IMG/VR virus record: IMGVR_UViG_3300037067_007554
Location: 25,508-89,507 of that record
Source: a virus
Taxonomy: Duplodnaviria; Caudoviricetes
Reading direction: 5' to 3' (one strand)
DNA length: 64,000 nucleotides
The notes under the pieces: model-generated
Told to the model about the DNA's origin: nothing
Database searches by the model: none
What the model saw: the letters and a program-made list of their open reading frames with translations, nothing else
In this document: positions 1-64,000 of the stretch, piece by piece
Layout of the letters: each line of letters begins with the position of its first letter
Position numbering within the stretch: position 1 is the stretch's first letter
Position numbers and translations under genes: made by a program

Positions 1-1099
1 TAGCGGCGGCGGCCAATAACTCGGCCATTTGGGCGACATGACCCGGATTTTGTGGGTCGAACCTCTGAATGACGTTCATTGCCTCCAGATACCGCTGACC
101 GTGTTCAGTCATCTTCGGCTGGTTGGTCAGGGGGTTGACCACGGTGCGTCCGAACTGGTCCACCTCGTAAATCTGGGGCTTCTTCTGTTCGGCCAGAGCG
201 GCGAGATACTGCTGGTCGGCGTACTCCTTCAGCTTCTGGTCGATATACTCTTTGGTGGCGTAGGTTTCCTTCAGCTTCGGTTCAAGGCCAGGCATGATGG
301 CCGCAAGGGGGTCGTGCAGAAGGGTCTCCTGCCGGCTTCGCTCCCACTTCTTGCGGGCGACGTATTGTTGGGGAAGGTCGGGGGCAACGCGGGTGATGTA
401 CGGTTGCTTGACGACCACTTCGCCGTTGGCGTCCAACTCCAGATACTTTTCCATCTCCGGGTCCCAGGCGGGACCATCGGGCCACCACTTCTCTTCAGCA
501 GGTTGGATTGCAGCGGGGGCCTGCGGGGCAACCTGTTGCTGACCCTGCTGAGCCCGAAACGCCTGCCACGCCTGGTAGTTTTGGGCAGCCTCACGCCCCA
601 ACTGAAGCATCTGCTGGGTCTGTGGGTCATTCGCAGCACGCACCTGAGCGTAGAGGGCATCCAAAATGTCGTCGTCGCTGGCTTCGCCGAATGCCGCCGG
701 GTTGATGCCACGAGAGGCCAGTGCATCGCGAAAACTGCCCCATTGCTCGCCTGCCGGTGGCGCCCCCGGAACCTGACTGGCCGGTACGAGCGGAGCACTG
801 GGAGGCTGCGGTACAGTCGGCTGGCCCGCTTGAGGCATCGGAACCGGCTGTCCAGGCTGGCTCGGGGTGGGCTGTTGCAATTCAGGTGCAGTCGGCAAAC
901 CGGGTTGCGGTGCCGGCGCTCCGCCTTGTGGTGCAGGAGACGGTTGCGGCTGGGCAGAAGGCGCCGAGGGCGGCGGAGAAGACGTGGGAAGCGGAGGTTG
1001 GCCAGTTTGCGGGGCGTTCAGTCCGGTTTGAGAACCAATAGACGAGAAACTGGGCAATCCCTGGTTCAAACCCTGATCTTGTGATAGCGGCATCGGCAT
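1..1099 (-). CDS. Pro/Gln-rich protein, putative capsid scaffolding protein (runs off the window edge)
   Basis: Hand translation of the - strand: MPMPLSQDQG..., long P/Q-rich N-terminus, then helical region ...YLEAMNVIQRFDPQNPGHVAQMAELLAAAA with no stop before base 1. The + ORF 29..1084 is its shadow. Scaffold role is inferred from composition only. Confidence 0.5.
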   Translation of the reverse strand, partial: MPMPLSQDQGLNQGLPSFSSIGSQTGLNAPQTGQPPLPTSSPPPSAPSAQPQPSPAPQGGAPAPQPGLPTAPELQQPTPSQPGQPVPMPQAGQPTVPQPPSAPLVPASQVPGAPPAGEQWGSFRDALASRGINPAAFGEASDDDILDALYAQVRAANDPQTQQMLQLGREAAQNYQAWQAFRAQQGQQQVAPQAPAAIQPAEEKWWPDGPAWDPEMEKYLELDANGEVVVKQPYITRVAPDLPQQYVARKKWERSRQETLLHDPLAAIMPGLEPKLKETYATKEYIDQKLKEYADQQYLAALAEQKKPQIYEVDQFGRTVVNPLTNQPKMTEHGQRYLEAMNVIQRFDPQNPGHVAQMAELLAAAA

Positions 1100-1177
1100 T
1101 GGATAACCTCGGTCTGGGGGTAATGAGGGTTCCTCTGCCGATATTCCACTACCTTGGCTCAATTGCCTCTTGCTCTT

Positions 1178-1230
1178 TTTGTCCCTTTTGGCAACATTTG
1201 TATAGAAATGGGCACATTTGTCCCTTTTGG
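1178..1230. repeat. Two copies of TTTGTCCCTTTTGG in the divergent intergenic region; inverted 13-bp copy at 7337-7349
   Basis: Exact copies at 1178-1191 and 1217-1230; CAAAAGGGACAAA at 7337-7349. Confidence 0.7.
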
Positions 1231-1267
1231 ACTGCCTTGCGTCGGCAAGTGAGTAAAGGAATCACGC

Positions 1268-1504
1268 ATGATTATCGACGAGAAGATAGACATCGCCGAC
1301 TTGAAGCCGCTGAAGGAGTTGGCCAGGATTCATCCCAGCCTGAGCGGCAAGCGGCTAAGGCGATGGCACTTGATGGGCATCATGCAACGAGGCGATACCG
1401 ACATGCGGCAACGGATCTATATGGACGGTTGGTGGGTAGGAGGCCAACTGTACTCGACCCGAAAGGCGGTACTGGAGTTCTGGAAAAGAATTGGAGGAAA
1501 GTGA
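1268..1504 (+). CDS. DUF1580-like / excisionase-like winged-HTH protein
   Basis: Pattern L.PL.ELA..HP...LRRW...G...GG..YS.R.A..EF resembles Planctomycete DUF1580 proteins. Confidence 0.6.
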   Translation: MIIDEKIDIADLKPLKELARIHPSLSGKRLRRWHLMGIMQRGDTDMRQRIYMDGWWVGGQLYSTRKAVLEFWKRIGGK

Positions 1505-1809
1505 TGAACTACTCACCTGAACCATGGCGAGTCGCTCTTGATTCACCCTGCCGATACACCGAAGGTACGATTCCCATCCTTGCCGAAGACACGAATGTCG
1601 GATGGATCAACGCCAAGGAAGATCGGGGAGAAGAGAATGCCAAACGTGCTGTGACCTGCGTCAACGCATGTCGGAAAATCAGCACCGAGTACCTTGAAAG
1701 GATTGTCAGTGACGGCCATGTCCTGACTCCATTTCTTCAGGAGGCATTCAAAGCCGGAGACCAACCATACGAACTCCCAGCGAGAGAAGAGGAAAGCGAT
1801 GAGCCATAG
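1504..1809 (+). CDS. Phage hypothetical, SPEPW...ACVNAC family, paralog 1
   Basis: MNYSPEPW...NAKRAVTCVNACRKISTEYL; TGATG coupling to the upstream gene. Confidence 0.75.
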   Translation: MNYSPEPWRVALDSPCRYTEGTIPILAEDTNVGWINAKEDRGEENAKRAVTCVNACRKISTEYLERIVSDGHVLTPFLQEAFKAGDQPYELPAREEESDEP

Positions 1810-2173
1810 CCCAGAACCGTGGCAAGGAATCGCCCTTGCTCCCGATTGCTACGAAATCCGGGACGGTACCGGAACGGCCATCGTGACGATGAAGGAACTC
1901 ACTGCCACCGTATCCGGCCAGCCATCACAATCTCTCGGGCCTTCGCCAGTAATGTCCTTTGCGGATGCAACTAGGATTCTGGCCTGCGTGAACGCCTGCC
2001 GTTGTCTTCCAACCGCCTATCTCCAAAACCGATTGGCAGAGGGGAAATACTTAATCGGCGAGTGGCGGATAGACGCCGCAACGTGTCTAACAAAACTTCC
2101 TCCGCTCACGGATCATCAACTGCAAATCGCAAAGGCTGTCAGGGCCACATTCAAGGAGAGATTTGGAACATGA
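1799..2173 (+). CDS. SPEPW...ACVNAC family, paralog 2
   Basis: MSHSPEPW...DATRILACVNACRCLPTAYL. Confidence 0.8.
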   Translation: MSHSPEPWQGIALAPDCYEIRDGTGTAIVTMKELTATVSGQPSQSLGPSPVMSFADATRILACVNACRCLPTAYLQNRLAEGKYLIGEWRIDAATCLTKLPPLTDHQLQIAKAVRATFKERFGT

Positions 2174-2433
2174 GCCACTCACCAGAGCCATGGTACTGGA
2201 AGAACGACACTCTTGATCGCCCATACTGCTTCCTCATGTGTTTGAATGACAATGTTCTCTCAACTGCTCAAGATGAGGAATGGTCTCCATCAGAAGAAGA
2301 TGCCAAGCGAATCACGGCGTGCGTGAATGCCCTGAAGGGTGTACCAACGGAGGAACTTGAGGAGATTATCACTGCCGGCCGTGCGTTCATCATCGCCGAG
2401 TTCATCAAAACGAATCGCGAGGTCCTACGATGA
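2170..2433 (+). CDS. SPEPW...ACVNAC family, paralog 3
   Basis: MSHSPEPW...DAKRITACVNALKGVPTEEL; ATGA overlap. Confidence 0.8.
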   Translation: MSHSPEPWYWKNDTLDRPYCFLMCLNDNVLSTAQDEEWSPSEEDAKRITACVNALKGVPTEELEEIITAGRAFIIAEFIKTNREVLR

Positions 2434-2792
2434 GCCATAGCCCAGAACCGTGGACGTATAAACCCTACTACCCCGTTCCCTACGACAGCGACTATATCAT
2501 TCAGTCTGGGTTAAACGAAGTAGCGGTCTGTCATAAGAACGCCCAGCGAGACCAAAATGGTTTGCCGTTTGGCGACGCTGCCCGCATCGTGGCCTGCGTC
2601 AACGCCTTCCGCGGCTTTCCCACCGAGGCCATCGGGCCATTTATGGAGAAGATACAAGAAGCGATGCGGCTGTCTGACCGACTTTTCACAACCACGACAT
2701 CCGGTGGTGCTCGCGACGATGTGGCCGATTTGATGGCCGCAGCCTTTTGGATTCTTCGCGACCACGGCATGGAGTGGAAGGAAGCCACATGA
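2430..2792 (+). CDS. SPEPW...ACVNAC family, paralog 4
   Basis: MSHSPEPW...DAARIVACVNAFRGFPTEAI; ATGA overlap. Confidence 0.8.
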   Translation: MSHSPEPWTYKPYYPVPYDSDYIIQSGLNEVAVCHKNAQRDQNGLPFGDAARIVACVNAFRGFPTEAIGPFMEKIQEAMRLSDRLFTTTTSGGARDDVADLMAAAFWILRDHGMEWKEAT

Positions 2793-3031
2793 GCGTTCCC
2801 AAGCATGGCCGGCACTGCGTTGAAAGACCCAGTTACGACGGTCGTAAACTCCCGCGAGGAAACGACTGCATGGATTGCTGGCGTATGTATTTTTACGCCC
2901 ACAAGGACGAACCTATCACGGGTGCCGTCATGTTCCAGTTCATGTCGGCACTTCAGTTCTTGCGTTTTGATGCAAGCAGGGACGCACTGTCCGAGTTGGC
3001 CGACATTATAAGGTATCCCTATGAAGAATAG
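2789..3031 (+). CDS. Hypothetical protein
   Basis: ATGA-coupled ORF MSVPKHGRHC... Confidence 0.65.
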   Translation: MSVPKHGRHCVERPSYDGRKLPRGNDCMDCWRMYFYAHKDEPITGAVMFQFMSALQFLRFDASRDALSELADIIRYPYEE

Positions 3032-3269
3032 CCCAACCCCCTGGTCAGTTGAGGAAACCACAATCGACCGACGGGTCGTCGATGCAAACGGGACGCCCAT
3101 CTTCGGCCTGATTGAGCGTGACGGTCGCCAGTTCATGGTGATTCCGTTGCAGGAGAACGCCGAGAGAATCGTGGCGTGTGTGAATGCGTGTGCAGGTATT
3201 CCGACTGAAGACCTTCAACAACTCACACACGGAGAACTACATTGGGACAAGGAACTCAATCATGGATGA
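3021..3269 (+). CDS. SPEPW...ACVNAC family, paralog 5
   Basis: MKNSPTPW...NAERIVACVNACAGIPTEDL. Confidence 0.8.
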   Translation: MKNSPTPWSVEETTIDRRVVDANGTPIFGLIERDGRQFMVIPLQENAERIVACVNACAGIPTEDLQQLTHGELHWDKELNHG

Positions 3270-3525
3270 CCTCCGAACCTTCCCGCTATCCGCATTCCAA
3301 GGCACCTGTCCAATCTGCAAGGAAGTCCTCGCCGGCCTGCCTGATGCCAAGCATCTCTACGCCGGCCGAGTCTGGCGCCCCGAAGAGAAGGACCCAGAGA
3401 AACGATCCGAGGCAAAGTACGTGTGCAAGAACAGAAAACCCCGAGAAGCCCCATGCGAGCCGACCCCCACATCAAGCGAAAACCAAGAGCCGAACCCGCC
3501 CCCGTCGATCCACTCACCCTCCTAA
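3262..3525 (+). CDS. Hypothetical protein (CxxC)
   Basis: Overlapping ORF MDDLRTFP..TCPICKE. Confidence 0.55.
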   Translation: MDDLRTFPLSAFQGTCPICKEVLAGLPDAKHLYAGRVWRPEEKDPEKRSEAKYVCKNRKPREAPCEPTPTSSENQEPNPPPSIHSPS

Positions 3526-4148
3526 GCGCCGAGGCCCGTCTCGCGATTCTCGGCAAACGACTGGTGGCCAAAGACCCCGTGTTGCGGGTGCTGATGGAGA
3601 AGGTGCTGTACAACTGTAGTGGAACCCACGCACAGGACCCGTATGGATCACCCATGAAGTGGCAGTCCTGGAAAGAGCCGCTATCCAGACTGTCTGAATA
3701 CAGAATCAGAAATGATGTCGGGGCTATCCTTGAAATCATGTCACAGGACTTCGTTGGAAGTCGCGGAAGTAGGGGATTGAACCTTGGCCATTCACTCCTG
3801 AGTCAAGCAATCAAATACGGCAAGAAACTATGCTACGGTTCAACCAAGATGTCGCTCCGTCGGTGCCTCAAGGCGATACCCATTCCACCACTGGACAACC
3901 CGGTGGCCTTCCTCCCTGAGCAAACTGCTGAAGCATTCGGCAAGGAGAGCAATTACGGACTACGGGTCGTAGGCACCCCACTTCTAGCCCTTCATGGTTT
4001 CTGTGTGGCCTCGCGAAAGCTCTGGTTTCACTGCATGACCAAGCGACTGCTGTACTTGAGAAAAGACGGGGAACAGTATCGGATATACTGTTTAGGCACT
4101 TGGACGTTTGGCGACCCGAAGGACTTGGTGTACCTGTACGAGGCGTAG
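3453..4148 (+). CDS. Hypothetical protein (start uncertain)
   Basis: Long ORF within the co-oriented run. Confidence 0.65.
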   Translation: MRADPHIKRKPRAEPAPVDPLTLLSAEARLAILGKRLVAKDPVLRVLMEKVLYNCSGTHAQDPYGSPMKWQSWKEPLSRLSEYRIRNDVGAILEIMSQDFVGSRGSRGLNLGHSLLSQAIKYGKKLCYGSTKMSLRRCLKAIPIPPLDNPVAFLPEQTAEAFGKESNYGLRVVGTPLLALHGFCVASRKLWFHCMTKRLLYLRKDGEQYRIYCLGTWTFGDPKDLVYLYEA

Positions 4149-4157
4149 GAAATTAAG

Positions 4158-4358
4158 ATGGAATCCATGACCAGAACTGAGATCGAAGCCGAGCTGTTCC
4201 GGCTGCAAGGGCATGTACATGGAGGGCGACTGACGTTGCGTCCCGATGGAACGCGAGACCCAAACGACCATGCCTGCTATGGCTGTTCTCGGTATATTCA
4301 ACTGAGCAACATGCTCAGTGACCTTGTGGCTGCCGAGCAAAAGAAGGAAACCCCATGA
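4158..4358 (+). CDS. Hypothetical protein (IEAELFRLQGHV motif)
   Basis: ORF; N-terminus is homologous to the broken ORF at 39802-40004. Confidence 0.65.
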   Translation: MESMTRTEIEAELFRLQGHVHGGRLTLRPDGTRDPNDHACYGCSRYIQLSNMLSDLVAAEQKKETP

Positions 4359-4621
4359 CAAAACACCGATTCAACATCGCTTGGGCACTTGCTCCAGGAG
4401 ATTACTGGCTCCTCAAGGGAGGTCAAGGCAATGGTAGGATTGCTCCAAAAAATGGCGGAAAGCGATTTAGTCTTCTGGTTCGGACCGACACTTGAGCCTA
4501 CTCTCGTGAGGAATACTCCGCTACGGCATCCTGGAGCGACCGTAAGGGCGAAGTGAGTCTGACCATCGCCGAGTATCAGAAGACCAAGCGAAAGAAAAAG
4601 AAAAGGAGAAGGGCCCCGTGA
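4355..4621 (+). pseudogene. 88-codon ORF interrupted by one in-frame TGA (4493-4495)
   Basis: Overlaps both neighbours by ATGA/GTGA and stays in frame across the stop. Confidence 0.55.
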
Positions 4622-4872
4622 CTCCCGACCTCTCCCTCGTCTCCACGGACGACCTGATACGAGAAATTGCCAAGCGGTCGGACTGCGGAGTCGCCATCTA
4701 CCTTCAGGAACTGACGAAGAAGGGGAACGACCTCCAGGTGGACCGCCCGTCGCTTCATCGGTGGGGAAGCACGTTCACTCAACTTGGTTTGCTCGACTAC
4801 TGGAAGAGTCACCTACTTGGAGAAGTCTTCCAGTCATTTACCATGGACGCACCGGAGAAAGAAGAACCATGA
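4618..4872 (+). CDS. Hypothetical protein
   Basis: GTGA-coupled ORF MTPDLSLVSTDDLIREI. Confidence 0.7.
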   Translation: MTPDLSLVSTDDLIREIAKRSDCGVAIYLQELTKKGNDLQVDRPSLHRWGSTFTQLGLLDYWKSHLLGEVFQSFTMDAPEKEEP

Positions 4873-5465
4873 CCCTTGCCATTATCTGGACTTGGACGTG
4901 CGACGAGTGCGGAAAGACGCACGCGAAAGAGCAGGGCAAGTTGCTCCCTGGCAACACGGTTATACACTACGATATCCCGTCCGGCTGGCACTTCATTCGA
5001 GGCAGGATGGTTTGCGATGAGCACAAAATCACGATCGAACCACGGGGGGCACCAGAGGCACCTGGGCCAACGTCCCATTCTGCCAGCACGTTAGGACCGG
5101 GAGAGGAGAATAGCAAGTCCACAACAACTACCGAGATGGTCCAATTCCGAGACGATAATTGGGAAGAAGTCTTTGACTTTCTTCCTCCCTATGTTAGTTA
5201 CAGCCTCACTCCTGATGGAGTTCTAACGATTAGAACTCCGACTACGGAATATGTTGTGCACAAGCACGACTGGATTGTTCGTGATGCAAGGGGATTTTTA
5301 GAGGTACGCACCTCGACGCTTCCGAATGTTGGGCATGAACGATTTATAAAGGAGGCACCTGTCCCGCCGTCCCTTGACGAGGAACTCGATGCACGTTTTC
5401 CTGGTTGCTTTAAGCCGAGAACCAAGAAGGACGACAAGGTACCACCTATCTGGCCAGAAGAATAG
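4869..5465 (+). CDS. Hypothetical protein: N-terminal CxxC region plus VQF.DN.EEV..LTIRT..HDWIV phage domain
   Basis: ATGA-coupled ORF; motif recognition. Confidence 0.65.
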   Translation: MTLAIIWTWTCDECGKTHAKEQGKLLPGNTVIHYDIPSGWHFIRGRMVCDEHKITIEPRGAPEAPGPTSHSASTLGPGEENSKSTTTTEMVQFRDDNWEEVFDFLPPYVSYSLTPDGVLTIRTPTTEYVVHKHDWIVRDARGFLEVRTSTLPNVGHERFIKEAPVPPSLDEELDARFPGCFKPRTKKDDKVPPIWPEE

Positions 5466-5477
5466 GACCGTCCGTCC

Positions 5478-7288
5478 ATGATGACCCCGCCGCCCCAACC
5501 TCCGAAGAAAATCCTGACCAAGGGCCTCCTTCCCACAGTTGACTACTTGCAATACCTCGACGAGCTGGATGCCATCAAAGCGGAAAGACAGGCAGAAGCA
5601 CTCACTACCATACGTGACGGACGGAAACTCACTTACAGTCACGGTCCTACAACTTCAAAGTGGAGAATACGGGACTAAACCATGCTCCAGACCTTCAACG
5701 ACCTGACCATCGACCCCGACAACATCGAAGCTATCTCTTCTCCAGTGGAGAGCAGGTACGCCACGATCTACCTGAAGCGGGGCAGGGAAATCCACGTCTC
5801 CAAGGAAACGTGCGAGGTGCTGAAGAAGCATCTCGCCGATTTCCGCCGAAACCATGACCCCTGATCCTCCCATCCGCTGTCAGGCGTGCGCCAAGTACAC
5901 GGGCACGTTCTCCAAGGACGGCCAGTGTCCCAACCAGGCCACGGAGACGGTCTGTGTCGGCTCCCGCAAGACGCTGCTGTGCAAGGAGCACGCCGACTTC
6001 GCCAGGTTAGGCGTGTGGGCGATGGTGACGACAAAAGAGGTGCCGTGGGTGGAACCAAGCCAGGAGAATGACGATGCCAAGATGTGAAGAGTGCAAGTTC
6101 TGGGAAAGGAAAGGCGAGTCCACCGGATTGTGCCGTATCGGCCGGCCGACATTTCATGCACTGGTCATCCCCTTTGAGACTTATCGAGCCGAAGCAGCCA
6201 CAACTGGTATATGGCCGACTACGCTGGATTCGGATTCGTGTGGTAAAGGCAAGCCGAAGGAACTCCAATGACCAAACGCCATCGACCCGCCGAGCCCCTC
6301 TTCGCTCAGGCTGTCCCTGCCATCGCCACCAGCATCCTCGTCTTCACTCCCGGCCGCCTCACCGTTGGCGAGTTGAAGCGGCAACTCGACCTGCTGGACG
6401 TGGGCGATGACGTGGTAGTCAAGACGATCAACGGCGACAATTGGCGGCTGCTCGAACACATGAGCTTCTGTAGGAGCAAAGGCGAGGTGGTGCTGTGGTA
6501 AAGCAGAACCTCAACCCCGATCCCAATGAACGGCCGCCCCGAGTCCTCCTCCAGGACATCCTCGAAACGACCTACATCTTGTGTCGTAACTGCGGGATGC
6601 CCGTGCATGTCCCGGTAGTCCCCATTGAGGTAACCCCAGAAAAACTGTGGCCCTGTCCGTACTGTGGAACCAGCCCGTTCTTACCGAAAGGAAACCCATG
6701 ACTGACGAACCAGATATGGACCTCTCCCTCCGTTTCTACTCCTTCAAGACAACCATCAGCGAGAACGCCAACACCGGCTATGCGAACGACGCCGATGCCC
6801 TCGGCACGATGATAGCGGCCATGCTTGTATCGCTCCACACGGCTCGAAATGATACGTCTTCCGGTGACGTTTCTCCCTTCCGCATCCTGGCCGAGGGCAT
6901 TACGACGTTGAAACCCTATGCCTACGCTCACGAGGAATCGGCGTTCGTCCTTGCCGCCGAAGACTTCTGCGACGAGGACGACCGAGAAACCGAGAGGAGA
7001 GAGGAGGCCGAAGAGGAAGCTGCAAAAACGGTTGTCCAGGCTGGTGCGGACCAGATCGACCAGACGGATGACAAGGCCAGGAATACAGTGAGGTGAACCA
7101 TGGGTGACGAAACCGACTGTCACGATGCCTGCAAACAGAGCAAGCGGGCAATGATGCCGGATGAGATGATCGAATTCCTCTTGGCACCTGCTTTTAGCCC
7201 AGAAGTCTTTCAGGCCATAAACGCCATTATCGACGCCTACGACAATGTCTACGTCGATGCAGAAACCAAGACGGAGGACAAGACGTAA
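5478..7288 (+). CDS. Run of eight small coupled hypothetical ORFs: 5478-5678, 5682-5864, 5854-6087, 6068-6271, 6268-6501, 6495-6701, 6698-7096, 7100-7288
   Basis: Head-to-tail tiling with overlapping start/stop codons; several CxxC motifs. Confidence 0.65.
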
Positions 7289-7459
7289 GCAACGTGGGAA
7301 TGCGGTTGCAGTACGGTCGGGAACCGCAGCCCTGGACAAAAGGGACAAAACAGGTCATTTGTGCCCAAATTGTCCGAGTGGTCAAGAAAAGCGTTGAATT
7401 CCCATTGTGAATAGTGAAAATCAGGTTCGTTGTCCGGGCAGACAAACAAATCAACCTAC

Positions 7460-7511
7460 GTGAGGGCCGCTGAATTCTTCTGCCCGGAGAACAAGCGGCC
7501 CTCACTTTTTT
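7460..7511 (+). terminator. 11-bp GC stem (GTGAGGGCCGC/GCGGCCCTCAC) plus T6 upstream of the helicase; terminator or attenuator
   Basis: Perfect inverted repeat followed by TTTTTT. Confidence 0.6.
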
Positions 7512-7579
7512 GTCAGGTCCCAAAGCACAAGGTAAAACGACGGCACGTCGAGACGGCTCGCCGCTGATCCGGAGGACCA

Positions 7580-8632
7580 ATGGCAAGAAATCACCGAGCG
7601 GCAATCCGCGAGGATGGATACCCAACGACATCGCATCCCCCCGGACAGCCTCAATCTGTCCCGCTCTACAGCCTATCCGTCCGGTCCTACCAGGACATCA
7701 AGGTCAACCCCATCACCTGGCTCTGGAAAAACCGCCTTGCCTTTGGCAAGTTTTCTCTCTTCGCGGGTGTTCCGGGTGCTGGTAAGACCTACGCCATGTG
7801 CGATCTTGTAGCCCGCTGTTCCCAAGGTGGCATGTTTCCAGACGGAACCCCTGTACCCCATTGCGAGTCACTCATTCTCTCGGCCGAAGATGGAGCTGAA
7901 GACACCCTGAAGCCCCGCCTCCTTGCCCATAACGCCGACATGAACATGGTGCACCACCTAGACGGAGTACGAACCCAGGACCGGGACCTGTTCTTCGCCG
8001 TCTCAAGATACACAGACCTGCTGGACAAGTGGCTGGATGGTCACCCCCACGTTCGTCTCATCGCCATCGACCCTATTACAGCCTTCATGGGAGACGACGT
8101 TGACGACTACAAAAACGCCGAAGTTCGAGCGGCCCTCGGTCCCTTGGCTGCAATGGCAGACCAGCGAAAAATTACCATCCTTGGAATCACTCACCTGAGC
8201 AAGAGCCAAACCAAGAGCATCAACCGGGTTATTGGCTCCATCGCCTACGTTGCTGCCGCTAGGGCGGTCTGGCTCATCGACCACGATCCCAACGAACATG
8301 GTCGCAGGCTGTTTCTCCAAATCAAGAACAATCTCGGACACGCCGATGGACTCGCTTTTTCTATCAATCCTCCCGCCCCCATCGCATGGGAGTCAGATCC
8401 CGTGACCATGACGGCCGACGACCTCAGCGACACGACGCATACGACATCACAGGAAGCGGCTGTCGAATGGTTGCGGGACTCGTTATCCGATGGTCCAGTT
8501 TCTGCCCGTCAGATTCTGTCCCAGTGTGAACGGGAAGGTATCTCAAAAAGGACCTTGGGCCGTGCGAAAAAGGCTCTCAAGGTCATCTCCAAGCACAAGG
8601 AGTCATCCTGGTTTTGGATGATTCCAGAGTAG
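7580..8632 (+). CDS. AAA_25 / RepA-like (RecA-fold) helicase
   Basis: Walker A GVPGAGKT, SAEDG, Walker B LIAIDP, ITHLSK, GSIAYVAAAR, IKNN. Confidence 0.88.
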   Translation: MARNHRAAIREDGYPTTSHPPGQPQSVPLYSLSVRSYQDIKVNPITWLWKNRLAFGKFSLFAGVPGAGKTYAMCDLVARCSQGGMFPDGTPVPHCESLILSAEDGAEDTLKPRLLAHNADMNMVHHLDGVRTQDRDLFFAVSRYTDLLDKWLDGHPHVRLIAIDPITAFMGDDVDDYKNAEVRAALGPLAAMADQRKITILGITHLSKSQTKSINRVIGSIAYVAAARAVWLIDHDPNEHGRRLFLQIKNNLGHADGLAFSINPPAPIAWESDPVTMTADDLSDTTHTTSQEAAVEWLRDSLSDGPVSARQILSQCEREGISKRTLGRAKKALKVISKHKESSWFWMIPE

Positions 8633-8656
8633 GCTGTGCTCCCACCCAAAAGCTGG

Positions 8657-8807
8657 AAGGATGCCAACTTTACTACCGTGGCATCCTTGGCATCCTTGGC
8701 AACGTTGCCACAACTCCAACAATAACACTAACTTACGGTGAGAGAGCAGTAGTAAAAAAAGTCAAGGATGCCAAGATGGCCAAGGTATAGAAATTGGCAT
8801 CCTTGGC
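8657..8807. repeat. Iteron-like GGCATCCTT(GGC) direct and inverted repeats after the helicase
   Basis: Direct copies at 8680, 8689, 8796; inverted AAGGATGCC at 8657 and 8764. Confidence 0.7.
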
Positions 8808-9067
8808 TCTGTTGAGTAGGCGATTTTTCACTATTCGATTGCTGGAAAGCCAAGTTTCTGACCCCAAAGGTTTTTGGGACGAAGAAAAATGGGTGAGTAT
8901 GTTGACTATTACAGCAGAGCGATGGGGGACCCTACCCCCTGGGCTCCTTCGGCTGCATGTAAGTCATTGGTAGCAAACATGTTGCATTCGCACCTTTGTA
9001 TGACACCCATCCTGACTAGCCCTACCTAGCCGCTGTGAGTACGTGCATTTGGGGGTCTCCTGACTCA

Positions 9068-9149
9068 CATTGACTACACCTCACTGTAGTCAATGTCATC
9101 ACAATGACTACAGTAGTCATTGGAATGAGTCATCAGAATGACTACACAT
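9068..9149. repeat. Cluster of TGACTAC palindromes
   Basis: CATTGACTACA-6nt-TGTAGTCAATG (9068-9095) and CAATGACTAC-A-GTAGTCATTG (9102-9122), plus a further AATGACTACA. Confidence 0.75.
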
Positions 9150-9483
9150 AGACCAGGCGGGTGTCGCAATTTTGACACACACCCAGCTATCGGGTGGAAA
9201 AGCAACTAAACCTGTTTTGCGGCAACGGGTTACGGCAACGGCCTGGCTTGCAAAGTGTAGTCACTTTGATGAATCGTGGTGCTTAAACACCAGAAAATGT
9301 GACCACACCAGAATTGCATGGTGACATACGTAAATTGTTTCGCAGAAACACTTTACGCGAATTTTGTACACGCCAAAACGGGTGGAAAGGTGCGTATTGT
9401 ACAGACTTTGGTGGTTGTCTGGCCGCGAAACCTGCGACCGACTGACAAGAGGTTCCCCGATCCCTTTACAAGTGAGGTGTGAC

Positions 9484-10086
9484 ATGGCTAAGAGCAAAAG
9501 TGTTCCGATTGAGTTACTGCAACGTGTTGCTCGTGGCGAGGTATCGGTAGCGGATGCTCTCGCCGCAATGGGCGACCGGCCGACAACGGCAGCGGGTCGA
9601 GCTACGGGCCGGCCTGTTGGGCGGCCGAAGGGTGAGGATCGGCTTATCGTTATCGTCCGGGAATGGCGAGCGCTGGAGGACAAGGCGGAGCGTACTCCCG
9701 CTGAGGAGGCAAGATTGGCGAAGCTACGAAAGACGGTCGCAAACCCCCCCGAAAGGCTAGGCTTGCTGACAGGCGAGAAAACAGCCATGGCCCCCGATGG
9801 AAGGGTTGGTGTCCGGGTCCGCGGTGACGCCCACCGGGGTGACAAGCCTACGTGGAGAGGGAGGAAGTACACGATGGTTCCCGTCCGAGAAAAGCGTATC
9901 CTACGGCGGAAAATGCTCATGGAACGGGATCTCGTCGGCCGTCCAGCGCAGGCCCCAGGGTACTGCCTGCCGAGGGAGTACGAGTGCAATATCATCCCGC
10001 TCTATCAGCGGCAGGCAGTGCTTTGCCTCATCCAGGAGCATGTTGTGGACATTGCCATGGGAAGCATGATGCTGACGATGGCATGA
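9484..10086 (+). CDS. Hypothetical protein, Arg-rich, with GRPVGRPKG AT-hook-like motif
   Basis: GAGGTGT Shine-Dalgarno (SD) before ATG 9484. Confidence 0.7.
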   Translation: MAKSKSVPIELLQRVARGEVSVADALAAMGDRPTTAAGRATGRPVGRPKGEDRLIVIVREWRALEDKAERTPAEEARLAKLRKTVANPPERLGLLTGEKTAMAPDGRVGVRVRGDAHRGDKPTWRGRKYTMVPVREKRILRRKMLMERDLVGRPAQAPGYCLPREYECNIIPLYQRQAVLCLIQEHVVDIAMGSMMLTMA

Positions 10087-10099
10087 GATGATTCGACAG

Positions 10100-10129
10100 A
10101 AAAAAGCCCCCAGAAATGGGGGCTTTTTT
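10100..10129. terminator. Bidirectional intrinsic terminator
   Basis: AAAAAAGCCCCC-AGAAAT-GGGGGCTTTTTT. Confidence 0.85.
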
Positions 10130-10238
10130 CGTTTCCACCCCTCTTTTGGAAGCCGGCCGGCAATTTTGCTTTTGTTGTGAGGCCGGTCGGTTGACCGGCA
10201 AACCGAGAACGAGAACCCTTGAACAAGTGAGGTGTGCT

Positions 10239-10595
10239 ATGAGTACCGTTATGGATTCCCCGATTGCTGCGAAGAGGCCGGTGTCAATGGCTGCGATCCC
10301 CCCTAACGCCACAAAGGATGTGGTGCTGGCCATGTTGGGTGCTGGAACGATCACGGCACAATCCGCAGCCGCTTGGCTTGACGCTGACACGGCCGCAAAG
10401 GTTGCCGCGGCAAGGGCGCTTCGGCCGCAGAACAACCTCCGGTGCAAGGTCAGTGAGAAGAAGGCGTTGAGCATCTATGGGCTCCAGAGGATGCCAGTCA
10501 CTCTCTACGTTGAGCAATGGGAGCGGCTCTTGGCGTTCGCCGATGAGGTTCGCACCTTCATCGTCACCCATACGGCCGAGTTCTCCCGCAAATAG
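10239..10595 (+). CDS. Conserved hypothetical protein (KVSEK.A.SIYGLQR.PVTLY.EQWERLL domain)
   Basis: SD GAGGTGT; recognisable conserved C-terminal motif. Confidence 0.75.
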   Translation: MSTVMDSPIAAKRPVSMAAIPPNATKDVVLAMLGAGTITAQSAAAWLDADTAAKVAAARALRPQNNLRCKVSEKKALSIYGLQRMPVTLYVEQWERLLAFADEVRTFIVTHTAEFSRK

Positions 10596-10677
10596 TCCGG
10601 CCGAGGGGGTGCAATTCAGCCCGGCCCTGCAACCCGGGCTTTGTTCTGCCCCTTCCCATTAGCAAGCGAGGTGTACC

Positions 10678-13389
10678 GTGAAGCCCATCGTTCACAAGCT
10701 GACTATCGACACCCTAATCCGCTCTGGCAAGAGTTGGCTACAGGGCAACGGCGTGACCGTGCGGAAGGTCGTGGCCTACTACCGCAAGGAGTACGGGCTG
10801 TCTTCCCATCGGGTGAGTCAACTCCGGCGGGGACTGGCGACGAGCTAGGCCCCTGACAACGTGCCGCCAGTGGAGTGCCACCGTGCCGTAGTGTGAGCCG
10901 GTGCGGAGGCTTTCCCCTTGCGTTTCCTTAGACCTGGAGGTGTGACCATGCTCAGCATGACGTGTGAGATTGTGCGCCGGCAAAATGCCCGGCGGGACGG
11001 CCGTTGTTTCCCCTCCCTCAAAACGGTGAGGGAGGCGTTCGAGAGCGACAGCCAGGAGGATGAGAACCGGGAGTACCAGGAGTTCGCCAGCCCGTACTGG
11101 GACCAGGCGAGGGGCATGAGTGACCTGTAGAGGTCCGTGCCGCCAATAGGACGTGATACACCGCCCCGTCAGCGTGTCTCGATACTCTCGCCGGGACGAC
11201 GGGGCGAGGTTTCGTGCCCTACCCATCCCTTGGACTGCGAGGTGTACCATGTGTCTCGGACTGACGTGCGGCCAGATAGCAGCCCTGTGGCGGGGTGGCA
11301 ACCAAGAGGCTGCACCGTACTTCATGGCGAGGTACGGGAGCAAACAGGACTGCTGCAAGGTGGTTCTGGAGGTGTGCCGCCAGGACGGACCGTACTCTGC
11401 GGACTGCTTTGTCCGGGAGTTGGAGAAGCAGTTGGCGCTCTTGGAGGAGAACGCCAGGATCAGCGTAGCGTAGTGCCGCCAGAGTAACCCTATTGGCCCC
11501 GGCTGGTAGGCGGGACTTCACGCCGTTGCGTTTTGCCGGCGGAATACCGATGCCGAGAGTTGAGGTTCGATTCCTCATTGGGCCACTTGTGTAGAGATGC
11601 CCACTCCCTGTGGCGGCCGGGGAGAGGGTCTTAGGTCCATGCCGCCAGCCCCCTACACAAGAGGTGTGCCTGTGCTACTCAACTGCCCCACAACTGCCGT
11701 AACCATCATCAACGCATCGCCGTTGCTCAAGACCTGCGATGAGGCCCAGGACCTCTGCGACCAGGTTGCTTCCTGGCTCTCGGGTGGCGAGAGTTACGAC
11801 CCGGAGTTCCTTGCGGAGAATCTCACGCAGATCGCCATGGACCTCCGACAGTCGATGCAGGAGGCCGTGGCCTGATTGTCGAGGTAGCCCACAAGACGTA
11901 GACTGCGGGGCGAACCTTGCCAGTGTCGTCGCTGGCCGCAGTCCTGTATCCCCATGCCGCCAGGGGGAAGTGGCGGTTCCTACTGAATGCCCTAGAGGCA
12001 GGAGGTATCGCAATGAGTCGTTACCAGATGAGCGATGGGACGGTTGTGGACACCAAGAACGCTACCGCATCGTGGGGTGAATCCACACGATGGGACGGCC
12101 ACAACCATATCAGCGTGGCCACCGGGAGCCAGTGGGAGCACCAGACTCTCTACCGCAGCCGCAAGGGCCGGTACTACGTCGAGCACACGAGCCGGCGGGA
12201 TGGCTCGACGCCTGGTGCCGAGTGGGTGAGTTTAGAAGAGGCTTGCCGATGGCTGCTGGCCAACGAGCACAGCCCCGAGGATGAAAACTTCCCCGAGGAT
12301 CTCAAGGACCACATCGACAAGGTGAGCGAGTAGACACCTCCCAGGAATGCCGGCGTACTGCCAGCCGCCGGCCCTCTGGTACATGTCATGCCCCAGAACG
12401 CTCCAGCAACGCCAGGATTGCGTCGGACGCTGGGCTGTCCAAGTAGACTTGTGCCGCCAAGACGCATTCCTGAGCGTCTGGATCAACGCTAGGGGCGACG
12501 TGTGAGAAAAGAATGCCCGATGGGCGACAGACTCGTATCGTCGTGCCGCCAGATTACCTAGAGTCCCTTACTGTGAGGTGTACGATGCTCGGTTACAGCG
12601 TGTGGTGTGCCTCAAGGGCATACCAAGAGGAGTACGACCAGACCAAACGGGTGGCCGCGTTCACGTTCCTGCTGGACGCCGTGGACTATGCCGCCAGTCT
12701 GGCGAGAAACAGCGTCCGCTGCGTGCTGATCGGCCCTTACGGGCTGGCAACTGAGTACGTGAGAGACGAGACCGATGGTTCCGGGTACACCATCCGGGAC
12801 GCCAACGGGCGGAAGTAGTGCAGTCAACAGGGGCAGGCAATGTCCTTTCGTGCTCTTTCGTGTCTTTTGCTGTCCTTTCGTGTCTTTTCGTGTCCTTTGT
12901 ACCCCTTGGAGGTGTGTGATGGCTGTCAAACGTAACCTGATTCCCCGTCCGGGTGAGGGCAAGGCGTTCGCCTATGCCTATCAGGCTGGGCGAGATTCGG
13001 TGGCTGAGTGAGCCGACCTGGCCGCCGCCCTCCTGGCCTAACCCGCCAGAGTGGGCAGCGAGCGGGCCGACTGAGTGCCCGTGGTCCCTTAGATGGAGGC
13101 GTGGAGGATGACCCCAACCAAAGCTATCGAACACACCGACGACATGATGGGAAAGTTGACGGCCCTGGTCGCCCACCTGCACAACGAAGCCGACGAGGTT
13201 GCCGAACAGTGGTACGGCCTCGGACAGGCTGGCGGACAACGGGAAGACCATGCCGCCAGCCTGTTGACCAGACTTCGCCCCCACTTGGAGGCAATCGAGA
13301 GCTTCGCCCATATCTGCGGACAGCAGATTACGGGCTACGTGAAAGACCCGTTCGGCCGACAGGCGGCGATGGAGGCTCCAACCGTCTGA
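10678..13389 (+). CDS. Eight small early-region genes, each with its own SD: 10678-10848, 10948-11130, 11249-11473, 11672-11875, 12013-12333, 12585-12818, 12919-13011, 13108-13389
   Basis: Each start is preceded by CCCT(T/A)..(G)GAGGT/GGAGG at normal spacing; functions unknown. Confidence 0.65.
12841..12900. repeat. Six tandem 10-bp units, consensus TGTCCTTTCG
   Basis: tgtcctttcg tgctctttcg tgtcttttgc tgtcctttcg tgtcttttcg tgtcctttgt. Confidence 0.85.
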
Positions 13390-13496
13390 CCCCCAGGGGC
13401 TTCGGCCCCGCTTCTACCCTCCTGCTGGGAGGGTGCAAGCGGCGTCAAAGTCCGGTTTTTCGACGAATCACGGCCCCTTGCAAAGGAGGTGTACCC

Positions 13497-13865
13497 TTGT
13501 CGCACATCGTCAGTATCAAGACCGAGGTCCGCGACCTGGCCGCCCTCATGGCTGCCTGTCAACGCCTCAAGTTACCCGCCCCCGTGGTCGGAGAGCACAA
13601 GCTGTTCTCTGGCACCAAGACGGGGGCAGCCGTCCAGTTGCCCGACTGGCAGTATCCCGTGGTCACCGACCTCGGAACCGGGGAGTTGTCCTACGACAAC
13701 TTCAACGGTCACTGGGGAGATCAGAAGCACCTGGACGCCCTAAAGCAAGCCTACGCCGTGGCCAAGGCCACCATCGAGGCCCGCAAGCATGGGCATCGGG
13801 TGAGCGAAGTCAAGCAAGCGGACGGCAGTGTCAAACTGACCATCCAGGTAGGAGGTGTGGCATGA
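13497..13865 (+). CDS. DUF1257 / Ycf35-like protein
   Basis: TTG start after GGAGGTGT; SHIVSIKTEVRD...YDNFNGHWG...QAYAVAKA..EARK.G. Confidence 0.8.
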   Translation: MSHIVSIKTEVRDLAALMAACQRLKLPAPVVGEHKLFSGTKTGAAVQLPDWQYPVVTDLGTGELSYDNFNGHWGDQKHLDALKQAYAVAKATIEARKHGHRVSEVKQADGSVKLTIQVGGVA

Positions 13866-14053
13866 GAACCATCGAAGTCCTAGTCAGCCCCACGGGCGAA
13901 GTCGTCGTCACCACCAAGGGTTTCAAGGGCAAGTCCTGTCAGGACGCTAGCCGCCAGCTTGAGAAGGCCCTGGGCGTTCGGCAGAGCGAGAAGCTGACGA
14001 CAGAGTACCACTGTGCCGCCAGCAGCACAACGCAGCAGGAGGCCCGGCAGTGA
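13862..14053 (+). CDS. DUF2997-like protein
   Basis: IEVLVSPTGEVVVTTKGFKGKSC..AS..LEKALG...EY. Confidence 0.8.
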   Translation: MRTIEVLVSPTGEVVVTTKGFKGKSCQDASRQLEKALGVRQSEKLTTEYHCAASSTTQQEARQ

Positions 14054-14292
14054 ACGTCATCATCGACCAGCAGGGCAACCTGCGAACGATCTACAACGAG
14101 GCCCTGGACCTGTCCGCCTGTGGAGAGGTGACTATCACCCGTGCCTCAAACGTGGAGTGGAGTCCTGGCATCGGATGGCACGCCTACATGGGCGAGCCTT
14201 TCAACATGGACGGCCCCGTCCTCGGCCCCTTCGCCAAGCGTAGCGAGGCGTTGGCGGCTGAGGTGGCGTTCATCGAGGAAAACGTGCTTTGA
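14050..14292 (+). CDS. Conserved hypothetical protein of the DUF1257/AAA module
   Basis: IY.EALDL...G...I.RAS.VE...GPVLGPF..RSEALAAEV. Confidence 0.7.
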   Translation: MNVIIDQQGNLRTIYNEALDLSACGEVTITRASNVEWSPGIGWHAYMGEPFNMDGPVLGPFAKRSEALAAEVAFIEENVL

Positions 14293-14366
14293 CAGTCACC
14301 AGACAGCCAGGGGTACGCCTGCTGTCCGTCCGGTCACTATCGAGTCCCCTTACGTGGAGGTGTGCC

Positions 14367-15842
14367 ATGCTTGGAGACGTGTTAGGGCAATACCTCGATG
14401 CCTGTTTTTCTGGAGTCTACGTCCAGTCGGCGGAGCACGAGGACGCGATCAGCGAGGTATCGGCCCTATGTCGATGCCGCCAGTGGCAATTGGCCGTGTG
14501 GGACATGGCCGGCGGCTTGCAGATGAACGGGCAGAGCAACCCGGACATGAAAGACCCGCTAGCTGTCCTGGCAAGCCTGCCTGCGATGGCACCGAACGGT
14601 GAAGGGTCCGCCGTCATGCTCCTCCGCAACTTTCATGCGTTCATGGACAACCCAGAGATCGTGGCAGAGATGTGCCGCCAGATCGAGGCCGGCAAGGTAC
14701 GGCGTACCTTCATCGTGGTCCTGTCGCCAGTGGTCAAGATCCCAGTGGAGTTGGAGAAACACTTCGTCGTGCTGGAGCACGAGTTGCCAGGACGAACAGA
14801 GCTTGAAGCCGTCGCCCGTGGCATCGCCACCCGAGAGGGCGAGATGCCCGAGGGTTCCGACCTGGACAAGTTGCTCGATGCCTCCGCTGGCCTGACCCGG
14901 ATGGAAGCCGAGGGGGCGTTCTCGCTGAGTCTGGTACGGGATGGCAAGCTCCATCCGGAGAGCGTGTGGGAACTGAAATCAGGAATGCTCAAGAAGACTG
15001 GTTGCCTGTCGCTGTACCACGGTACGGAGAGTTTCTCCGAGTTGGGAGGACTGGACAACCTGAAGGCTTTTACCTTCCGCGCGATTACCAGAAGCAAGGA
15101 AAAGGTACGCCCCAAGGGCGTCATGCTGCTGGGAGTGTACGGAACCGGCAAGTCGGCTTTTGCCAAGGCACTCGGTGCCGAAGTCGGCAGGCCAACCCTG
15201 GTCCTCACAAGCGAGCAAATCAAGACCTCGGCCTATGGCAAGAGCGAGGAGTTGATGGCCAAGTCCCTGAAGATTGCAGACATGATGGCCCCCTGCATCC
15301 TGTTTGTTGACGAGATTGAGGGACTTCTGGCTGGAGTGAACAAGGCTGGTGACCCTGGCGTAAGCAAGTCAATCGGAAAGGTGTTCTCAATCTGGTTGAC
15401 TGACCACACCTCGGACGTTTTCGTCGTCGCCACCAGCAACGACATTTCCGACCTGCCAGGAGAGTTCACCCGTGCTGGTCGATTCGATGCCGTGTTCTTC
15501 GTGGACACGCCAGGCCGTGACCAGCGTGACATGATTTGGAAGATTCACGAGAAGAAGTACGGCATCGAGCCACAGGATCGCCCGGATGATACAAACTGGA
15601 CTGGGGCGGAAATTGAGAGTGCCTGTCGGCTGAGTGCCTTGCTGGACGTTCCCTTGGTGGCGGCGGCAGACAACGTGGTGCCTGTGGTTGTAACGCAGGC
15701 AGAGAAGATTGAGGCCATGAGGCAGTTTGCCGCAGGGCGTTGTCTGAATGCCGAGGCTACGGGTCGCTATCAGCGGGATGGCCAGCCAGTGGCTCGCCGC
15801 AACATCGAACGTGGTCCCACCACACAGCCGAGTACCAACTGA
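14367..15842 (+). CDS. Ycf46-like AAA+ ATPase
   Basis: Degenerate N-terminal AAA domain, then GVYGTGKS, Walker B LFVDEIE, ATSND, second-region-of-homology RAGRFD. Confidence 0.85.
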   Translation: MLGDVLGQYLDACFSGVYVQSAEHEDAISEVSALCRCRQWQLAVWDMAGGLQMNGQSNPDMKDPLAVLASLPAMAPNGEGSAVMLLRNFHAFMDNPEIVAEMCRQIEAGKVRRTFIVVLSPVVKIPVELEKHFVVLEHELPGRTELEAVARGIATREGEMPEGSDLDKLLDASAGLTRMEAEGAFSLSLVRDGKLHPESVWELKSGMLKKTGCLSLYHGTESFSELGGLDNLKAFTFRAITRSKEKVRPKGVMLLGVYGTGKSAFAKALGAEVGRPTLVLTSEQIKTSAYGKSEELMAKSLKIADMMAPCILFVDEIEGLLAGVNKAGDPGVSKSIGKVFSIWLTDHTSDVFVVATSNDISDLPGEFTRAGRFDAVFFVDTPGRDQRDMIWKIHEKKYGIEPQDRPDDTNWTGAEIESACRLSALLDVPLVAAADNVVPVVVTQAEKIEAMRQFAAGRCLNAEATGRYQRDGQPVARRNIERGPTTQPSTN

Positions 15843-15854
15843 GGAGAAAAACCC

Positions 15855-15919
15855 TTTACAAGTGCAGCGGTTATGGTAGAATGCGAGCGGCCCAGTTGGA
15901 GCTGGGCCGCTCTGAACAC
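15855..15919 (+). promoter_or_regulatory. sigma70-type promoter plus 11-bp hairpin heading HNH gene 1
   Basis: TTTACA-16-TAGAAT (extended TG), then GAGCGGCCCAG/CTGGGCCGCTC. Confidence 0.7.
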
Positions 15920-15944
15920 AAGCAACCTATGAAGGAGGTCGCTC

Positions 15945-16697
15945 ATGTCTGATGATGATTCTACCATCCCCCGTGGCTTCTGCCAGTGTGGCTGTGGACA
16001 AAGGACCAACCTGTACAAATCCACACGATGTCAACTCGGCCAGTTCAAGGGAGAGCCCCGCCCCTATATGCGGGGGCACCACAACCGAGCCCGAAAGCAA
16101 ACACAGCAAATCGGATTTGAAGAGGGACTCCGGCGTGGTGCAGAAATGCCCCCTCTGCCAAATGTCACTGGAGTTGAGATTAGGCCCATCCCGGAATTTC
16201 CGGGGTACGCCATTGGTGACGATGGCACCGTATGGGGATGCCGCCACGCCTGGGGATTTCACAACTGCTGGCACTGCTTAGTCCCCTATTGGTATGGTCG
16301 TCACAACAAGGTTAAGTATCTCGTCGTTGGTCTGCGTGCAACTGGAGCGAAGAAAAGAAAGAGGACGCTTGTGCACATCCTCGTCTTGTCAGTCTTTCGC
16401 GGACCGAAGCCCACTGGACAAGAAACCCGCCATTTGGATGGACACCCTGACAACAACAGGCTCAGTAACCTTGTCTGGGGAACGTCCCTGGATAATACCG
16501 CAGACAAGATCAAGCACGGTCACGACTATTTCAAACCAGGTCAAGACCATCCCCAAGCGAAACTGACCACAGAGGCCGTTCTGGCCATCCGAAGTGACAG
16601 CCAAGCGAACTACAACGAGCTAGCCCTCAAATACGGGGTCTCGCCGTCACTGATTAGCCTTGTAAAGAAACGGAGGGCATGGAAGCATTTGCCGTGA
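15945..16697 (+). CDS. Free-standing HNH homing endonuclease (CxCGCG N-terminus, NUMOD4-like, HNH, C-terminal HTH)
   Basis: RPIPEFPGYAIGDDG; VHILVL..F.GPKP...TRHLDG.PDNNRLSNL.W.T..DN. Confidence 0.88.
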   Translation: MSDDDSTIPRGFCQCGCGQRTNLYKSTRCQLGQFKGEPRPYMRGHHNRARKQTQQIGFEEGLRRGAEMPPLPNVTGVEIRPIPEFPGYAIGDDGTVWGCRHAWGFHNCWHCLVPYWYGRHNKVKYLVVGLRATGAKKRKRTLVHILVLSVFRGPKPTGQETRHLDGHPDNNRLSNLVWGTSLDNTADKIKHGHDYFKPGQDHPQAKLTTEAVLAIRSDSQANYNELALKYGVSPSLISLVKKRRAWKHLP

Positions 16698-16800
16698 ACT
16701 AGGTCGGGTGACACGACCCGAGCCCGAGTCCTCTGGATGGCCAGAGGGCCGGCACCCTGGCCGTTTGACCTGGGAACCCTAACCCTTTTGGAGGTGTACC

Positions 16801-17739
16801 ATGAGCGAGTTCGTCAATGCGTCAGACCGTGCCACCAGCCCCCGTGAGCGGCTGGAAGTCGAGTTCCTCGCAACCCGTGTGTCCTTCACTTGGCTGGGCG
16901 TTCGCCGGGCATTGGACCGGGAGCAAACAGCCCAGGCGGCCGAGTCCTTCGGCGCCGAGGGGCAGTTTTTGTCGGCAGCAAAAAAGCTGCTGGACACGAA
17001 GCACCCGGCGTACAAAGCCGTGAGCAAGGTCAAGAGCCAGGCGGGAGGCTTTTGGAAGGGGATGAGCCTGCCCTTCCCGGAGCCCGGTCTGCGGCTGATC
17101 CGGCAGGAGGATCTGGACGGGTTCGAGTCTCGGATGGCCGGCTTCCGCCAGGCCCTCAACACGAACGTCGAAGCCCTTGACCAGGTGTTCTGGGAGTTGA
17201 AGGACAACGCCCGGCAGAAGTCGGGCCGCCTCTACAACTCCAGCGATCTGCCGGACAGCGTGCTCGGTGCCTTCTCCATCGACTGGAGCCTTGAGAACGT
17301 CGCCCCCCCGGACTATCTTCTGACTCTGCGGCCGGACCTGTACGAGCGGGAAGCCGCCCGGATTCGTGGCCAGTTCGAGCAGGCGGTAGTCCTGGCAGAG
17401 CAAGGATTCATCGCCGAGTTTCGCAAGCTGGTCGCCCACCTGACGGAGATGCTGACCGACAGCCCGGACGGCAAGCCCCGGCAATTCAAGAGCGCCTCGG
17501 TGGACAACCTCAAGGAGTTCTTCGAGCAGTTCAAGCGGCTGAGCGTGAGCGACAACGCCGACCTGGCGGAGTTGGTCGGCAAGGCCCAGAACCTCGTCAA
17601 CGGGGTCAGTGCCGAGGCGTTGACCAACTACGACGTGCTCCGCCAGTTCGTCGGCGGCGAGATGGGCAAGGTACAGCAGAGTCTTGACAGCATGATCGTT
17701 GACCGCCCCCGTCGCAACATCGTTAGAAAGGCACGGTGA
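16801..17739 (+). CDS. DUF3150-like coiled-coil protein of the Ycf46 module
   Basis: RVSFTWLGVRR.L..EQ.AQAA..FGAEG.FLSA.KKLLDT.HPA; ends DRPRRNI. Confidence 0.7.
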   Translation: MSEFVNASDRATSPRERLEVEFLATRVSFTWLGVRRALDREQTAQAAESFGAEGQFLSAAKKLLDTKHPAYKAVSKVKSQAGGFWKGMSLPFPEPGLRLIRQEDLDGFESRMAGFRQALNTNVEALDQVFWELKDNARQKSGRLYNSSDLPDSVLGAFSIDWSLENVAPPDYLLTLRPDLYEREAARIRGQFEQAVVLAEQGFIAEFRKLVAHLTEMLTDSPDGKPRQFKSASVDNLKEFFEQFKRLSVSDNADLAELVGKAQNLVNGVSAEALTNYDVLRQFVGGEMGKVQQSLDSMIVDRPRRNIVRKAR

Positions 17740-17743
17740 GCCC

Positions 17744-17827
17744 ATGAAACGCCTTACTCTCCACGTAGCGATGCTTGCCGTCCTCGTCGGCGTGCTGTAC
17801 CTGCACTGGATTGCGATGGTGCGGTGA
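17744..17827 (+). CDS. Small single-TM peptide (27 aa)
   Basis: MKRLTLHVAMLAVLVGVLYLHWIAMVR. Confidence 0.4.
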   Translation: MKRLTLHVAMLAVLVGVLYLHWIAMVR

Positions 17828-17941
17828 CTTCCTACGCCTCCGTGGGAGAAGCACGGGGGCGAAATGAGTTCACCCTCAAACACACCTCCCCAGTCTGCCG
17901 TCCCTGGGTCAACAAAGGGCGGCAGGAAAGGAAAGAACGAC

Positions 17942-18310
17942 ATGGGATTAGACCTTACTGTGTGCCCCGTCAGCTATTTCAAGCAAGACTCATGGCTGTG
18001 CTATGACCGTCTCGGCCTCAACCGCAACTACGAACTCTTCGCACAAATTGACGAGGAGAAATCCCGTATGCCCGCCATCGAAGCGGTGTGCGATCCCAAG
18101 GATATTCCCCAGGGTAAGCGTGTCCACTGGTATGGAGACGATGGGCTAAAAACCATTACGGAAGACCCCTACGGATGCGGACTGACCTACGTGGACGCCC
18201 GTGAGTTTGCCAACGTCGAGCCCGGAGAGACAGGCGACTGGAACAAGGCCGTGCTTGCATTCCTCAAGGCCCTGCCGCCAGAGACGCCGATTGTGCTCTG
18301 GTGGCACTAG
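17942..18310 (+). CDS. Hypothetical protein
   Basis: MGLDL...DPYG..LT...FL.ALP...IVLWWH. Confidence 0.7.
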   Translation: MGLDLTVCPVSYFKQDSWLCYDRLGLNRNYELFAQIDEEKSRMPAIEAVCDPKDIPQGKRVHWYGDDGLKTITEDPYGCGLTYVDAREFANVEPGETGDWNKAVLAFLKALPPETPIVLWWH

Positions 18311-18511
18311 ATACACACCTCCGGCTCCCGTGGGGACGGGGGCCAGCCCAGCGTCTTCGACGGCGAGGACGCTGGCCCGGCAAACCGTCCTGCCTTGAAA
18401 CTGGACTTCCTCAAGATGAACCACCTCAATAGAATGCGTTTGCGTGCTTTGCGCCGCAGTGTGCCAGCGGGGGGAGCTGCCGACAACGGCTATGATCCCC
18501 GCTGGCCTCTA

Positions 18512-18540
18512 TTGACATACCGCCAGCATTTGACTAGGCT
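18512..18540 (+). promoter_or_regulatory. sigma70-type promoter
   Basis: TTGACA-17-TAGGCT. Confidence 0.55.
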
Positions 18541-19029
18541 TATCAACGGTGTTGGGTTGTCGGCCCAGCACCCAAGAACCTCTGAAGGTGCAAAGCAACA
18601 ATGCCAACAGCAACGCCACAAGGTTTCAGGCCAGCCCGTTATCCCGTGTGCCGTCAGGCACCAAAAAGGGCGCTGCCCGTTGAGTCGGGAAAAGGCGATG
18701 CCGCCAGTAAGGTTGCTGAGGACGTGCCCCCATCGGCACGGTGGCAAAGTGGGGTATCCAGCCCCCGAGGAAAGCCCGGCAACGGCACCGGGCAGGCCGA
18801 CCGACGCTCACACAAAATCCCGGCAACGCTGGCCCAATTGCGCCCGGGTGCTCATGCTGCTCTCAAAGGCAGTCCCAGAACGTCGGATCGGCACAGCCCA
18901 GTCAGCCAACATACTGACTGCCAATAGCTTCTCTCAGAGGCAAAATCAAGGCGCCCGCCCCCATGAGCGGAAAGGGGGCCGGTCTACTCTTCTATCAGCA
19001 ACCACGACCCTAACCCGTGAGGTGAGAGA

Positions 19030-19272
19030 GTGACGAAGACTCAAGCAATGAAGAAGATTCGGAGCATGATGAAGCCGACCCGCGAGGCCATCCTGAAAGA
19101 AGCCGAACGCCTGCTATCCAGTGGGGCTATCGACGTGGAACGGGCAGACAATGACTACCGCCTGCCCGAACTGGTGCTGTGCGTTGCCCTGCACAATGCG
19201 GCTTTTGACTGGGAACCGCCTTATGCCACGAAGGAAGACAAGCGGCTGATGAAGAACCTGTATCGGTTCTAA
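19030..19272 (+). CDS. Hypothetical protein
   Basis: SD GAGGTG; ORF. Confidence 0.7.
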   Translation: MTKTQAMKKIRSMMKPTREAILKEAERLLSSGAIDVERADNDYRLPELVLCVALHNAAFDWEPPYATKEDKRLMKNLYRF

Positions 19273-19372
19273 CGTAGCCCCTGACCCGGCCTCTCGCTGA
19301 CAGCGATATGCCGCCAGCGAGTGAGCGGGCCAGTGTCCGTAACTTGCAACCCCTGGATTCGGAGGTGTGAAC

Positions 19373-19885
19373 GTGAGTTGCTTCGAGGTTGGATCAACAC
19401 ATATTGACGCCCTGCTGACTGCCGGGCTGAACGTCGGCCGTTACGGCCCCCTACGATGGTACGTTCCAAGCGACGACACGGAGGGCGACTATGAGCAAGG
19501 CGAGCCCTGGGGACCGGAGGCAATCAAGCACTACCAGCAACGGCGACGTGAGTTGACGGAGGAGACGGCCGGCATGGTAGGTGCCATGCTGGTTGCGGAG
19601 AACCGCCGCAGTGTTGATTACCGCTACGATGAGGCCGAGGAAGAGGAGCCCTACGTGTTCAACGCACTCCAAGGGCGCCCCGATCCCGTGGTTGTGCTGA
19701 AAGCAATCGCCTGCTATGAGTACCAGGCGTGCGAGACGCCGGACTGGGAGGAGTCCGAGGCGTATGCGTTCTGCCAGGCCCTCCGGCATCGCATGATCGG
19801 TGCCCTGCCGGGCTACGATGATGCCGATGGCTGGGAGGTCTCCGACCGGAGGGTGTTCCTGAAACAGGTCGGCGTTGTCCACTAG
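19373..19885 (+). CDS. Conserved mobile-element hypothetical protein (HIDALL..ENRRSVDYRY..CYEYQACE..LPGYD family)
   Basis: Motif recognition; GGAGGTGT SD. Confidence 0.75.
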   Translation: MSCFEVGSTHIDALLTAGLNVGRYGPLRWYVPSDDTEGDYEQGEPWGPEAIKHYQQRRRELTEETAGMVGAMLVAENRRSVDYRYDEAEEEEPYVFNALQGRPDPVVVLKAIACYEYQACETPDWEESEAYAFCQALRHRMIGALPGYDDADGWEVSDRRVFLKQVGVVH

Positions 19886-19973
19886 CCGATGGCTCGACAC
19901 GCCCCCTCATCGCCCAGTCTATCGAGGCTGGGCGAGGATGGTGTTTGTCCGCTAGCCCTTAGAGAGGTGCAAG

Positions 19974-21531
19974 ATGACTATTGAAATTATCCGACGTTAC
20001 ATCGAGGGGTCGTGCCAACAACAAGACGGCACCCTTGATACCGATGCCGCCAACAAGACACTTTGCCGGCTGACCCGAGCAGGTGACGAGGAAACCCGTC
20101 ATGCTGCCGGCCTGATGTGGTCCGCCTACTTAGCGTCAGACCTGTCAGAGCACGACGCCATGCTCCAGGTCATTCACGGAGTCTAGCGTTTACCCCATGT
20201 CCCTTAGAAGTGTCCCATGATTACGCAAGCAGTTCCCGACTACATGACCTTCCAATACTGGTACGACCTGCCAGTCAAACGGAAAAAGTGGCCCTACAAG
20301 AGCCTGGATGATTGGGTGGCGAGAAATCCAGGTCGGGCGGCAGGTGTTGCCCACTTCGCACCGCAGGTCGTTCGGTACTATACGAGTGGTACTTTTGGCC
20401 CAGGTGGAACCGGCGATGCAAACTGGCGTCCCATGGGGGCTCAACGGGAAATCACACTGGCTGAGTACCATGAGTTAGTTGAAACTCCACTTTGGGAACG
20501 TCCCGCAGTCATGCCCGTGTGGCGTGGTGCCACCGACCTGACGCCGATACGCAAGAATGGGAAGAAATCCAAGCCGATCAAGGTGAAGGTTGCCGCCGTC
20601 CACCAGGTCACAGCCGCTCGTTGCCAACCTGCGCCCATGCCGCCAGTGAAGCCGACCATCGAGCAGCGATACGCCAACTACTGCGGGGCGTGCTCGATGC
20701 TGGAGAAGCCCCCTGAGGACATGGGGGTGTGGATGCTACGGATGGCGGGGATGGGAGTGCTGTAGTTGCAGTACGTGAGACACGACAGTAGCTTACAGGA
20801 GTACCTTCCCGCCCCAGAGGGCTCTACGGAGCCCGAAGGGATGGAGAGTTACGAAACACCACTACACGAAAGGCGAGAACCATGCCCCTAAACCTGTACG
20901 AAGACTCAAAGGAAAATCGTGTGCTGTGTAACTGCTGTGCGGCCAGCCGTGGGCTGTGCAAGAACCGCCTGGACACTGCCGACGACGACGCCGAATGCGA
21001 GGACTGCGGGTTGAACGTCTTTGAGGAGCGGATCGCCGCTTGTGTTGAACAGGCGAAGGCGGCCGGATTCGAGGTGTTCACCAGCGATAACAAGCTCGTC
21101 GTACAGAAGCCGCTCCAAATCCAGAACCAAACGGCGGGATACGACAATCGAGCCGAAGCGGCCGGGCTGTAGCCGGTCCCCGCCCCGCCCGGCGAAGCAT
21201 TCAGCGGGGGCCGACAACTGAGCCCGAGTGACAACTAAGGAGGTGCGAAATGATGCACTGGCAATATGACGATGTGTATGGAAAGTATCTTGGTCATCCA
21301 ACGCCCTGCGTGGTGTTCCACGAGATCGACCCAGCCAGCGATCAACCCGGAAACGCCGGCATGGTCTGTGAGAACATCAGCCGGCCAGAATGGGGACACC
21401 TGATTGAAGCCGCCCCGCGAATGCTGGAGCGACTACGGGCGATCCTCACCGCCTACGACGCAAATGACAGCCACAGCGTCCGTGAGGAAATTGAGAATGC
21501 CCGCTCCATCGTCGCCAAGAACACCGTCTGA
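19974..21531 (+). CDS. Four hypothetical early genes: 19974-20186, 20217-20765, 20882-21172, 21250-21531
   Basis: SD-led ORFs; the last carries LIEAAPRMLERL, a common phage motif. Confidence 0.65.
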
Positions 21532-24500
21532 CGGTCCCCACCTCACCCCGGTGTGGCGCCCGGGGCCTGGCGGTGACCGTCAACGCGGGGGACAGACCTC
21601 CGCACTCGCCCGCTGAGTGAGCGGGAAAAAAAACGGGAGACGAGCCGTGAGAGTAACAATCGACGAACAGGGCCGCGGCCTGCAGATCCGACCAGGCGTG
21701 GACGTGGGCGCCTACGGTCTGGGCCTGGCTCCTGGGGATCGCGTCTGGGTGCCGCGAGCCCAAGCGTGGGGGCGAGTGGTGAGTATCGGGACCCGCATCG
21801 AGAGTGGGACGCCCGGCACCGGGCAAAGCAACCGCGTCCGAGGCGAGGTTGAGATCGAATCGTAGCGAGCCAACTCGCCCGCTGAGTGAGCGGGGCAAGG
21901 AGACGAGAGAGATGATTACTGATGAAAGAATCCGCGACATTTTGGCCCGCTGCACGGTGGACGGCAAACACACATCGGGCGGCGACGGCAAGCTGCCAGC
22001 GAAGGACCGGGGGTTCTGCCCGATCGACGGCGTGCCAGACGAGACAATCGGCGTGCAGCAAGTCCGCGATGCGATTTCCCGTGTGGTTGTGGACGGCCGC
22101 GATGATGATCGAGACATCCTCGACGCAATCGAGGCCGCCTACGATGTGGCGTGGCTCGATTTCTGCGCGCGAGAACATCCAGACTGGGTGCGATCCGCGG
22201 TGGATGACGTGTGCTTCACTGCCTCACTGTCCAACACCTAACGCCCCCAGGCACTCGCCCGGGAGACGCCGGGAAGAAGGAGATGAGACGATGAAATGGT
22301 ACGAGAAAAACGACGTGGTGGCTGAACTGGTCAAGCGATTCCCCGAAGCCGACCCCGGACCCGCAGGGCTGTGGGGATTCGTCAACGCAGGATGGGAGGG
22401 GCCAGTTGACGACAACGACCTGGACAACTGGGCCGAGGCGTGGAAAGACGCCGAGCAGGACTGGGCCGAGGCGTGGAAAGGCACCGGAGGCGGTTAGAAA
22501 CCACCCACCACCAAGCACTCGCCCGCAGAGTGGAGCGGGAAAAGGAAAGATGAGATGACGACCAAAGCGCAACTTGGAATCACCCCCGAGTTTTTGCGAT
22601 TCACGGATGCCGTAGCCTACCTGACGTGGTCTCTGAGCGGGCATCCCCCCTATCCCGCATCGGCGGCTCCGGGCCTGGCGGGGGAGGCGGTCGCCCTGCT
22701 GCCAGCATTTCGCCACTGGATGATCGCCAACGAGTGGGCAATGACGGAGGCTCAGCAACTCCGCGACATCCTCGACGTCCACCCGGAGTTGGGCTATTGG
22801 GACACGACGCCGATGTCGGCTGATGTGTTGCAGGCAATACGGATTTTTGAGTTGTCCCGAGACGATGCTGTCCGATTGCTGGGCGGCTCGCCGTAACCGC
22901 CGCAAGGCACTCGCCCGCAGAGAGGAGCGGGGCCGGCACCGGGTGACGAGGTGCAGGAGATGAGACCATGCGTAAGGTATACCGCACCGTGAAAGAGGCC
23001 CGCAACGCCCTCGCCCTGGACACCGGGTTTGACCCATTCCACACGGGCTACGTCAAAGGACGTTGCACCAAGATCGCTCTCGCGCGGCTCGGCTATCCGG
23101 TAGACAAGAAACTCGCGGAGCAACAGGCAGCCGAGCGGCGACGAAAGCTCCTGACGTCCGCAGAAGCAGAGAGCCTGCTCCGCCCAGTCGGCCGCTGTGC
23201 CAAGGGCCACATGTGGTCCGTGGACCAGCACGGGCGCGATTGCCCAGAGTGTGGCGGACCCGAGATCATGGATATGGAGTGTGACAACGGGCACAAATGG
23301 AAGGCCGCCTACAATGCCGGGCCTGAGTCCGATAAATGCCCAAAATGCGGAGAGTATTACGTGTAGCACGGTCCCCGCCTCGCCCTGGTACTGCCAGCCC
23401 GGGGCCTGGCGGTAACCGTCCGCGGTGGCGCATGACCTCCGCACTCGCCCGCAGAGTAAGTTGGAGCCAAAAAGGGGAGACGAGACGATGGACGCCACAC
23501 ATCATGGCATGACGATTCTCGCCGTGCGCGAGATTGAGACTGGACAAATCGAAACGTATGAATGTCTAAACTACGACACGGCGCGCGCTCGCAGCGGCCG
23601 ACCACGGCAACGATCCCGAGGACTGGGAGCCGGCGGAATCCGCTGAGTGATTTACGGGGTGAGAGACATGGGTAGGCCATCAAGAATATGGACACGTGCG
23701 CAACGACGACTGCTTGGTACTGTGCCCGATGCAGTCGCCGGCGCAAAACTCGGGTGCTGCGCCTCGACCGTCCGAAACTGGCGACGACGCTGGGGGATCG
23801 CCGGGTATTCCGAAGGTCCGCGTTGTACCGCCGTGACGAACGATGCGATCTTCGTTGGAATCTGGTGGTCGAGCGCGAATACTGAGGAGGTGGAAGTCCG
23901 CCTCAATCTCACCACGAGGCAGGTACGCAGCCAGAGCATCCGATTGCGCAGACATGGCGTGGTGCTAAAAGCGATGCCACGGCATCGGCGGCGCAAACCA
24001 ATTTTCTGACCTGCAAATTTCCTGAAACGAGACTCGCCCGCTGAGTGAGCGGGGCAAGGGCAAAAGGAAAACCAAACATGACTATGACGTTGTCCGACAT
24101 CCACTACAGGCTGAACACAATGCAGTCGAGCAAGCAGGCGTTCGACGTGCGAGATGAACTCATCGAGCTAACGCGGATCGTCAGCGACATGCACGCCGCG
24201 CTGGGCGACCTGTCGCGAAAGGTCGAAAGACTCACGGAAGCAGCGGCCAAAGCGTCTTGCCAATGCCCTCTGACTTAGCCCACGAAAACAGAGGTGAACC
24301 ATGCGAACGCGAGAAGAACTCCGCGAGTGGCTGTGCGGTGAGATCGTCGATGTCATGGACAGCTACGATTGCAATGAGGACTCTGCTCGGCAACACATTC
24401 GTGACATGCTCGTCGAGGGGCAGGACAGCTATAGCGACGTGACGGATGATGAGGTGCCGGTAGTGCTACGGCTAATTGAATCAGGAAGGAAAAGCGGCAA

Positions 24501-24619
24501 GAAGGGCAAGACCACCAAGCCCAAGAATCGGCACTCGTGGAATCGGAACTCGTGAAAGAATGTGAAGGAACTCAATACCAAGCACTCGCCCGGGAGAGCC
24601 GGGTAAAGGAGATGAGACG
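21531..24619 (+). repeat. Eight ACTCGCCCG-hairpin leader elements, each 5' of a small gene
   Basis: ACTCGCCCG at 21604, 21873, 22253, 22517, 22909, 23443, 24032, 24584; about 85-bp extended copies start at 21531 and 23368. Confidence 0.85.
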
Positions 24620-25009
24620 ATGAGGATACAAGAGACACGCCGACTGCGGCAGTATGCAGTCTGCCAAACAGCACAAATCCAGGCACCGATGCTGGACCGA
24701 CCCGTGACGCAACCAGAACACTGGAGTGACGAGGCGGCGGAAGCGGCCAAGCGAAGCGGCTATATCGTCTACTTTGCACTCGCAACCACTGGAGAGAGTC
24801 TCTGGGATTTCGAGCGATTCGCCCATGTCCCCATGGAGCACGCTCATCCCGTGGAGGTGCTCGACCACGTCCGAGCCTCAGCTCCGCCGTGGTGGGATGC
24901 AGACTCGGCAATCTACGCTTCGTATCGCGGAGGGCCTTGGTATCCGCGCGATTGGGATGAGGTTCTCGGAAAAATGGAAGTTCCACCCGCAATGGTAATC
25001 GACGAGTGA
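21647..25009 (+). CDS. Cassette-like small genes: 21647-21865, 21912-22241, 22291-22497, 22555-22896, 22968-23366, 23488-23646, 23668-24009 (HTH-like), 24078-24278, 24301-24555, 24620-25009
   Basis: Starts follow the repeat leader or GAGAYGAGAC/GAGGTG; proteins are unrelated to each other. Confidence 0.7.
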
Positions 25010-25066
25010 TAGGGCGTTGTCTCGGGTTGTTGGCAAGGGGATGCCGGATTCATGGGGATCGACTAG

Positions 25067-25497
25067 ATGACAAACTACCAAGAGAAACGGACCATCGAAT
25101 TGTTGGACAGCATGGCGGAATCTATCGTCATGGCGAAGCCCGGCGACCGCGATAGCTTCGTGAGGGCAGTCGCAATCCTGCACTACTTGATCTGGGAGTC
25201 CCGGAAGATTCTCGACCTGCCGGATTTCCCCGGCCTGGACCCCTTGTAAGGAAGTGCTACGGCTTATCCACTCAGGAAGGAAAAAGGAGTAATCACACTA
25301 TGACGAAATCTGATACGATCACAGTTACGCGATCAACGGACGAGGATGCCTCGGCCGTTGCCGCCCGCGCCGCGAAGAAAGCGGGGACGATGGTCGCCGG
25401 CAATTTGCGATGGTACGGTGCCAGGGGGCCAGCCTATCGAGAGGTACCCACGCGCGACGGCCGGACGGTCCGGGTCTGCGAGCCGATGGTCGATTAG
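25067..25497 (+). CDS. Two small hypothetical genes: 25067-25249, 25300-25497
   Basis: ORFs; AAGGAG SD before 25300. Confidence 0.55.
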
Positions 25498-25621
25498 TGG
25501 AATGTCGGCGGTTGCGTGGGCTTGCGTGTTAGTGTCGGTCAGTGTCGGTCAGGTCGGGCGGAACCGGTCCGCAGAGAATCGCTCGGGTATACGAAAACAC
25601 GTAGGTTTGTCCCATCCCTAC

Positions 25622-25649
25622 TTGACAGATGGTTCGCCGGTAGTACAAT
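25622..25649 (+). promoter_or_regulatory. sigma70-type promoter
   Basis: TTGACA-16-TACAAT. Confidence 0.65.
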
Positions 25650-25680
25650 AGCACGACCAGCCAACCAAGGAGCAAGTACC

Positions 25681-25869
25681 GTGGCTATTCTCGATGGCAA
25701 ACACGTACCGCCAGAAAACATTCGACCCTAGCGGCACCGACTCGTTGGCAAGTATCGGCCCCCTGAGCCGCCAATGGGGATGCCGCCAGCAATTGCCATT
25801 CCCCTCTACCATGCCGGCGTGTACGACGAGGCAGTCTACGTCAGCCAGACCAAGGAGCGAGTAAAATGA
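25681..25869 (+). pseudogene. 62-codon ORF with an internal TAG (25729-25731), or a 16-aa leader peptide
   Basis: AAGGAG plus GTG start; the frame continues past TAG to an ATGA overlap with 25866. Confidence 0.4.
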
Positions 25870-26132
25870 GTCCTAGACGACCCGACCCGCCGAGCCCAGG
25901 GCAAGAGTACATTGGCAGGCAGGGAATGTACGCGATACGTTCCCGCTATCCCGACCAGCAGACCGGCGACGAAGAGTTGATCTTTCCAGTCCGCGTTACG
26001 GCGGTGAAGAAACGGTTCGGGCGGCTGTACTTCTTCATCACGCCAGTCGGCGGGGAGAATCACTGGTGGGTCGAGGACAAGATGGTGAAGTTCTCCTGTT
26101 CGGACGAGCCTTCGACCAACGGGAAGGAATAG
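25866..26132 (+). CDS. Hypothetical protein
   Basis: AAGGAG SD; ORF. Confidence 0.65.
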   Translation: MSPRRPDPPSPGQEYIGRQGMYAIRSRYPDQQTGDEELIFPVRVTAVKKRFGRLYFFITPVGGENHWWVEDKMVKFSCSDEPSTNGKE

Positions 26133-26147
26133 GGCAATCCTTTGGAA

Positions 26148-26391
26148 GAATGATTCAAGAGCGAGGAAGTTGGGTAGGCTAAAACACGGCGACCGGCCAA
26201 GTCTGCAAATCGCTCAGAGAGCCGCTGGGCGAGAAACGGACGCAGTACGCCACCGGCTTGTTAATCCGGCAGTCCCAACTTTCTCGCTCTTGAATCAATC
26301 GCCCGGCTGCACTCGGGGAACTAAGGCCCTTAAAGGCTGATTGGCGCTACACACCTCGCGTCTCAGCTACCGTGCAGTCGGGCGTTTTTTT
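26148..26391 (+). ncRNA. Candidate structured RNA: two consecutive long stem-enclosed domains ending in T7
   Basis: 23-bp inverted repeat 26152-26174/26274-26296 and 13-bp inverted repeat 26300-26312/26372-26384, each with one G-U-compatible mismatch. Confidence 0.45.
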
Positions 26392-26401
26392 GGACCATCC
26401 G

Positions 26402-26623
26402 ATGCCAACTACACAAACATCCGCTGACCTCATGCCGCCAAAGGTGCCTCCTCTAGTTGCTACCAACTGGCCAGAAGACATCCAACGACTGGGCGATGCG
26501 ATTGCAAAGTTGTCGGTCGAAAAGGCTCAAGAGTTGAAGGCGTATTTGGAAAGTAAGAAGATCGTGACGCCGGCAAGGGTGACCGAATCATGCAACGGGA
26601 AAACAGCCCCATCCAACTCGTAA
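26402..26623 (+). CDS. Ribosomal protein bL12 (L7/L12) N-terminal-domain-like protein, no C-terminal domain
   Basis: WPEDIQRLGDAIAKLSVEKAQELKAYLE fits the W..DI..LGD.I..L....A.EL..YL pattern I recall for Planctomycete bL12 N-termini. Confidence 0.6.
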   Translation: MPTTQTSADLMPPKVPPLVATNWPEDIQRLGDAIAKLSVEKAQELKAYLESKKIVTPARVTESCNGKTAPSNS

Positions 26624-26916
26624 AGTCTTCCATCAAGGCCCTCAAGCAGGAAGGCTTCAAGGAGGACTCTGGCACGTACAGGGCCCGCCTTCTGTATGCT
26701 CGAACCGTTGTGAAGAAAGACGATAGCGTGGAGATTCAATTTGCCCAACGGTCAACCTTCGACAGGTGGACTAACAGCACAAACTTCCGCGTGACCATTG
26801 CAGCAAATTACAGAGGCCCCGTCAATCTCAAGCCCGCTGTGACACTAGCTCGAAGAATCTGTCGGTCCGGTGTCTTCGACTTTAACACCTACTTTCACAC
26901 CATCGACCTTAGCTGA
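26590..26916 (+). CDS. Hypothetical protein
   Basis: ORF overlapping the previous gene. Confidence 0.6.
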   Translation: MQRENSPIQLVKSSIKALKQEGFKEDSGTYRARLLYARTVVKKDDSVEIQFAQRSTFDRWTNSTNFRVTIAANYRGPVNLKPAVTLARRICRSGVFDFNTYFHTIDLS

Positions 26917-26960
26917 ATCAATTCAATTGAATCAGCCCTCCGACCCTTACGGAGCCCCTC

Positions 26961-28061
26961 ATGACGGTGCAGCCCCTCGTCAATTACAACCGCATCGAGC
27001 CAACGGACGCCTCCCCGCTGCTGGCCCTGCCTTTCGGCGACTTCTCCGGCGCTCTCTATCAGCCGTTCATCGCGTACTCCGTGTCCTATCGCCACACCGC
27101 CGCCCAGCGAACGCTCCCCTGGATTCGCAGCATGAACCGCGATACCTTTCCCATGACGACCGAGGAGACGGTCCGCTGGCTGAAGGAAAAGCACAACGTT
27201 CACGCCAACGGCAAAGAAATCGTCCGATGGGAGGAGGCCGCATTGAACTGGGTTCGCCCGATAGGGACAACGGCCTGGCCGTACATCCGCGTGTCGGAAC
27301 GCAGGTCAAGTTTCAGTGGAATCTCCCTAGAGACGCAGCGAGCGGAAATTGTCCGGTACTACGCCAGACGATTCACGGACGGGACGATCGGCATGGGGCC
27401 TGTATTCTCCGACCCGTCCGTCAGTGCCTCCAAGACAGAGTTCCGCCATCGACGCGGCGGCATGGCCCTATCGCTGCTGATACGACCCGGAGATCACATC
27501 CTTTTTGCGAGACTGGACCGTGGGCTGCGGTCTGTTTACGATGCCTCCGTGTGCTGGCACGAATACTGGCAACCAAAGAACATCACGCCCCACTTTCTCG
27601 ACCTTGGCATCGACCTGACGACGGCCCATGGGCAACTGGTCTTCAACATCATGGTAGCCGTTGCCCAGAGCGAGAGCGATATCAAGTCAGAGCGGATGAA
27701 GGGCATCGTCAAGACGATGAAGGAAAACCACCGTCCCATGGCCTACGCTCCACTGGGCTGGAAGAAACAGGGGCAGGGCAAGAACGCTCGCCTGGTAAAG
27801 GATGAGCCCACACGGGTCATCATGCGGGAAATTTACCGCCTTCGCGAAGAGGAGCACAAGTCCTTCTGGCAGATCAGCGACATCATCGAGCAACGCATCT
27901 GCCAGTTCGCGGGTCGCCTCTACACGAAGTCGGCATGGCAACCTAGGCTGTGGAACTACAAGCGGTGCGAGAAGGCATGGTTCAGGTGGGGCGAGATTCT
28001 TAGGGATGAGTACCTGCGAGTCCCTGCGTCAGAGAAACCGCCGGCGATAGAGGGGAGTTGA
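26961..28061 (+). CDS. Serine recombinase (resolvase family) with about 100-aa N-terminal extension
   Basis: YIRVS catalytic motif, SLETQR, D..VSA, RLDR..R, E...KSER, APLGW. Confidence 0.85.
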   Translation: MTVQPLVNYNRIEPTDASPLLALPFGDFSGALYQPFIAYSVSYRHTAAQRTLPWIRSMNRDTFPMTTEETVRWLKEKHNVHANGKEIVRWEEAALNWVRPIGTTAWPYIRVSERRSSFSGISLETQRAEIVRYYARRFTDGTIGMGPVFSDPSVSASKTEFRHRRGGMALSLLIRPGDHILFARLDRGLRSVYDASVCWHEYWQPKNITPHFLDLGIDLTTAHGQLVFNIMVAVAQSESDIKSERMKGIVKTMKENHRPMAYAPLGWKKQGQGKNARLVKDEPTRVIMREIYRLREEEHKSFWQISDIIEQRICQFAGRLYTKSAWQPRLWNYKRCEKAWFRWGEILRDEYLRVPASEKPPAIEGS

Positions 28062-28790
28062 CTCTTCTTCTGCCCTGCCAGCAAGAACCGGCACCGTCTC
28101 TGCCTCGCGATGGTAGAGGGCATCGGCATCTTCTGCCGTGCGTCCCCAGGGTAGGTCCGGGTACTCAATGATGTTTACCTGGCACGTTACCGTCACCGCA
28201 ATCTGCAAGGGCGAGACGGAGATGATTCGGTCAAGAGCAAGTGCTGGAGGGACAACAGTAACGGTCACTGCCAGAGGATTCAAACTGACAGAAACCGCCT
28301 TGGTAATCGTGGGCTGAACAATAGTTGCTGCGATTAGCAGCGGTGAGACAGAGACCGAAACCCCCACCGCAATCGTCGGAGGAACAACAGTAATAACACA
28401 AGGCAATGCCGCCAGCGAGACCGTCGTGCCTACAGAGACCGTCGGAGGAACGATAGTCGCTTGAATCTGAACAGGACTTGGGGTGACAGTCACCCCGACG
28501 GAGACGGCCGGGGGGACCACGGCGATTGCCAGGGAGACTGCTGGCAGGCCAACCGTGGTCCCCGCCGAGACCGCTGGAGGAACAACTGCAACGGCTAACG
28601 GCATGGGAGGCGACGAAACAGTCACCCCTACCACAATCGCAGGCGGGACTACCGTGGCTTGAATCGCCACGGGGTCTGGTGTGACCGTCACGCCGACCAA
28701 GATTGCTGGCGGTACAACGGTGACCATAATCGCAATCGGGTCAATCCCGAGCGATGCAGTGACGCCAGTCCCAATGTACCACCACCACAT
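28029..28790 (-). CDS. Val/Pro/Thr repeat protein (about 9 x 21 aa), putative virion fibre or decoration protein
   Basis: Repeated ..V.VVPP.V.VG.TV unit. Confidence 0.6.
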   Translation of the reverse strand: MWWWYIGTGVTASLGIDPIAIMVTVVPPAILVGVTVTPDPVAIQATVVPPAIVVGVTVSSPPMPLAVAVVPPAVSAGTTVGLPAVSLAIAVVPPAVSVGVTVTPSPVQIQATIVPPTVSVGTTVSLAALPCVITVVPPTIAVGVSVSVSPLLIAATIVQPTITKAVSVSLNPLAVTVTVVPPALALDRIISVSPLQIAVTVTCQVNIIEYPDLPWGRTAEDADALYHREAETVPVLAGRAEEESTPLYRRRFL

Positions 28791-28804
28791 GGGCCAACCC
28801 TACA

Positions 28805-29251
28805 TCACGCCTGGGCGAGTTGGAACATGATGGTCACCTGAAACGCCCCGCCACCAGTTGCCACAGGCAACAAGCCGCCAGAATCCGTGTCGATGTAGGC
28901 CACCAGGATGTCATCGGCTGGCGTGGCATCACTGCCACCCACCTGCTGGTAGACAATGATGGCTTTGGCCGTCTGCCCAGCAGCTACGTTGCCGAAGTTG
29001 ATGGTATCGCAGCCCAACTCTACCCGGTCGTTGGGGTCATCCTGAGTGACGGTGGGAGTTGCCAGCGTCTGCCGGGAGTAGCCAGCCGCCGTCAGTTCCA
29101 CGAGCCCCGTCAGGTCAGCCACGTCAACGTGGTCCGGGTCGGGCGTATAGGCGGAGGTGCTCCGCTCCAATAACGCCCGAAAGACACTGGTTTCCCAGTT
29201 GATGGTTTTACTAAGGCCAGTCGCAAAGGCCGTATAGAGGATGTTCGCCAC
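28805..29251 (-). CDS. Putative virion structural (tail-associated) protein
   Basis: ELT..GYSRQTL...D.I.F..V..G.T.K..I.Y..L.AYID pattern typical of phage minor structural proteins. Confidence 0.6.
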   Translation of the reverse strand: MANILYTAFATGLSKTINWETSVFRALLERSTSAYTPDPDHVDVADLTGLVELTAAGYSRQTLATPTVTQDDPNDRVELGCDTINFGNVAAGQTAKAIIVYQQVGGSDATPADDILVAYIDTDSGGLLPVATGGGAFQVTIMFQLAQA

Positions 29252-29262
29252 ATTATTCTCCT

Positions 29263-30198
29263 TTATGCTTCGATTCTTCCGATGATGCAAAACGTCACGC
29301 CATTGGCCGGGGCAGAAGTGAGGGCGGGGGTGACGGTGATGGTCTTGGTGGCTTGGTCATAGTTCGAGATGCGGCGTGCCTGCCCTGTCAGAACCCCACT
29401 CGTGAACACCAGGACACTGCCGCTGTAGAAGTCGTCCACTGCTGATGCCAAGTCGGTGATGAACGCCGTCGTGCTTGCTCCGGCATCGTTGACCGTGCCG
29501 GTTATCAGGGCGTCGGGGATGCGAGTTAGAAGCTCCGTCGTGCCCGCCGTGTCGTCACCCGCGTAGGTGCTCGTACCGACGCTCGCCGGAAATGTCGTGC
29601 CACCGGCATCCACGGTCACGCCCTTCGTCTTGATCGTCTCCACGTCCACCTTCTGTGTCGTCGGCACACCTACCAAGTGATCCGCGTCTACGGCCAACGT
29701 GTTGGCCGGCGTGGCGGACCGGACCAGCTTGGCGTTGCCATAGTCGGCGTGCGCCACCACAGCGTAGGAATCGCCGGTCTGGTCCGTGCTCGCCGTGTAG
29801 GGATCTTTGTCCACCAGCGGGATCACGAAGTCGGTCTCGGCGGCCCCGGCTGCCCCGCTGATGCTCACCAACAGGCTCTTGGCCCCGGAGACGGCGAACC
29901 GGGCATCAGCAAGCTGGAGTTCGTAGATGCCCTTCATGTTCGTGCTGTCCACTTCCTTGAAGCGGCAGCAGGAGGCCGACGGCGCGGCGTAGGTGCCGAG
30001 CGTGCTGATGTCCTCGATGTGGGTGGCGGCCGATGTGTAGACGGTGGCCGATGCCTCGTTGTCGGCCTTGGTTGCAATGACCAGCCCCGACGTGTTGTAG
30101 GCGAGCCCAGTCTTGCCTGCCCCTGTAGCGACTGACGAATCGAGAATCTTCAGGAGTATGATGACAGAGGTTTGGCCGCGTTTGTAGCTTAGGAGCAT
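29263..30198 (-). CDS. Putative virion structural protein
   Basis: DSS..TG.GKTGL.YNTSGL...F.EVDS.NM.GIYE; T/A/G-rich; C-terminal G...F.SG.L.GQ.R.I. Confidence 0.6.
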   Translation of the reverse strand: MLLSYKRGQTSVIILLKILDSSVATGAGKTGLAYNTSGLVIATKADNEASATVYTSAATHIEDISTLGTYAAPSASCCRFKEVDSTNMKGIYELQLADARFAVSGAKSLLVSISGAAGAAETDFVIPLVDKDPYTASTDQTGDSYAVVAHADYGNAKLVRSATPANTLAVDADHLVGVPTTQKVDVETIKTKGVTVDAGGTTFPASVGTSTYAGDDTAGTTELLTRIPDALITGTVNDAGASTTAFITDLASAVDDFYSGSVLVFTSGVLTGQARRISNYDQATKTITVTPALTSAPANGVTFCIIGRIEA

Positions 30199-30488
30199 GG
30201 TTTGCCCTTGTCTGGCGAGTCGGGATTGTTGTGAATGCCCTCGCCGATTATGCAGTGCAGCGATTGGTCGCAGTACGGACACCAGCCAGTGCCAGTCCGC
30301 TTGAACACCACGTCATCGACCTGCGTGACCGGCAAACTAACTGTCTGTCCCGAGCATTCAAATGTGAGCATGGAGATCGCGCCCGGGCACGAGGTCTGCT
30401 CGCCATCAGAAACGCCAAGCGTTACCGAAAGGTGATTCGCGTCGTACAGTCTGTTACGCGACTTGACCGTAAAACTTGCTCGCTGCAT
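30189..30488 (-). CDS. Hypothetical protein
   Basis: ORF tiling within the operon. Confidence 0.55.
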   Translation of the reverse strand: MQRASFTVKSRNRLYDANHLSVTLGVSDGEQTSCPGAISMLTFECSGQTVSLPVTQVDDVVFKRTGTGWCPYCDQSLHCIIGEGIHNNPDSPDKGKPCS

Positions 30489-30491
30489 CGC

Positions 30492-31610
30492 TTATCCTCC
30501 GATTCCCATGCCGATCATGCCGCCCTGCATCAGCCGGCGGGTGTAGTGCGGAAACGGGCCGCCAACCGAAGGCGTCTCTTCTCCGCCCCAGGTCTGGGCG
30601 TTGTCGGCGTCGGCGATGTTGCTGTGCTCATATGCCAACCAGGCAGCAGAGCGGCCCGTTGCCGAAACTCGCACCTCGTCCATTCCGCCGTACCACAGCC
30701 GCGTGTCGGAATCGACGAATTTGCCGATTCGATATGGCCTGGCACTGACGGCAAACAGGTTGCCAATGCCTTCCTTCGCCGCCGACTGGGCAACGCCATC
30801 CCAGTACAAATCGCACGTTCCACCGTTGATCCAGACGGCAGCTATGTGGTGCCACTCGTCGGCGTTGAACGCGATGGCCTTACTAAGCGATCCGGCTGTT
30901 TCTGCGGTATTGTTTGAAAAGTCGAAGTAGCACTTGCCGAGCGAACCCTCATAACGCAAATAGACTCGGGGGTAATACGCCGTCGTAGACCCGTGGAGCA
31001 AAATGCTCATCACGTAAGAGGTCGTGCTGGCCACGGCCGGCTTGATCCACGCCTCGATGGTGACCGCACCAGCCGTCGCGTAGTCTCGCGTTACGTTGCC
31101 CGTGTAGATAAAATCGTCGCTGTGGTCGAAATTGGCTCCGCCGCCGACCTTGCCGGCAATTGCCGTCGCACCGCTCACCGTGCCGTCGTAGCCGTGATTC
31201 GTGGAATCAAGGGCCGAAAGCGTGCTGCCGTCCGGCAGGTGATACACGCCGTCGAAGTAACTGTCCCACGCGTTCGTCGGGTCGTCCTGGTCGCTTCCGG
31301 GGTCGTAGCCGTAGCAAACCTGGACCGTGTTCTGGTCGCCGGTGGGGCTGGCGTAGGCGTCGGGCAGTTTCACCCAAATCAGGGCATTGGCGTAGCTCGC
31401 ACCCTCTGTGTACGACTCCTGCTCATAGGACAGCAGGTTGCCGAGCCAGTCGTAGATTCTGTACCGCTTGCTCGCCATGTCGGCGTTGGCAATGGCCTTC
31501 GCATCGTTCAGCACCAACAAGAACGGGAAGTCCGCGACATTCGCAGTGGGACTGTCCACCACGATGTTCTGCCACTTCGGGTACAGTACGTCTTGCTGGG
31601 CTACGGTCAC
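30492..31610 (-). CDS. DUF2341 plus LamG/concanavalin-A-like domain protein (tail fibre or adhesin)
   Basis: DFPFLL..LSYEQE..IWVK..YG; TIEAWIK..WHHIAAV..LY.DG..G.MDEVRVS..RSAAW. Confidence 0.8.
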   Translation of the reverse strand: MTVAQQDVLYPKWQNIVVDSPTANVADFPFLLVLNDAKAIANADMASKRYRIYDWLGNLLSYEQESYTEGASYANALIWVKLPDAYASPTGDQNTVQVCYGYDPGSDQDDPTNAWDSYFDGVYHLPDGSTLSALDSTNHGYDGTVSGATAIAGKVGGGANFDHSDDFIYTGNVTRDYATAGAVTIEAWIKPAVASTTSYVMSILLHGSTTAYYPRVYLRYEGSLGKCYFDFSNNTAETAGSLSKAIAFNADEWHHIAAVWINGGTCDLYWDGVAQSAAKEGIGNLFAVSARPYRIGKFVDSDTRLWYGGMDEVRVSATGRSAAWLAYEHSNIADADNAQTWGGEETPSVGGPFPHYTRRLMQGGMIGMGIGG

Positions 31611-31614
31611 GCGA

Positions 31615-31959
31615 TTACCCCAACTCTGCGATCTTCGCCACCACGGCGGCGGCCCCGAACTTTTCGACCGCCGCGAAACACGCCAGCCCCGCGTCGGCCA
31701 TCGCCTTGACGGGGGTGGCGTCGGCCAGCATCAGGCCCAACTCTTCCTTTGCGGCCTTCCACGCGGCCGAATCGGGACTGGCCGCAAGCCCCGCGTCGAT
31801 GGCCTCGACCACTTCGGCATAGGTCGCGGCCATGGCCCCAACGCGGTTGCTCGACTGCTTGAGCGTCTTCGCCACGCTGTCCAGTTCCTGCCGGCTGCGG
31901 TCAACGTCCTGTGCCGGGTTGCCCAGCCGAGCCTTCACCTGTGAAAACAACATAGCCAT
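31615..31959 (-). CDS. Ala-rich helical hypothetical protein
   Basis: AAGGAG SD; ORF. Confidence 0.65.
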   Translation of the reverse strand: MAMLFSQVKARLGNPAQDVDRSRQELDSVAKTLKQSSNRVGAMAATYAEVVEAIDAGLAASPDSAAWKAAKEELGLMLADATPVKAMADAGLACFAAVEKFGAAAVVAKIAELG

Positions 31960-31985
31960 CGCTTCTCCTTTGCGGCCTCGCCGCG

Positions 31986-32480
31986 TCAAATAGTTTCAGT
32001 CACCAGGGCCCGGGTTGCATCCAACTGGGCCATGAACTCCTTCGTGTGCGTCTCCCAGTAGCCTCGCATCCAGCGGTCCCGGCTCTTGCTGATCTGCTCA
32101 TAGTTGTCGCCGAGCGGCGTACCGTCGGCACTCCGCTCCACGATGTGCGGGCAAACGCCATCATCCAGCCCGGCAAGGTAGGCCTCGCGCCCGGCCTGAT
32201 ACTCCGGGGTCAAGGTCAACTCGGTGTGGGTGGCATCGGTTGGGGTCACTGGCTCTGAACGGCGGAATGGACTTCTCATTCTCGGGGTCTCCTTGACATC
32301 TTCGCGAATCTTCTGGCTCAACACGGCGGCATCGTACCAGGTGAAACTCAGTTTCGGGTTCGACGCGAATCGCCCCAGGACTCTCAGCGTCTCCGCGCGA
32401 CTGGAGTCGTCGTAGAGAAACACGTAGCGCTCCATCCCCTTGACGAGTGCCAGCACGTTGATCTCGGCGGAAGCGGCCAC
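31986..32480 (-). CDS. Fusion: Planctomycete-type INVLALVKG..YDAAVLSQKIR domain plus Rmf/CrpP-like domain
   Basis: N-terminal conserved motif; C-terminal YQAGREAYLAG....CP....RDRWMRGY. Confidence 0.55.
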   Translation of the reverse strand: MAASAEINVLALVKGMERYVFLYDDSSRAETLRVLGRFASNPKLSFTWYDAAVLSQKIREDVKETPRMRSPFRRSEPVTPTDATHTELTLTPEYQAGREAYLAGLDDGVCPHIVERSADGTPLGDNYEQISKSRDRWMRGYWETHTKEFMAQLDATRALVTETI

Positions 32481-32481
32481 A

Positions 32482-32787
32482 CTACCCTCCGTGCAGCATG
32501 GACCAGGCCAGAGTCCCGACGACTGTTATCACACCACCGACAATGGCCGACACGACCGCCTTGAACAGCGACCACCCGCCCTTGCGGACTTCCTGTACCA
32601 CGCTATCACGAGTCTCCAACCGCTCGATCCGTGTGACCAGGCCAGGCTGCCCATTGCCGTAGAGAGTCCGGTGGTGCTCGACTTGCTGGGCACGGCAAGC
32701 GTCGTGTTTCGTCATCTCGACCGTCAGAATCTCGATTGCTCGGTCCTGCTTTTCCTCGATTCGCTCAAGGCGTTCGTCCGTCGTCAT
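32482..32787 (-). CDS. Coiled coil plus C-terminal TM protein, holin-like or lysis accessory
   Basis: LYGNGQPGLVTRIERLE followed by a hydrophobic helix. Confidence 0.55.
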   Translation of the reverse strand: MTTDERLERIEEKQDRAIEILTVEMTKHDACRAQQVEHHRTLYGNGQPGLVTRIERLETRDSVVQEVRKGGWSLFKAVVSAIVGGVITVVGTLAWSMLHGG

Positions 32788-32872
32788 CGCTTACCTCATG
32801 CTCGCGTTGATGTTCAACAGCCCGGGGCGGAGGGAAGTCGTCGAAGCCCCGCCCCGGGCGCCGCGTCTACGT

Positions 32873-33064
32873 TCACGTCTTGGCAGCCGGCTTCGGATCG
32901 CCATTCTCCAACCATGCCTCGACCGCGGCTACCGTCGCCTTTGCTTCCGCCAACGCAGTGTCGATGGACTTCTTCGTGTCCGCGCTTGCGGCGTCAAACG
33001 CACGCTCTCGCAACTTCTTCGCGTCCATGTTGGCCGCCTCCAAAAGGATTCGCAGGGTTCGCAA
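32873..33064 (-). CDS. Hypothetical helical protein
   Basis: ORF. Confidence 0.5.
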   Translation of the reverse strand: MRTLRILLEAANMDAKKLRERAFDAASADTKKSIDTALAEAKATVAAVEAWLENGDPKPAAKT

Positions 33065-33076
33065 TAGGTCGGGCAG

Positions 33077-33511
33077 TCAAACAGGCAAGGCCGTCTTTGC
33101 CGCAGCCCCGGCCGCGATGCCAATGAGTTTCGCACCCTCTTCCATGTACGGCTTCAGCGCGTTGAAGACCTCAAGCCGCCGGTCAGGGTCCAGCACGGCC
33201 TTGCCCAACTGCACCCTGAAGGGCTTGCGGAGCACGTCGAGGCGAGTCTCCTTGTCGATGAGGCGGTCTTGCAGGGCTTTCAAGCCATTCCAAGCACCAG
33301 AAATATCGCCAATGGAGTACGCCTGCAACGGCTTGGCAGATTCGACGTAACCTTCCTCGACGAGCACGACCGCCAGGTCGGCGGCTCGGTTTCGCCTGGC
33401 TTCCACCTTGTCGTCAACTCGCCAGAACATCTTGACGAGCCCGACAACCACGATGATCGAAAGCACGATGACGGCAATCTGATAACCGTCCATTCCGAGA
33501 AACGCAAACAT
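33077..33511 (-). CDS. N-terminal TM membrane protein
   Basis: IAVIVLSIIVVVGLV; GAGGAG SD. Confidence 0.7.
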   Translation of the reverse strand: MFAFLGMDGYQIAVIVLSIIVVVGLVKMFWRVDDKVEARRNRAADLAVVLVEEGYVESAKPLQAYSIGDISGAWNGLKALQDRLIDKETRLDVLRKPFRVQLGKAVLDPDRRLEVFNALKPYMEEGAKLIGIAAGAAAKTALPV

Positions 33512-33544
33512 GGGTATCTCCTCATGAGTCGATGGGGTAATTGG

Positions 33545-34192
33545 TCAGGTACGGTTCTTCCAGCCGATCACCGCCGCAACGGCGCCGGCCGCAACGCAGA
33601 GCAGTCCGAGTAGAATCCAGAAGTCTTGCTCGGGCGCCTCTTCCTCTTCCGGCTCCGCGGGTTGCGACACGACGTTGACCGGGATCGTGACCCCGGGCGG
33701 CGTGACCACGGGCATCGGCTTCGGCTGGGGCAGCGGCTGGGGCTTTTTCCCGTGCCGCTCCAGGTAACGCTCGGCACGGTCAACCTTGCGCTCCACCACC
33801 GCGGCGCGCCACCTCTTGAAGAATCCCTTGATGGCCGTAGGAGAATGCGGGGTTGTCGGACCAGCGGCTATTGCGCAGAGCCGCCCGTCCTCGGCTACCT
33901 GGTAGATGATGGCCGGCACGTAAGGCACGCTCGGAGCCAGGTTCTCTTTGTACACCGGATCGGTCTCGGTGTAGATGTTGAAATTGGCCTGGCCGGCCAT
34001 GGCGGCGAGCGTCGGGTCCGCCTGAAACGCTGCAATCATCTCCTGCTCCTCAGCCGTGGCAGGATCGTGCGTGACCAGCGTCAGAAACGGCTTCCCGCCA
34101 TCCTGTGGCAGTTCCTTGACCCACGCCTCCGGCTCGGCGAACGCCGGGCAACACAACATCAGCAGCACACAGAACGCGATGAGAGGTCTCAT
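33545..34192 (-). CDS. Signal peptide, thioredoxin-like fold (no CxxC), Pro-rich linker and C-terminal TM anchor
   Basis: PAFA/EP cleavage site; LPQDGGKPFLTLV; FWILLGLLCVAAGAVAAVIGW. Confidence 0.6.
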   Translation of the reverse strand: MRPLIAFCVLLMLCCPAFAEPEAWVKELPQDGGKPFLTLVTHDPATAEEQEMIAAFQADPTLAAMAGQANFNIYTETDPVYKENLAPSVPYVPAIIYQVAEDGRLCAIAAGPTTPHSPTAIKGFFKRWRAAVVERKVDRAERYLERHGKKPQPLPQPKPMPVVTPPGVTIPVNVVSQPAEPEEEEAPEQDFWILLGLLCVAAGAVAAVIGWKNRT

Positions 34193-34217
34193 GTCCTCCT
34201 CCTTTGAAAAAGGGTTG

Positions 34218-34784
34218 TTACCAAGGTCTCGGCGGTAGCGGCGTACCGATGATGGCAAGAGCAACACCGCCGTCCGCGTCTTTCCACTCGTTAAGAAACT
34301 CGGCCTTCGGCATCCGACGAACGCGGCTCGTGTTGTTGTTGTCGATCAGACAGGCTTGTCCTCCGGCGTACCCGCAGAACGTAATCGCATGGGCCCCGCC
34401 TTGCCAATGGATCACTGCCGGCCGTCGCGTCCGAGAGCACCACTCTAGCACAGACTCTTCTCCCTTGAACGTGGCGACGTAGGGAATGCCAGCCCGATCT
34501 AACTCGGGCATCAGGTTCCAGGCGTTCGCCCCGCCAATGTGGTTCTGCGTCCACCATCGGGCAAGTTGTCTCTGCCCGGCCCCGGTCAGTGCGTCGGCCG
34601 TCGCGGCATGGAGGCACGATCCGCCGCGTCCGTAGTTGTCCGTCCGCAAGGCTGTGGGCAGCATGACGGGCGGGTTGTCCACAAACGGGTTCGGCCGCGC
34701 GGGGTCCAATGGTGGTTTGTACGGCTTCGCGTGGTGGCAGCCGGCGAAGACAACGAGAATGACCACAACGACGAATCGTTTCAT
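34218..34784 (-). CDS. Lipoprotein with papain-like (C39-like) cysteine peptidase domain
   Basis: Lipobox VFAG-C; GSC..A, AHAITF, LIDNN give a Cys/His/Asp-Asn triad pattern. Confidence 0.65.
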   Translation of the reverse strand: MKRFVVVVILVVFAGCHHAKPYKPPLDPARPNPFVDNPPVMLPTALRTDNYGRGGSCLHAATADALTGAGQRQLARWWTQNHIGGANAWNLMPELDRAGIPYVATFKGEESVLEWCSRTRRPAVIHWQGGAHAITFCGYAGGQACLIDNNNTSRVRRMPKAEFLNEWKDADGGVALAIIGTPLPPRPW

Positions 34785-36125
34785 GGGGATGCCTCCACTC
34801 TTTCACATGACCGGAATACGACGTTGATTACGGGGCCGTTCCATGGTTTCGACCTGGGCAACCCGGCGGTCAAACCGGCATGCTCCACACCGAGCGGCGG
34901 AATCGAAGTCTCCCCATCATCCGGCCCTTCGTTCAGAACCGAATCCCGAATCCACTTGGCGTAAGCCTCTTCGGTGTCGTATGGGGGAGCGTACTGCGTC
35001 TTTCCATGCCGCCCACATTCCGCGTTCCACTTACGATCAGCGTCGATGTATCCCTGGTGATAGGGCAAGCGTTCAGCGGGAGTAAGGGACGCCCAGCACT
35101 CCTGGCACAACGGGAATCTCCCCGCTGTCTTATGAAATGGTTTCCACCAATAGCTATCGCCGCACCGTTTGCAGGTGGCGTATTCGAGGGCATCTCCACG
35201 GGCGTTGAGGTAGACCTTGCTGGAATTCACGCCCGACGCCTTGCCGACCAGAAACCAGACATAGCAGGCAGAGCCCCAAACGAGCGTCGGAATGCAGACC
35301 GCCACAAGGATAAATCTGAGTAGTTTCATGACCTTTCCTCCCTTGGTCGGCACCTTCCATCCGGGCAACAGCCACCGTCGCAGTCCGGCGTCACGATGGG
35401 CATAGGCTTCCGGTCCGGGGTCTTCGGGCATGGCAACCCAGGGTGGAACCGGGCGCAGATCGGGCAGAGGCTCTCGGCCTGTTGGGCAGGCGGATCGAGC
35501 GTCTTCGCCTTGCGGGCTGGCCGGCAACCGAACACGGCAAACGAGCCCACCAGTTCTAGGACGAAGAGCCAAACGAGCCAAAGTAATGCTTCCCTAAATG
35601 TTTTCATCAGGAAACTCCAAACACCACCAAGTGTACGAGCAAGGCGACAAGTACCTTGGCCACGGACAGCAAGAATTCGGCAAAATCGTCCACAGATTAC
35701 CTCAACACGGGGAGAATCTGTTGTTCACCAGGCTCTCCAACAAGAGGCGAATACTGTGCGACCAATCGCAAAGCATCCACCCCAGAGCGAAGAACAGAAA
35801 CAGGAGCATGACGGTAGCGAGTGAGACCTGTCTGTCTGTCATGGGCTCACCTCACCCGCACTCGGACGCGGCCACGCGGACGGACGACGACGGACGTGCG
35901 ACCGTAAGGGTATGCCGGCGGGGCAGTCCACCATGAACGCCACGGGTACGCCACGATGGGCACAGGCGGGGATGATACAGTGACCGATACCCCCGGCGCC
36001 TGGACGACCAGCGGCGCCGACTGGACGACGTTGCACGCCAGTACGATGATCGCCACCACAAAGAACGTCAGGGCGAACTGCCAAAACGGGAGAGCGGGTG
36101 TGCCTTTCACGACTTTCATTCGCAT
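34781..36125 (-). CDS. Five membrane or secreted small proteins: 34781-35329, 35326-35607, 35607-35693, 35702-35842, 35847-36125
   Basis: Each has an N-terminal hydrophobic segment; coupled start/stop codons. Confidence 0.55.
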
Positions 36126-36135
36126 GACTTCCTCC

Positions 36136-36726
36136 TTACTTCGGATCAGGAATCGGGGTAAACACGTATTCGAGCCCACTCGACCGGGCCAAATCGCCCG
36201 GTTCGGTGGCACGGTCAGCAAGGTTTGGTACCGGGTCAAAACCGCCGACACGCAAGGCCCACGACACGGCATCGCTACAGAATCTCCACCGATGCTTGCC
36301 GTTGGCTTGATCGTTCATACTGGTCGGAAAAAACAAACGCAGAAACGGCGTGTGCCGCAAGGTGACACCGATGAGCGACCACCAACCATACGGCGTACCA
36401 GTAAGCCTACGCATCGCCTGGACGGCTTTCGCGGCGTCGAACGGCTTCGGCCCGGGGACCACGCGATAGACATCCCAGCGGCCCCAGGAACGTTCCACCT
36501 GCTCCTTGAAGCACGTCGCCCGCCCGCCCGTGGTCTGGAGTTGCTCCAAGCACATCACATCCTCACCCCATCGGGCGGCCATGGCGCCGTGGGAATAGCG
36601 GGTACGTCCCACCATGGCGATGATGATGCTCGCCGGCCGCAACCAGGGCCGATAGAGGAGCACGCTGGCATCCTCGATCCGGTCGGCGGCTTCGGAATAT
36701 GGGATCTTTTTGAACGCGGTGACCAT
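36136..36726 (-). CDS. Permuted papain-like amidase (YiiX/YebB-like NlpC/P60)
   Basis: YSHGAM (His) precedes G.PYG..FCSDAV (Cys), the permuted order. Confidence 0.75.
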   Translation of the reverse strand: MVTAFKKIPYSEAADRIEDASVLLYRPWLRPASIIIAMVGRTRYSHGAMAARWGEDVMCLEQLQTTGGRATCFKEQVERSWGRWDVYRVVPGPKPFDAAKAVQAMRRLTGTPYGWWSLIGVTLRHTPFLRLFFPTSMNDQANGKHRWRFCSDAVSWALRVGGFDPVPNLADRATEPGDLARSSGLEYVFTPIPDPK

Positions 36727-36787
36727 GTTCCCAAGCACAACATTTTCGCAGAGCAATTGCAAGGCCCGAAATTAGGCCACGTACCCC

Positions 36788-37063
36788 CTAGTCGGGTAAG
36801 CCGTAGTGACGGCGGTATTCTCGCGCCTGGCACACCACGCATTGGCACCCCTCGGGGCAATCATCCCTGTGTTGCGTCGTAGCCTGCGGTTCCGTTGGAC
36901 GGTCATCGGGACGAGCCCGGAGATGCCGAGCCCGTACCACGGTGGCTACCGTGCCGCGAGAGACTCCGACGGCCACGGAGATGAGGCGAGTGCAAAGGCC
37001 CTGGTCGTGAAGCTCAAGAATCCGGAGTTCTTTTACGACGGGTATCAATTGGGCGTCCTCCAT
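36788..37063 (-). CDS. HTH plus Cys-cluster protein
   Basis: RLISVAVGVSRGTV; CPEGCQCVVC. Confidence 0.55.
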   Translation of the reverse strand: MEDAQLIPVVKELRILELHDQGLCTRLISVAVGVSRGTVATVVRARHLRARPDDRPTEPQATTQHRDDCPEGCQCVVCQAREYRRHYGLPD

Positions 37064-37280
37064 GCTTTTTGCGGCCGAACATCTCGGGCTTGGTTGGGAG
37101 TCGGTCTTCGTCCTTCAGAGTTGAATCATGCTCATGCCATAGTTCCATACCTGCCGCTAGCCGTTCGCGGAGCAACTCGATTTTGGCGGTAGTGCCCGGC
37201 CGGGCGTCGGTCGGCTCTGAGACTGGCCCTGGCTCGTACTCGGGGTCGGCTTCGGGTGGTGACGGAAACCAGCCAGTCAT
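37014..37280 (-). CDS. Planctomycete-type conserved hypothetical protein (PTDARPG..KIE.LR.R...G..LWH..D)
   Basis: Motif recognition. Confidence 0.6.
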   Translation of the reverse strand: MTGWFPSPPEADPEYEPGPVSEPTDARPGTTAKIELLRERLAAGMELWHEHDSTLKDEDRLPTKPEMFGRKKHGGRPIDTRRKRTPDS

Positions 37281-37289
37281 GGTTACTCC

Positions 37290-37610
37290 CTAGTATCCAG
37301 CCTCACGCCATAGGCGTTCATATCGCTCTGCGTCCGACTCGGGCGGCTGGTACGGTTCAAACGCATCGTCATACCAGTCCCAATCGAGCGGGTAGTAATT
37401 CGCTACCTCCAATTCGTCCCGTTCGTCGCGGTCGTCAAATTCGCGTTCGTGGTCATCAGCCAAGTCGTAGCAGGACTCCCAGCCGCCCTCCATGTCATCC
37501 CAGTGGTCTTCACGTTCTTCCTGCTCGCGTTTCGCCCGATCCTTTGCCGCAGCTTCGACTTCAGCGAGGTACTCGGCGTACAGGTCAGCGTGTAGTTGGC
37601 CACGGTTCAT
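37290..37610 (-). CDS. Acidic hypothetical protein
   Basis: D/E-rich ORF; AAGGAG SD. Confidence 0.65.
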   Translation of the reverse strand: MNRGQLHADLYAEYLAEVEAAAKDRAKREQEEREDHWDDMEGGWESCYDLADDHEREFDDRDERDELEVANYYPLDWDWYDDAFEPYQPPESDAERYERLWREAGY

Positions 37611-37611
37611 G

Positions 37612-37837
37612 CTACTTCTCCTTCGCTCCCAGCCTCACGGCCTGTGCTCGCTTGGCTGGCGTGAGATCGTAGTGCGGGGTGCCGTTGCGAGACAACTGCC
37701 GCCATGCCGGCTTGAACCCAAGTTGCAGCGGAGGAATCGAGTTCGTCTGGCATGTCGGCCGTGAGATGGCAGACACGGCATGCGCCACACCACATCGTCT
37801 CTGGAATCTTTCGCAGACGATCCACATACACGACCAT
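37612..37837 (-). pseudogene. DUF4031 family gene split by a frameshift
   Basis: VYVD..CHLTAD.PDEL in one frame and LGFKPAW..PHYDLT.AKRA.AV.LGA in another; span is 226 nt. Confidence 0.7.
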
Positions 37838-38151
37838 CAGTCACCGCCTTTCTTCACCGAGAAACTCCGCATGGCCCCTGAGCCTTTAATCACCTTTCCA
37901 AGGCATCGGTCTAAGTCTGCAATCGTCTTGTCAATCACCGGGTTATGGTGTCGATACACCACAATCCACGCAATATTCTTAGCCCACCGCTCGCAGAGCA
38001 CTTCCAAGATACTGAGACAGACCAACCACACGAACAGGAGTATGGCGCAAACCCAAATTGCTATCATGAGATTTTTCCTGTGTCTACATATAATTTCAAA
38101 TCTCGTCCGCTCTCGGCGCGAATGCCGCGCACCTTTCCGAGCCGAATCCAA
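37837..38151 (-). CDS. Membrane-anchored hypothetical protein
   Basis: IAIWVCAILLFVWLVCL. Confidence 0.5.
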   Translation of the reverse strand: MDSARKGARHSRRERTRFEIICRHRKNLMIAIWVCAILLFVWLVCLSILEVLCERWAKNIAWIVVYRHHNPVIDKTIADLDRCLGKVIKGSGAMRSFSVKKGGD

Positions 38152-38753
38152 TGAGCGAGAGACGTTCGGGCGGATCGTTCGTTCGCGTAATGGTGCTTAA
38201 TCGCAGCAATCGCTGCCCTCAAGCCAATCCCTGGAGTCAGTTCAACAATGTCGCGCAGCATCTCGCATGTCCGCTTAAACGGAGACCAGGACGCACCACC
38301 CGGTGAACCCGCTTCACAAAACGTCTTTTGCCTATCATCCAGACACCGGAACACGTATGCCGGAAGTGGACGGCGGTTGATCCTCGGGGCCAATTGTTCG
38401 GAAATCCACCGTCCGTCAACGCTGATACATCCGATGCCATAGTGCTCAAGGATGATCTTTGCCTCGCTACAATAGTCCTTTAGCGGTGCGGCCACGCTTA
38501 CCCAATTCGCAAAACCTAGGCGGTGAACGGCCTGGCGAATCACCCTGAAGTTGAGATACCGCTTGCACTCAACAATGTGAATCCGACGACCAAGAACCGC
38601 CACGATGTCCGCATTGAGCCCCTCAACTTCCTGATAGACCTCCCACCCCATATCGCGGAACCATTCGACCACGGGACGCGCAACATCCGTTTCTTTCGTT
38701 GGTCGCAGGCGGTACTTGCTCAGGCCATAGTGGGATGGTTTCTTTCGTGTCAT
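38064..38753 (-). CDS. PD-(D/E)XK restriction-endonuclease-like protein
   Basis: E.D..W.VYQEV..ADIVA..IVECK. Confidence 0.7.
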   Translation of the reverse strand: MTRKKPSHYGLSKYRLRPTKETDVARPVVEWFRDMGWEVYQEVEGLNADIVAVLGRRIHIVECKRYLNFRVIRQAVHRLGFANWVSVAAPLKDYCSEAKIILEHYGIGCISVDGRWISEQLAPRINRRPLPAYVFRCLDDRQKTFCEAGSPGGASWSPFKRTCEMLRDIVELTPGIGLRAAIAAIKHHYANERSARTSLAHWIRLGKVRGIRAESGRDLKLYVDTGKIS

Positions 38754-38801
38754 GTCGCTTCCTTTCTGGGCAACCGCATGGCTAGTTCGGGGCCGGTCGG
38801 T

Positions 38802-39801
38802 TCAGTCGGCATGGTGTTTCTCCATTTCGGCGTCGAACGCCATTTGCTTCGCTCTATGTGATTCTGATCGCACCTCCAGGCCGCAGTCGGCACATCGCAG
38901 AACAACCGTCCAATTCCGAGTTCGACGAACGTACCGCCAGTGTGGAGGATGGGCGCAATTGCAGAACCGCGGCAGTCCCTTACGTGGCATCGTTCGCTCC
39001 CTCCTGCTCTTCCTTCCACAGGACTTCCGCATGAATACACTTCCGGCTTTCGCCGTGTCGTGGGCAGTAGCCGTGGAGGTTACACTTCCGCTTCACGGTT
39101 TCTGACAAACACCCGCATCTGTATTCCTCATACCAGCCGACCCGCACCGGCTCAACCTTCTTGCGCTGCATCATCCGATCCCCTCTTCTCACTTGCCCCG
39201 GCGCTGGCAGAAATTCTCGTCACGGCAAATAGCCGAAACGCCATCCCGCTTCGCCGCGGCGAGTTCACATTGCAGTTGTTCCTCAGCAGCCACCAACTTC
39301 AAACATCGTGTCGGCCTGGCGAATAATCTCTTGTTGTGCGTCGGCAAGTGCGGCCTTCAGCCGAGCGGCCTCAATCTCCAACTCCTCCAGATATTCGTCC
39401 CGCCACGCCTTGCCGGTCGTTCGCACTTCGTGCGGCGGACAGATGGATTCTTCTGGATGATGCTCAAGACAGCTCGGGCAACGTCCGGTAAGTGTTCCCT
39501 TCATGGCTTTTTCCTCCTCTGGCCAGTTCTTGTCCAGCAGTTCCATTAGGCCGTCCCAAGAGTCGAGGCGGTTTAACTCAGCTTGGAGTCGTTCGTTGTC
39601 CTCTCGGAGCGTTGCGATAGCCGCTGGATATGGATCGTGGCACTCCGTAAGGTGCCTCCAATGGTCGGCCTTTGCTAGTTTGGCCTTCAACCGCCCAACC
39701 TCACGAGCCAACACGCCCGCCGCTTCCTGCCATTGTTCTGACACGGCAATACCGCTCTTCACCAAAGCCAGGACGTCCTTTAGGGTCATGTTACCCATCA
39801 C
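38802..39801 (-). CDS. Three hypothetical genes: 38802-39032 (CxxC), 38980-39192, 39283-39801
   Basis: Tiling ORFs. Confidence 0.55.
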
Positions 39802-40004
39802 TCACCTCGTTTTCGCCAGTTGCTCTCGCAAGTATTTCTCGCACTGGATCAGCACCTTGTATTTCTCCACCAGCATCGTCACCGGGTTTGCGTTAGCTTC
39901 GTTGGCGTAATGTGAACCATCGGCCTCCAGTGGAATCGCTATCGCTTCGAGGCTACGTGCCCTTGCAGGCGGTACAACTCGGCTTCAATTTTAGTCTGAT
40001 TCAT
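39802..40004 (-). pseudogene. Frameshifted paralog of the 4158-4358 gene
   Basis: MNQTKIEAELYRLQGHVASKR* then IPLEADG... in a shifted frame; the 203-nt span is 1 nt short of in-frame. Confidence 0.5.
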
Positions 40005-40340
40005 TCCTTCTCCCTTACAGCTTCAGTCACATTCCGAGCAATCGCGAATAGATTCGTTTCGCCCAACGGCTGGCTTGGACCGTAGGACAGAATCGCTGAC
40101 GTGACGTTGGCAAGGATGCTCTTTTGCCGCTCGACCTCAACCAGCAATTCCTTACATCGTTTTAGCAACCTCGCGGCATCCGAGACGCTGACAAACAGAT
40201 CGTTCCCAATGCCGCCACAAACAAGTTCCTGAAGGTCTGGTAGGTCACGCATCGCTTTTCTCCTCCGCGGCCACGGCCGCCTTCACCGCTTCAATCTCCG
40301 CTTTCATGGGGCTGGGCGGCTTCATGTTGGGCTCAACCAT
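40001..40340 (-). CDS. Two hypothetical genes: 40001-40252, 40245-40340
   Basis: Coupled ORFs. Confidence 0.55.
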
Positions 40341-40563
40341 TAGGGTACTCCAGTTCAATCAGCAGGTGCAGAAAGTGGATCGCCTTCTCCAGGTCCTGCC
40401 GGCCGTTCTTTGCACGATGCCGACAGACATACTTGATTACACTACCCTCGATGAAACCCAGTCCGTTCGCGTGTATGAACGTCACGGGCTGGATGACCAT
40501 GGTGCGGTAGTGGTCGCCACCGATTTGGGTTTCGCCATTCACGGGTCGGCCGGGCTCGGTCAT
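40333..40563 (-). CDS. DUF3310 (T7 gp1.7-like nucleotide-kinase domain) protein
   Basis: QIGGDHY..IQP..F.EG.VIKYV.R...KNG..DLEKA..FL. Confidence 0.85.
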   Translation of the reverse strand: MTEPGRPVNGETQIGGDHYRTMVIQPVTFIHANGLGFIEGSVIKYVCRHRAKNGRQDLEKAIHFLHLLIELEYPNG

Positions 40564-41446
40564 TGTGCGGACTCCCTCTTCTTCGCCAGCGCGGCGTCAA
40601 TGGCCTCGGCGGCCGTGGGGCAGGGACCAATCGGCTGCGGGCAGTACCACGGATTTCCGGTGACATGCCAACCGCACGGGTCCCGTCGATACCGAATCTC
40701 CACTTTGCCCTCTACTACGTCCTCAAATAACGCCCGCAGTGCGGTAATCATCCCTTCGGCCACCTCCAACTCCGCGACCACAGCGGGAAGGTCCGCGCGA
40801 GCGTTGACTGAAAACGCACCAGCCGGTCCGCACCAATCCATGTGTTCAATGCGGCCGGGATTTTCAGGAAACCGCCGCACGACGCTACCGCCCGCTGTTA
40901 CGCCCCACGGTCCAGGCGGGGCCGCCTCGCAGTACGCCTTGATTCGGCCGAGGTCGATTGGCTCAGTCACGACGATGCCTCCTTTACCTGTTCGTCAAAT
41001 GGTCCGCTGAACGCCCATGGCACAAGCTCCATCCCTACCCAGGTACCGTTAGGGCGTTTGCACTTTGCAATAACGGAACCATCTCGCGTGGGCTTCGGCT
41101 CCTGCCAAACTAGAAAGCGACCCACGCAACGGAAACAGCGGTCATCTCCAGCAATATGGTAAATCCAGACGTTCACAAACGACTCAGACGAGACGGCCCT
41201 CACGGACTGATGCCATCGAGCTTCGGGCAATGTCATCAACTCGGCCATATAGGCCGCCCTCCTTTTGTCCTCCTCCGCACGGTAATCGCGTTGCCGCTTG
41301 GCGTTCAGCAGGGAGATGACATCGCGGCTGACCCACGGATAGACCTCGTTGTGGCCGACGGTGGGGCAGACGAGTCGCCGTGCCGACCGATTGACCTGGA
41401 TCAGTCGCTTACCACAGTCTGGGCAGTGGGTGATTGGCTCAGTCAT
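40560..41446 (-). CDS. Two hypothetical genes: 40560-40970 (A.PGPW..ARADLP.VV family) and 40967-41446
   Basis: Coupled ORFs; common phage motif. Confidence 0.65.
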
Positions 41447-42033
41447 TTGGCTATTCCCGCAACGATTCCCTGAAGACCGCCCCGGCCAACGAACGCTACT
41501 CGGTCGGAGTCATCCGGCCACGTTCCCCACTTCACGCCCCTGCCACAAAAGCGCCAGACGAGCATCACCCACTGCCCGAGCAGCATCACGTCGTCAAGCA
41601 TCGTGACACACGTCGGGCAAACCTCCATCGAGTCGTCCACTGTGCCATGCCCGTGGCAACGTCCACACGGATGCTCATCTTCGCATTGCGGGCACTTGCA
41701 CTTGCCACTGCCCTTGCAGATGGGGCATTTTCTCTGGCTCCATCCGCTTCCGAAGCAAGTCGGACAAGGGTTGTCTGGCGTAAAGGGCGTCTTCGGCCAC
41801 AGCTTGTCGCAGGTCACATCAGCGAAGTTGTCGAATAGCTCATAGGCGCTGGGGTATTTCTTCCCTTTGGGCGGCGCGGAATCCGGAAGCCCATTCGCTG
41901 GCACACGGACGCAGATACGCCCGTCCGTGGCGTAGGTCCAGTCGCCGAATGTCCACGGGGCCTCCAAAGGGTAGCGGCTACACGTCGTATCGCAGAAGTG
42001 AGTCAGGTCCACTTCCGCAATCTTCCTTCCCAT
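41443..42033 (-). CDS. Protein with DnaJ-type CxxCxGxG zinc fingers
   Basis: CPTCFGSG, CPICKGSG, CGRCHGHG; N-terminal YATDGRI.VRV. Confidence 0.7.
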   Translation of the reverse strand: MGRKIAEVDLTHFCDTTCSRYPLEAPWTFGDWTYATDGRICVRVPANGLPDSAPPKGKKYPSAYELFDNFADVTCDKLWPKTPFTPDNPCPTCFGSGWSQRKCPICKGSGKCKCPQCEDEHPCGRCHGHGTVDDSMEVCPTCVTMLDDVMLLGQWVMLVWRFCGRGVKWGTWPDDSDRVAFVGRGGLQGIVAGIAK

Positions 42034-42061
42034 CGCTTCGCCTCCTGTTAGGGTAAAACAG

Positions 42062-42622
42062 TTAAGACACTTGTCGTCTTGCTTCGATAATCGCCACCCT
42101 CGCCTTGTGAATCGTGCGGGCCTTCTCACGTTCGTCGCCACGCTGGATGGCGTCTATCGCCGCCGCGCAGGCATCAAGAACATTTGGGGATGGTTCGTAC
42201 ACCGCCTTCTCGAATCTCCGCACCAGCGAAGCGACGAATGACCAGGTCGGAGGCGACGAATCAAACCACGGGGCCTGGACGGCGATTTTGGCTTCACCGC
42301 CTTCCGTCACTTCGATCAAGCCCGCCCAGATCGGTAAGTCCGCGGCCTTCAGAATCCCTACTGGAGCCCCGAAGTAGAACTGGTTAGCCATCATCCGTAC
42401 CCGGCGTTGTTTAAGAACCTGCCTTATGTCGCGGAGGTAGTCGCTGCGGGATACCTTGATTTCCACGGAGAGGTGCAAGTACGGACGCTTGACGCTGATT
42501 CCCCACAAGTCAACAGTCCTCTCACCATCGTCTCCGTACCCGCAGCCGACGCGGCACTGCGGAATCCAATAGCTGAGCGGGAAGTCCTTGCGGATCGCAG
42601 CCTCGATATCTTTGGCCTGCAT
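42062..42622 (-). CDS. MmcB-like PD-(D/E)XK DNA repair nuclease
   Basis: RTVDLW..VEIKVSRSDY..D..KQ..FYF.AP..LP.WAGLI. Confidence 0.8.
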   Translation of the reverse strand: MQAKDIEAAIRKDFPLSYWIPQCRVGCGYGDDGERTVDLWGISVKRPYLHLSVEIKVSRSDYLRDIRQVLKQRRVRMMANQFYFGAPVGILKAADLPIWAGLIEVTEGGEAKIAVQAPWFDSSPPTWSFVASLVRRFEKAVYEPSPNVLDACAAAIDAIQRGDEREKARTIHKARVAIIEARRQVS

Positions 42623-42652
42623 CAGAACAACCTTTTCTGCGGCGACTTGCCG

Positions 42653-43057
42653 CTAACTTCCTTTCAACGCCATCGCTACTTCTTCCACAACCTGCAACGG
42701 CCTTTTCGTCAGGTCGTCAGTGGTGTACCGTAACACCCGCCAACCGGCGAGTGCCGCCGCGTTGTATTTCTCGCAATCGCTCTGGTAGTGCTTACCGCGG
42801 GTATGAGCGCCCTTGGTCCAAATTCCGCCTTCCAGTTCTACGGCCAGCCGATGCCACGGAAAAGCCACGTCGAATCGCCACTTTCGCGCAGGATGAAACG
42901 TGAACTCCCGAACTAATTCCGGCGCCGATCCGAACCGCAGCCACAACGCCTCAAAAGTCACGGCCAAATCCACAGGGTTGCTTTTCTTCGGCTTGGTCGC
43001 TTGCTTCTGATAGTCGCTCGGCAGGCGAACGTATTGGTTGGTCTTGAGTCCCTTCAT
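42653..43057 (-). CDS. DUF559/Vsr-like phage endonuclease
   Basis: EFTFHP.RKWRFD.A....AVELEGG.W..G.H....D.EKYN.A...GWRVLR. Confidence 0.85.
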   Translation of the reverse strand: MKGLKTNQYVRLPSDYQKQATKPKKSNPVDLAVTFEALWLRFGSAPELVREFTFHPARKWRFDVAFPWHRLAVELEGGIWTKGAHTRGKHYQSDCEKYNAAALAGWRVLRYTTDDLTKRPLQVVEEVAMALKGS

Positions 43058-43981
43058 GGCGTCGGCTCCCTATCAATCATTGCGTCAATCGCTGCTAGCC
43101 ACTCGGCACACTGCCGCTCGGCATCATTGCGGAGGGCACGCAGGGCAAGAAGGCGAGTGGAAAAAAGTTTTTTGCCATCTCGAATGGTCGTCTTGTCGTT
43201 GTTCCCAAACGAGTGCTCATGACATGATGAACACGCCGGCTCAACCCGCCATGCACTCTGGGAGGCACAGTAGAGGAATCCCTTTACCAAGTTGTGAAAG
43301 CGTGTTGGGATCGGCACATCCGGCAACACAACTGGTGTGCATCGAAGCGCCCTTGCCAACGCCAATTGATGGCGAAGTTCGGCTACCTCGGCTTGCTCTC
43401 GCTTGTTCATGGTCATCGTGTCGGTTCCTTTCCTGCCTTTGCCTTCTCTTCTCGACACGCCCGCTTTAATTGTCGCTCGTGCTCCCTGGCTCGCCTTTCC
43501 AAAAGCCCCATCAGGTATCCCCGCAGGGCCTTGGCTTCAGCCTTGGACACTGGGCCCTGAAAGATGTTGCCGAGTACGTCAATAGAGTGCTCTCGTTTTT
43601 TCTTTGTGTACCTCATGGCGTCGGCTCCTCATTCCACTGGTTATGTGCAAACGGCATGTCGTCCTCGGTCGAGTCCGTTTGTCCAATCAGGCTCATGTAT
43701 TTGCATCGAAAGACTCTAGCATAGACGATGTTGCGACCGGCTATGCGGGCCGTGACCACCGAATGATTAGTGACCCAACGCTCCAGGGCACATCGCGCCT
43801 TTCGTGAATACCATTCCGTAGCTTGTTCGCACTCAGCTACCGTCAGCGTCTCGTACCTATGAAAAAGAATACGGCCACTGTCATCAGGAAATTCCGCCCA
43901 CTCTGGAACCAACTCGGGCCAGTGCAGTTCCCGCTGGACTTCCAGGACGTATTCCATGATCTGGCTGGGAATCGCGGTCAT
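43054..43981 (-). CDS. Three hypothetical genes: 43054-43416, 43413-43616, 43613-43981
   Basis: ATGA-coupled ORFs. Confidence 0.65.
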
Positions 43982-44856
43982 ACGGTCGGTTCCCTTCCTG
44001 GCAATTCCCTGTACCTTGCCCACACCGGCCACTCGCTCACATCAAAGGACACGCGGTTGCCAACGGGAAATGCCTTCACAAACACCCGAACCCCAGCGGC
44101 ATCGCACTGCTCGATCACGAATCGAATCCACGATGGCTTGCACTCGCGCCGGCGGGGGCCTGTCTCGGGGCCGACAATAAGGAAGTCAACAGCCGCTCTC
44201 GCACGCAGTACAACATCATCGTCAAACCGGTCGTAGGGAACCCCATCATCATCACGACATCGTGTTGCCCCATCCCGTGGTGGACGAACTAGAGGAAAAA
44301 CGACTTCTTCCAACAACGGTTCCGCACTAATGAACCGCAACGCCGCTGGGCATCGCAGCAGGTGCGGTATCCGGTCGTTGGCCGACTGTTGATTTTCGAC
44401 CGACGTACCAAGCCATAGATTCGGCTGGGGACAAGGCAGACTGGGATTTTCAACCGCGTACAGATTAGCCTCGACCATCATCCGCAAGACATTTTCAGGT
44501 CGCTTGGTCAACAACAGCCAGTCGAGACGAGGGGTCTCATAGATCAATTGCACGAGCATGGACCGCCAGTAGGTCAATTCCGACCGGTCCTCGAACACGT
44601 CCATGAGGCTTCCGCAGAACACTCGAAAGCGACGGCCCTCCCGCTCAGCCTTTCGATTCCACACTAACGGCTGTTTCCAATAGGCATCACCAGCCAGAAC
44701 CCGATTCCCGTTTGGCCCCCAAACTCCGAACTTGTCCGGCTGGCGGATTCCAAAACGCTCAGCATAGCAGTTGACACAACCAGCCGAGACCTTAGAACAA
44801 CCCCGCCAAGGGTTAAAAGTCGCATCACACCACTCGATTTTCGTTTTCTCGCTCAT
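43978..44856 (-). CDS. DUF5131 (phage Gp37/Gp68) radical-SAM-like protein
   Basis: TKIEW.D.T.NPW.GC.KVS.GC.NCYA; LLLTKRP; WLGTSVENQ; ISAEPLL. Confidence 0.9.
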   Translation of the reverse strand: MSEKTKIEWCDATFNPWRGCSKVSAGCVNCYAERFGIRQPDKFGVWGPNGNRVLAGDAYWKQPLVWNRKAEREGRRFRVFCGSLMDVFEDRSELTYWRSMLVQLIYETPRLDWLLLTKRPENVLRMMVEANLYAVENPSLPCPQPNLWLGTSVENQQSANDRIPHLLRCPAALRFISAEPLLEEVVFPLVRPPRDGATRCRDDDGVPYDRFDDDVVLRARAAVDFLIVGPETGPRRRECKPSWIRFVIEQCDAAGVRVFVKAFPVGNRVSFDVSEWPVWARYRELPGREPTV

Positions 44857-45404
44857 CGCAGCCATTTCCAATTCTGGTTGTTTTTGATTGCCCGGATCGT
44901 GGAAACACTGACGTGATACTCGGACGCTATGTCGATGGGCGGAATACGAGCCGCAAGAAGAGTGCGAATACGTAGAACGTCGGATTCGGTAACCTTCGCA
45001 AGTCCGTTCTTGGTTCCACGCGGTGCTGTCCCATGTTCAACTCGGTCTCCGATGTTTGTGCGATGTGTCGCCCATTGCAGATTGTCAAGCCGGCAGTTCT
45101 CTGGATCTCGGTCAGGATAATGCCGAGCCTCCATCCCTTGTGGTGCCGGTCCGACGAATGCTTCAAGAACAAGAGCGTGAACCGTCCTTCTGACGCACTT
45201 CCCCTGCCGATAAAGGCCAACGGCTGGATAGCCGAAAGTTTGGTGTCCCGGTTTGAGTAGCCGAAAGTCCTCGCTGAGTTTACGTGGTTGATGCCCGTTG
45301 TATTTCCAGGCGGTCCAAACCGTACCGTCGGACCCGACTCGATAGCCGGGGAAGCCTTGGATTGGACGGTACTCGACTTGTGTGGTAGAGTTACTTTCAG
45401 CCAC
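44853..45404 (-). CDS. HNH homing endonuclease 2 (NUMOD4-like, HNH, HTH)
   Basis: YRPIQGFPGYRVGSDG; TVHALVLEAFVGP..ARH..D..N.RLDNL.W. Confidence 0.88.
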   Translation of the reverse strand: MAESNSTTQVEYRPIQGFPGYRVGSDGTVWTAWKYNGHQPRKLSEDFRLLKPGHQTFGYPAVGLYRQGKCVRRTVHALVLEAFVGPAPQGMEARHYPDRDPENCRLDNLQWATHRTNIGDRVEHGTAPRGTKNGLAKVTESDVLRIRTLLAARIPPIDIASEYHVSVSTIRAIKNNQNWKWLR

Positions 45405-45430
45405 GGTAGAACTCCTTATCCGAGTTTGAG

Positions 45431-45502
45431 GTGGTTAGAGCGACCTGGAGGCGCCAACCTTCAGGCCGCTCGCATTCTACCATGACGCTGTTCACTTGTC
45501 TA
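45431..45502 (-). promoter_or_regulatory. sigma70 promoter plus hairpin heading HNH gene 2
   Basis: TAGACA-17-TAGAAT-GCGAGCGGCC..GGTCGCTC-TAACCAC. Confidence 0.7.
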
Positions 45503-45944
45503 GTCCTTTCGCCCTCTGCCAATACATGCCCTTGGCGAGACGCGATGGGGTGGTGGGGATCATAGGGCCTCCCTTGCGGGTTCCGACGCCATTGGCTCTT
45601 TGTGCGCAAGCACAAACTCCAGGCAGACACGTCGGTGAACAACTCCTATCACATGCACGAACACATCCCACGGGATCTCGCTGTCCCTGGCGTACTCCAC
45701 CAAAAACTGCTCGATGTCCGCTTCTGCGTGCTCGCACTTGGTTCGCAAAGTCAAATTACGCATTGCTTTTCTCCTCCACGGCCTCAGCCGCCTTCGTTGT
45801 CACCAGTCCTCGCCCAGCGTGATTCCCATCGCGGACGCACACGACACGCCGGGGCTGTTGCTTCGGCCGCTTCGCGCGGGCCTTGACCCGATTGTAGTAG
45901 GCGATCTGTCTGGCCTTGCCGGGTTGGATTCGATTGAGGTTCAT
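45492..45944 (-). CDS. Three small hypothetical genes: 45492-45563, 45560-45763, 45756-45944
   Basis: Coupled ORFs. Confidence 0.5.
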
Positions 45945-45979
45945 TGGTCACCTGTACTGGTCAAAGGCGGGTTCGTGGG

Positions 45980-47476
45980 TCAGAAGTCATCGTGTCCATC
46001 GTACTGGTCAAAAGCACGCTCTCGATTTGGCATCGTTGCCGCCGTTGGCTCCGGTTCGCACTGGAACATCGTTCGCCAAGCGATCCATTCCAGTTTCACA
46101 GTGCCCGTTTCTCCGTTGCGTTGCTTTGCCACTTCCAATTCCGCCTTGCCGAGGTTCTTGTCCGTGTGGTAGACGAACAGAACCATGTGGGCATCTTGCT
46201 CGATGTTGCCTGATTCGCGTAGGTGTTTCAGTTGTGGGCGGCCAACATCCTCTGATGCCCTGTTCAGTTGCGACAGTGCCAATACCGGCACCCGCAACTC
46301 GCCGGCCAACTGCATCAACTCCCGTGTGATGTCGCCAACCTGTAGGTGCCGGTCCTTTCGGGCATCGGGCGGGGTCACAAGCCCGATGTAGTCCACCACC
46401 ACAAGGGAGAGCCCCTTCTTCCGGAGCCGCCGGGCCGCACGTCGGACATCCGAGACTCGCATCTTCGGCGTATCCAGGATGTAGAACGGAGCCTCTGCCA
46501 GCGGTCCGCTCGCTTTAGAAAGTTCATCAACATCGTTGTCAGAGAGTTTCCCCGCTCGAATTGTCTGGTTACTGATGCCCGCCTGCGTGCAGAGGATTCG
46601 CGTCACCAACTCGACACCCCGCATTTCCAGCGAGACGAACAACACAGCCCTGCCCTCGCTGGCGTTGTGGTGAGCGATCTGGCAGGCAAGGCTCGTCTTC
46701 CCTTCGCGGGTCCGGCCAGCAAGGATGATAAGCTCGCCAGGAAATAGCCCGCCGAAGTACGTGTCGAATTTCTCCAGGCCAGTGAATAGGCCACCACCCT
46801 GGTGCCTGTTTCTGCTCTCATAAATTCGCGTCATCGCCTCAGCAACCATCGGTCGAATTGGCTCAATCTCCGTCGATGCCCCGCTCTCGATCTCCGCAAG
46901 AGCCGCCGTCGCCCTGGAAAGTATTTCCTCGGGTTGGTCGTTCGCCACGTAGGCGTCCTGGAGAGTCTTGGTGGTCGCATGGATAATGCCACGCAAAATG
47001 GACTTTTCCCGAACAATCCTGGAGTAGTATTCCGCGTGTTCGGCCACGGGGACGGATTGGGCCACGTCCGCGATGTAGGCCACGTCTCCGACGGCCTCCA
47101 GGTTGCCGTCCTGTCTGATCCGCTCGACCAGCGTCAGACCGTCCAGTGGTTGGCCAGCCACATCCATCGCCAGCATCGTCTCGAAAATCTTCCGGTGGGC
47201 GTCGGCGTAGAAGTCGGCCGGCCGGAGGATGTTGGACACCTCCGGGAGAAAGTCGCTGTCAATCAGTAGGCTTCCCAAGACGGCCTTTTCGGCGTCCATG
47301 GAACTCGGGGGAAGGCGATCAAGGATTTCACTGCTGACCGGCGATGGCATGGCGAATCCGTTCGTTGGCGATGATCCGTTCGAGGTCTCGGTGGTGGCCG
47401 CGGGTTCCTTTGGGCGAGCCGCCTGGAGCCGTAGCTCGTTCTCGGCTCGGCGTAACTGGTGGGGCTGAGGTCTCAT
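45980..47476 (-). CDS. dnaB: Replicative DNA helicase DnaB
   Basis: PPSSMDAEKAVLGSLL; Walker A AGRTREGKTS; SLEM; VVDYIGL; LSQLNR; LRESGNIEQDA; AKQRNGETG. Confidence 0.95.
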   Translation of the reverse strand: MRPQPHQLRRAENELRLQAARPKEPAATTETSNGSSPTNGFAMPSPVSSEILDRLPPSSMDAEKAVLGSLLIDSDFLPEVSNILRPADFYADAHRKIFETMLAMDVAGQPLDGLTLVERIRQDGNLEAVGDVAYIADVAQSVPVAEHAEYYSRIVREKSILRGIIHATTKTLQDAYVANDQPEEILSRATAALAEIESGASTEIEPIRPMVAEAMTRIYESRNRHQGGGLFTGLEKFDTYFGGLFPGELIILAGRTREGKTSLACQIAHHNASEGRAVLFVSLEMRGVELVTRILCTQAGISNQTIRAGKLSDNDVDELSKASGPLAEAPFYILDTPKMRVSDVRRAARRLRKKGLSLVVVDYIGLVTPPDARKDRHLQVGDITRELMQLAGELRVPVLALSQLNRASEDVGRPQLKHLRESGNIEQDAHMVLFVYHTDKNLGKAELEVAKQRNGETGTVKLEWIAWRTMFQCEPEPTAATMPNRERAFDQYDGHDDF

Positions 47477-48372
47477 CCGACGTACCTCTTGGGTTCTTCA
47501 GGGGGCCCGGGTGGTTGTCCCTTTGGCTTGCGATCGCTATAGTCCTTCAGTGTCACGTACTGGTGAGCCTCAGCGAAATCGACGGAATGGCAGAACGCTT
47601 CTGGTGTCGAGAACAGCCGGAGACACGCTGTTGCCTGCTGGGCCGGGTCCAGTGGGCACTTACCACGCTTGGCAAGATGGCTAAACCAACGCGCGATCGC
47701 CGTTCGGACTTTCGGTGTGTCGAAACCGGCAGGGTAGCAAATCTCGCCGTTCTGTCCGTCGAAAGAAAAAGGGGGTAAGGGGGTTTCTTTGTTTAGTGCG
47801 GGGGCGGGGGCGGGGGCGGGAGGTTCGTCAACCTCCGTCAACTGTCCGTCACAGTGCGTCAACTGTCCGTCACGGTGACGGAGCCCTCCGTCACGGCCCG
47901 TCAACTTTTCCCTACCTTTGCGGTAAGCCATAGTCCTACATGATGGGGAACAATACTTAGCGTGTCGTTCGCTTGAGTGGTATGCAGCCCCGCAGTTTTC
48001 GCATACCTTCTCCCTCTTTCGCTCCGTCTCCCGATGACGCCGATGGGCAACGTAGTCCGGTGCGTGGTCGAAAAGGTCATGCACCTGATACCTCACTTCA
48101 CCTCCCAAAACTCCATCGGTATGAACGCCTTCTATGAATCCAAAAAACCCATCACCGCCGCACGTAAGCAACGCCTGAACTAATCTCCCAGGCTCTCCGG
48201 GGTACTCGCATGTCGCTTCGACCATCGCCGCATTACCGATTATGGGATCTCCGTTCTCGTAGGCCGCCTCCCATAGGCATTCCAGGTATCCTCTGACGTG
48301 TGGACGTGGTTCCCCAAGGAGACGAAGTAGGTTGCGAAACTTCGGATGTCTGTCGAGTCCAGGTCGGGCCAT
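47473..48372 (-). CDS. Phage replication initiator (lambda O-like) with internal zinc finger
   Basis: N-terminal HPKF..L wHTH; CENC..KYCSPSC; internal DNA repeats; TPLPP linker; directly upstream of dnaB. Confidence 0.7.
   Translation of the reverse strand: MARPGLDRHPKFRNLLRLLGEPRPHVRGYLECLWEAAYENGDPIIGNAAMVEATCEYPGEPGRLVQALLTCGGDGFFGFIEGVHTDGVLGGEVRYQVHDLFDHAPDYVAHRRHRETERKREKVCENCGAAYHSSERHAKYCSPSCRTMAYRKGREKLTGRDGGLRHRDGQLTHCDGQLTEVDEPPAPAPAPALNKETPLPPFSFDGQNGEICYPAGFDTPKVRTAIARWFSHLAKRGKCPLDPAQQATACLRLFSTPEAFCHSVDFAEAHQYVTLKDYSDRKPKGQPPGPPEEPKRYVG
47826..47905. repeat. Iteron-like CGTCA(A/C) repeats inside the initiator gene (putative origin)
   Basis: CGTCAACTGTCCGTCAC at 47836 and 47857 plus partial copies. 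Confidence 0.65.
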
Positions 48373-48602
48373 GGTCATGCCTGCAAACGAAAAGCCCCGT
48401 TCCGCCGTGACCCTTGGTTGGGCCAAAGGATGAGCCCGGCCGCCCTCACGGGTAGGCCAGGGTCACAGCGGAACAGGGCTTTCGGTTCAGTCATCGAGAA
48501 GATCCTTTGTTTGACCATCCCTAATTGTTCAAATCCAAAAACATATCGCAACAAGGAATTGGTCCAAGCATCATTTTGTCCAAACTCGTTGCTACGCAAG
48601 GA

Positions 48603-50184
48603 TTAGGGGTTAAGGTTTTCGTTTTTCAGCCACGGACTTCCACCCTCCGCCATCTCCACCGCCGCTACCAGCTCGTCCGGCTCCAGGAACGGCCGCAACT
48701 GCTCCACGGTCGGCGGCTCGCCGTGCACCCGTCGCCACTCTCTAGCGAGGCACTGGACGTTGGAGCGAAGGTCAGAATCAGCCGTAATAGACATCTTCCT
48801 GCCGAGCCATGTTGAACTCGCTCCAAACGCCTTTCATCTCCTTAGTGAAGTTGAACCCGTCAACAGCCGGCACGTAGGCCCCGCATTGCCTGAGAGTCGC
48901 CAGAATGCACGCTGGACAATTCCCAGCCGCATCCCGTAATGAAGGAAGGGCGGTATCAAGGGCTTGCAGAAACGCCACTGGAACGCCATAGATACCGCCT
49001 TCGTTGTCGAGCGGGTAGTCACCTCTTTTTGGCAACTTCTCCAGCAGTAGACTCATGGGCGACTGTACTTGTTCCATGAGTTTGCACACCCCGCAGACCC
49101 GTCGGGGGTTCATCGTGCATCGCTCCTCATGCCGTCGTATGTGGCCAGCGGAACACCCGGACTTCTTGCAGAATTCGCAGTAGTAGCGGTTGACTCGCTT
49201 GCTCTTCATGGGAAGTCTCCTGGAACGTTGCTGCGGAGGTCGGAGGCTGTTGGTGGTTCAGTCATTGTCTGCAAGTACCACAGCCTCTCCATTGCACGTC
49301 GGGCACACGCACCAACGCTGTGGATCGATTCGATCAACGAAGGACTGGATATACCTCTCCAGGGTCACCTTCAGTTCGGAATACTCTTTTGCTTGAATCT
49401 CACCAATCTGCTCATAGCCTGATTTGTCCCGGTACTCGCCGACGATGCCAAGAACCCGCTTCGTGATTTGTGTTTCCGTGACCGTTTTCCACTTCGGGCG
49501 ACGAAACCCAACGTCCCTGCGGACCTTTCTGGGCGTGATTTTTAGCACAGCGTCAACGCCTAAGATGCCGATGTTTCGGCAATCGTGAAGCCGATACAGG
49601 CCGGGGTGCTTCGCCGTCTCCGCAACGACAGCTTCAGCGACCAGTTGGAATACCGCCGGCATGGATATGTGACATGGGTACTTATGTTGGATGGCCCGAT
49701 GAAACTTGAGATTCGATGGGAAATCCACGACGACGTAACTGGGCATGTCCACCGGCTCACAGTCGAAGTCGATGACCTCCCACTCCTGGGACTCTGGCTC
49801 CTGTGGATGGTCAACCCAAGCCGTCTCGTACAACTCGACGTGTTCTCCGCACCACACACCATCCTCATCCCGGGTGAATGCCTCCAGTGGGAGTTCACTC
49901 TCCAACGTCGTGACCACTCCGGCGAATTCCTCCTTGAGGCGAAAACCAGTCAATTGGCGAATCGGCTCCCGTTCGACGAAAATCGAGGTTACGTCGCCAT
50001 CGACCATCGCCCAGTGCTCATTGCCCGGACATGGTACGGCCATGGCACCGTTAATGAGCGTGACCTTGCGTTTCCAGTGATCACACTCAATGTATGAGGT
50101 TCCATCCTTCTTCATCACGAGCAATGGTTTCACGTTAGGTCTCCTTTTGTGTGTTGTATCAGATGGCATCGGCAGGCTCGTCAT
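48603..50184 (-). CDS. Three hypothetical genes: 48603-48794, 48778-49209 (Cys-rich), 49258-50184
   Basis: Tiling ORFs. Confidence 0.65.
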
Positions 50185-50927
50185 GGTCCGTCCTCCAGCC
50201 TGATTGGTGGCCAGACGATCCGGCCCACGGGCGAGACGGGCGTCGGGTTGCCGGGCGAGCCATCCATAATGAGTTTCTTTCTCAACGGTCGGTATTCATG
50301 CCCTGCTGCAAACAGAGTCTCCCGATTAAGACGATCATGCTGTTCTGCAACGGCCCTGATCTTCTCCAATTGAACAGGGTCGGATTCTAGATGCATCCAT
50401 CGTCTGCTGTTCACGATTCGACTGATTTGCCCCTTGCTCACAGCAAAGGCTTTCGCTAGGTCTACGTAACGATACTGCCCAGTAACGTAAAGCCTCCGAA
50501 TCTCGGCAACCTTCTCGGGTGTGAGTTTTGCGGTTCCGACAGTTTCGCCCCGACAGAGAGTACCGTGCCTTCGCGAATCCTCTGCGTTTTGTTGTTTTGT
50601 GTCCCACCGTAGATTTTCAATTCGGTTGTCGTGCTTATCCCCATTCTGGTGACAGCACACCATTGCGGATGGCCTTGGCCCGACGAATGCTTCCAGTATC
50701 AAGCGGTGAACCGTTCTCGGATAACTACGCCCATTGCATCGCAAGATGACACAGACATAGCCGGCTGTGTGCACTTTGGGTTTGAGCAAGTACCATCGAC
50801 CCGACGATTTGAGATGCCATATTGACCCATCCGAGCCAAACCAGTAGCCGGGATAGTCCGCCAGTGATCGATATTCGGTTCCCTGTTGCGAATCATCCCA
50901 CGGGGCGTTAGACTGAAATCCAGCCAT
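50181..50927 (-). CDS. HNH homing endonuclease 3 (NUMOD4-like, HNH, HTH)
   Basis: YRSLADYPGY..GSDG; TVHRLILEAFVGP..CCHQNGDKHDNRIENLRW.T..N. Confidence 0.88.
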   Translation of the reverse strand: MAGFQSNAPWDDSQQGTEYRSLADYPGYWFGSDGSIWHLKSSGRWYLLKPKVHTAGYVCVILRCNGRSYPRTVHRLILEAFVGPRPSAMVCCHQNGDKHDNRIENLRWDTKQQNAEDSRRHGTLCRGETVGTAKLTPEKVAEIRRLYVTGQYRYVDLAKAFAVSKGQISRIVNSRRWMHLESDPVQLEKIRAVAEQHDRLNRETLFAAGHEYRPLRKKLIMDGSPGNPTPVSPVGRIVWPPIRLEDGP

Positions 50928-50949
50928 GACCGTACCTCCGATACGTGTT

Positions 50950-51021
50950 GTGGTTAGAGCGACCTGGAGGGTGACGCCTTCAGGCCGCTCGCATTGTAAC
51001 GCATCGGTATTCATTTGTCTA
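50950..51021 (-). promoter_or_regulatory. sigma70 promoter plus hairpin heading HNH gene 3
   Basis: TAGACA-17-TACAAT-GCGAGCGGCC..GGTCGCTC-TAACCAC. Confidence 0.7.
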
Positions 51022-52742
51022 GTGGATTAGCGGGGCTGTTGTCCATGACGGGGCGGGGCGGTCGTGCTTCGTCCCTCTGGTCTTGCAGATACTCCATTGC
51101 CGCCTCATAGAGCGAGTCCCCGAGCCGCCCCGCACTATCGCAGAGCCGCTTGGTCTTGCCGAAACTCGCCATGCCCAGCTGTCCCTTGCCGAGCAGCGTG
51201 TAAATGATTACCACCTGGTCGGCACCAAGGGCCTTGGCTGCGTTACGGGCGACTGCCACTTCGGAACTTGGGTTCCAACTCATTTCCTACTCTCCATGAC
51301 GGGGCGGGGCGCCGGCTCGGGCGGGCGGGTCAGTTCCGCGGCCTCGGCCGCTCGCTGTTGCCGGCACCGCCTAACGAACCATTGCCGCAACGCCGGTACG
51401 TGATCGTCCATCACAGGATGGTCCGTCAGGTAAAACTCATCGCCATGAATGCGGTTCCCCGATTCGTCAACCGGCTTGAACGACGGGTCGTAAAGCACGT
51501 CGTCAATCAACTCCTCAACGTGACGCAACTCGGCTTGCAACGTGTCCCGCTCCCGCTCCAACTCGCCGATCCGGCGAAGGTGGGCGGTGGCAACCTGCTG
51601 CCAGTCAATCACCGAAGTCGATGGGCTTACGCTGACGATGGGGTCTACTGGTTCTGGCATGGGGGCTCCTTCGATTCGCGGGGCCTTCGCAGCGGCAAGG
51701 GCTTCGGCTGGGGATGGGGTGTCAGTCATAGTCAATCCTCCTCGTCGTAATCGTCGTCCCATTCATCCTCGCCCCATTCGCAGTCTTTGCAGCCGGGGCA
51801 CTCTGTCTCGCCGTGGAAGTGACAGACGCATTGGTCGCCACCGCAGAAGCAGTTGACGGAGCCTGTTCCGTTGCACCCGTCCTCAAGGCCGGACTCGTCG
51901 AATAGTTCTTCGTAGGTCCCCTGGGCACCGCACCAGCAGGTAATCACTTGGTCGTCGGGTTCGTCTTCGGCTTCGCACATGATTCGTTTCCTTTCTCCCC
52001 GAACGGTGCCCCGCAGTTGCAGCAGCGAGCCCAGCATGGGGCGTCGGCGATCAGCAACGTCCGTATGCTGTGACACTGCGGGCAGGGCGGGCCGGGTTGG
52101 GTGTTAGGGGTCATCGCCACCTCCTCTTCTGGCCTTCGGCCATTCGCCACAGTTCGTCCTCGCAGACCGACACGACGTAGACCAGCGGGCCGGTTATCAG
52201 GAGGAGCAGCAAGAGCAGGGTCATCATGGGGATTCCTTTCCTTCTGTTTCACGGAGTGCAGCAAGCCCCTCCCTGATAATCTTCCCGGCGGTCCTGGCCG
52301 GCACTCGCCCGAACTGGTCGTCGCACGCCCAGCACACGACGAGGCCGCCGAGCGAGACGATGGTCGTCTCAGACTCTTTCTCGCAAATCGAGCAACGACG
52401 TTTGAGAGGCTTCACGGTTTTCACCCGCTCGTTCTGCGGAAGTCAAACATCTATCTTCACCTTGGCTTTCTCGGCCGCGGCCTGGGTGGAGTAGGCATCA
52501 CTGATCAGTGCATATCCGCGAATCGCTTTTTCGCCATCGGCGAGCGTTGGCAGCCTCTCCACGTACTCCAGCAACGTGGCTAGGGCATCGGCAGCGGTCA
52601 CGTCTTCTGCCAACGTTTCCGACGCCTCGGGAAAGTGCTGCGGCAGAATCTCTCCGCACTCTCGAAGCAAGTGCTCCAGCCGCTTTAGCCGTTCAATCGC
52701 CGTCTTGATGTCGATGGTCGGTGTGATTGGTTGGTCAGGCAT
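51011..52742 (-). CDS. Small hypothetical genes: 51011-51283, 51280-51729, 51732-51980 (Cys/acidic), 52224-52424, 52443-52742
   Basis: Tiling ORFs. Confidence 0.6.
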
Positions 52743-52765
52743 GGGGTGATCCTTTCAGGTTGGAC

Positions 52766-53929
52766 TCAAACAAGCGTCTGTTGCTCACCCGGCGTCCTCG
52801 GCTTTCGCTTCGGCTTCAGCGCTTGCTCCCGGGCCATGATGGCGGCCAGCGTGCCAACCTTATCCCTGCCAACGAGCCCCGGGTCCGCGTCGGCCTGAAT
52901 GCGGAGCTTGCCGAGAGCGGCCAAATCCCTGTATTCCATCGCCCGATCTGTGTACTCGCCCCGGAGCCGGTTGCTGGTCTCGCGGATGGAGTCGGACTCC
53001 TGCTGCACCTGGTCGTTTGTGGGCTCGCTCGCGGCCACCTGCTGCGATACGTCGGGCGGTTGGTCCGAATGGACTTGGGGTAGGTCAGACGCAGCGGGCT
53101 CGCCACGGACAACCGTCACGGCTTCCTGCGCGTGGGCGAAAGCGGTGAACTCTTGTGGTTCGGGCTCTTGTGTGATGGCCGGTTTGGTAAGCCTGTCCGC
53201 AAGGTTGTCGGTTCGGGACCCAGCCTGCTCTTGCTTCGTCGGTGCGACGATCCCCATACGCCCGTGGAACATGTGTGCCCCCACCTCCTCGGCAACGTAG
53301 TCGCCTCCAAGCTCTTCCGGAAAAGCAGACCGAAGAGCTTCAGCCTCGGCGCATTTGTCGATCATCCCGATGGGACGATCCGCCCACATCGAATTGGGAC
53401 AGCCATTCTTTTTTGAGGCATAGGTTTCGAGCCAGTAGACCCGCCGGCCCGGGAATGAGCACCTCTGGCCAGCCACCATCTTGTAGACCGTCAACTGGGC
53501 CCACTCAGGAAAGCTCACCGTGACCTCGCCGTACTTGTTTCCCTTTCGGTCCACGTCATCCCATGTTTGAGTCTTCATTGGCCCATGAACGACTTCGTCG
53601 TGGCCTGCGTAGTCGTGTGTCCGATGGGCCGTCGTGCGGTGTTCGGCGATCCCCGGCCAGACGGTTTCCACTTCACACTGCCGCTCCTTGTCCCATATCG
53701 GTACGATGTGAACCGTCCGCTTGAACGGGTCCAGCCCCCGGGCTCGGCAATAGGAGAGGGCGAGAATCACGGCATCGGTACTACGCGCCGACGGGAAAAT
53801 CGCATCCGTCAAAGCACGCCACCCCGACTTGTCGATGCCGAAACGCTCCTGAATGGCCGGATGGTACGGCAGTCTTGCCGCCATGATCGCCGGCAATTGT
53901 TCCTTGGATTTCTCGGTCATTGTGCTCAC
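52766..53929 (-). CDS. bet: Bet/RecT-family single-strand annealing protein
   Basis: YCRARGLDPFKR.VHIVP..GIAEHR.A.R...YAG; W...P..M..K.AEA.ALR.AFP. Confidence 0.85.
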   Translation of the reverse strand: MSTMTEKSKEQLPAIMAARLPYHPAIQERFGIDKSGWRALTDAIFPSARSTDAVILALSYCRARGLDPFKRTVHIVPIWDKERQCEVETVWPGIAEHRTTAHRTHDYAGHDEVVHGPMKTQTWDDVDRKGNKYGEVTVSFPEWAQLTVYKMVAGQRCSFPGRRVYWLETYASKKNGCPNSMWADRPIGMIDKCAEAEALRSAFPEELGGDYVAEEVGAHMFHGRMGIVAPTKQEQAGSRTDNLADRLTKPAITQEPEPQEFTAFAHAQEAVTVVRGEPAASDLPQVHSDQPPDVSQQVAASEPTNDQVQQESDSIRETSNRLRGEYTDRAMEYRDLAALGKLRIQADADPGLVGRDKVGTLAAIMAREQALKPKRKPRTPGEQQTLV

Positions 53930-54852
53930 TTTTTGGGCTCCTTGATTCGTAGGACTCGGTAACTTGACTGACTGACGTACTTCGCCGCCTCCGGCATCGC
54001 GGCCAGTAGGGCGGTTGTATCGACACGCTTTTGCCCCTTCTGCGATAGGTAGGTGAGCATCCGGCCATCGGGCAATAGCCCACCTTCGCTATCTCCAAGC
54101 AGCGCCAGCAGCCTTTCCTTGGCGGTCTTCTCCTCTTTCTCCAAAAGCAACCTCGCGGCGTTGGCCTCCTGAAAATCCTCCAGCAAGGCGACTGCATTCT
54201 CCACCTGACACAGGTCGGCCACGGTCTCCGGTTGCCGGTGGATTTTGGATAGGATCTCCAGCGGCGGTGGGGCACAATCGATCGGCGGGATCTTCGGCAG
54301 AACGTGGTTGTGCCAGAACGCCAAGTCTTTCTCCACCAGCCATGCGATGATGGGGTCATTGCGCGGAACCTTGAACATTTGCCATTCGAGCGTGAATCGG
54401 GCGATCGCCGCGACCACCCACACGCAGTCCAGTTCACTGACGTGACACTGGTGCTGACATTGGATATTTACGTGGTCTGGCACATCGTCTGTGCCAGGTT
54501 CGCCCCATTCTCCGACAGCGTTGGGACCAACGTACTTGGCCTCGACACCTTCCCGCTTGGTCCTTAATAGGGCATCATGGGATGCTGCGAGGATTCCGCC
54601 GTTTTCCTGTGACACCCGGAACTGATTCCGAATGATTGCATTGCCGAGCTGCTCCTCCGCAAAGTCGAGCAGCGGACCTTCAAGACGATTGCCGGTTAGC
54701 ATCGCCGCGGTCGGCTCGTCATCCGATTCATACACTTTGGAAAAGTAGACTTTGGCCGCATCGCCCCACGGGGACAAACCCGCAATCAAAGGGCTGTCGC
54801 TGGCCCCGATGTGGCTACGGCGCAGGTTTCGCTGATGGTCAGTGATGGGCAT
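53926..54852 (-). CDS. YqaJ-family (lambda Exo-like) exonuclease
   Basis: RR.HIGASD...G.SPW; G.RLE; AS.DA..VEAK; QCQHQ. Confidence 0.9.
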   Translation of the reverse strand: MPITDHQRNLRRSHIGASDSPLIAGLSPWGDAAKVYFSKVYESDDEPTAAMLTGNRLEGPLLDFAEEQLGNAIIRNQFRVSQENGGILAASHDALLRTKREGVEAKYVGPNAVGEWGEPGTDDVPDHVNIQCQHQCHVSELDCVWVVAAIARFTLEWQMFKVPRNDPIIAWLVEKDLAFWHNHVLPKIPPIDCAPPPLEILSKIHRQPETVADLCQVENAVALLEDFQEANAARLLLEKEEKTAKERLLALLGDSEGGLLPDGRMLTYLSQKGQKRVDTTALLAAMPEAAKYVSQSSYRVLRIKEPKK

Positions 54853-54925
54853 TTTTCACCTCCTTAGTGCCCGCCTCATTTCTGTTTCGCGTCGGCGGGC
54901 GGGCTCGCCCACGACATCCCTGCTC

Positions 54926-55583
54926 TCAGGGTTGCGGAGTCTCGACTGGTTGGCCGTCGCTCGCCATGCGGAGCTTGCGTAATATCGCCTCCTGCGCCTC
55001 GGTGTAGCCGAGTGCGAAGGCCAGCCGGAGAGCCGAAGAGATAACGTCCCGGTGAAAAGCATTTGGGAAGATTCGGGACACCTGTCTCCAGATGCTCTCC
55101 AGGACCAGGTCCTGTGCCTTCTCGAATCCCAAGGGCGGATGCGTGATCGTGTCAATGGTCTTGATGTTGCTGGCGATGGCTTTACAGAGCCCCGCCGAAT
55201 CTCTCCACGCCGCCTCGACGGCCTCGACGGCCTCGCCCGTGGGCTGGCCGCCGGTAGGTGCTACGGCCGAGTGTTCTTGTCCGCTGCACATATCAGGTCT
55301 CCTTGTTCATCCGGCCTCCGCGTCGTGCTTCGGCCGGGCTGTCCTGTCACCTGGCATCGTGCCAGTCCTTCGCCGCGTCTCAGCCGCAGCCGTCCACTTT
55401 GGTTGCCGAATCCAGCCACGCCTCGACCTCTCTGTGAGAAACGGGGACCAACTTGCCGACACCATCTACCTGGACCCGCACGTCATCGTGGCGAATCTCT
55501 CGCACCATGACGTGGTGTCCGCTGGCCTCAAAAGCCGTTCCAATCCCGACCGCGGGTCGCTGTGATTCACTCTCTCTTGCCAT
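54926..55583 (-). CDS. Two hypothetical genes: 54926-55291, 55380-55583
   Basis: AAGGAG SD before each. Confidence 0.6.
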
Positions 55584-55663
55584 GACTGTCTCCTTTGTTT
55601 TCACCCGCCGCCCCAGGACACCCCGGGTAAAACGGCGGGGCACTACTGCTACTCGCGTGCAAG

Positions 55664-55753
55664 TGGGGGTGTGCCGACTTGAACGGCCTCGTCTCACAGG
55701 ACAGGTCACGGCTGGATTCCTTGCCGCTGGTGTGCCCGCCACCACGCACCCCC
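55664..55753 (-). tRNA. Degenerate tRNA-like element (about 90 nt, long variable arm)
   Basis: 7-bp acceptor GGGGGTG/CACCCCC, 4-bp D stem TGGT/ACCA, T loop TTCAAGT; anticodon arm is non-canonical. Confidence 0.4.
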
Positions 55754-55957
55754 AAGTGCCGTCTCTCCGGCTGTCACGACTCCGCACTTCGGCTGCTGCC
55801 CCTGCGATTGGCCAGCACAAGACCAACGGGGAGGGCAGGACGCCAAGGCGTGCCCCGCGTATAACCCGCTTTCGTCGGCCGGTATCGCGCGTCGTTCCAC
55901 GCCGACCCCGCCTGATGCTTATTCGGTCTCGTCTCAGGATTCGACCCGCCATGTTGG

Positions 55958-56578
55958 CTACACCGTGGGTCCTTTCGTTGGTAAGGGTGTTTCAAGTGCC
56001 GGGATTCCTGGTTCCCGGCGGGCCACGATCGCAGGCATCGCGACTCTGATCCCACTGACAATTTCCAAAACATGCGTCATCGACCAGTTGCCGTCCGACT
56101 TCGGCTCGACTTGCGGAAGAAACCAAGGAACAAACTGCGATTTCCATTCCTCCCGCGGAATCCAGCCGCCGACCCCAATGCAGTTGATGTCGAAAATCTC
56201 GTGACCGCCACCGTGAAGGTCGCGGTGGCCAATCCAGTGCGTATGCCGGTAGCGGGCGGGGATTGGTACGCCTTCATTCATCCACGGGCCGTGCCATTGG
56301 ATTCGCACCAGGCCGTATCCTGGCCATACTCCGCGGTCGATCGCTCTCCACCGCACGCCGAGACTTCGCAGAATGGCGAACATGAGCGTCGGATTCGTAT
56401 AGCCCTTTCGCTCAAAGTCGCCCATGTGCGGGCGGAGTTCATCGGGAGTCATCCGAACCACGGCCGCTATCGCGCCTGGACCGCAGTTCATTCCCCACTC
56501 CTTGTAGGCCGCTTCTGCATCATCGCAGGAGTAGGGCAGGCCAACTTGTAGATAGTAGTCAGGCTTCATCGGCATCAT
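55958..56578 (-). CDS. Papain-like (C39-like) cysteine peptidase-fold protein
   Basis: NCGPGAIA, THWI, IFDIN triad pattern. Confidence 0.6.
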   Translation of the reverse strand: MMPMKPDYYLQVGLPYSCDDAEAAYKEWGMNCGPGAIAAVVRMTPDELRPHMGDFERKGYTNPTLMFAILRSLGVRWRAIDRGVWPGYGLVRIQWHGPWMNEGVPIPARYRHTHWIGHRDLHGGGHEIFDINCIGVGGWIPREEWKSQFVPWFLPQVEPKSDGNWSMTHVLEIVSGIRVAMPAIVARREPGIPALETPLPTKGPTV

Positions 56579-59500
56579 CCTCCGCTTGCCGGACAGTCAC
56601 CCATAGGTTTCGTTTCGTCCCACTCGACGTACTTCCTGCCCATACCGAGCTTCGCACGCAGGGCGTTTACCTCACGGCGAAGAGATATGTTCTCTTTTTC
56701 CAAAGAGAATACATCCCTCACGATGCTATCGACGACCGCCTGAACCTCTGGGCCGATGACAATGCCAGTGAACTCCAGATCGCGTGCTATGGCTTGTTGC
56801 ATTGTCATCTGCTGGCTTCCGTCTGGTCGCTTCTGCCCGACAATGGCTGCCGCTGCAAGGCGTCCACTTCTTCCCATGTCGGCAAAGGTGGGTCGCCCGG
56901 CGCGATCCCGAGTTCCGTCTCCAGAAGGGTCCGGTCGTCGTTCAACTGCCGTGCCAGATAAGCCACTGTCTGGCCATCGAATGGGTCAAGGCAATCCAAC
57001 CCGGCAAGGTATTTGAGCAAGCCATCGCGGACATGCCTAACCAGACGCTTGTAGTGGCCACGATCCCGGAGGGCATCTTGCAAATGGCCCAACAGTGTCG
57101 GCAAAGCGAAGGCCGGCACTTCGTCCAGCCCCAATTTCATCAACGCTTCGGCTCTGTTGTCAGTCATATCCAATCCGATCCCAAGAGGATAGAGACAAAC
57201 ACGATGCACAACGCCGTCACAAATCCTGCGATGAACCAGAACATGATTTTTCCTATCCATGCCTCATGGTTTCGTGGGGCCGCTGAATCGGCAACGGCTT
57301 ATCCGCTTCCGCCACCGCCCGCTTGCATCCCACGCGAATCCGCGGACAAAGTGCGTAGGCTGCCTTCACGGCTTCTTCCAGCGTGCAGCCTCCACCTTGG
57401 GCGTTCCGATAGCTGTACTGCCAGCCGCCGAAACTCACGAAGCCTCTGCCCTCTGCGATCTCTGCGTCTTCACGCCAGACGTAGGCACAATCCTCTTTCA
57501 TCGGCAACTTCGCCGGGGCGTCTCTCTCGGCGACTTCAGCCGCATCTGGCCCCCAGAATCCATCGTTGTCCTGCTGGTTGTCGTCAAATCGGTACAAGTT
57601 GAAGAACTCGTGAAGCACGGCGATCATCTCGCCCTTGCGGGCACGGTCGCGGAGTTCCTTCAGGTGCGAGACGAGTTGGTTGCGGAGCCAAGCGAGGTTC
57701 GGAGGCAACTCGTTCCGTAGGCAGTTCTCAAGGTTCATTCGCATTTCGCTTGCTCCGTACAGGCGGGCTCATCGTGATATATAGGCAGTCCTGCGCCGCC
57801 CGCACGGCTGCATAGTTCGCACAGGATTTGCCAGACCACCGGCTGACCACAGAAGGTGCAAGTTTCATCGAACTTAACTTGCTGTGCCGATTTCTCGGCT
57901 TGGCATGTTTCGCACCACCAGTAGCCCTGACGTTCATTCTCCATTTTCCGGTCCCCACATGATGTCGGTGACAGTCTTCTGCTCGGGAGTTAGTTTCCCA
58001 GGATTCCGTTTCATGTTCTGTTTAACCCACGCTTCGTGTATCCGATTTACTGCCGAGGCGCGAACGATTACAAATTCATTTGATTGTGTTGACCCAACAC
58101 CAACCATTTCAGCGTCCAGGTCGCCGCACGCATCAGCGAGAACCCGAAGCAATTCAAGCTCTCCGGCCTGCCTCTCCGCCAGATCAACGACTCCCAGCAT
58201 AATCGTTGCGTCCTCGATTACATCCTGGGGGTGCTGCGTCACGGACATTGACGATCCTCTTTGGTATGCGAGGCGGATTGTCTTTTCGCACGCAGCCCTC
58301 ACTAGCGCCCGTCCTTCTTGTGTGTCAAGCTCTGGTCTCATTAGTGTAATCCCCTCCTCATGCACTCACTGATAAGCTCGCCGTCGCTGAAGTCACCGAT
58401 GCGTTGCGGCGAGCACTTGGCACGATCCTCAATGGCATGGATGATCCGGTCGATGGTGTTCGGCTTCTTCGCGGTGATAAGCTGGTTGCTCATCACCCGC
58501 AGTTCGTGAATCGCTTCGTCGTAGGTCATGGATTTCTCCTCAGTGCGGCGGTTGCCATCGAAGGCACGGGCAACAGGGGTCGCAATGCGGCTTGTCCCCG
58601 CCGTCGCAGCCGGGATTTCCCCGGCCGTTTGCATAAGGCACCTCCCTTCGTATTCGCCGAAAGATGTTTGCCCACGGTCTCTCTCACTTTCCGGTGTCAC
58701 TTCGGCTTGCTCTGCTGGTCGCTTGGCTCGGCAAGGGCGATGACAGCACGGGCGTTCACCCATTGGCAGAGGGTCGCGTGCCCGCGATACTTCGTCTGCC
58801 GACAGCAAATACAGGTTGCGTTGTGGCCTACCCATTCCCGCCTGGTCAGGGCCTCGCACGCCTCCAGCAGCTCCTTCGCGGCCTTCTCCAACGGTGTCCG
58901 TTGCTCGGCACGCTGAAGGGCCTCGGCAACGTCGCTGTTTTTGATGCTGCATCTTGGGTCCAATCCGTACCGCTCTAGGATCGCGCGGCGTTCGTAAATG
59001 GTCATGGTCATGGGGTCTTCCCCTTCAGGCTTGCAACGACCTGCTCAAGGATTTCCGTTGAAACCATGTACACGTAGTCTCGTTTGACATTCTTCGGGTC
59101 GATGCCCAGCCGCTTGCACAATTCCACGTGGTTATCCTTCGTAAGTGCCGCGTTGATCTTCTGCCACAATCTCACCCTCTTTCGCTCCTCTGCGATTGCC
59201 TCGCCAATGATTCGGATACGGGTAGCAATCTTTTGCCTCCCTATCGTATATCCTCGCTCATCCTGTTCGCGTTCTTTGTACGTCACTGCCGTGGCACACG
59301 TGACTCCATCCTTGACAGAAATGCTCGTCACATCATACCTGATTCCCCGCCACGTCACGCTGCACCCGACACAGAGTCGCTCGCGTTTCCGTCTTCCGCC
59401 CCCGTGCATGTAGTCACTCCCGGGAACCTCAACATCGTCGGCTATCAGAGGTGACATGCTGTTGGCGTGCTCATAAGCCTTGCACGCCGACAAGTTCAAT

Positions 59501-59745
59501 GCAGCCACGGCGTGCGTGTAGAATCGATCATCGGGCGTGCCGCACCAGTGGCCATAACCGAAGTCATCTGCGAATCTATGCCAGTCGTCCAGGTCGAATG
59601 TCATTCCCGACCCGATAGCAAGGGACAAGGCCATGTACATCGAATGGTTGCTTCGCTCCCATGAATGCCCGGATTGCTCCGAGTTGTTGTCCCAGACATG
59701 CTTCAGGAGCATGTAGGCTGGGGAATCGTTCTTCTTCTTCGTCAT
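56575..59745 (-). CDS. Run of hypothetical genes: 56575-56808, 56805-57260, 57253-57738, 57735-57944, 57934-58341, 58341-58529, 58697-59011, 59008-59745
   Basis: Coupled start/stop codons. Confidence 0.65.
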
Positions 59746-59778
59746 GGCGATTCCTTTCTGTCCTCGTCTATCGATCAC

Positions 59779-60651
59779 CTAAAACAGCGTGTGGCCTTCT
59801 CTGGCATAACTCGGACCGTTCAACAGCAAGCACTCAACTGCTTTGGTGTCATTGACGCCGCGTCGGCCTTGGACGGCAAGTGCCTTTGACACCACAATTT
59901 TGCGAATGGACCATCCGGGATAAAGGTCCGCGAGCCGCGGGTCATCGTAATAGGACACCACTACGCGAGCTTGCGTGAATCGAACTAGGGCATCCGCCAG
60001 CCGTTGATGATCGCCATCCGCGAAGTCGTGGACGTACTTCGCTCCCTTGACCAGATAGGGCGGGTCCACGTAGATCGCAGTCCCCGACCGGTCCTCAATC
60101 TTCGGAAACAATTCAAAGGCATTGCGACAGAGGATGGTCACGTTGCGGATTCGCATCCTCCATGCCGGAATGGAATCGACGACAGAAGACCATCGTTTTG
60201 CAGCATGGCCGCCATTGGCCGTGTACCGAACACAGAATCCTCCGTTGTAGGACGCTGTCCCAGCTACGCCATTCCTTCCCAACCATGCACAGAGGAAGTA
60301 ATCGTAGGCTTCCTCAAGGCTTGGCGGTCCGTCGCCGGTATAGCCTCGGTCACGGTGTCGTTCTGCTGCCTCTCGGTGGAGTTGCTCGTGCATCAACGTT
60401 CTCCGGAGGCGGCGATACAGTTGAGAACCAAGGGTCTGGTTTTGAATCACGCGGGCAAGGTTGACCAAATCACCGTGCAGGTCATTGACTGTCTCCATCA
60501 CACAGGGCGCCTTGGCCAACAGCACGGCCATCGAACCGCAGAAAGGCTCCCAGTACACGCGGTGCGGCCCCAATTCCTCGACGATCGCTGGCGCGAGGTT
60601 TCGCTTGGAACCAAACCACGGAGCCAGGGCGGTGATCTGGGGCAGCGTCAT
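59779..60651 (-). CDS. DNA adenine methyltransferase (Dam/D12-like)
   Basis: PWFGSK, EPFCGS.AV, NDL.GDL.N, IYVDPPY. Confidence 0.9.
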   Translation of the reverse strand: MTLPQITALAPWFGSKRNLAPAIVEELGPHRVYWEPFCGSMAVLLAKAPCVMETVNDLHGDLVNLARVIQNQTLGSQLYRRLRRTLMHEQLHREAAERHRDRGYTGDGPPSLEEAYDYFLCAWLGRNGVAGTASYNGGFCVRYTANGGHAAKRWSSVVDSIPAWRMRIRNVTILCRNAFELFPKIEDRSGTAIYVDPPYLVKGAKYVHDFADGDHQRLADALVRFTQARVVVSYYDDPRLADLYPGWSIRKIVVSKALAVQGRRGVNDTKAVECLLLNGPSYAREGHTLF

Positions 60652-60669
60652 CCCTCGCCTCCCAAAAAG

Positions 60670-60973
60670 CTCGCGGCGGGCCGTCGTGAGACGCAACGGC
60701 ATGGGGCAAAGACGACCATCCCGTGTACCCGCCGCGAGTGTGTAAAATCCCCACCGGGCGACATCGTGCCGCAACTCCATGTGACTCCGGCAGGGATGCT
60801 CGTGGTCAACGCGGCGGGCCGGGTTTTTACAACGTGGAGCGAATCGCTCGCACCGTACCCAGGGTTGAAGGCCGAGGCCCTTGCCGCCTGTAAAGGCCAC
60901 CGCCGCGAGTGAAGAGTCAACGCGGCGGGCCGCATCCAGCGGGCTCCTTCTGGTGTCCTTTTGGGCCGCCGCG
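60670..60973. repeat. Alternating direct and inverted CCGCCGCG repeats, including a 16-bp direct repeat, downstream of the integrase
   Basis: GTCAACGCGGCGGGCC at 60805 and 60916; CCGCCGCGAGTG near 60729 and 60900. Confidence 0.6.
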
Positions 60974-60997
60974 GGAAATGAGAGAACGCCCGGCGTA

Positions 60998-61909
60998 TCA
61001 GGGCCTCGGCAGATGATCGACGAGTGACATAGGTGGACAGATTCGCGGGTCGATGTAACTCGCCCGCGCAATGCCGACGCCGTGCCCGACCATCGCGGCG
61101 GCTTGCTCGACGCCACAGCGTACCGCGGCGTAGCTCTCGGCACTCTTCCTTACGCAGTGGAAGCAATGTCGCCGGTCGCTCGGCAACCCCGCCGACTCCA
61201 GCAGCGAGTGGAATTTCTCCCACAACGTTCTCGGCCGCCGCCATGGAACGGGCCAGAGCCTGGGGTCCCCGGTCCATTCCAGGCGACGGCGAATCAATAC
61301 GAGTGTGTCGGGGTGCAGGCGGTAGACCCGAGGGCGTCTCTTGCCTTTCCGGCTGCAAGCCGGGACCATCCAGGTCCCTGCCCCCAGGTCTACGTCCACC
61401 GCCTTCGCCGACTTCAACTCGCCCACGCGAGCAGCCGTGTCCCACAGCATCGATAGGCCCATCGTCCAACAGAGCCCCGCCGGCACCTGTCCCCAGGCCC
61501 CAGAGACCTCGCTGGCCGCTTCCAGGAGCCGCCTGAACTCGTCCAACGTCCATGCTGTGGGAATCTGCTCTGGCACATTGAGCCGTGCAAGACGACGCGG
61601 TGGCGGATTGCAGGGCAGGTTGTGCTCGTTGGCCCACAGCCAGAGGCTGAAGAGCCCTGAGCGGTGGTTGTTGGCCGTCCGGGGAGATAACCCCGAGGTT
61701 TGCAACCACCGCATCAGGGCCAGCACGAACGGGACAGACAGGTCGCCCAGCCGCGCATGCCGGCCGCGACGATCCTGGACGAACCTGTCTGCCTTGCGAA
61801 CGGAGCCCAACAGTTGGGCCGCTGACGACGCCTGAAGATTCAACCGGGACCGACAGTAGAAATGATACAGACGAAACAGGGAGACGGGGCGGGAAGCAGC
61901 GCAAATCAT
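60998..61909 (-). CDS. Tyrosine recombinase / integrase (start uncertain, 61909-61948)
   Basis: TAARVGE (R), RKGK (K), FHCVRK (HxxR), VGH, SYID (Y). Confidence 0.88.
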   Translation of the reverse strand: MICAASRPVSLFRLYHFYCRSRLNLQASSAAQLLGSVRKADRFVQDRRGRHARLGDLSVPFVLALMRWLQTSGLSPRTANNHRSGLFSLWLWANEHNLPCNPPPRRLARLNVPEQIPTAWTLDEFRRLLEAASEVSGAWGQVPAGLCWTMGLSMLWDTAARVGELKSAKAVDVDLGAGTWMVPACSRKGKRRPRVYRLHPDTLVLIRRRLEWTGDPRLWPVPWRRPRTLWEKFHSLLESAGLPSDRRHCFHCVRKSAESYAAVRCGVEQAAAMVGHGVGIARASYIDPRICPPMSLVDHLPRP

Positions 61910-62077
61910 GGTGAGGTCTCCAGGTGCAGTATGGGCACCCGGAAACATCCATGCCGCCGGGTTGGCCCGGTGACAAGTAGAACTGTAGCGTAATTCGGGC
62001 TAGCGTGAAAATCATTGGGAATCCAGTCCTGTCGTTCCGTCCCACGGCGGCTCTTGCCGCTGGGGTTCCTGGGGTAT

Positions 62078-62626
62078 TTACTCCCCGGCCCCGTACCCGA
62101 ACCCGTACCCGGACCCGTAGCCGTAGCCGTAGCCGTAGCCGTTGCCGTAGCCGGCTACGGCCCCGTTCCCGACTCCGGCCCCGGTCCCGTCCCCGGCTCC
62201 GGCCCCGGCCCCGTTCCCGACTCCGGCCCCGGTCCCGTCCCCGGCCCCGGACCCGTAGCCGTAGCCGGAGCCGGAGCCGTAGCCGGCCCCGGCCCCGGTC
62301 CCGGTCCCGTCCCCGGCCCCGTACCCGGACCCGTAGCCGGAGCCGGAGCCGTAGCCGGCCCCGGCCCCGGTCCCGGTCCCGTCCCCGGCCCCGTACCCGG
62401 ACCCGTAGCCGTAGCCGGAGCCGGAGTGCGCCCATAATGGCAAACTGCCAGCGACAACCGAGGCGGGTTGGTGGAGAGACGCCTGTTCGGCCACGGTCAG
62501 CAGGTTGTGTTCTTCGGCCCACACCAAGTCTGAAAACTTCAGTTGGCCAATCGGCGTCCCAACCGCTGGAACGGAACACGCTCCAAGTCGCTTGGCCCGT
62601 TCCGCAATCTCAACGGTCAGTTCCAT
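62078..62626 (-). CDS. (Gly-X)n repeat protein
   Basis: GYGSGYGAGDGTG repeats in the C-terminal two thirds. Confidence 0.75.
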   Translation of the reverse strand: MELTVEIAERAKRLGACSVPAVGTPIGQLKFSDLVWAEEHNLLTVAEQASLHQPASVVAGSLPLWAHSGSGYGYGSGYGAGDGTGTGAGAGYGSGSGYGSGYGAGDGTGTGAGAGYGSGSGYGYGSGAGDGTGAGVGNGAGAGAGDGTGAGVGNGAVAGYGNGYGYGYGYGSGYGFGYGAGE

Positions 62627-62913
62627 GGCGACTTCTCCCAACGATTTACGGCGTCAGAAGTCACTTCCGCCACGCAAGTGATGTCGCGTAATTCGATGTC
62701 CGCCGGCGGGCCAACACGGCATGATGCACTTGGGCCAGCCGATGCCAGGCCGAGAAAGCCCTTTACGTCGGATGACCAGTACACACAGTTACGGGCGGCA
62801 CGGAGCTTAATCGTCGTGCCGGAAGTCTCGGTGGCGTAGCCGAAAAACACGCCACGATGAGCGGTGGTAACAAGAACCGCTCGCTCTTTCTTCGATCTCG
62901 GTTTCTTCGCCAT
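62617..62913 (-). CDS. DUF6948-like protein
   Basis: VLV.T..RGVF.G....I.L..AR..YW...L.LA..GP. Confidence 0.75.
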   Translation of the reverse strand: MAKKPRSKKERAVLVTTAHRGVFFGYATETSGTTIKLRAARNCVYWSSDVKGFLGLASAGPSASCRVGPPADIELRDITCVAEVTSDAVNRWEKSPWN

Positions 62914-62982
62914 TCGTCGGTCTCCTTTGTAAGTGATAATCCACGCTCGCAATCTTGCCGCTGGGTGTGACGAATCAAAGCC

Positions 62983-63231
62983 TCAGTCGGCTACCGATCT
63001 TGCCTCGTCCGTGTCAGGATCGATTTCGCGCTGCCGAGTGATGTCGTAAGAACCGCGCGGCAACTCGAATCGCTTGTGTTCCTCGTGTTCGATCGGTGTT
63101 CCGCTCGGCGCCGACAGGGTACGCACATCGCCATCGCCTTCAACCCAGGCGTCTCGCGCCGTCGCAACGTGTGCGTGCCCGGTCACCTCACCTTCCGCGA
63201 GTCGCTTGTGTCTCTTCTGGCTAGCCATCAT
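62983..63231 (-). CDS. Conserved phage protein (GEVTGHAH..HEEH..LP.G.Y..RQRE)
   Basis: Motif recognition; usual partner of DUF6745. Confidence 0.75.
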   Translation of the reverse strand: MMASQKRHKRLAEGEVTGHAHVATARDAWVEGDGDVRTLSAPSGTPIEHEEHKRFELPRGSYDITRQREIDPDTDEARSVAD

Positions 63232-64000
63232 GCAATCCTTTCCGGCCACCGCTTTGTTTTGGTGGCACCTTTGGGTCTGATAATTACGTCGCCGTGGAGC
63301 CACCACGGCGATCCGCTCTCGTCGTCAACGTCAGCCTCCTGCCGGTTAAGTCGAAAATTCATCGCCGCTTCGACGGTCTCGCACTCCATCGGCACGTACT
63401 CTACGTGCGTCAATTCAGGGAGCGACGGATTTTGCATTACCAACACCCTACGAATCCGCTCACCGAACTGAAGCTCCTCCAATCGGTACTCGCATGGCCA
63501 GTCATCTGAGATGGCCGTCCGTAGGCGAACAGTGCAAAGGTCGATCAGTCGGGAGCCGAGCTTGTACCGTATGCGATCTAGTCCGACTTTTCTCACGAAC
63601 TCCCGGCGAACCTCGGCGTTGGAGATCTCGGCGATTCGCCGCGGGTCGATGGCCGTGTCTTTGTCGAGTGCCAGCCAGGATGGTACGGCAACACCGTGCA
63701 GGTGCCACAGGCTCCATCCATCAGCCCAGCGTGCAGACGGGCCGCCATCACGGTGAAGCGCCGCGCCAGGCTCGTCGCGTTCCCAGTGGATCTCAACCGG
63801 GCGCCGACTCAACACATCCACATTGTCGTAAGGCCACCACCATCCAGCCGATTTAGCGTAACGAAACCACGCCTCCAACTTTTCCTGTGCGGAGGATTGG
63901 TATGGCATCGCAAGCGGTAATTGTCCGCAGAAATGATAAAACGCAATCCAGTAACCATCCGATTCCCCAAATCCCAGAGAATCCTCCAGAGAATCCCACA
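63228..64000 (-). CDS. DUF6745-like protein (N-terminus beyond the window edge)
   Basis: W..FY.F..GWWWPY..RRP..LHRDGGP...WADGW.L..LHGV.VP; frame is open to the window end. Confidence 0.8.
   Translation of the reverse strand, partial: WDSLEDSLGFGESDGYWIAFYHFCGQLPLAMPYQSSAQEKLEAWFRYAKSAGWWWPYDNVDVLSRRPVEIHWERDEPGAALHRDGGPSARWADGWSLWHLHGVAVPSWLALDKDTAIDPRRIAEISNAEVRREFVRKVGLDRIRYKLGSRLIDLCTVRLRTAISDDWPCEYRLEELQFGERIRRVLVMQNPSLPELTHVEYVPMECETVEAAMNFRLNRQEADVDDESGSPWWLHGDVIIRPKGATKTKRWPERIA

What the first reader, a model, noticed from the sequence alone, without database searches (positions are those of the whole stretch)
10861..26440. Strand-polarised RTGCCGCCA(G) motif saturating the early region: a possible Chi-mimic shield
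Seen: 19 copies of RTGCCGCCA, all on the + strand, 13 of them in the first 3.9 kb (10861-14680) and thinning rightwards. By eye I found only two + strand copies in the rest of the window (about 28407 and 40209). Copies lie in intergenic gaps and, inside genes, in different reading frames (MPP, CRQ, AAS/AAN), so selection acts on DNA rather than protein. A rough i.i.d. estimate at about 60% GC gives about 0.25 copies per 15.6 kb. Established: RecBCD/AddAB are attenuated by oriented Chi sites (E. coli GCTGGTGG) read on the strand whose 3' end is at the break. Inference: the - strand reads (C)TGGCGGCAY, often GCTGGCGG, one base from E. coli Chi. The orientation fits an enzyme entering from a DNA end just left of the cluster, where an 850-bp non-coding gap (8.63-9.48 kb) sits. 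This suggests the first-injected DNA carries host Chi sites. Alternative: operator or loading sites for a phage protein. I do not know the Planctomycete Chi sequence.
Basis: partly seen in the sequence, partly recalled or inferred. Interest (0 to 1): 0.82.

Follow-up and report, generated by a model that had tools for sequence, protein, structure and literature searches.

The report
One-strand DNA word array, phage early arm
A probable Planctomycete phage has written the word (R)TGCCGCCA(G) about two dozen times into one DNA strand of its early gene block, and a related phage did the same independently, so it is a real directional signal, but whether it tames a host DNA-degrading enzyme (Chi-like) or docks a phage regulator remains open.

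Summary
RTGCCGCCA occurs 22 times on the + strand and never on the - strand. That holds for the window and for the whole 89.5-kb virus record. Markov models of order 1-5 expect about 1.4-3.5 copies per strand. TGCCGCCA is the most frequent octamer of the genome.

All enriched copies lie at window 10861-28881. They start about 1.5 kb to the right of a 730-bp, 48% GC gap full of iteron-like repeats, and they thin rightwards. A related phage contig (L006) has the core GCCGCCAG 19:1 in the syntenic block, with the same left-dense gradient and at non-homologous codons. A closer relative (L003) lacks it.

The Chi reading fits the phage-side pattern and has a 2025 precedent in phages LLS and MD8. It gained no host support. 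Five sampled Planctomycete genomes lack RecC and have AddB-like genes. The word shows no marked replication-strand skew in three genomes, one of them a lysogen of a relative.

I rank an oriented, sense-strand protein-binding array (stoperator-like) slightly first at 0.33, and a Chi-like signal second at 0.27.

This scan has reported similar polar words in early operons of other, unrelated phages.

The parts
8633..9483 (.). Non-coding gap to the left of the motif-bearing block. It is 48% GC and holds inverted AAGGATGCCAA repeats (8657-8820) and about 7 TGTAGTCAnTG iteron-like repeats (9061-9275). GC skew switches sign here. A RepA-like AAA_25 helicase gene (7580-8632) abuts it.
10239..10595 (+). 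Conserved 118-aa gene, homologous to the first + gene of L006 and to a gene of L003. It marks the syntenic start of the block. It carries no motif copy here; the L006 homologue carries one.
10861..10870 (+). GTGCCGCCAG; intergenic, 87 nt before the ATG at 10948
11137..11146 (+). GTGCCGCCAA; intergenic, 112 nt before the ATG at 11249
11374..11383 (+). GTGCCGCCAG; inside ORF 11249-11473
11473..11482 (+). GTGCCGCCAG; overlaps the stop codon of ORF 11249-11473, just before the tRNA-like element 11496-11586
11639..11648 (+). ATGCCGCCAG; intergenic, 33 nt before the GTG at 11672. An inverted TGGCGGC lies at 11611-11617.
11954..11963 (+). ATGCCGCCAG; intergenic, 59 nt before the ATG at 12013
12451..12460 (+). 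GTGCCGCCAA; intergenic, 134 nt before the ATG at 12585
12543..12552 (+). GTGCCGCCAG; intergenic, 42 nt before the ATG at 12585
12688..12697 (+). ATGCCGCCAG; inside ORF 12585-12818
13250..13259 (+). ATGCCGCCAG; inside ORF 13108-13389
13949..13957 (+). AGCCGCCAG; variant copy (core GCCGCCAG) inside the DUF2997-like ORF
14013..14022 (+). GTGCCGCCAG; 37 nt before the start at 14050
14474..14483 (+). ATGCCGCCAG inside the AAA+ gene, read as Cys-Arg-Gln. It was created at variable codons next to the conserved Cys-Arg.
14672..14681 (+). GTGCCGCCAG inside the AAA+ gene (Met-Cys-Arg-Gln-Ile). The same 15 nt occur in L003.
16238..16247 (+). ATGCCGCCAC inside the HNH endonuclease gene
18272..18281 (+). 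CTGCCGCCAG; variant copy inside ORF 17942-18310
18698..18707 (+). ATGCCGCCAG in the roughly 700-bp non-coding island 18313-19028
19308..19317 (+). ATGCCGCCAG; intergenic, 65 nt before the GTG at 19373
20044..20053 (+). ATGCCGCCAA inside ORF 19974-20186
20637..20646 (+). ATGCCGCCAG inside ORF 20217-20765
25765..25789 (+). GAGCCGCCAA followed by ATGCCGCCAG, two copies 15 nt apart. They are intergenic, 86 nt before the ATG at 25866 and about 130 nt after the best sigma-70-like promoter match (25622-25649).
26432..26441 (+). ATGCCGCCAA; possible true start codon of the small bL12-NTD-like ORF
28406..28415 (+). ATGCCGCCAG; 345 nt beyond the serine recombinase stop codon (28061), in the convergent zone
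28873..28881 (+). AGCCGCCAG; last copy of the array, antisense inside the first well-scoring convergent - strand gene (28805-29290)
26961..28061 (+). Serine recombinase gene that closes the + block. It is the only protein detectably shared by all three motif-bearing elements (this phage, L006 and the G388 prophage) in the DNA held here.

Best explanation
The copies of (TA-N5-)RTGCCGCCAG form an array of asymmetric docking sites for a sequence-specific protein of this phage lineage, whose identity is unknown. The sites all face the direction of transcription of the early + strand operon.

By analogy with the operator and 'stoperator' sites of Cluster A mycobacteriophages, a monomeric regulator bound at these sites would block or modulate RNA polymerase coming from the control region at 8.6-9.5 kb. 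That would keep the early block (10.9-28 kb) silent or timed, for example in the lysogen. The densest barrier sits right behind the first three genes.

Shown here: strong selection for the word at the nucleic-acid level; strict polarity; sense-strand orientation in three related elements; a bipartite extension of the site; lineage-specific flanks; and no comparable signal in sampled host-phylum genomes.

Inferred only: that a protein binds the sites, that it is phage-encoded, and that its effect is on transcription.
For: 1. The array is perfectly polar and lies on the sense strand of the only operon that carries it: 22:0 and 19:1 in this phage, and 19:1 in L006.

2. In the G388 prophage, a distant relative (MCP 37-38% identical), TGCCGCCAGA occurs 4 times in 2.5 kb, again in sense orientation. 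Two copies, plus an inverted half-copy, sit in one intergenic region upstream of a + ORF. One copy sits between a stop codon and an intrinsic terminator. This is an operator-like layout.

3. In this phage the site is bipartite: A at -8 in 17/24 copies, T at -9 in 12/24, R at -2 and T at -1. The two parts lie about one helical turn apart, as for a two-domain monomer on successive major grooves (PMC9283540).

4. The flanks differ between relatives around one core. This phage has RT-core, L006 has (G)A-core-G, and G388 has T-core-GA. This fits a co-evolving reader better than one shared host enzyme.

5. About half of the copies in this phage are intergenic. Seven of the first 11 are intergenic where 37% of the DNA is non-coding, and they lie 33-134 nt before start codons.

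6. The word is neither markedly skewed nor consistently enriched in Planctomycete genomes, including the lysogen G388.

7. The array starts just downstream of a repeat-rich control region in both phages.
Against: No reader protein was identified. Nothing in the DNA held here is shared only by the motif-bearing elements except a serine recombinase.

In L006 the copies show no intergenic preference: about 4 of 20 are intergenic where about 16% of the DNA is non-coding. Three copies sit inside one 1.5-kb gene.

Unlike stoperators, the sites are absent from the other (- strand) operons, with 0 of 62 kb in the matching orientation.

One + copy in each phage lies inside the first convergent - strand gene (28873 here, L006 16752). 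This fits a DNA-level polarity that ignores gene direction.

The density, one per 250-300 bp at the left end, is 4-6 times that of L5 stoperators. The left-dense gradient is not required by this model.

No operator copy lies in the gap itself, and no -35/-10 partner was found.
Confidence: 0.33

Rival explanations
1. Chi-like shield. The - strand word 5'-CTGGCGGC(AY)-3' is recognised by the host's AddAB-type helicase-nuclease when it enters from a double-strand end to the left of the array. That end could be an injected terminus, or the tail end of rolling-circle replication started in the ori-like gap. Recognition switches the enzyme from degradation to recombination and so protects the DNA to the right.
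For: The pattern matches the known Chi-rich phages. The word is the most frequent octamer of the genome. Its polarity is nearly perfect. It clusters with a gradient from one side in both phages: 13 copies in 3.8 kb and then sparser here, and 12 copies in 3.0 kb and then sparser in L006. Compare LLS (20:3, clustered at one end) and MD8 (32:0) in PMC12315714.

Copies sit in all reading frames and inside conserved genes. They were made by both synonymous and non-synonymous changes at non-homologous codons.

One copy in each phage runs on into the first convergent gene.

The orientation is what is expected for an end at the gap. The gap has iterons, an adjacent RepA-like helicase gene and a GC-skew switch.

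AddB-like genes are present in 5 of 5 sampled Planctomycete genomes.

The patchy presence among relatives (L003 lacks it) is typical of Chi-rich phages.
Against: There is no host support. CTGGCGGC is 49-54% on the leading strand in G001 (z -0.6 to 1.7; 584 copies sampled). In the lysogen G388 it is 55-59%, against a same-composition mean of 53-56%, while a control word (CGGGGAAG) reaches 54:8. Orientation is mixed along 290-kb and 795-kb contigs of G124, the genome richest in the word. The word is not consistently enriched over its reversed form in 201 genomes.

RecC is absent, so the likeness to E. coli Chi is probably coincidental.

The phage has its own RecT and YqaJ exonuclease, whereas known Chi-rich phages lack a Rec module.

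The array starts 1.4-2.2 kb from the gap and leaves three genes unprotected.

The flanks differ between phages, and the A at -8 is unexplained.

A genome end at the gap is not shown.
Confidence: 0.27
2. RNA-level tag. The word is read in the early transcripts (RUGCCGCCAG) by a sequence-specific RNA-binding protein or endoribonuclease. This would time the decay or translation of early mRNAs, as T4 RegB does at GGAG.
For: The word is on the sense strand in three elements. Copies lie in leaders, coding regions and a 3' UTR. The array is confined to one transcription unit with no internal consensus promoters and only weak terminator-like matches on the + strand.
Against: The motif has no preferred RNA structural context. 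Its mean pairing probability is 0.68 against 0.66 for controls, and 0.75 against 0.73 in L006. Copies extend into convergent antisense genes (28873 here, L006 16752). No candidate RNase or RNA-binding gene was recognised. The left-dense gradient is not explained.
Confidence: 0.12
3. Replication-linked polar sites. The copies are loading or priming sites on the + strand, which is the lagging or displaced strand for a fork leaving the ori-like gap rightwards. They would be read by a phage replication protein.
For: The array begins next to an iteron-rich gap with an adjacent RepA-like helicase gene. GC skew turns positive there. The polarity and gradient run from that point and are largely independent of gene structure in L006.
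Against: No primase or loader with 8-10-nt specificity is known, and none was identified here. The sites have no hairpin context. The array is limited to 18 kb of an 89.5-kb genome.
Confidence: 0.08
4. Strand-specific nick sites. One of the phage HNH endonucleases would nick one strand at the word, as with the localised single-strand interruptions of T5-like, phiKMV-like and LUZ24-like phages. This comparison rests on my own knowledge and was not checked in the library.
For: All copies lie on one strand.
Against: No HNH gene was seen in the 21 kb of L006 held here, although the array is present. The clustering in one operon and the sense-strand rule are unexplained.
Confidence: 0.05
5. Antisense to ribosomal RNA. 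RUGCCGCCAG can pair over 10 positions, two of them wobble pairs, with 16S rRNA nt 36-45, which read (C/U)UGGCGGCGU. Abundant early transcripts might then interfere with nascent 16S folding.
For: The complementary segment is present in all six 16S genes read from five Planctomycete genomes.
Against: An 8-mer match to a 1.5-kb RNA has a chance probability of about 2-5%. The L006 flanks (A at -1) do not extend the pairing. The segment is buried in helix 4 of mature 30S subunits (my own knowledge). Copies show no single-stranded bias.
Confidence: 0.02

Closest known systems
Operator and stoperator arrays of Cluster A mycobacteriophages (L5 gp71, TipsytheTRex repressor; PMC9283540)
   Same: More than 20 asymmetric sites dispersed over kilobases. 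Their orientation is tied to the direction of transcription. The phage is temperate. The site can be contacted in two parts by one monomer. The consensus drifts between related phages around a conserved core.
   Different: The core here is 8-10 bp (17 bp with the distal TA) rather than 13 bp. The sites are confined to one operon instead of both arms. Many lie inside genes, especially in L006. The density is 4-6 times higher at the left end. No repressor homologue was found, and the sequence and host phylum are unrelated.
Oriented, terminally clustered Chi sites of phages LLS, P1 and Pseudomonas phage MD8 (Zheng et al. 2025, PMC12315714)
   Same: The most frequent octamer of the genome. Nearly all copies in one orientation. 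Concentrated towards one side. Copies inside genes in any frame. Patchy among close relatives. The G-rich strand reads CTGGCGG, close to GCTGGTGG and GCTGGCGC.
   Different: The host enzyme would be AddAB-type, because RecC was not found. The word is not markedly skewed or consistently enriched in sampled Planctomycete genomes, including a lysogen. The phage has RecT and an exonuclease. No genome end is known next to the array. The site has extra conserved flanks.
T4 RegB endoribonuclease targets (GGAG in early mRNAs)
   Same: A short sense-strand word enriched in early transcripts. (This comparison rests on my own knowledge.)
   Different: RegB sites are 4 nt long and sit in Shine-Dalgarno regions. 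Here the word is 8-10 nt, mostly away from ribosome-binding sites, and no RNase was identified.
Phage-specific promoters, for example the GGCAATAAG...GTG element seen 26 times in IMG/VR contig L162
   Same: A dispersed, one-strand, over-represented word in a phage gene block.
   Different: Promoters keep a position relative to gene starts and follow terminators. The present word has no -35/-10 partner, no fixed distance to start codons, and occurs repeatedly inside long genes.

Membership tests
Chi sites (RecBCD/AddAB attenuator) | Recognised by the host helicase-nuclease, which then changes activity | not testable with these tools
   This needs the host enzyme. It was shown only that AddB-like genes exist in 5 of 5 sampled Planctomycete genomes and that RecC is absent.
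Chi sites (RecBCD/AddAB attenuator) | Over-represented in the host chromosome | tested here: inconclusive
   The true host is unknown. The ratio to the reversed word is 0.7-1.9 for the 8-mer in G001-G005, 1.15 in the lysogen G388, and 0.04-10 for the 9-mer across 201 genomes.
Chi sites (RecBCD/AddAB attenuator) | Strongly co-oriented with replication in the host chromosome | tested here: not met
   G001 49-54% (z -0.6 to 1.7). G388 55-59% against a class mean of 53-56%; the 7-mer CTGGCGG is 62% (z 2.2), while the control CGGGGAAG is 54:8. G124 shows mixed orientation on large contigs. Caveat: none of these genomes is known to be the host.
Chi-rich phages (LLS/MD8 type) | Most frequent octamer, nearly all in one orientation, clustered towards one side | tested here: met
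   TGCCGCCA 25:0 is the top octamer. GCCGCCAG is the top octamer in L006. Both arrays are left-dense.
Chi-rich phages (LLS/MD8 type) | No phage recombination module | tested here: not met
   RecT (52766-53929) and a YqaJ exonuclease (53926-54852) are present.
Chi-rich phages (LLS/MD8 type) | The array faces a physical DNA end | tested here: inconclusive
   The record has no terminal repeat. The terminase has no family or phage match. The neighbouring gap looks ori- or operator-like.
Stoperator/operator arrays (Cluster A mycobacteriophages) | Asymmetric sites whose orientation follows transcription | tested here: met
   All copies are on the sense strand of the + operon here and in L006. They are also sense-oriented in the G388 prophage.
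Stoperator/operator arrays (Cluster A mycobacteriophages) | Located in promoters and short intergenic spaces | tested here: inconclusive
   In this phage about half are intergenic (7 of the first 11, with 37% non-coding DNA). In L006 about 4 of 20 are intergenic, with about 16% non-coding DNA.
Stoperator/operator arrays (Cluster A mycobacteriophages) | Sites in all lytic operons of both arms | tested here: not met
   There are no - strand copies in the 62 kb of - strand genes.
Stoperator/operator arrays (Cluster A mycobacteriophages) | A cognate monomeric HTH + stoperator-domain repressor | tested here: inconclusive
   About 55 ORFs were scanned against Pfam and/or PHROGs (not every ORF in both), and the first gene after the gap was sent to the Atlas. 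No repressor-like hit appeared. Many small ORFs remain unscanned, and the Cluster A repressor itself was not used as a query.
Phage promoters | Fixed position upstream of genes, with partner elements | tested here: not met
   Distances to the next start codon range from 16 to more than 1400 nt. There is no conserved -35/-10 partner. Three copies lie inside the L006 AAA gene.
DNA uptake sequences (DUS/USS) | Saturate the host genome on both strands | tested here: not met
   The word is not enriched in sampled genomes, and the phage array is on one strand only. The 9-of-11 likeness to the Neisseria AT-DUS is recalled from memory and is treated as coincidence.

The most novel reading that the evidence does not exclude
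The word is neither a host Chi nor a repressor site. It would be a new kind of directional 'track' signal laid down from the ori-like gap and read by a phage-encoded machine that moves or assembles along the DNA. Examples would be a loader or priming factor on the strand displaced by the RepA-like helicase, or a protector of replication tails that is independent of host Chi. Similar polar words in the early arms of unrelated uncultured phages, reported earlier in this scan, would then be dialects of one undescribed system.
Probability: 0.1. Interest if true: 0.8.

Novelty: new variant of a known kind. Interest (0 to 1): 0.55.

Why it matters
Phages of Planctomycetes are almost unstudied. No Chi sequence, repressor system or early-gene control element is known for that phylum.

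This array is a clean, strongly selected and directional cis signal. It is shared by at least two related phages, with traces in a prophage inside a Planctomycete genome. It therefore gives a direct experimental handle, whichever reading is right:
- If it is Chi-like, it would be the first AddAB control sequence for the phylum. It would extend the 2025 finding that some phages hoard Chi to a phage that carries its own recombinase.
- If it is a roadblock array, it would show that stoperator-type silencing evolved outside the actinobacteriophages.

Polar words in early arms keep turning up in unrelated uncultured phages in this scan, so solving one case would probably explain many.

Tried and rejected
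Promoter reading. Rejected: there is no -35/-10 partner out to +/-50 nt, no fixed distance to start codons, and repeated copies lie inside long genes. Sigma-70-like sites in the region are no more frequent than in shuffles.

RNA structure element. Rejected: pairing probability equals that of controls, and Rfam found nothing in the window.

tRNA 3'-end (GCCA) mimic. Not pursued: the only tRNA-like element (11496-11586) does not end in the word.

Codon or protein artefact. Rejected: all frames are used, and in the AAA gene the word arose at non-homologous codons by synonymous (CCG to CCA) and non-synonymous changes.

Repeat spread by duplication. Rejected: the flanks are unrelated.

Search for more relatives carrying the array. 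None of the following has it:
- 69 IMG/VR loci with the AAA gene
- 35 IMG/VR and 80 metagenome loci with the 118-aa gene
- 3 bacterial loci
- the INPHARED phage collection

Most other 'polar octamers' in those loci were coding tandem repeats or iterons.

Avoidance outside the array. Suggestive only: GCCGCCAG is 0 observed against 2.3-5.6 expected, but 21% of same-composition words also have zero copies.

Packaging type from the terminase. There was no family match and no phage match.

Read-based mapping of termini.

Whole-record counts for the L006 and L003 contigs. These records are not held.

Identifying a reader protein. The Pfam, PHROGs and Atlas searches were uninformative.

Full report
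**1. What is there**

The window is the last 64 kb of an 89,507-bp single-contig virus record.

An exact search finds 22 RTGCCGCCA, all on the + strand. Dinucleotide shuffles give a mean of 1.76. Genome-wide counts are as follows:

| Word | + strand | - strand |
|---|---|---|
| RTGCCGCCA | 22 | 0 |
| TGCCGCCA | 25 | 0 |
| TGCCGCCAG | 17 | 0 |
| GCCGCCAG | 19 | 1 |

Markov models of order 1-5 expect about 1.4-3.5 RTGCCGCCA per strand for the whole genome. Inside window 10.8-28.9 kb, GCCGCCAG is 19 observed against 0.6-1.4 expected. TGCCGCCA is the most frequent octamer of the whole genome.

One-mismatch variants are also biased, 19(+):6(-) within the array.

**2. Anatomy**

My codon-score gene calls give three blocks:
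- a - strand structural block at genome 0.8-26.7 kb
- a + strand block at window 1268-28061
- a - strand block at window 28029-63908

The word is absent from the first 9.6 kb of the + block, which is 54% GC. It begins abruptly at 10861.

Just to the left lies a non-coding gap (8633-9363/9483) with these features:
- It is 48% GC.
- It holds inverted AAGGATGCCAA repeats and about seven TGTAGTCAnTG iteron-like repeats.
- A RepA-like AAA_25 helicase gene sits immediately upstream.
- GC skew changes sign here.

Density falls rightwards:

| Segment | Copies |
|---|---|
| 10861-14681 | 13 |
| up to 20646 | 5 (6 with the CTGCCGCCAG variant at 18272) |
| 20.7-25.7 kb | 0 |
| up to 28881 | 3 RTGCCGCCA (5 with the variants at 25765 and 28873) |

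The empty segment at 20.7-25.7 kb is occupied by ACTCGCCCG-hairpin cassettes.

In-gene copies use all three frames. About half are intergenic, 33-134 nt before start codons that carry a GAGGT Shine-Dalgarno sequence.

The flanks carry no -35/-10-like partner. In this phage they do show A at -8 (17/24), T at -9 (12/24), R at -2 and T at -1. The full site is therefore TA-N5-RTGCCGCCAG.

The motif has no RNA-structure bias. Rfam finds nothing in the window.

**3. Relatives**

The AAA+ (Ycf46-like) gene inside the array has 52-56% identical homologues all over the Planctomycetota. This supports a Planctomycete host.

Two metagenomic phage contigs share the block architecture: a 118-aa gene, small genes, DUF2997, the AAA gene, a 312-aa gene and a serine recombinase, followed by convergent genes.

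L006 (AAA 56% identical):
- It carries GCCGCCAG 19:1 between positions 7427 and 16752.
- The array starts 122 nt into the first + gene, behind a 0.9-kb non-coding gap.
- It shows the same left-dense gradient.
- Its flanks differ: (G)A before the core and G after it.

L003 (AAA 63% identical) has no enrichment and no other polar word.

In the AAA gene the word sits at different codons in the two phages. It was made by a synonymous CCG to CCA change, by Glu to Gln, and by replacing three variable residues. This shows independent positive selection on the nucleotide word.

No other array was found in 184 further loci or in the phage collection.

A search of 401 Planctomycetota genomes with the capsid protein found one prophage (G388:C22, about 200-255 kb; MCP 37-38% identical). 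It carries TGCCGCCAGA four times in 2.5 kb, all in sense orientation. Two copies lie in one intergenic region with an inverted half-copy. One lies between a stop codon and an intrinsic terminator.

**4. Testing the Chi reading**

*Phage side.* The pattern is what Zheng et al. (2025) describe for Chi-rich phages. LLS has 23 Chi, 20 in the active orientation and half of them at one end. MD8 has 32:0. In both, Chi is the top octamer. The polarity is also right for an enzyme entering from the left, including the tail end of rolling-circle replication started in the gap and moving rightwards.

*Host side.* The tests gave no support:
- RecC is absent, and AddB-like genes are present, in five sampled genomes.
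- The 10-mer is not enriched against its reversed form. The 8-mer ratio is 0.7-1.9 and 1.15 in G388.
- Across 201 genomes the 9-mer ratio ranges from 0.04 to 10, consistent with codon and dinucleotide usage.
- I sampled 1.6 Mb of the closed G001 chromosome (1.58 Mb scored after dropping one CRISPR-bearing sample), with the origin set at about 4.35 Mb by GC skew. CTGGCGGC was 285-313 leading against 272-300 lagging.
- In 1.18 Mb of the lysogen G388, oriented by local GC skew, it was 55-59% on the G-rich strand. Same-composition words average 53-56%. The 7-mer CTGGCGG reaches 62% (z 2.2). A control word, CGGGGAAG, reaches 54:8.
- In G124, the genome richest in the word, orientation alternates along 290-kb and 795-kb contigs.

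The phage also has RecT and a YqaJ exonuclease, unlike the known Chi-rich phages.

None of these genomes is known to be the host. Chi is therefore weakened, not excluded.

**5. The alternative**

The best-documented other class of dispersed, asymmetric, transcription-oriented sites is the operator/stoperator array of Cluster A mycobacteriophages. More than 20 13-bp sites are bound by a monomeric two-domain repressor that stops RNA polymerase only in one orientation (PMC9283540).

These features fit that model better than a host enzyme:
- the sense-strand rule in three elements
- the bipartite site
- the lineage-specific flanks
- the operator-like layout in the G388 prophage
- the absence of a host-genome signal
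- the probable temperate lifestyle (serine recombinase, prophage relative)

These features count against it:
- no reader protein was found
- the sites are confined to one operon
- L006 copies show no intergenic preference
- the density is very high
- one copy in each phage lies inside the first convergent gene

**6. Verdict**

The array is real, strongly selected and directional. Its function is not settled. My estimates are:

| Reading | Probability |
|---|---|
| Oriented protein-docking (stoperator-like) array | 0.33 |
| Chi-like attenuator of an AddAB-type nuclease | 0.27 |
| RNA-level tag | 0.12 |
| Replication-linked polar sites | 0.08 |
| Nick sites | 0.05 |
| rRNA antisense | 0.02 |
| Something not yet conceived | remainder |

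Earlier notes of this scan describe similar polar words in early operons of unrelated phages. This is therefore a recurring and still unexplained class rather than a one-off.

Noticed in passing
window 11496-11586 (+): ARAGORN calls a tRNA-like gene with an undetermined 4-base anticodon (gcgt). It sits between two motif copies in the dense part of the array.
   Followed up: partly
window 21604-24584 (+), plus 52303 and 61058: ACTCGCCCG occurs 10:0 on the + strand. Eight copies head small-gene cassettes in exactly the 5-kb stretch that lacks the RTGCCGCCAG word, so the two arrays are mutually exclusive in space.
   Followed up: partly
window 8657-8820 and 9061-9275: There are two repeat families in the 48% GC gap: inverted AAGGATGCCAA/TTGGCATCCTT, and about seven TGTAGTCAnTG units at roughly 17-bp spacing. 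They look like an ori or operator region next to a RepA-like helicase gene.
   Followed up: partly
window 45980-47476, 49258-50184, 52766-54852 (-): The phage encodes a DnaB-type helicase, a Gad1-like (Gabija anti-defence) protein, and a RecT + YqaJ exonuclease pair.
   Followed up: partly
window 62085-62407: Dense CCGGCCCCG / CCGTAGCCG / CCCGGTCCCG hexanucleotide-periodic repeats lie on the + strand inside the 643-aa - strand ORF 60648-62579. This is probably a Gly-Pro-rich, collagen-like repeat protein.
   Followed up: no
G388:C22 about 200,000-255,000 (L283-L285): An integrated prophage in a Planctomycete MAG has capsid, portal, terminase and serine recombinase genes related to this phage (27-38% identity). 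It lacks the AAA module. It carries a mini-cluster of TGCCGCCAGA at 230018, 230054, 232127 and 232533.
   Followed up: partly
G388 (1.18 Mb sampled): The octamer CGGGGAAG (and GCGGGGAA) is strongly biased to the G-rich strand (54:8). It is a candidate KOPS-like architecture word for this Planctomycete.
   Followed up: no
G001:C1 about 1,373,652-1,393,651 (L303): A very large CRISPR array (about 250 repeats ending in GTGGATTGAAAC) lies in the Tepidisphaeraceae chromosome. It dominated the raw skew ranking until it was removed.
   Followed up: no
L162 (IMGVR_UViG_3300025706_000001), whole 21-kb locus: GGCAATAAG-N5-GTG occurs 26:0, mostly directly after T-rich terminator tails. This is a textbook phage-specific promoter array, and it served as a contrast to the present word.
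   Followed up: partly
L184 10336-10565: Ten TGCGGCCG iterons lie within 230 bp, directly downstream of the homologue of the 118-aa gene in an unrelated IMG/VR phage.
   Followed up: no
16S rRNA genes L091-L096, nt 36-45: The segment (C/U)UGGCGGCGU is complementary to RUGCCGCCAG, with two wobble pairs. The E. coli 5S rRNA 5' end also contains CUGGCGGC (recalled from memory). This is probably coincidence.
   Followed up: partly
window 13497-17739: The DUF1257-DUF2997-small protein-Ycf46-like AAA-312-aa module has 45-56% identical, syntenic counterparts in bacterial Planctomycete loci (L007, L008, L010). It looks like a host-derived module.
   Followed up: partly

Follow-up and report, generated by a model that had tools for sequence, protein, structure and literature searches.

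A conserved motif and hairpin in front of unrelated small genes in an accessory region of a tailed phage

Anti-host and anti-defence genes are gained and lost in the accessory regions of phage genomes. Detailed knowledge of the expression and movement of new genes in these regions is confined to the promoter-early stem-loop (PeSL) cassettes of T4-type phages. Conserved hairpins also precede the early genes of T7, where the RNase III sites have stems of about 20 bp with internal loops. Furthermore, the 5' stem-loop of ompA and the polypurine or STAB-SD stabilisers of B. subtilis and phage SP82 protect the message and aid ribosome loading. The element described here is reminiscent of the T7 sites, with a conserved hairpin before each gene in an early-gene run on one transcript, but its stem is far shorter. 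With the stabilisers it shares a stem-loop and/or a Shine-Dalgarno (SD)-like polypurine tract near the 5' end of the message; these are, however, single-gene features rather than a repeated, sequence-identical mobile module, and there is no sequence similarity. Co-oriented, promoterless single-gene cassettes separated by folded sites are also typical of integrons, but attC lies 3' of its cassette, varies in sequence and needs the tyrosine recombinase IntI, none of which is true here: the only recombinase of this kind is a serine recombinase, and no GTTRRRY core was seen by inspection. Hairpin promoters of the N4 type do not correspond either, since genomes G000 and G001, which carry the element, have no giant virion RNA polymerase and the loops are 5 to 8 nt long, not 3 nt.

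PeSLs are short conserved composites between the stop codon of an ORFan and the next SD/ATG (PMC2839356, PMC4122927). The likeness extends to the stem-loop, the clustering among the small orphan genes of a variable region and the marking of cassette indels between related genomes. In contrast, the defining feature of a PeSL is a strong sigma-70 early promoter, AT-rich in its upstream part, which is absent from the present element, and PeSL stem-loops are terminators of variable position, whereas the hairpin discussed here is fixed in place, nearly invariant and common to unrelated lineages. An intergenic stem-loop followed by the SD/ATG of an ORFan and element-bounded indels were thus both found, and the sigma-70 promoter was not. 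The element seems to do a PeSL-like boundary job without a recognisable promoter.

The start-associated sequences (SAS/ESAS) of Cluster K mycobacteriophages likewise form a conserved, SD-containing block right before the starts of many non-structural gene families, in one orientation only and absent from host genomes (PMC3203893). An inverted repeat lies upstream of roughly half the SAS sites; their function is unknown, with a role in translation suspected (PMC3203893). As RNA pairing finds no support in the base changes of the 17-bp ESAS repeats, DNA-binding proteins seemed more likely to the authors, and Pope et al. proposed that ESAS sites act as operators for a dimeric repressor (PMC3203893). 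The present element has another sequence, its stems are 5 to 6 bp long with compensatory swaps, and it crosses unrelated phages, while SAS are confined to one phage cluster. The block before the starts does not contain the 13-bp SAS GGGATAGGAGCCC at 3 to 7 bp from the start codon, and in place of 17-bp imperfect inverted repeats without conserved RNA pairing there are short stems with two compensatory swaps.

Organization of the array

The window, a stretch of 64,000 nt from an 89.5-kb contig of an uncultured Caudoviricetes virus, contains 10 exact occurrences of ACTCGCCCG, whereas shuffled sequences have 0.96 on average and at most 5. Eight of these are on the plus strand inside 3 kb, at 21604, 21873, 22253, 22517, 22909, 23443, 24032 and 24584, which confirms the number and clustering given in a preliminary description, far above the shuffle expectation. 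The occurrences at 52303 and 61058, without hairpin or gene-start context, are regarded as chance, and the remaining 25.5 kb of the contig is devoid of the ACTCGCCCG element. The order is the same in each of the eight copies: ACTCGCCCG, a hairpin of 5 to 6 bp with a GAG loop, a purine tract, an SD site and a start codon. Motif and hairpin together occupy 22 nt and, with the ribosome-binding site, precede eight unrelated small genes. From copy 1 to copy 8, the preceding stop codon lies 72, 7, 11, 19, 12, 76, 22 and 28 nt from the element, and the start codon 43, 39, 38, 38, 59, 45, 46 and 36 nt from the A of ACTCG. Conservation sets in sharply at this A and ends at A24, delimiting a 24-nt core.

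All copies are on the plus strand. Copy 1 (21604..21625) consists of ACTCG and a CCCGCT/AGCGGG stem with a GAGTG loop; it is followed by an A8 tract, GGGAGACGAG and the GTG start (21647) of a 72-aa ORF (21647-21865). The same core is found in copy 2 (21873..21894), with ATG at 21912 and a 109-aa ORF (21912-22241), and in copy 7 (24032..24053), with ATG at 24078 and a 66-aa ORF (24078-24278). Copies 3 (22253..22273) and 8 (24584..24603) have the swapped stem CCCGG/CCGGG with loops GAGACG and GAGAG, respectively, and in both AAGGAGATGAGACG leads to the ATG, at 22291 for a 68-aa ORF (22291-22497) and at 24620 for a 129-aa ORF (24620-25009). Copy 4 (22517..22539; ATG 22555; 113-aa ORF 22555-22896) has the form CCCGC-AGAGTGGA-GCGGG, which is the commonest in other phages. 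Copy 5 (22909..22931), with loop AGAGAGGA, precedes a 132-aa zinc-ribbon ORF (22968-23366; ATG 22968), and its spacer holds an additional self-contained hairpin, GCACC/GGTGC. In copy 6 (23443..23464) the 3' arm has decayed to GTTGG; GGGGAGACGAGACG and the ATG at 23488 of a 52-aa ORF (23488-23646) follow. The stop codon of this ORF falls inside a remnant, CCGCTGAGTGA (23640..23650, plus strand), which has neither ACTCG nor a 3' arm and corresponds to the degenerate element previously noticed before gene 23668-24009, encoding a 113-aa protein with a weak helix-turn-helix (HTH).

Directly 5' of copy 1 there is a block of family D3 (21531..21603, plus strand) with an imperfect hairpin of about 52 nt (ACGGT...ACCGT), and a second copy of this block (23367..23442, plus strand) precedes copy 6. 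Degenerate relatives of the element without ACTCG are also found before gene 13093 (12999..13080, plus strand), in the forms GGC-TGAGTGA-GCC, CCCGC-CAGAGTGGGCAGCGA-GCGGG and CTGAGTG. GAGTGAGC is present at 19319 too.

The block before the start codons of the array reads GGAGAYGAGAC(G/C)ATG. The preliminary description placed GAGAYGAGAC before the start in most copies; immediately 5' of the start codon it is exact in four of the eight and partial in three. GGAGAUGA agrees with what we take to be the extended anti-SD tail at the 3' end of 16S rRNA. The array recurs, 100% identical, in close-relative contigs from other samples, which rules out an artefact of assembly; among the samples containing this phage are 3300014204/3300014205, ERZ27247363, SRR8542065 and SRR18595300. 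Independent gene calling reproduces the same ORFs. BLASTP detected no similarity among the downstream ORFs, as had been claimed. They are orphans: no Pfam or PHROG family matches the cassette proteins, an Atlas search with them returned viral hypotheticals only, and ORFs 4 and 10 have no homologues among 5.8 billion proteins. For the predicted structure of ORF5 (pLDDT 89), generic zinc ribbons are the sole matches.

Occurrence in other phages and base pairing

The 21-base core pattern is present in 27 contigs from metagenomes and 6 from IMG/VR, compared with a single match in 596 Gb of prokaryote genomes, and a small ORF always lies 3' of it. A nearly letter-for-letter signal heads about 35 other, mutually unrelated ORFs (44-166 aa) in unrelated phages from many environments; this identity is partly by construction, because the pattern used to retrieve most relatives has positions 1-23 fixed. 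The start codon is typically 37 to 52 nt after the A of ACTCG (31 to 67 for a few starts that are less securely called). Four other viral records contain the element, in one copy each; only G001 is complete and three are partial. Such single copies would be compatible with a special promoter or regulator site as well. G000 and G001 have in common only distant structural genes, G002-G004 form a separate group of carriers, and no protein is common to all five (G000-G004). The element is therefore not private to the phage of the window, and its carriers include lineages sharing almost no proteins. The label "phage-specific" of the preliminary description has to be dropped, while its idea of a modular, portable unit before unrelated accessory ORFs is borne out by the same core elsewhere. 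Other searches added little: the loose pattern ACTCGCCCG-N-GAG-N-CGGG gave single contextless chance matches in IMG/VR, a pattern with the SD block fixed retrieved L156 only, and neither a locus search with the AAA ATPase as single protein nor megablast against GenBank phages found relatives.

Stems in the window are of the types CCCGC(T)/(A)GCGGG (three copies), CCCGC/GCGGG (two) and CCCGG/CCGGG (two), in line with the variants reported before; copy 23443 keeps a degenerate arm only, GTTGG, with four of five pairs, one of these G-U. Two compensatory swaps affect two different base pairs: CCCGC/GCGGG changes to CCCGG/CCGGG within the array and to CCGGC/GCCGG in relatives L188 and L195. The latter swap, independent of the first, strengthens the earlier suggestion of a selected structure, the covariation support amounting to these two events. 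Among about 42 instances, of which the window copies, L188, L195 and L194 are the unbiased ones, there is a single one-sided stem change, at the terminal pair of L136b, in addition to the decayed arm of copy 23443. Intact stems contain no G-U pair, and six further pattern matches outside a gene-start context show no pairing. The loop ranges from 5 to 8 nt, so that the spacing between ACTCG and the 3' arm varies, which fits a stem-loop and matches a two-box promoter or a dimer operator poorly. In the instances with a long spacer (window copy 5, L134 and L144a), a closed hairpin makes up the additional length. The individual copies have fold energies close to those of shuffled sequences (z -0.3 to -2.2). 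Together, the two swaps and the loop variation support selection on the hairpin and favour a folded strand, as judged from sequence comparison.

Several other assignments were rejected. RNAfold prefers a 9-bp bulged hairpin for the commonest form (CUCGCCCGC/GUGG-A-GCGGG), but the swap in L188 and L195 breaks two of its pairs and keeps the simple 5-bp stem. No Rfam 15 covariance model matched at its gathering score, and there were only chance-level matches with E up to 5, including a weak one to the atpB motif (18 bits, E 0.55). A CRISPR repeat and a REP/RAYT element disagree in spacing and orientation, and an intrinsic terminator is excluded by the purine tract, not U tract, after the hairpin.

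Function of the element and cassette exchange

Given the established anatomy and spread of the element, the selection on its base pairing, the missing promoter signals and the cassette indels located at it, about half of our confidence goes to a portable mRNA leader that acts on translation or stability and is also a homology block for cassette exchange. ACUCG, the hairpin of 5 to 6 bp with its GAG loop, the purine tract, the extended SD and the start codon would form a 5' leader that provides every small accessory gene with a uniform translation start, shielded from its surroundings, and that may also supply a protected or recognised 5' structure. The elements would sit in long transcripts that begin at ordinary promoters further upstream and are synthesised by the host polymerase. 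We infer that the folding strand is RNA and that the effect is on translation or stability. A simple insulating hairpin leaves the invariant ACUCG and GAG letters unaccounted for; these point to a reader in the host, presumably the ribosome, an RNase or an RNA-binding protein. In L195 the element lies inside an operon and overlaps the end of the upstream gene, of which it includes the stop and the five codons before it. Terminating ribosomes would melt this hairpin, which counts against the leader. If the element does act as RNA, it would amount to a compact insulator or translation leader of natural origin; it could then serve to mark accessory genes of uncultured phages and perhaps find use as an expression part. 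It could even be imagined, although we consider this improbable, that the 24-nt core is a self-contained folded RNA read by a component common to many bacteria, and hence a universal "expression tag" that unrelated phages trade with their accessory genes. Possibly it is a minimal H-type pseudoknot: pairing of ACUC with GAGU of the loop, both invariant, would interleave with the CCCGC/GCGGG stem, and candidate readers would be the ribosome and a 5'-acting RNase.

A promoter, one of the options in the preliminary description, now appears rather unlikely. The core would have to serve a polymerase or sigma factor that escaped recognition, either a host alternative sigma or a cryptic phage factor, with transcription starting just past the hairpin. 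The sharply bounded core, equal in size to a phage-polymerase promoter, the short and fairly constant distance to the start codon and the single copy in each other viral record would all agree with this. So would the variable GC-rich hairpin that ends 0 to 2 nt upstream of the element in about 25 of 35 relatives and would complete a PeSL-like terminator-promoter composite, but these upstream hairpins have no U tract. There is no sigma-70-like site in 21400-24700, and one occurs within 110 nt in 1 of 44 instances, against a background of 1.6%. That instance, in L134 (TTGACG-16-TATAAT, an 11/12 sigma-70 match), ends 19 nt before ACTCG, which already provides a promoter and places the element in the 5' UTR there. 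Inspection of the spacing also spoke against reading the core as a sigma-54 or ECF promoter. The spacing inside the element differs by 3 nt between copies, and a duplex promoter has no need of compensatory stem changes. None of the five carrier genomes encodes a T7-type polymerase, a two-barrel DxDGD motif or sigma-70 region 2, and there is no protein common to all carriers. Several large carrier proteins without a family match do leave room for a cryptic polymerase, the largest ORFs (837 aa in G000, 1198 aa in G001) showing no polymerase family or motif.

An RNA site for a specific factor is also an unlikely explanation, and it overlaps with the mRNA leader rather than excluding it. The factor could be an endoribonuclease that cuts a long early transcript into single-gene messages, comparable to RNase III in the T7 early region, or a CsrA-like regulator that binds a GGA/GAG loop and the SD and so times expression. 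ACUCG and the loop letters are invariant beyond the needs of pairing, each cistron of the array has one copy, the long hairpin block precedes copies 1 and 6, and the commonest loop (AGAGUGGA) and the SD both contain GGA, about 18 nt apart; but the stem is too short for RNase III and the CUGAGUGA loop type has no GGA. Co-oriented single-gene cassettes bounded by a conserved hairpin, with indel junctions exactly within the core and a serine recombinase gene 2.4 kb downstream, might suggest a site for that or another enzyme to capture cassettes, be it a folded single strand of the attC kind or a set of partial phage attachment sites. We consider this very unlikely: serine-integrase sites are duplex sites of 40-50 bp, a search with an element model detects no copy next to the recombinase gene, in the syntenic relative L190-L192 the recombinase occurs without any element, and what the element accompanies is the SD and start codon rather than the 3' end of the cassette. 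Moreover, homologous recombination equally predicts junctions in an identical core of 24 nt. A duplex-DNA operator, finally, would be an inverted repeat through which a dimeric repressor controls all cassettes together; the weak-HTH protein encoded by gene 23668 within the array could be such a repressor. HTH genes adjoin some relatives as well (L136b, L195), but with half-sites spaced 5 to 8 bp apart, arms of 5 bp only, both stem variants in one phage and no regulator common to the carriers, an operator is highly improbable.

The mRNA leader would at the same time explain cassette exchange. As the unit of 40-60 nt is nearly identical wherever present, it can serve as a homology patch, and recombination between copies would insert, delete or swap single-gene cassettes, possibly driven by the phage's own RecT/RecE-type pair (RecT and YqaJ/RecE genes at 52766-54852). 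In this way the element may have reached the eight genes of this array and the roughly 35 unrelated ones of other phages. Cassette order was compared in the L-series contigs, the close relatives of the window all being 100% identical, and gain and loss junctions within the core agree with the homology block for shuffling that had been proposed. Three pairs of contigs differ by indels or replacements bounded by elements (L130 vs L144, L132 vs L144 and L131 vs L139), which supports the element as the crossover point for the gain or loss of one cassette in related contigs. The homology between L132 and L144 begins exactly at ACTCG, and L144 equals L130 plus 301 bp, comprising an element and a 71-aa gene, with both junctions within the 24-nt core.

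The element array and its hairpin

The window, bases 25508-89507 of a linear 89.5-kb IMG/VR phage contig with a completeness estimate of 87%, encodes RecT, a YqaJ/RecE-type exonuclease, DnaB, a serine recombinase and a Gad1-like protein. In an arm of small genes on the + strand, eight copies of ACTCGCCCG lie from 21604 to 24592. Such sequences number 10 in the window as a whole, against 0.96 expected; the remaining two are without any further element feature, and the rest of the contig holds none. All eight run on into a 5-6 bp GC stem with GAG inside the loop, followed by a purine tract, an SD block (full form GGAGAYGAGAC(G/C)) and a start codon. The gap from the preceding stop codon is 7-28 nt, or 72 nt (copy 1) and 76 nt (copy 6), and the stem lies 15-24 nt from the start codon (36 nt in copy 5). 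A common block of about 75 nt, which folds as a long imperfect hairpin, stands directly before both copy 1 and copy 6. The ORFs behind copies 1-8 (72, 109, 68, 113, 132, 52, 66 and 129 aa) agree with independent gene calls on identical contigs of other samples and are mutually unrelated. A remnant of the loop is present upstream of gene 23668, and relatives lacking ACTCG occur near 13000-13080 and at 19319. The array, the dissimilarity of its ORFs and the degenerate copy before gene 23668 are as the preliminary description had them.

Unbiased instances of the hairpin were provided by the eight window copies, by a scan with both arms free, and by the contexts of homologues of ORF5, the zinc-ribbon ORF behind copy 5. 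Three stems are found: CCCGC/GCGGG, CCCGG/CCGGG (window copies 3 and 8), and CCGGC/GCCGG, with loop AGAGTGGA in locus L188 and TGAGTGAC in L195. The second and third differ from the first by double changes, each at another base pair and each with pairing kept, so that the covariation first noticed in the window has gained a second paired change. The remaining six matches of the scan have unpaired arms and no gene-start context. For the commonest form, RNAfold prefers a 9-bp bulged alternative, but this is broken by the L188/L195 swap, and the simple stem is thus the supported fold. Single copies fold only modestly better than shuffles, as expected for a 5-bp stem.

Spread among phages and exchange of cassettes

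The core pattern ACTCGCCCGCWGAGTG(N)AGCGGG, with 21 fixed bases, matched 27 metagenome contigs from many sample series and 6 IMG/VR contigs. In prokaryote genomes it matched one of 32 million contigs (596 Gb), about the number expected by chance. The sole match among 185,579 species genomes, L165 (1124-1156, - strand, on a 484-kb contig of a proteobacterial MAG), has ACTCGCCCGCAGAGTGAGCGGGAGGAGTTCATG directly upstream of the start of a gene for a 327-aa product with a signal peptide; this could be a genuine chromosomal copy or a coincidence. Positions 1-23 of the pattern-found loci are identical by construction, and the information lies in how many they are, in the context of each and in A24, which the pattern leaves free and which is kept in 29 of 32. 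All core-pattern instances precede a small ORF (44-166 aa) with an SD, mostly 37-52 nt from the A of the element to the start (31 to 67 nt in a few with a less certain start call). About 35 different proteins are found downstream, with only five related pairs.

A covariance model search found exactly one copy per record in four other viral records, among them a complete 72.8-kb genome. The carriers G000 and G001 have only distant structural proteins in common (25-33% identity), G002-G004 form a separate group, and no protein is shared by all five; the carriers are not one lineage. One contig, L152 (Ga0315284_10114401), has two copies 1346 nt apart within a tandem duplication of a ~1.35-kb unit.

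The shuffling of cassettes, proposed earlier, is visible between related contigs. L144 is L130 with 301 bp inserted, made up of a single element and a single 71-aa gene, and the overlap between the two alignment blocks is exactly the 24-nt core. A gene and its leader are common to L132 and L144; the homology begins at the A of ACTCG, and the loop types and upstream DNA differ. In L131 and L139, homology of a common cassette runs from the 5' edge of the upstream hairpin. The ORF5 family stands behind the element in the window and L195. In L194 it follows another hairpin that has the same AGGCAAAGGAG tail, and in L189, L191, L193 and L196 no hairpin precedes it. Taken together, these cases indicate that genes and leaders recombine independently, as in the promoter-early stem-loops (PeSLs) of T4-type phages (PMC2839356). 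Such exchange also predicts what is seen in the window, namely three core subtypes interleaved along the array and an upstream block common to two of them. Most relatives also have, ending 0-2 nt upstream of ACTCG, a variable hairpin that is GC-rich and lacks a U tract. It might attenuate transcription, protect the 3' end of the preceding message or belong to the fold.

The ORF5 family itself (22968-23366, + strand; P0002-P0008) is small and phage-only; the motif DTGFDPF is invariant in its helical N-domain, and its C-terminal part is a double zinc ribbon that closes with CPxCGEY. An AF2 model of ORF5 (pLDDT 89) gave no informative structural match.

Promoter or action in the transcript

We read the element as an mRNA leader doubling as a recombination block, with the chances about evenly balanced. 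Exchange at the element and a selected hairpin were already part of the earlier interpretation and stand, whereas its promoter role has lost ground. The array contains no sigma-70-like site. The closest good sites on the + strand are also the best of the arm: 25622-25649 (TTGACA-16-TACAAT) and 15855-15882 (TTTACA-16-TAGAAT with TG), the latter preceding an HNH gene at 15945. They indicate that this phage makes use of ordinary host-type promoters. A promoter match within 110 nt of the element was found in one of 44 instances, L134, where TTGACG-16-TATAAT ends 19 nt upstream of ACTCG, so that the element would be transcribed as 5' UTR. The element of L195 is sited within an operon, between two genes, and supplies the upstream one with its last five codons and stop. 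Neither a T7-type polymerase nor sigma-70 region 2 is encoded in the five carrier genomes, and their large ORFs lack the DxDGD two-barrel motif. Loop length, moreover, ranges from 5 to 8 nt, a change of spacing that would be tolerable for a stem-loop but not for a duplex promoter or a dimer operator; an unrecognised promoter is unlikely, and a DNA operator very improbable.

Action in the transcript is favoured by three instances with a long spacer, in which a closed hairpin makes up the additional nucleotides and keeps the flanks next to each other in folded RNA. GGAGAUGA, which matches the anti-SD tail over an extended stretch, points the same way. The invariance of ACUCG and of the loop GAG goes beyond what pairing would account for. 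ACUC and GAGU, neither of which varies, are complementary and interleaved with the stem, so that a 23-nt H-type pseudoknot would be sterically possible; U15 is changed to A in three window copies without a compensating change. That the element is instead a processing or regulator site in RNA is slightly more doubtful than a promoter. A site-specific recombination site, which would likewise place exchange at the element, seems improbable.

Like PeSLs, the element marks a cassette boundary, but it fails their defining promoter test. The start-associated sequences (SAS/ESAS) of Cluster K mycobacteriophages have a similar layout (PMC3203893), but the element departs from them in its sequence, in the length of its arms and in how its pairing behaves. 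It is neither an attC site nor an N4 hairpin promoter nor a terminator, and belongs to no Rfam family. Its new features are near-identity across unrelated phages, a compensatory stem and the absence of a promoter.

Other leaders, repeats and genes

The locus L193 (Ga0642624_14895) comes from another GC-rich phage. Nearly all of its genes, structural ones included, are headed by a repeated intergenic sequence peculiar to it: GCGCGAA-hairpin-GCGTC-N9-TCGCCCGGCAC, then an SD. Two of its genes have the GGGAGACGAGACGATG block of the window without the hairpin element. In L191/L190/L192 (~6200-10750), a syntenic relative with small genes followed by a serine recombinase, another leader-hairpin family is found, CCCCGC-UCCGGGAUCG-GCGGGG, with covarying versions such as CCCCATC/GATGGGG and a purine tract and SD after each. 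It seems that these phages generally place a hairpin immediately upstream of the SD.

In the window, about six 10-nt units (TGTCYTTTCG) are repeated in tandem in a gap between + strand genes (12841-12909); they could be origin iterons or a binding array. The motif RTGCCGCCAG recurs in 11373-25791 within several repeat families (D4, D6, D8, D10, D13, D18 and D20), always on the + strand. ARAGORN reports a tRNA-like gene at 11496-11586 (+ strand) whose anticodon has 4 bases (gcgt) and to which no amino acid can be assigned. Finally, a 308-aa protein encoded at 49258-50184 (- strand) matches Pfam Gad1 (Gabija anti-defence 1) with an E value of 2.8e-7 and 30.8 bits, against a cut-off of 27.

Follow-up and report, generated by a model that had tools for sequence, protein, structure and literature searches.

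A short open reading frame in a viral genome raised the question of whether a phage can encode the ribosome-binding half of the stalk protein bL12 without the half that recruits translation factors. Cellular bL12 dimerises through its N-terminal hairpin, and the paired hairpins attach to the C-terminal helix of uL10; the C-terminal domain, or head, recruits IF2, EF-Tu, EF-G and RF3 (PMC4592705; PMC10931766). The reading frame lies in a linear IMG/VR virus record of 89.5 kb, estimated to be 87% complete, of which bases 25508 to 89507, a stretch of 64,000 nucleotides termed the window, were analysed. An initial annotation, made from the letters of the sequence, had proposed that this frame encodes the N-terminal domain of bL12 and nothing further, and had pointed to a likeness to the bL12 N-termini of Planctomycetes. 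The 73-aa frame was present as claimed, and the string quoted in that annotation corresponded to residues 23 to 52 (W23 to K52). The features of the locus are listed in Table 1.

Table 1. Features in and around the headless bL12 gene (positions in the window)
Feature	Position	Strand	Basis or remarks
Structured intergenic region	26148..26391	+	Inverted repeats, RNA fold
Headless bL12 gene	26402..26623	+	ORF list and sequence; ATG start, 73 codons (73 aa) plus stop
Proline motif, residues 10-21	26429..26464	+	Conservation in 12 sequences
Predicted two-helix hairpin, residues 23-52	26468..26557	+	Pfam, hhalign, family-model scores, lineage residues, AlphaFold2
Non-conserved tail, residues 53-73	26558..26620	+	Replaces hinge and C-terminal domain
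108-aa ORF	26590-26916	+	No family hit; overlaps end of headless bL12 gene
Serine recombinase	26961-28061	+	Resolvase domain, 3e-16; PHROG integrase, 1e-28

Relatives of the protein were sought in large protein collections. A phmmer search of 1.84 billion representative proteins returned eight relatives at E ≤ 1e-3 (best, 4e-7), which were 56 to 122 aa long and matched query residues ~1 to 57. A family profile search of 5.8 billion proteins added three more, giving 11 relatives in metagenomes with lengths of 50 to 122 aa. Within the resulting 12-sequence family, which includes the query, the relatives were about 31 to 48% identical to the query. Two blocks were conserved, namely, an N-terminal proline motif and a helical block with the consensus (D/E)-I-x-x-(L/I)-G-D-x-I-A-x-L ... 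A-x-x-L-x-x-Y-L across the 12 sequences; G31, I34, L45 and Y48 in the helical block and P16 in the proline motif were invariant. One relative (P0001) opened with the same MP-T-T/E-Q/T pattern as the query, and the ATG at 26402 is backed by this relative since it starts with nearly the same residues. An alternative in-frame GTG start at 26372 would add 10 residues, and these had no counterpart in the relatives. A model built from the family scored 92 bits on the 73-aa frame, and this was its sole match in the virus record.

Three of the relatives could be placed on contigs of 20 to 71 kb, all with long arrays of small same-strand ORFs lacking Pfam hits, an arrangement typical of phage accessory regions. 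In these three contigs, the gene directly upstream overlapped the start of the family gene, those upstream genes were mutually non-homologous, and the downstream neighbours were unrelated to one another. Apart from the family gene itself, no gene within 8 kb on either side was shared with this virus or among the three contigs. These contexts suggest that the family gene has been maintained independently in different phage backgrounds. As the family is diverged and yet conserved in length and is kept in different backgrounds, we conclude that the 73-aa ORF is a real, functional gene, neither a chance ORF nor a decaying remnant. Other searches yielded no further members: PHROGs gave zero matches for the 73-aa protein and NCBIfam gave noise only, a word-indexed single-sequence search gave no candidate, pattern scans with the back-translated single protein found no relative in viral_contigs or genome_contigs, and the 50,697 phage records searched by tblastn yielded nothing but noise at E ≥ 1. 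No look-alike stretches of the gene or of one relative (P0009) were found among the other indexed genomes.

The relationship to bL12 was examined by profile and single-sequence comparisons. The sole Pfam match of the protein was to Ribosomal_L12_N (PF16320), with residues 27 to 52 aligned to profile positions 2 to 27 of 48. At 14 bits (E = 0.04), this match fell under the curated 25-bit cut-off, so the Pfam check proposed in the initial annotation failed; sub-threshold matches to the same profile were obtained for five of nine family members (best E, 0.0015). The PF16320 hit recorded for genuine Gemmataceae bL12 is, however, likewise only 'weak', and the N-terminus of a genuine planctomycete bL12 found the N-terminal chain of Thermotoga maritima L7/L12 (1dd4_C) only at an E value of 0.33. 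Because genuine planctomycete bL12 also scores weakly, the sub-threshold score is weak evidence against homology. Alignment of the 12-member family to 84 bL12 sequences with hhalign gave a probability of 97.3% and a P value of 2.5e-11 over 39 columns. When the family profile was run against the 5.8 billion proteins, the family members were followed exclusively by full-length bL12 proteins carrying both PF16320 and PF00542, at E values of 3e-3 to 1e-2. A BLASTP comparison of the query with a Gemmataceae-type bL12 (P0013) showed 16 identities in 32 positions (query residues 27 to 58 on bL12 residues 4 to 35), and phmmer with the single query scored up to 24.6 bits on planctomycete bL12. The resemblance noticed in the initial annotation is thus beyond chance, and the homology of residues 23 to 52 (alignments reach residue 58) to the bL12 N-terminal domain is well supported by these comparisons.

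The family model was also applied to whole genomes. In three Gemmataceae genomes of 7 to 11 Mb searched in six frames, the rplL frame was always the top match, with E values of 1.6e-9 to 6e-7. Among a sample of 401 Planctomycetota genomes, 87 matched the model (E = 1e-9 to 1e-4 per genome). The matches that were inspected lay at the N-terminus of an open frame reading as bL12, barring three that fell in a secretin-like protein of 631 aa and were judged spurious, and the rest lay in frames of similar size. Genome matches that reached the proline region were likewise set aside, as they came from full-length bL12 proteins with N-terminal extensions (L115 and L116) or from the secretin-like protein.

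The proposed likeness to planctomycete bL12 held up in a comparison between phyla. The family model scored 26 to 42 bits on 48 planctomycete-type bL12 sequences, whereas 36 bL12 sequences of Oscillospiraceae, Proteobacteria and other groups scored only 2 to 14 bits. Residues G31, D32, A35, A42 and Y48 were common to the phage family and planctomycete bL12, the residues of the other phyla being I, E, K, L and A. The best-matching bL12 (P0013) was 73 to 83% identical to the bL12 of Urbifossiella, Fimbriiglobus, Limnoglobus and other Gemmataceae, and the likeness extended upstream to a W-x-x-(D/E)-I motif found in some Gemmataceae bL12 proteins. The simplest reading of the origin of the gene is capture of the 5′ part of a host rplL, followed by loss of everything after helix 2. 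Planctomycete bacteria are, on sequence grounds, the most likely hosts of the phage. Because no copy of the family gene, as a prophage or otherwise, was found in the 401 Planctomycetota genomes searched, the host link made through the bL12 gene is one of sequence likeness.

A second clue to the host came when 20 kb of the window was compared with these 401 genomes. Positions 32303 to 32465 matched at least 18 of the genomes at 69 to 87% nucleotide identity. This segment encodes the N-terminal part of an ORF on the minus strand (31986-32480; 164 aa), of which residues 6 to 59 (54 residues) were 54 to 81% identical to a conserved planctomycete protein of ~108 to 114 aa. No Pfam family was matched. 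On the chromosome, the planctomycete counterpart sits between a lipoprotein-like gene and a gene for a xerC/xerD-type recombinase (L118, 1471-1797; L121, 1371-1715). As the identity of this ORF to a conserved planctomycete protein reaches 81%, a planctomycete host is supported independently of bL12. By its alignment the ORF is chimeric and gives this phage another N-terminal domain severed from a host protein. The presence of two severed domains hints at a wider strategy in which cut-off interaction domains of host proteins are deployed.

The absence of a hinge and a head, as claimed in the initial annotation, was borne out. Residues 53 to 73 are not rich in Ala or Gly and are not conserved in the relatives, and a six-frame search of the whole 89.5-kb record for the C-terminal domain (PF00542) gave no match with a limit as lax as E ≤ 10, while finding this domain in 12 of 14 control genomes. 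No trace of a C-terminal domain was present in any of the 12 family members. None of the members exceeded 122 aa, and the two members of 122 and 90 aa were longer at the N-terminus and not at the C-terminus; a search for fused longer forms among proteins of 215 to 2000 aa, which provides weak evidence, found none. The end of the cellular domain has been lost incompletely. Residues 53 to 58 of the query (KIVTPA) still align with the 'YxIEPA' start of the bL12 hinge, and the BLASTP alignment extends to residue 58. The relatives stop at or just after helix 2, and several retain remnants of the hinge start, such as YGIE or GIEP. The aromatic-G-(I/V) segment that follows helix 2 in the cellular domain (at positions matching residues 53 to 55 of the query) is partly kept, with two relatives lacking it, and this loosening of the domain end could weaken or change binding. 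The genomic context also differed from that of rplL. Cellular loci have the order L11-L1-L10-L12-rpoB, whereas the phage gene is not downstream of rplJ (uL10) and has small ORFs without assigned functions and a serine recombinase gene as its neighbours. Without hinge, head or operon context, the product is not bL12 proper and is best described as a phage protein derived from the bL12 N-terminal domain.

The proposal that the protein consists solely of this domain was correct as regards the missing hinge and head but not in its implication of a bare truncation, for it had overlooked a conserved motif that precedes the bL12-like hairpin and accounts for roughly one third of the protein's conserved portion. 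This motif, (L/M)-x-P-P-x-x-P-P-x-V-(A/T)-T, has an invariant P16, with P13 and P17 conserved in at least 90% of the 12 sequences. The corresponding columns were gaps in all 48 planctomycete bL12 sequences and in all 36 sequences from other phyla. Since cellular bL12 has no such motif, the phage protein is more than a truncated bL12.

Structure prediction with AlphaFold2, using the family alignment, gave two helices (residues 24 to 36 and 39 to 51) with a mean pLDDT of 72. The bL12 N-terminal domain is V-shaped and consists of two helices (PMC4592705), and the predicted fold fits this arrangement. The proline region was predicted to contain neither helix nor strand, with a mean pLDDT of 80 for residues 11 to 20. 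A complex prediction for residues 125 to 185 of a Gemmataceae uL10 with two copies of residues 1 to 60 of the phage protein, run without controls, gave a score of 0.13 (mark, 0.32), which carries no weight on the question of binding. A Foldseek search of the PDB returned nothing significant, the top rows being chains of a human mitoribosome entry at an E value of 3.1, and a VIA structure comparison gave a Z score of 2.7. These structure searches are uninformative because a two-helix model is too small for them.

The gene occupies an accessory region close to the end of a plus-strand block of small ORFs (24045-26916), and the serine recombinase gene is the second gene after it. This block converges on minus-strand genes, one encoding a Laminin_G_3 domain and one homologous to phrog_644, a family without assigned function; genes for DnaB, RecT-like, RecE-like, methyltransferase and HNH proteins are found further along the window, and the record thus carries phage genes for replication and recombination. 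The recombinase frame extends about 100 residues ahead of the Resolvase domain, so translation may in fact begin further downstream. First in the minus-strand block facing the recombinase gene is a 253-aa ORF (28029-28790) that consists mostly of repeats of the type V-V-P-P-A-x-x-V-G-V-T-V and has no match in Pfam or PHROG. In another part of the window, ARAGORN reported a 91-nt tRNA-like gene on the plus strand (11496-11586) with a four-base anticodon (gcgt) and no amino acid identity assigned. The last 34 nucleotides of the headless bL12 gene overlap the following 108-aa ORF. A programmed frameshift into this ORF was rejected; the overlap contains no canonical slippery heptamer, and the downstream genes of the relatives are unrelated.

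The intergenic region upstream of the gene contains two stem-closed domains, formed by a 27-nt inverted repeat around 99 nt and then a 16-nt repeat around 59 nt, and is closed by a run of seven T residues 11 nt before the ATG. Folding of the RNA gave a free energy of -123 kcal/mol (z = -6.8 relative to shuffled sequences). An Rfam search of the region found no family, and specifically no L10 leader, and the structure was absent from the three relatives inspected, in which an upstream gene overlaps the start. The region may be a terminator or a leader, and its tie to the headless bL12 gene is putative. A miniature transposon was ruled out, the region not being repeated elsewhere in the virus.

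As a host-matched hairpin of this type dimerises and binds uL10 in cellular bL12, the simplest account of the function is entry into the host stalk. During infection, the phage protein would occupy a uL10 site as a homodimer or would form a heterodimer with host bL12. Either route would leave each ribosome with fewer or different factor-recruiting heads, and the altered heads would change the recruitment of translational GTPases. We infer the dimerisation of the phage protein, its binding to the stalk and its effect on translation, and we put the chance that the hairpin enters the host stalk and lowers or alters the number of heads at about even. The mechanisms suggested in the initial annotation, a dominant-negative stalk plug or a disturbance of L10-L12 autoregulation, are plausible candidates. 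Stalk entry is opposed by the conserved proline motif, which has no counterpart in bL12 and which this account of the function does not cover, by the incompletely kept domain end and the PF16320 score under the cut-off, and by the lack of an obvious benefit to a phage of lower stalk activity. The motif would find a role if the hairpin were an anchor on uL10 or host bL12 and the proline segment were a docking peptide, bringing a phage or host factor to the factor-binding site. In archaea and eukaryotes, stalk proteins recruit their factors in much this way, through a short peptide at one terminus. Conservation of the motif equals that of the hairpin, none of the cellular bL12 sequences compared has it and, as expected of a linear motif, AlphaFold2 gave it neither helix nor strand. 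Such docking nevertheless has no known partner and no conserved neighbouring gene to encode one, the failure to find a fused longer form counts weakly against it, and the motif might just as well lie against the hairpin or tighten binding to uL10; we hold this function to be unlikely. We give a similarly low probability to the fuller version, in which the hairpin inserts into the planctomycete stalk as a re-tooled subunit and the PPxxPPxV(A/T)T peptide replaces the head as recruiter. If it were true, there would be bacterial ribosomes with peptide-based recruitment like that of the archaeal and eukaryotic P-stalk.

The remaining explanations place the protein off the ribosome or deny it a function. 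Two-helix hairpins are versatile dimerisation units, and the phage might have reused this one as a generic module with no link to the ribosome, for example, to build a regulator that works as a dimer or to block a host defence protein. This would suit a family in which the end of the cellular domain is gone or loosened and a gene situated in an accessory region close to a recombinase gene. What has been kept, however, are the bL12 residues specific to the lineage of the presumed host, and the host-type surface residues G31, D32 and Y48 are more easily explained by continuing contact with the host stalk, so that reuse away from the ribosome seems improbable. Less probable still is binding to the free pool of uL10 and bL12, which would disturb the repression of rplJL by uL10(bL12)n and shift the levels of the stalk proteins and perhaps of rpoBC. 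In E. coli, it is established that the uL10-bL12 complex autoregulates rplJL (PMC10931766), and in the planctomycete-type contigs examined rplJ-rplL lie directly upstream of the gene for the RNA polymerase beta subunit. This regulation is not known to operate in Planctomycetota, though, no RNA resembling an L10 leader was found near the phage gene, and the effect would be slow relative to an infection cycle. That the ORF is a functionless remnant of a decaying rplL gene, or arose by chance, is very unlikely. Its shortness, its sub-threshold Pfam score and the lack of a Shine-Dalgarno-like sequence standing out just upstream would agree with this; against it, 12 diverged members preserve an open frame of similar size and both conserved blocks, the new motif among them, and do so in different phage backgrounds with no vestige of a head in any member.

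Set beside the bL12 of Planctomycetota (rplL of Gemmataceae and relatives), the phage protein has the same hairpin signature, W-x-x-D-I-x-x-L-G-D-x-I-A-x-L ... A-x-E-L-x-x-Y-L, with about 50 to 55% identity over 31 to 32 residues, but it lacks the hinge and head, lies outside the rplJ-rplL operon, carries the extra proline motif and keeps the domain end only in part. The bL12 domains reported previously from viruses are of the C-terminal type (Ribosomal_L12), are often embedded in larger phage proteins and retain the contact residues for uL11, EF-G and EF-Tu; viruses have been argued to favour exchangeable ribosomal proteins (Mizuno et al. 2019, PMC6375957). The present family is like those cases in being a domain derived from a host ribosomal protein gene, here rplL, in a viral genome, and unlike them in representing the opposite half of the protein, an N-terminal anchor without the C-terminal head. 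The literature searched made no mention of PF16320 or Ribosomal_L12_N and contained nothing relevant on a phage mimic of the bL12 N-terminal domain.

Laboratory N-terminal fragments of E. coli L7/L12 can occupy L10 sites of the ribosome without supporting factor-dependent GTP hydrolysis. Since these fragments can fill the sites and do not support hydrolysis, they provide a precedent for a plug mechanism; they share with the phage protein the hairpin-only arrangement but are artificial and lack the proline motif. Alone among the parts of the bacterial ribosome, bL12 is both multi-copy and exchangeable, and a host-matched phage copy reduced to the anchor would be a natural means of acting on it. 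If the phage protein enters the stalk, phages would have a new means of slowing or skewing host translation, and the gene would allow a genetic approach to the question of why each ribosome has four to eight copies of bL12. To our knowledge, the phages of Planctomycetota have been little studied, and the headless bL12 gene would serve as a host-prediction marker for them.

A second, divergent paralogue of full-length bL12 was observed on contig 312 of one Gemmataceae genome (G003; L117 4351-4764, plus strand). The 137-aa product matched PF00542 (4e-22) and PF16320 (7e-4) and was without the usual Ala/Gly hinge; its gene lies far from the rplJL cluster and adjoins an ORF of 1298 aa.
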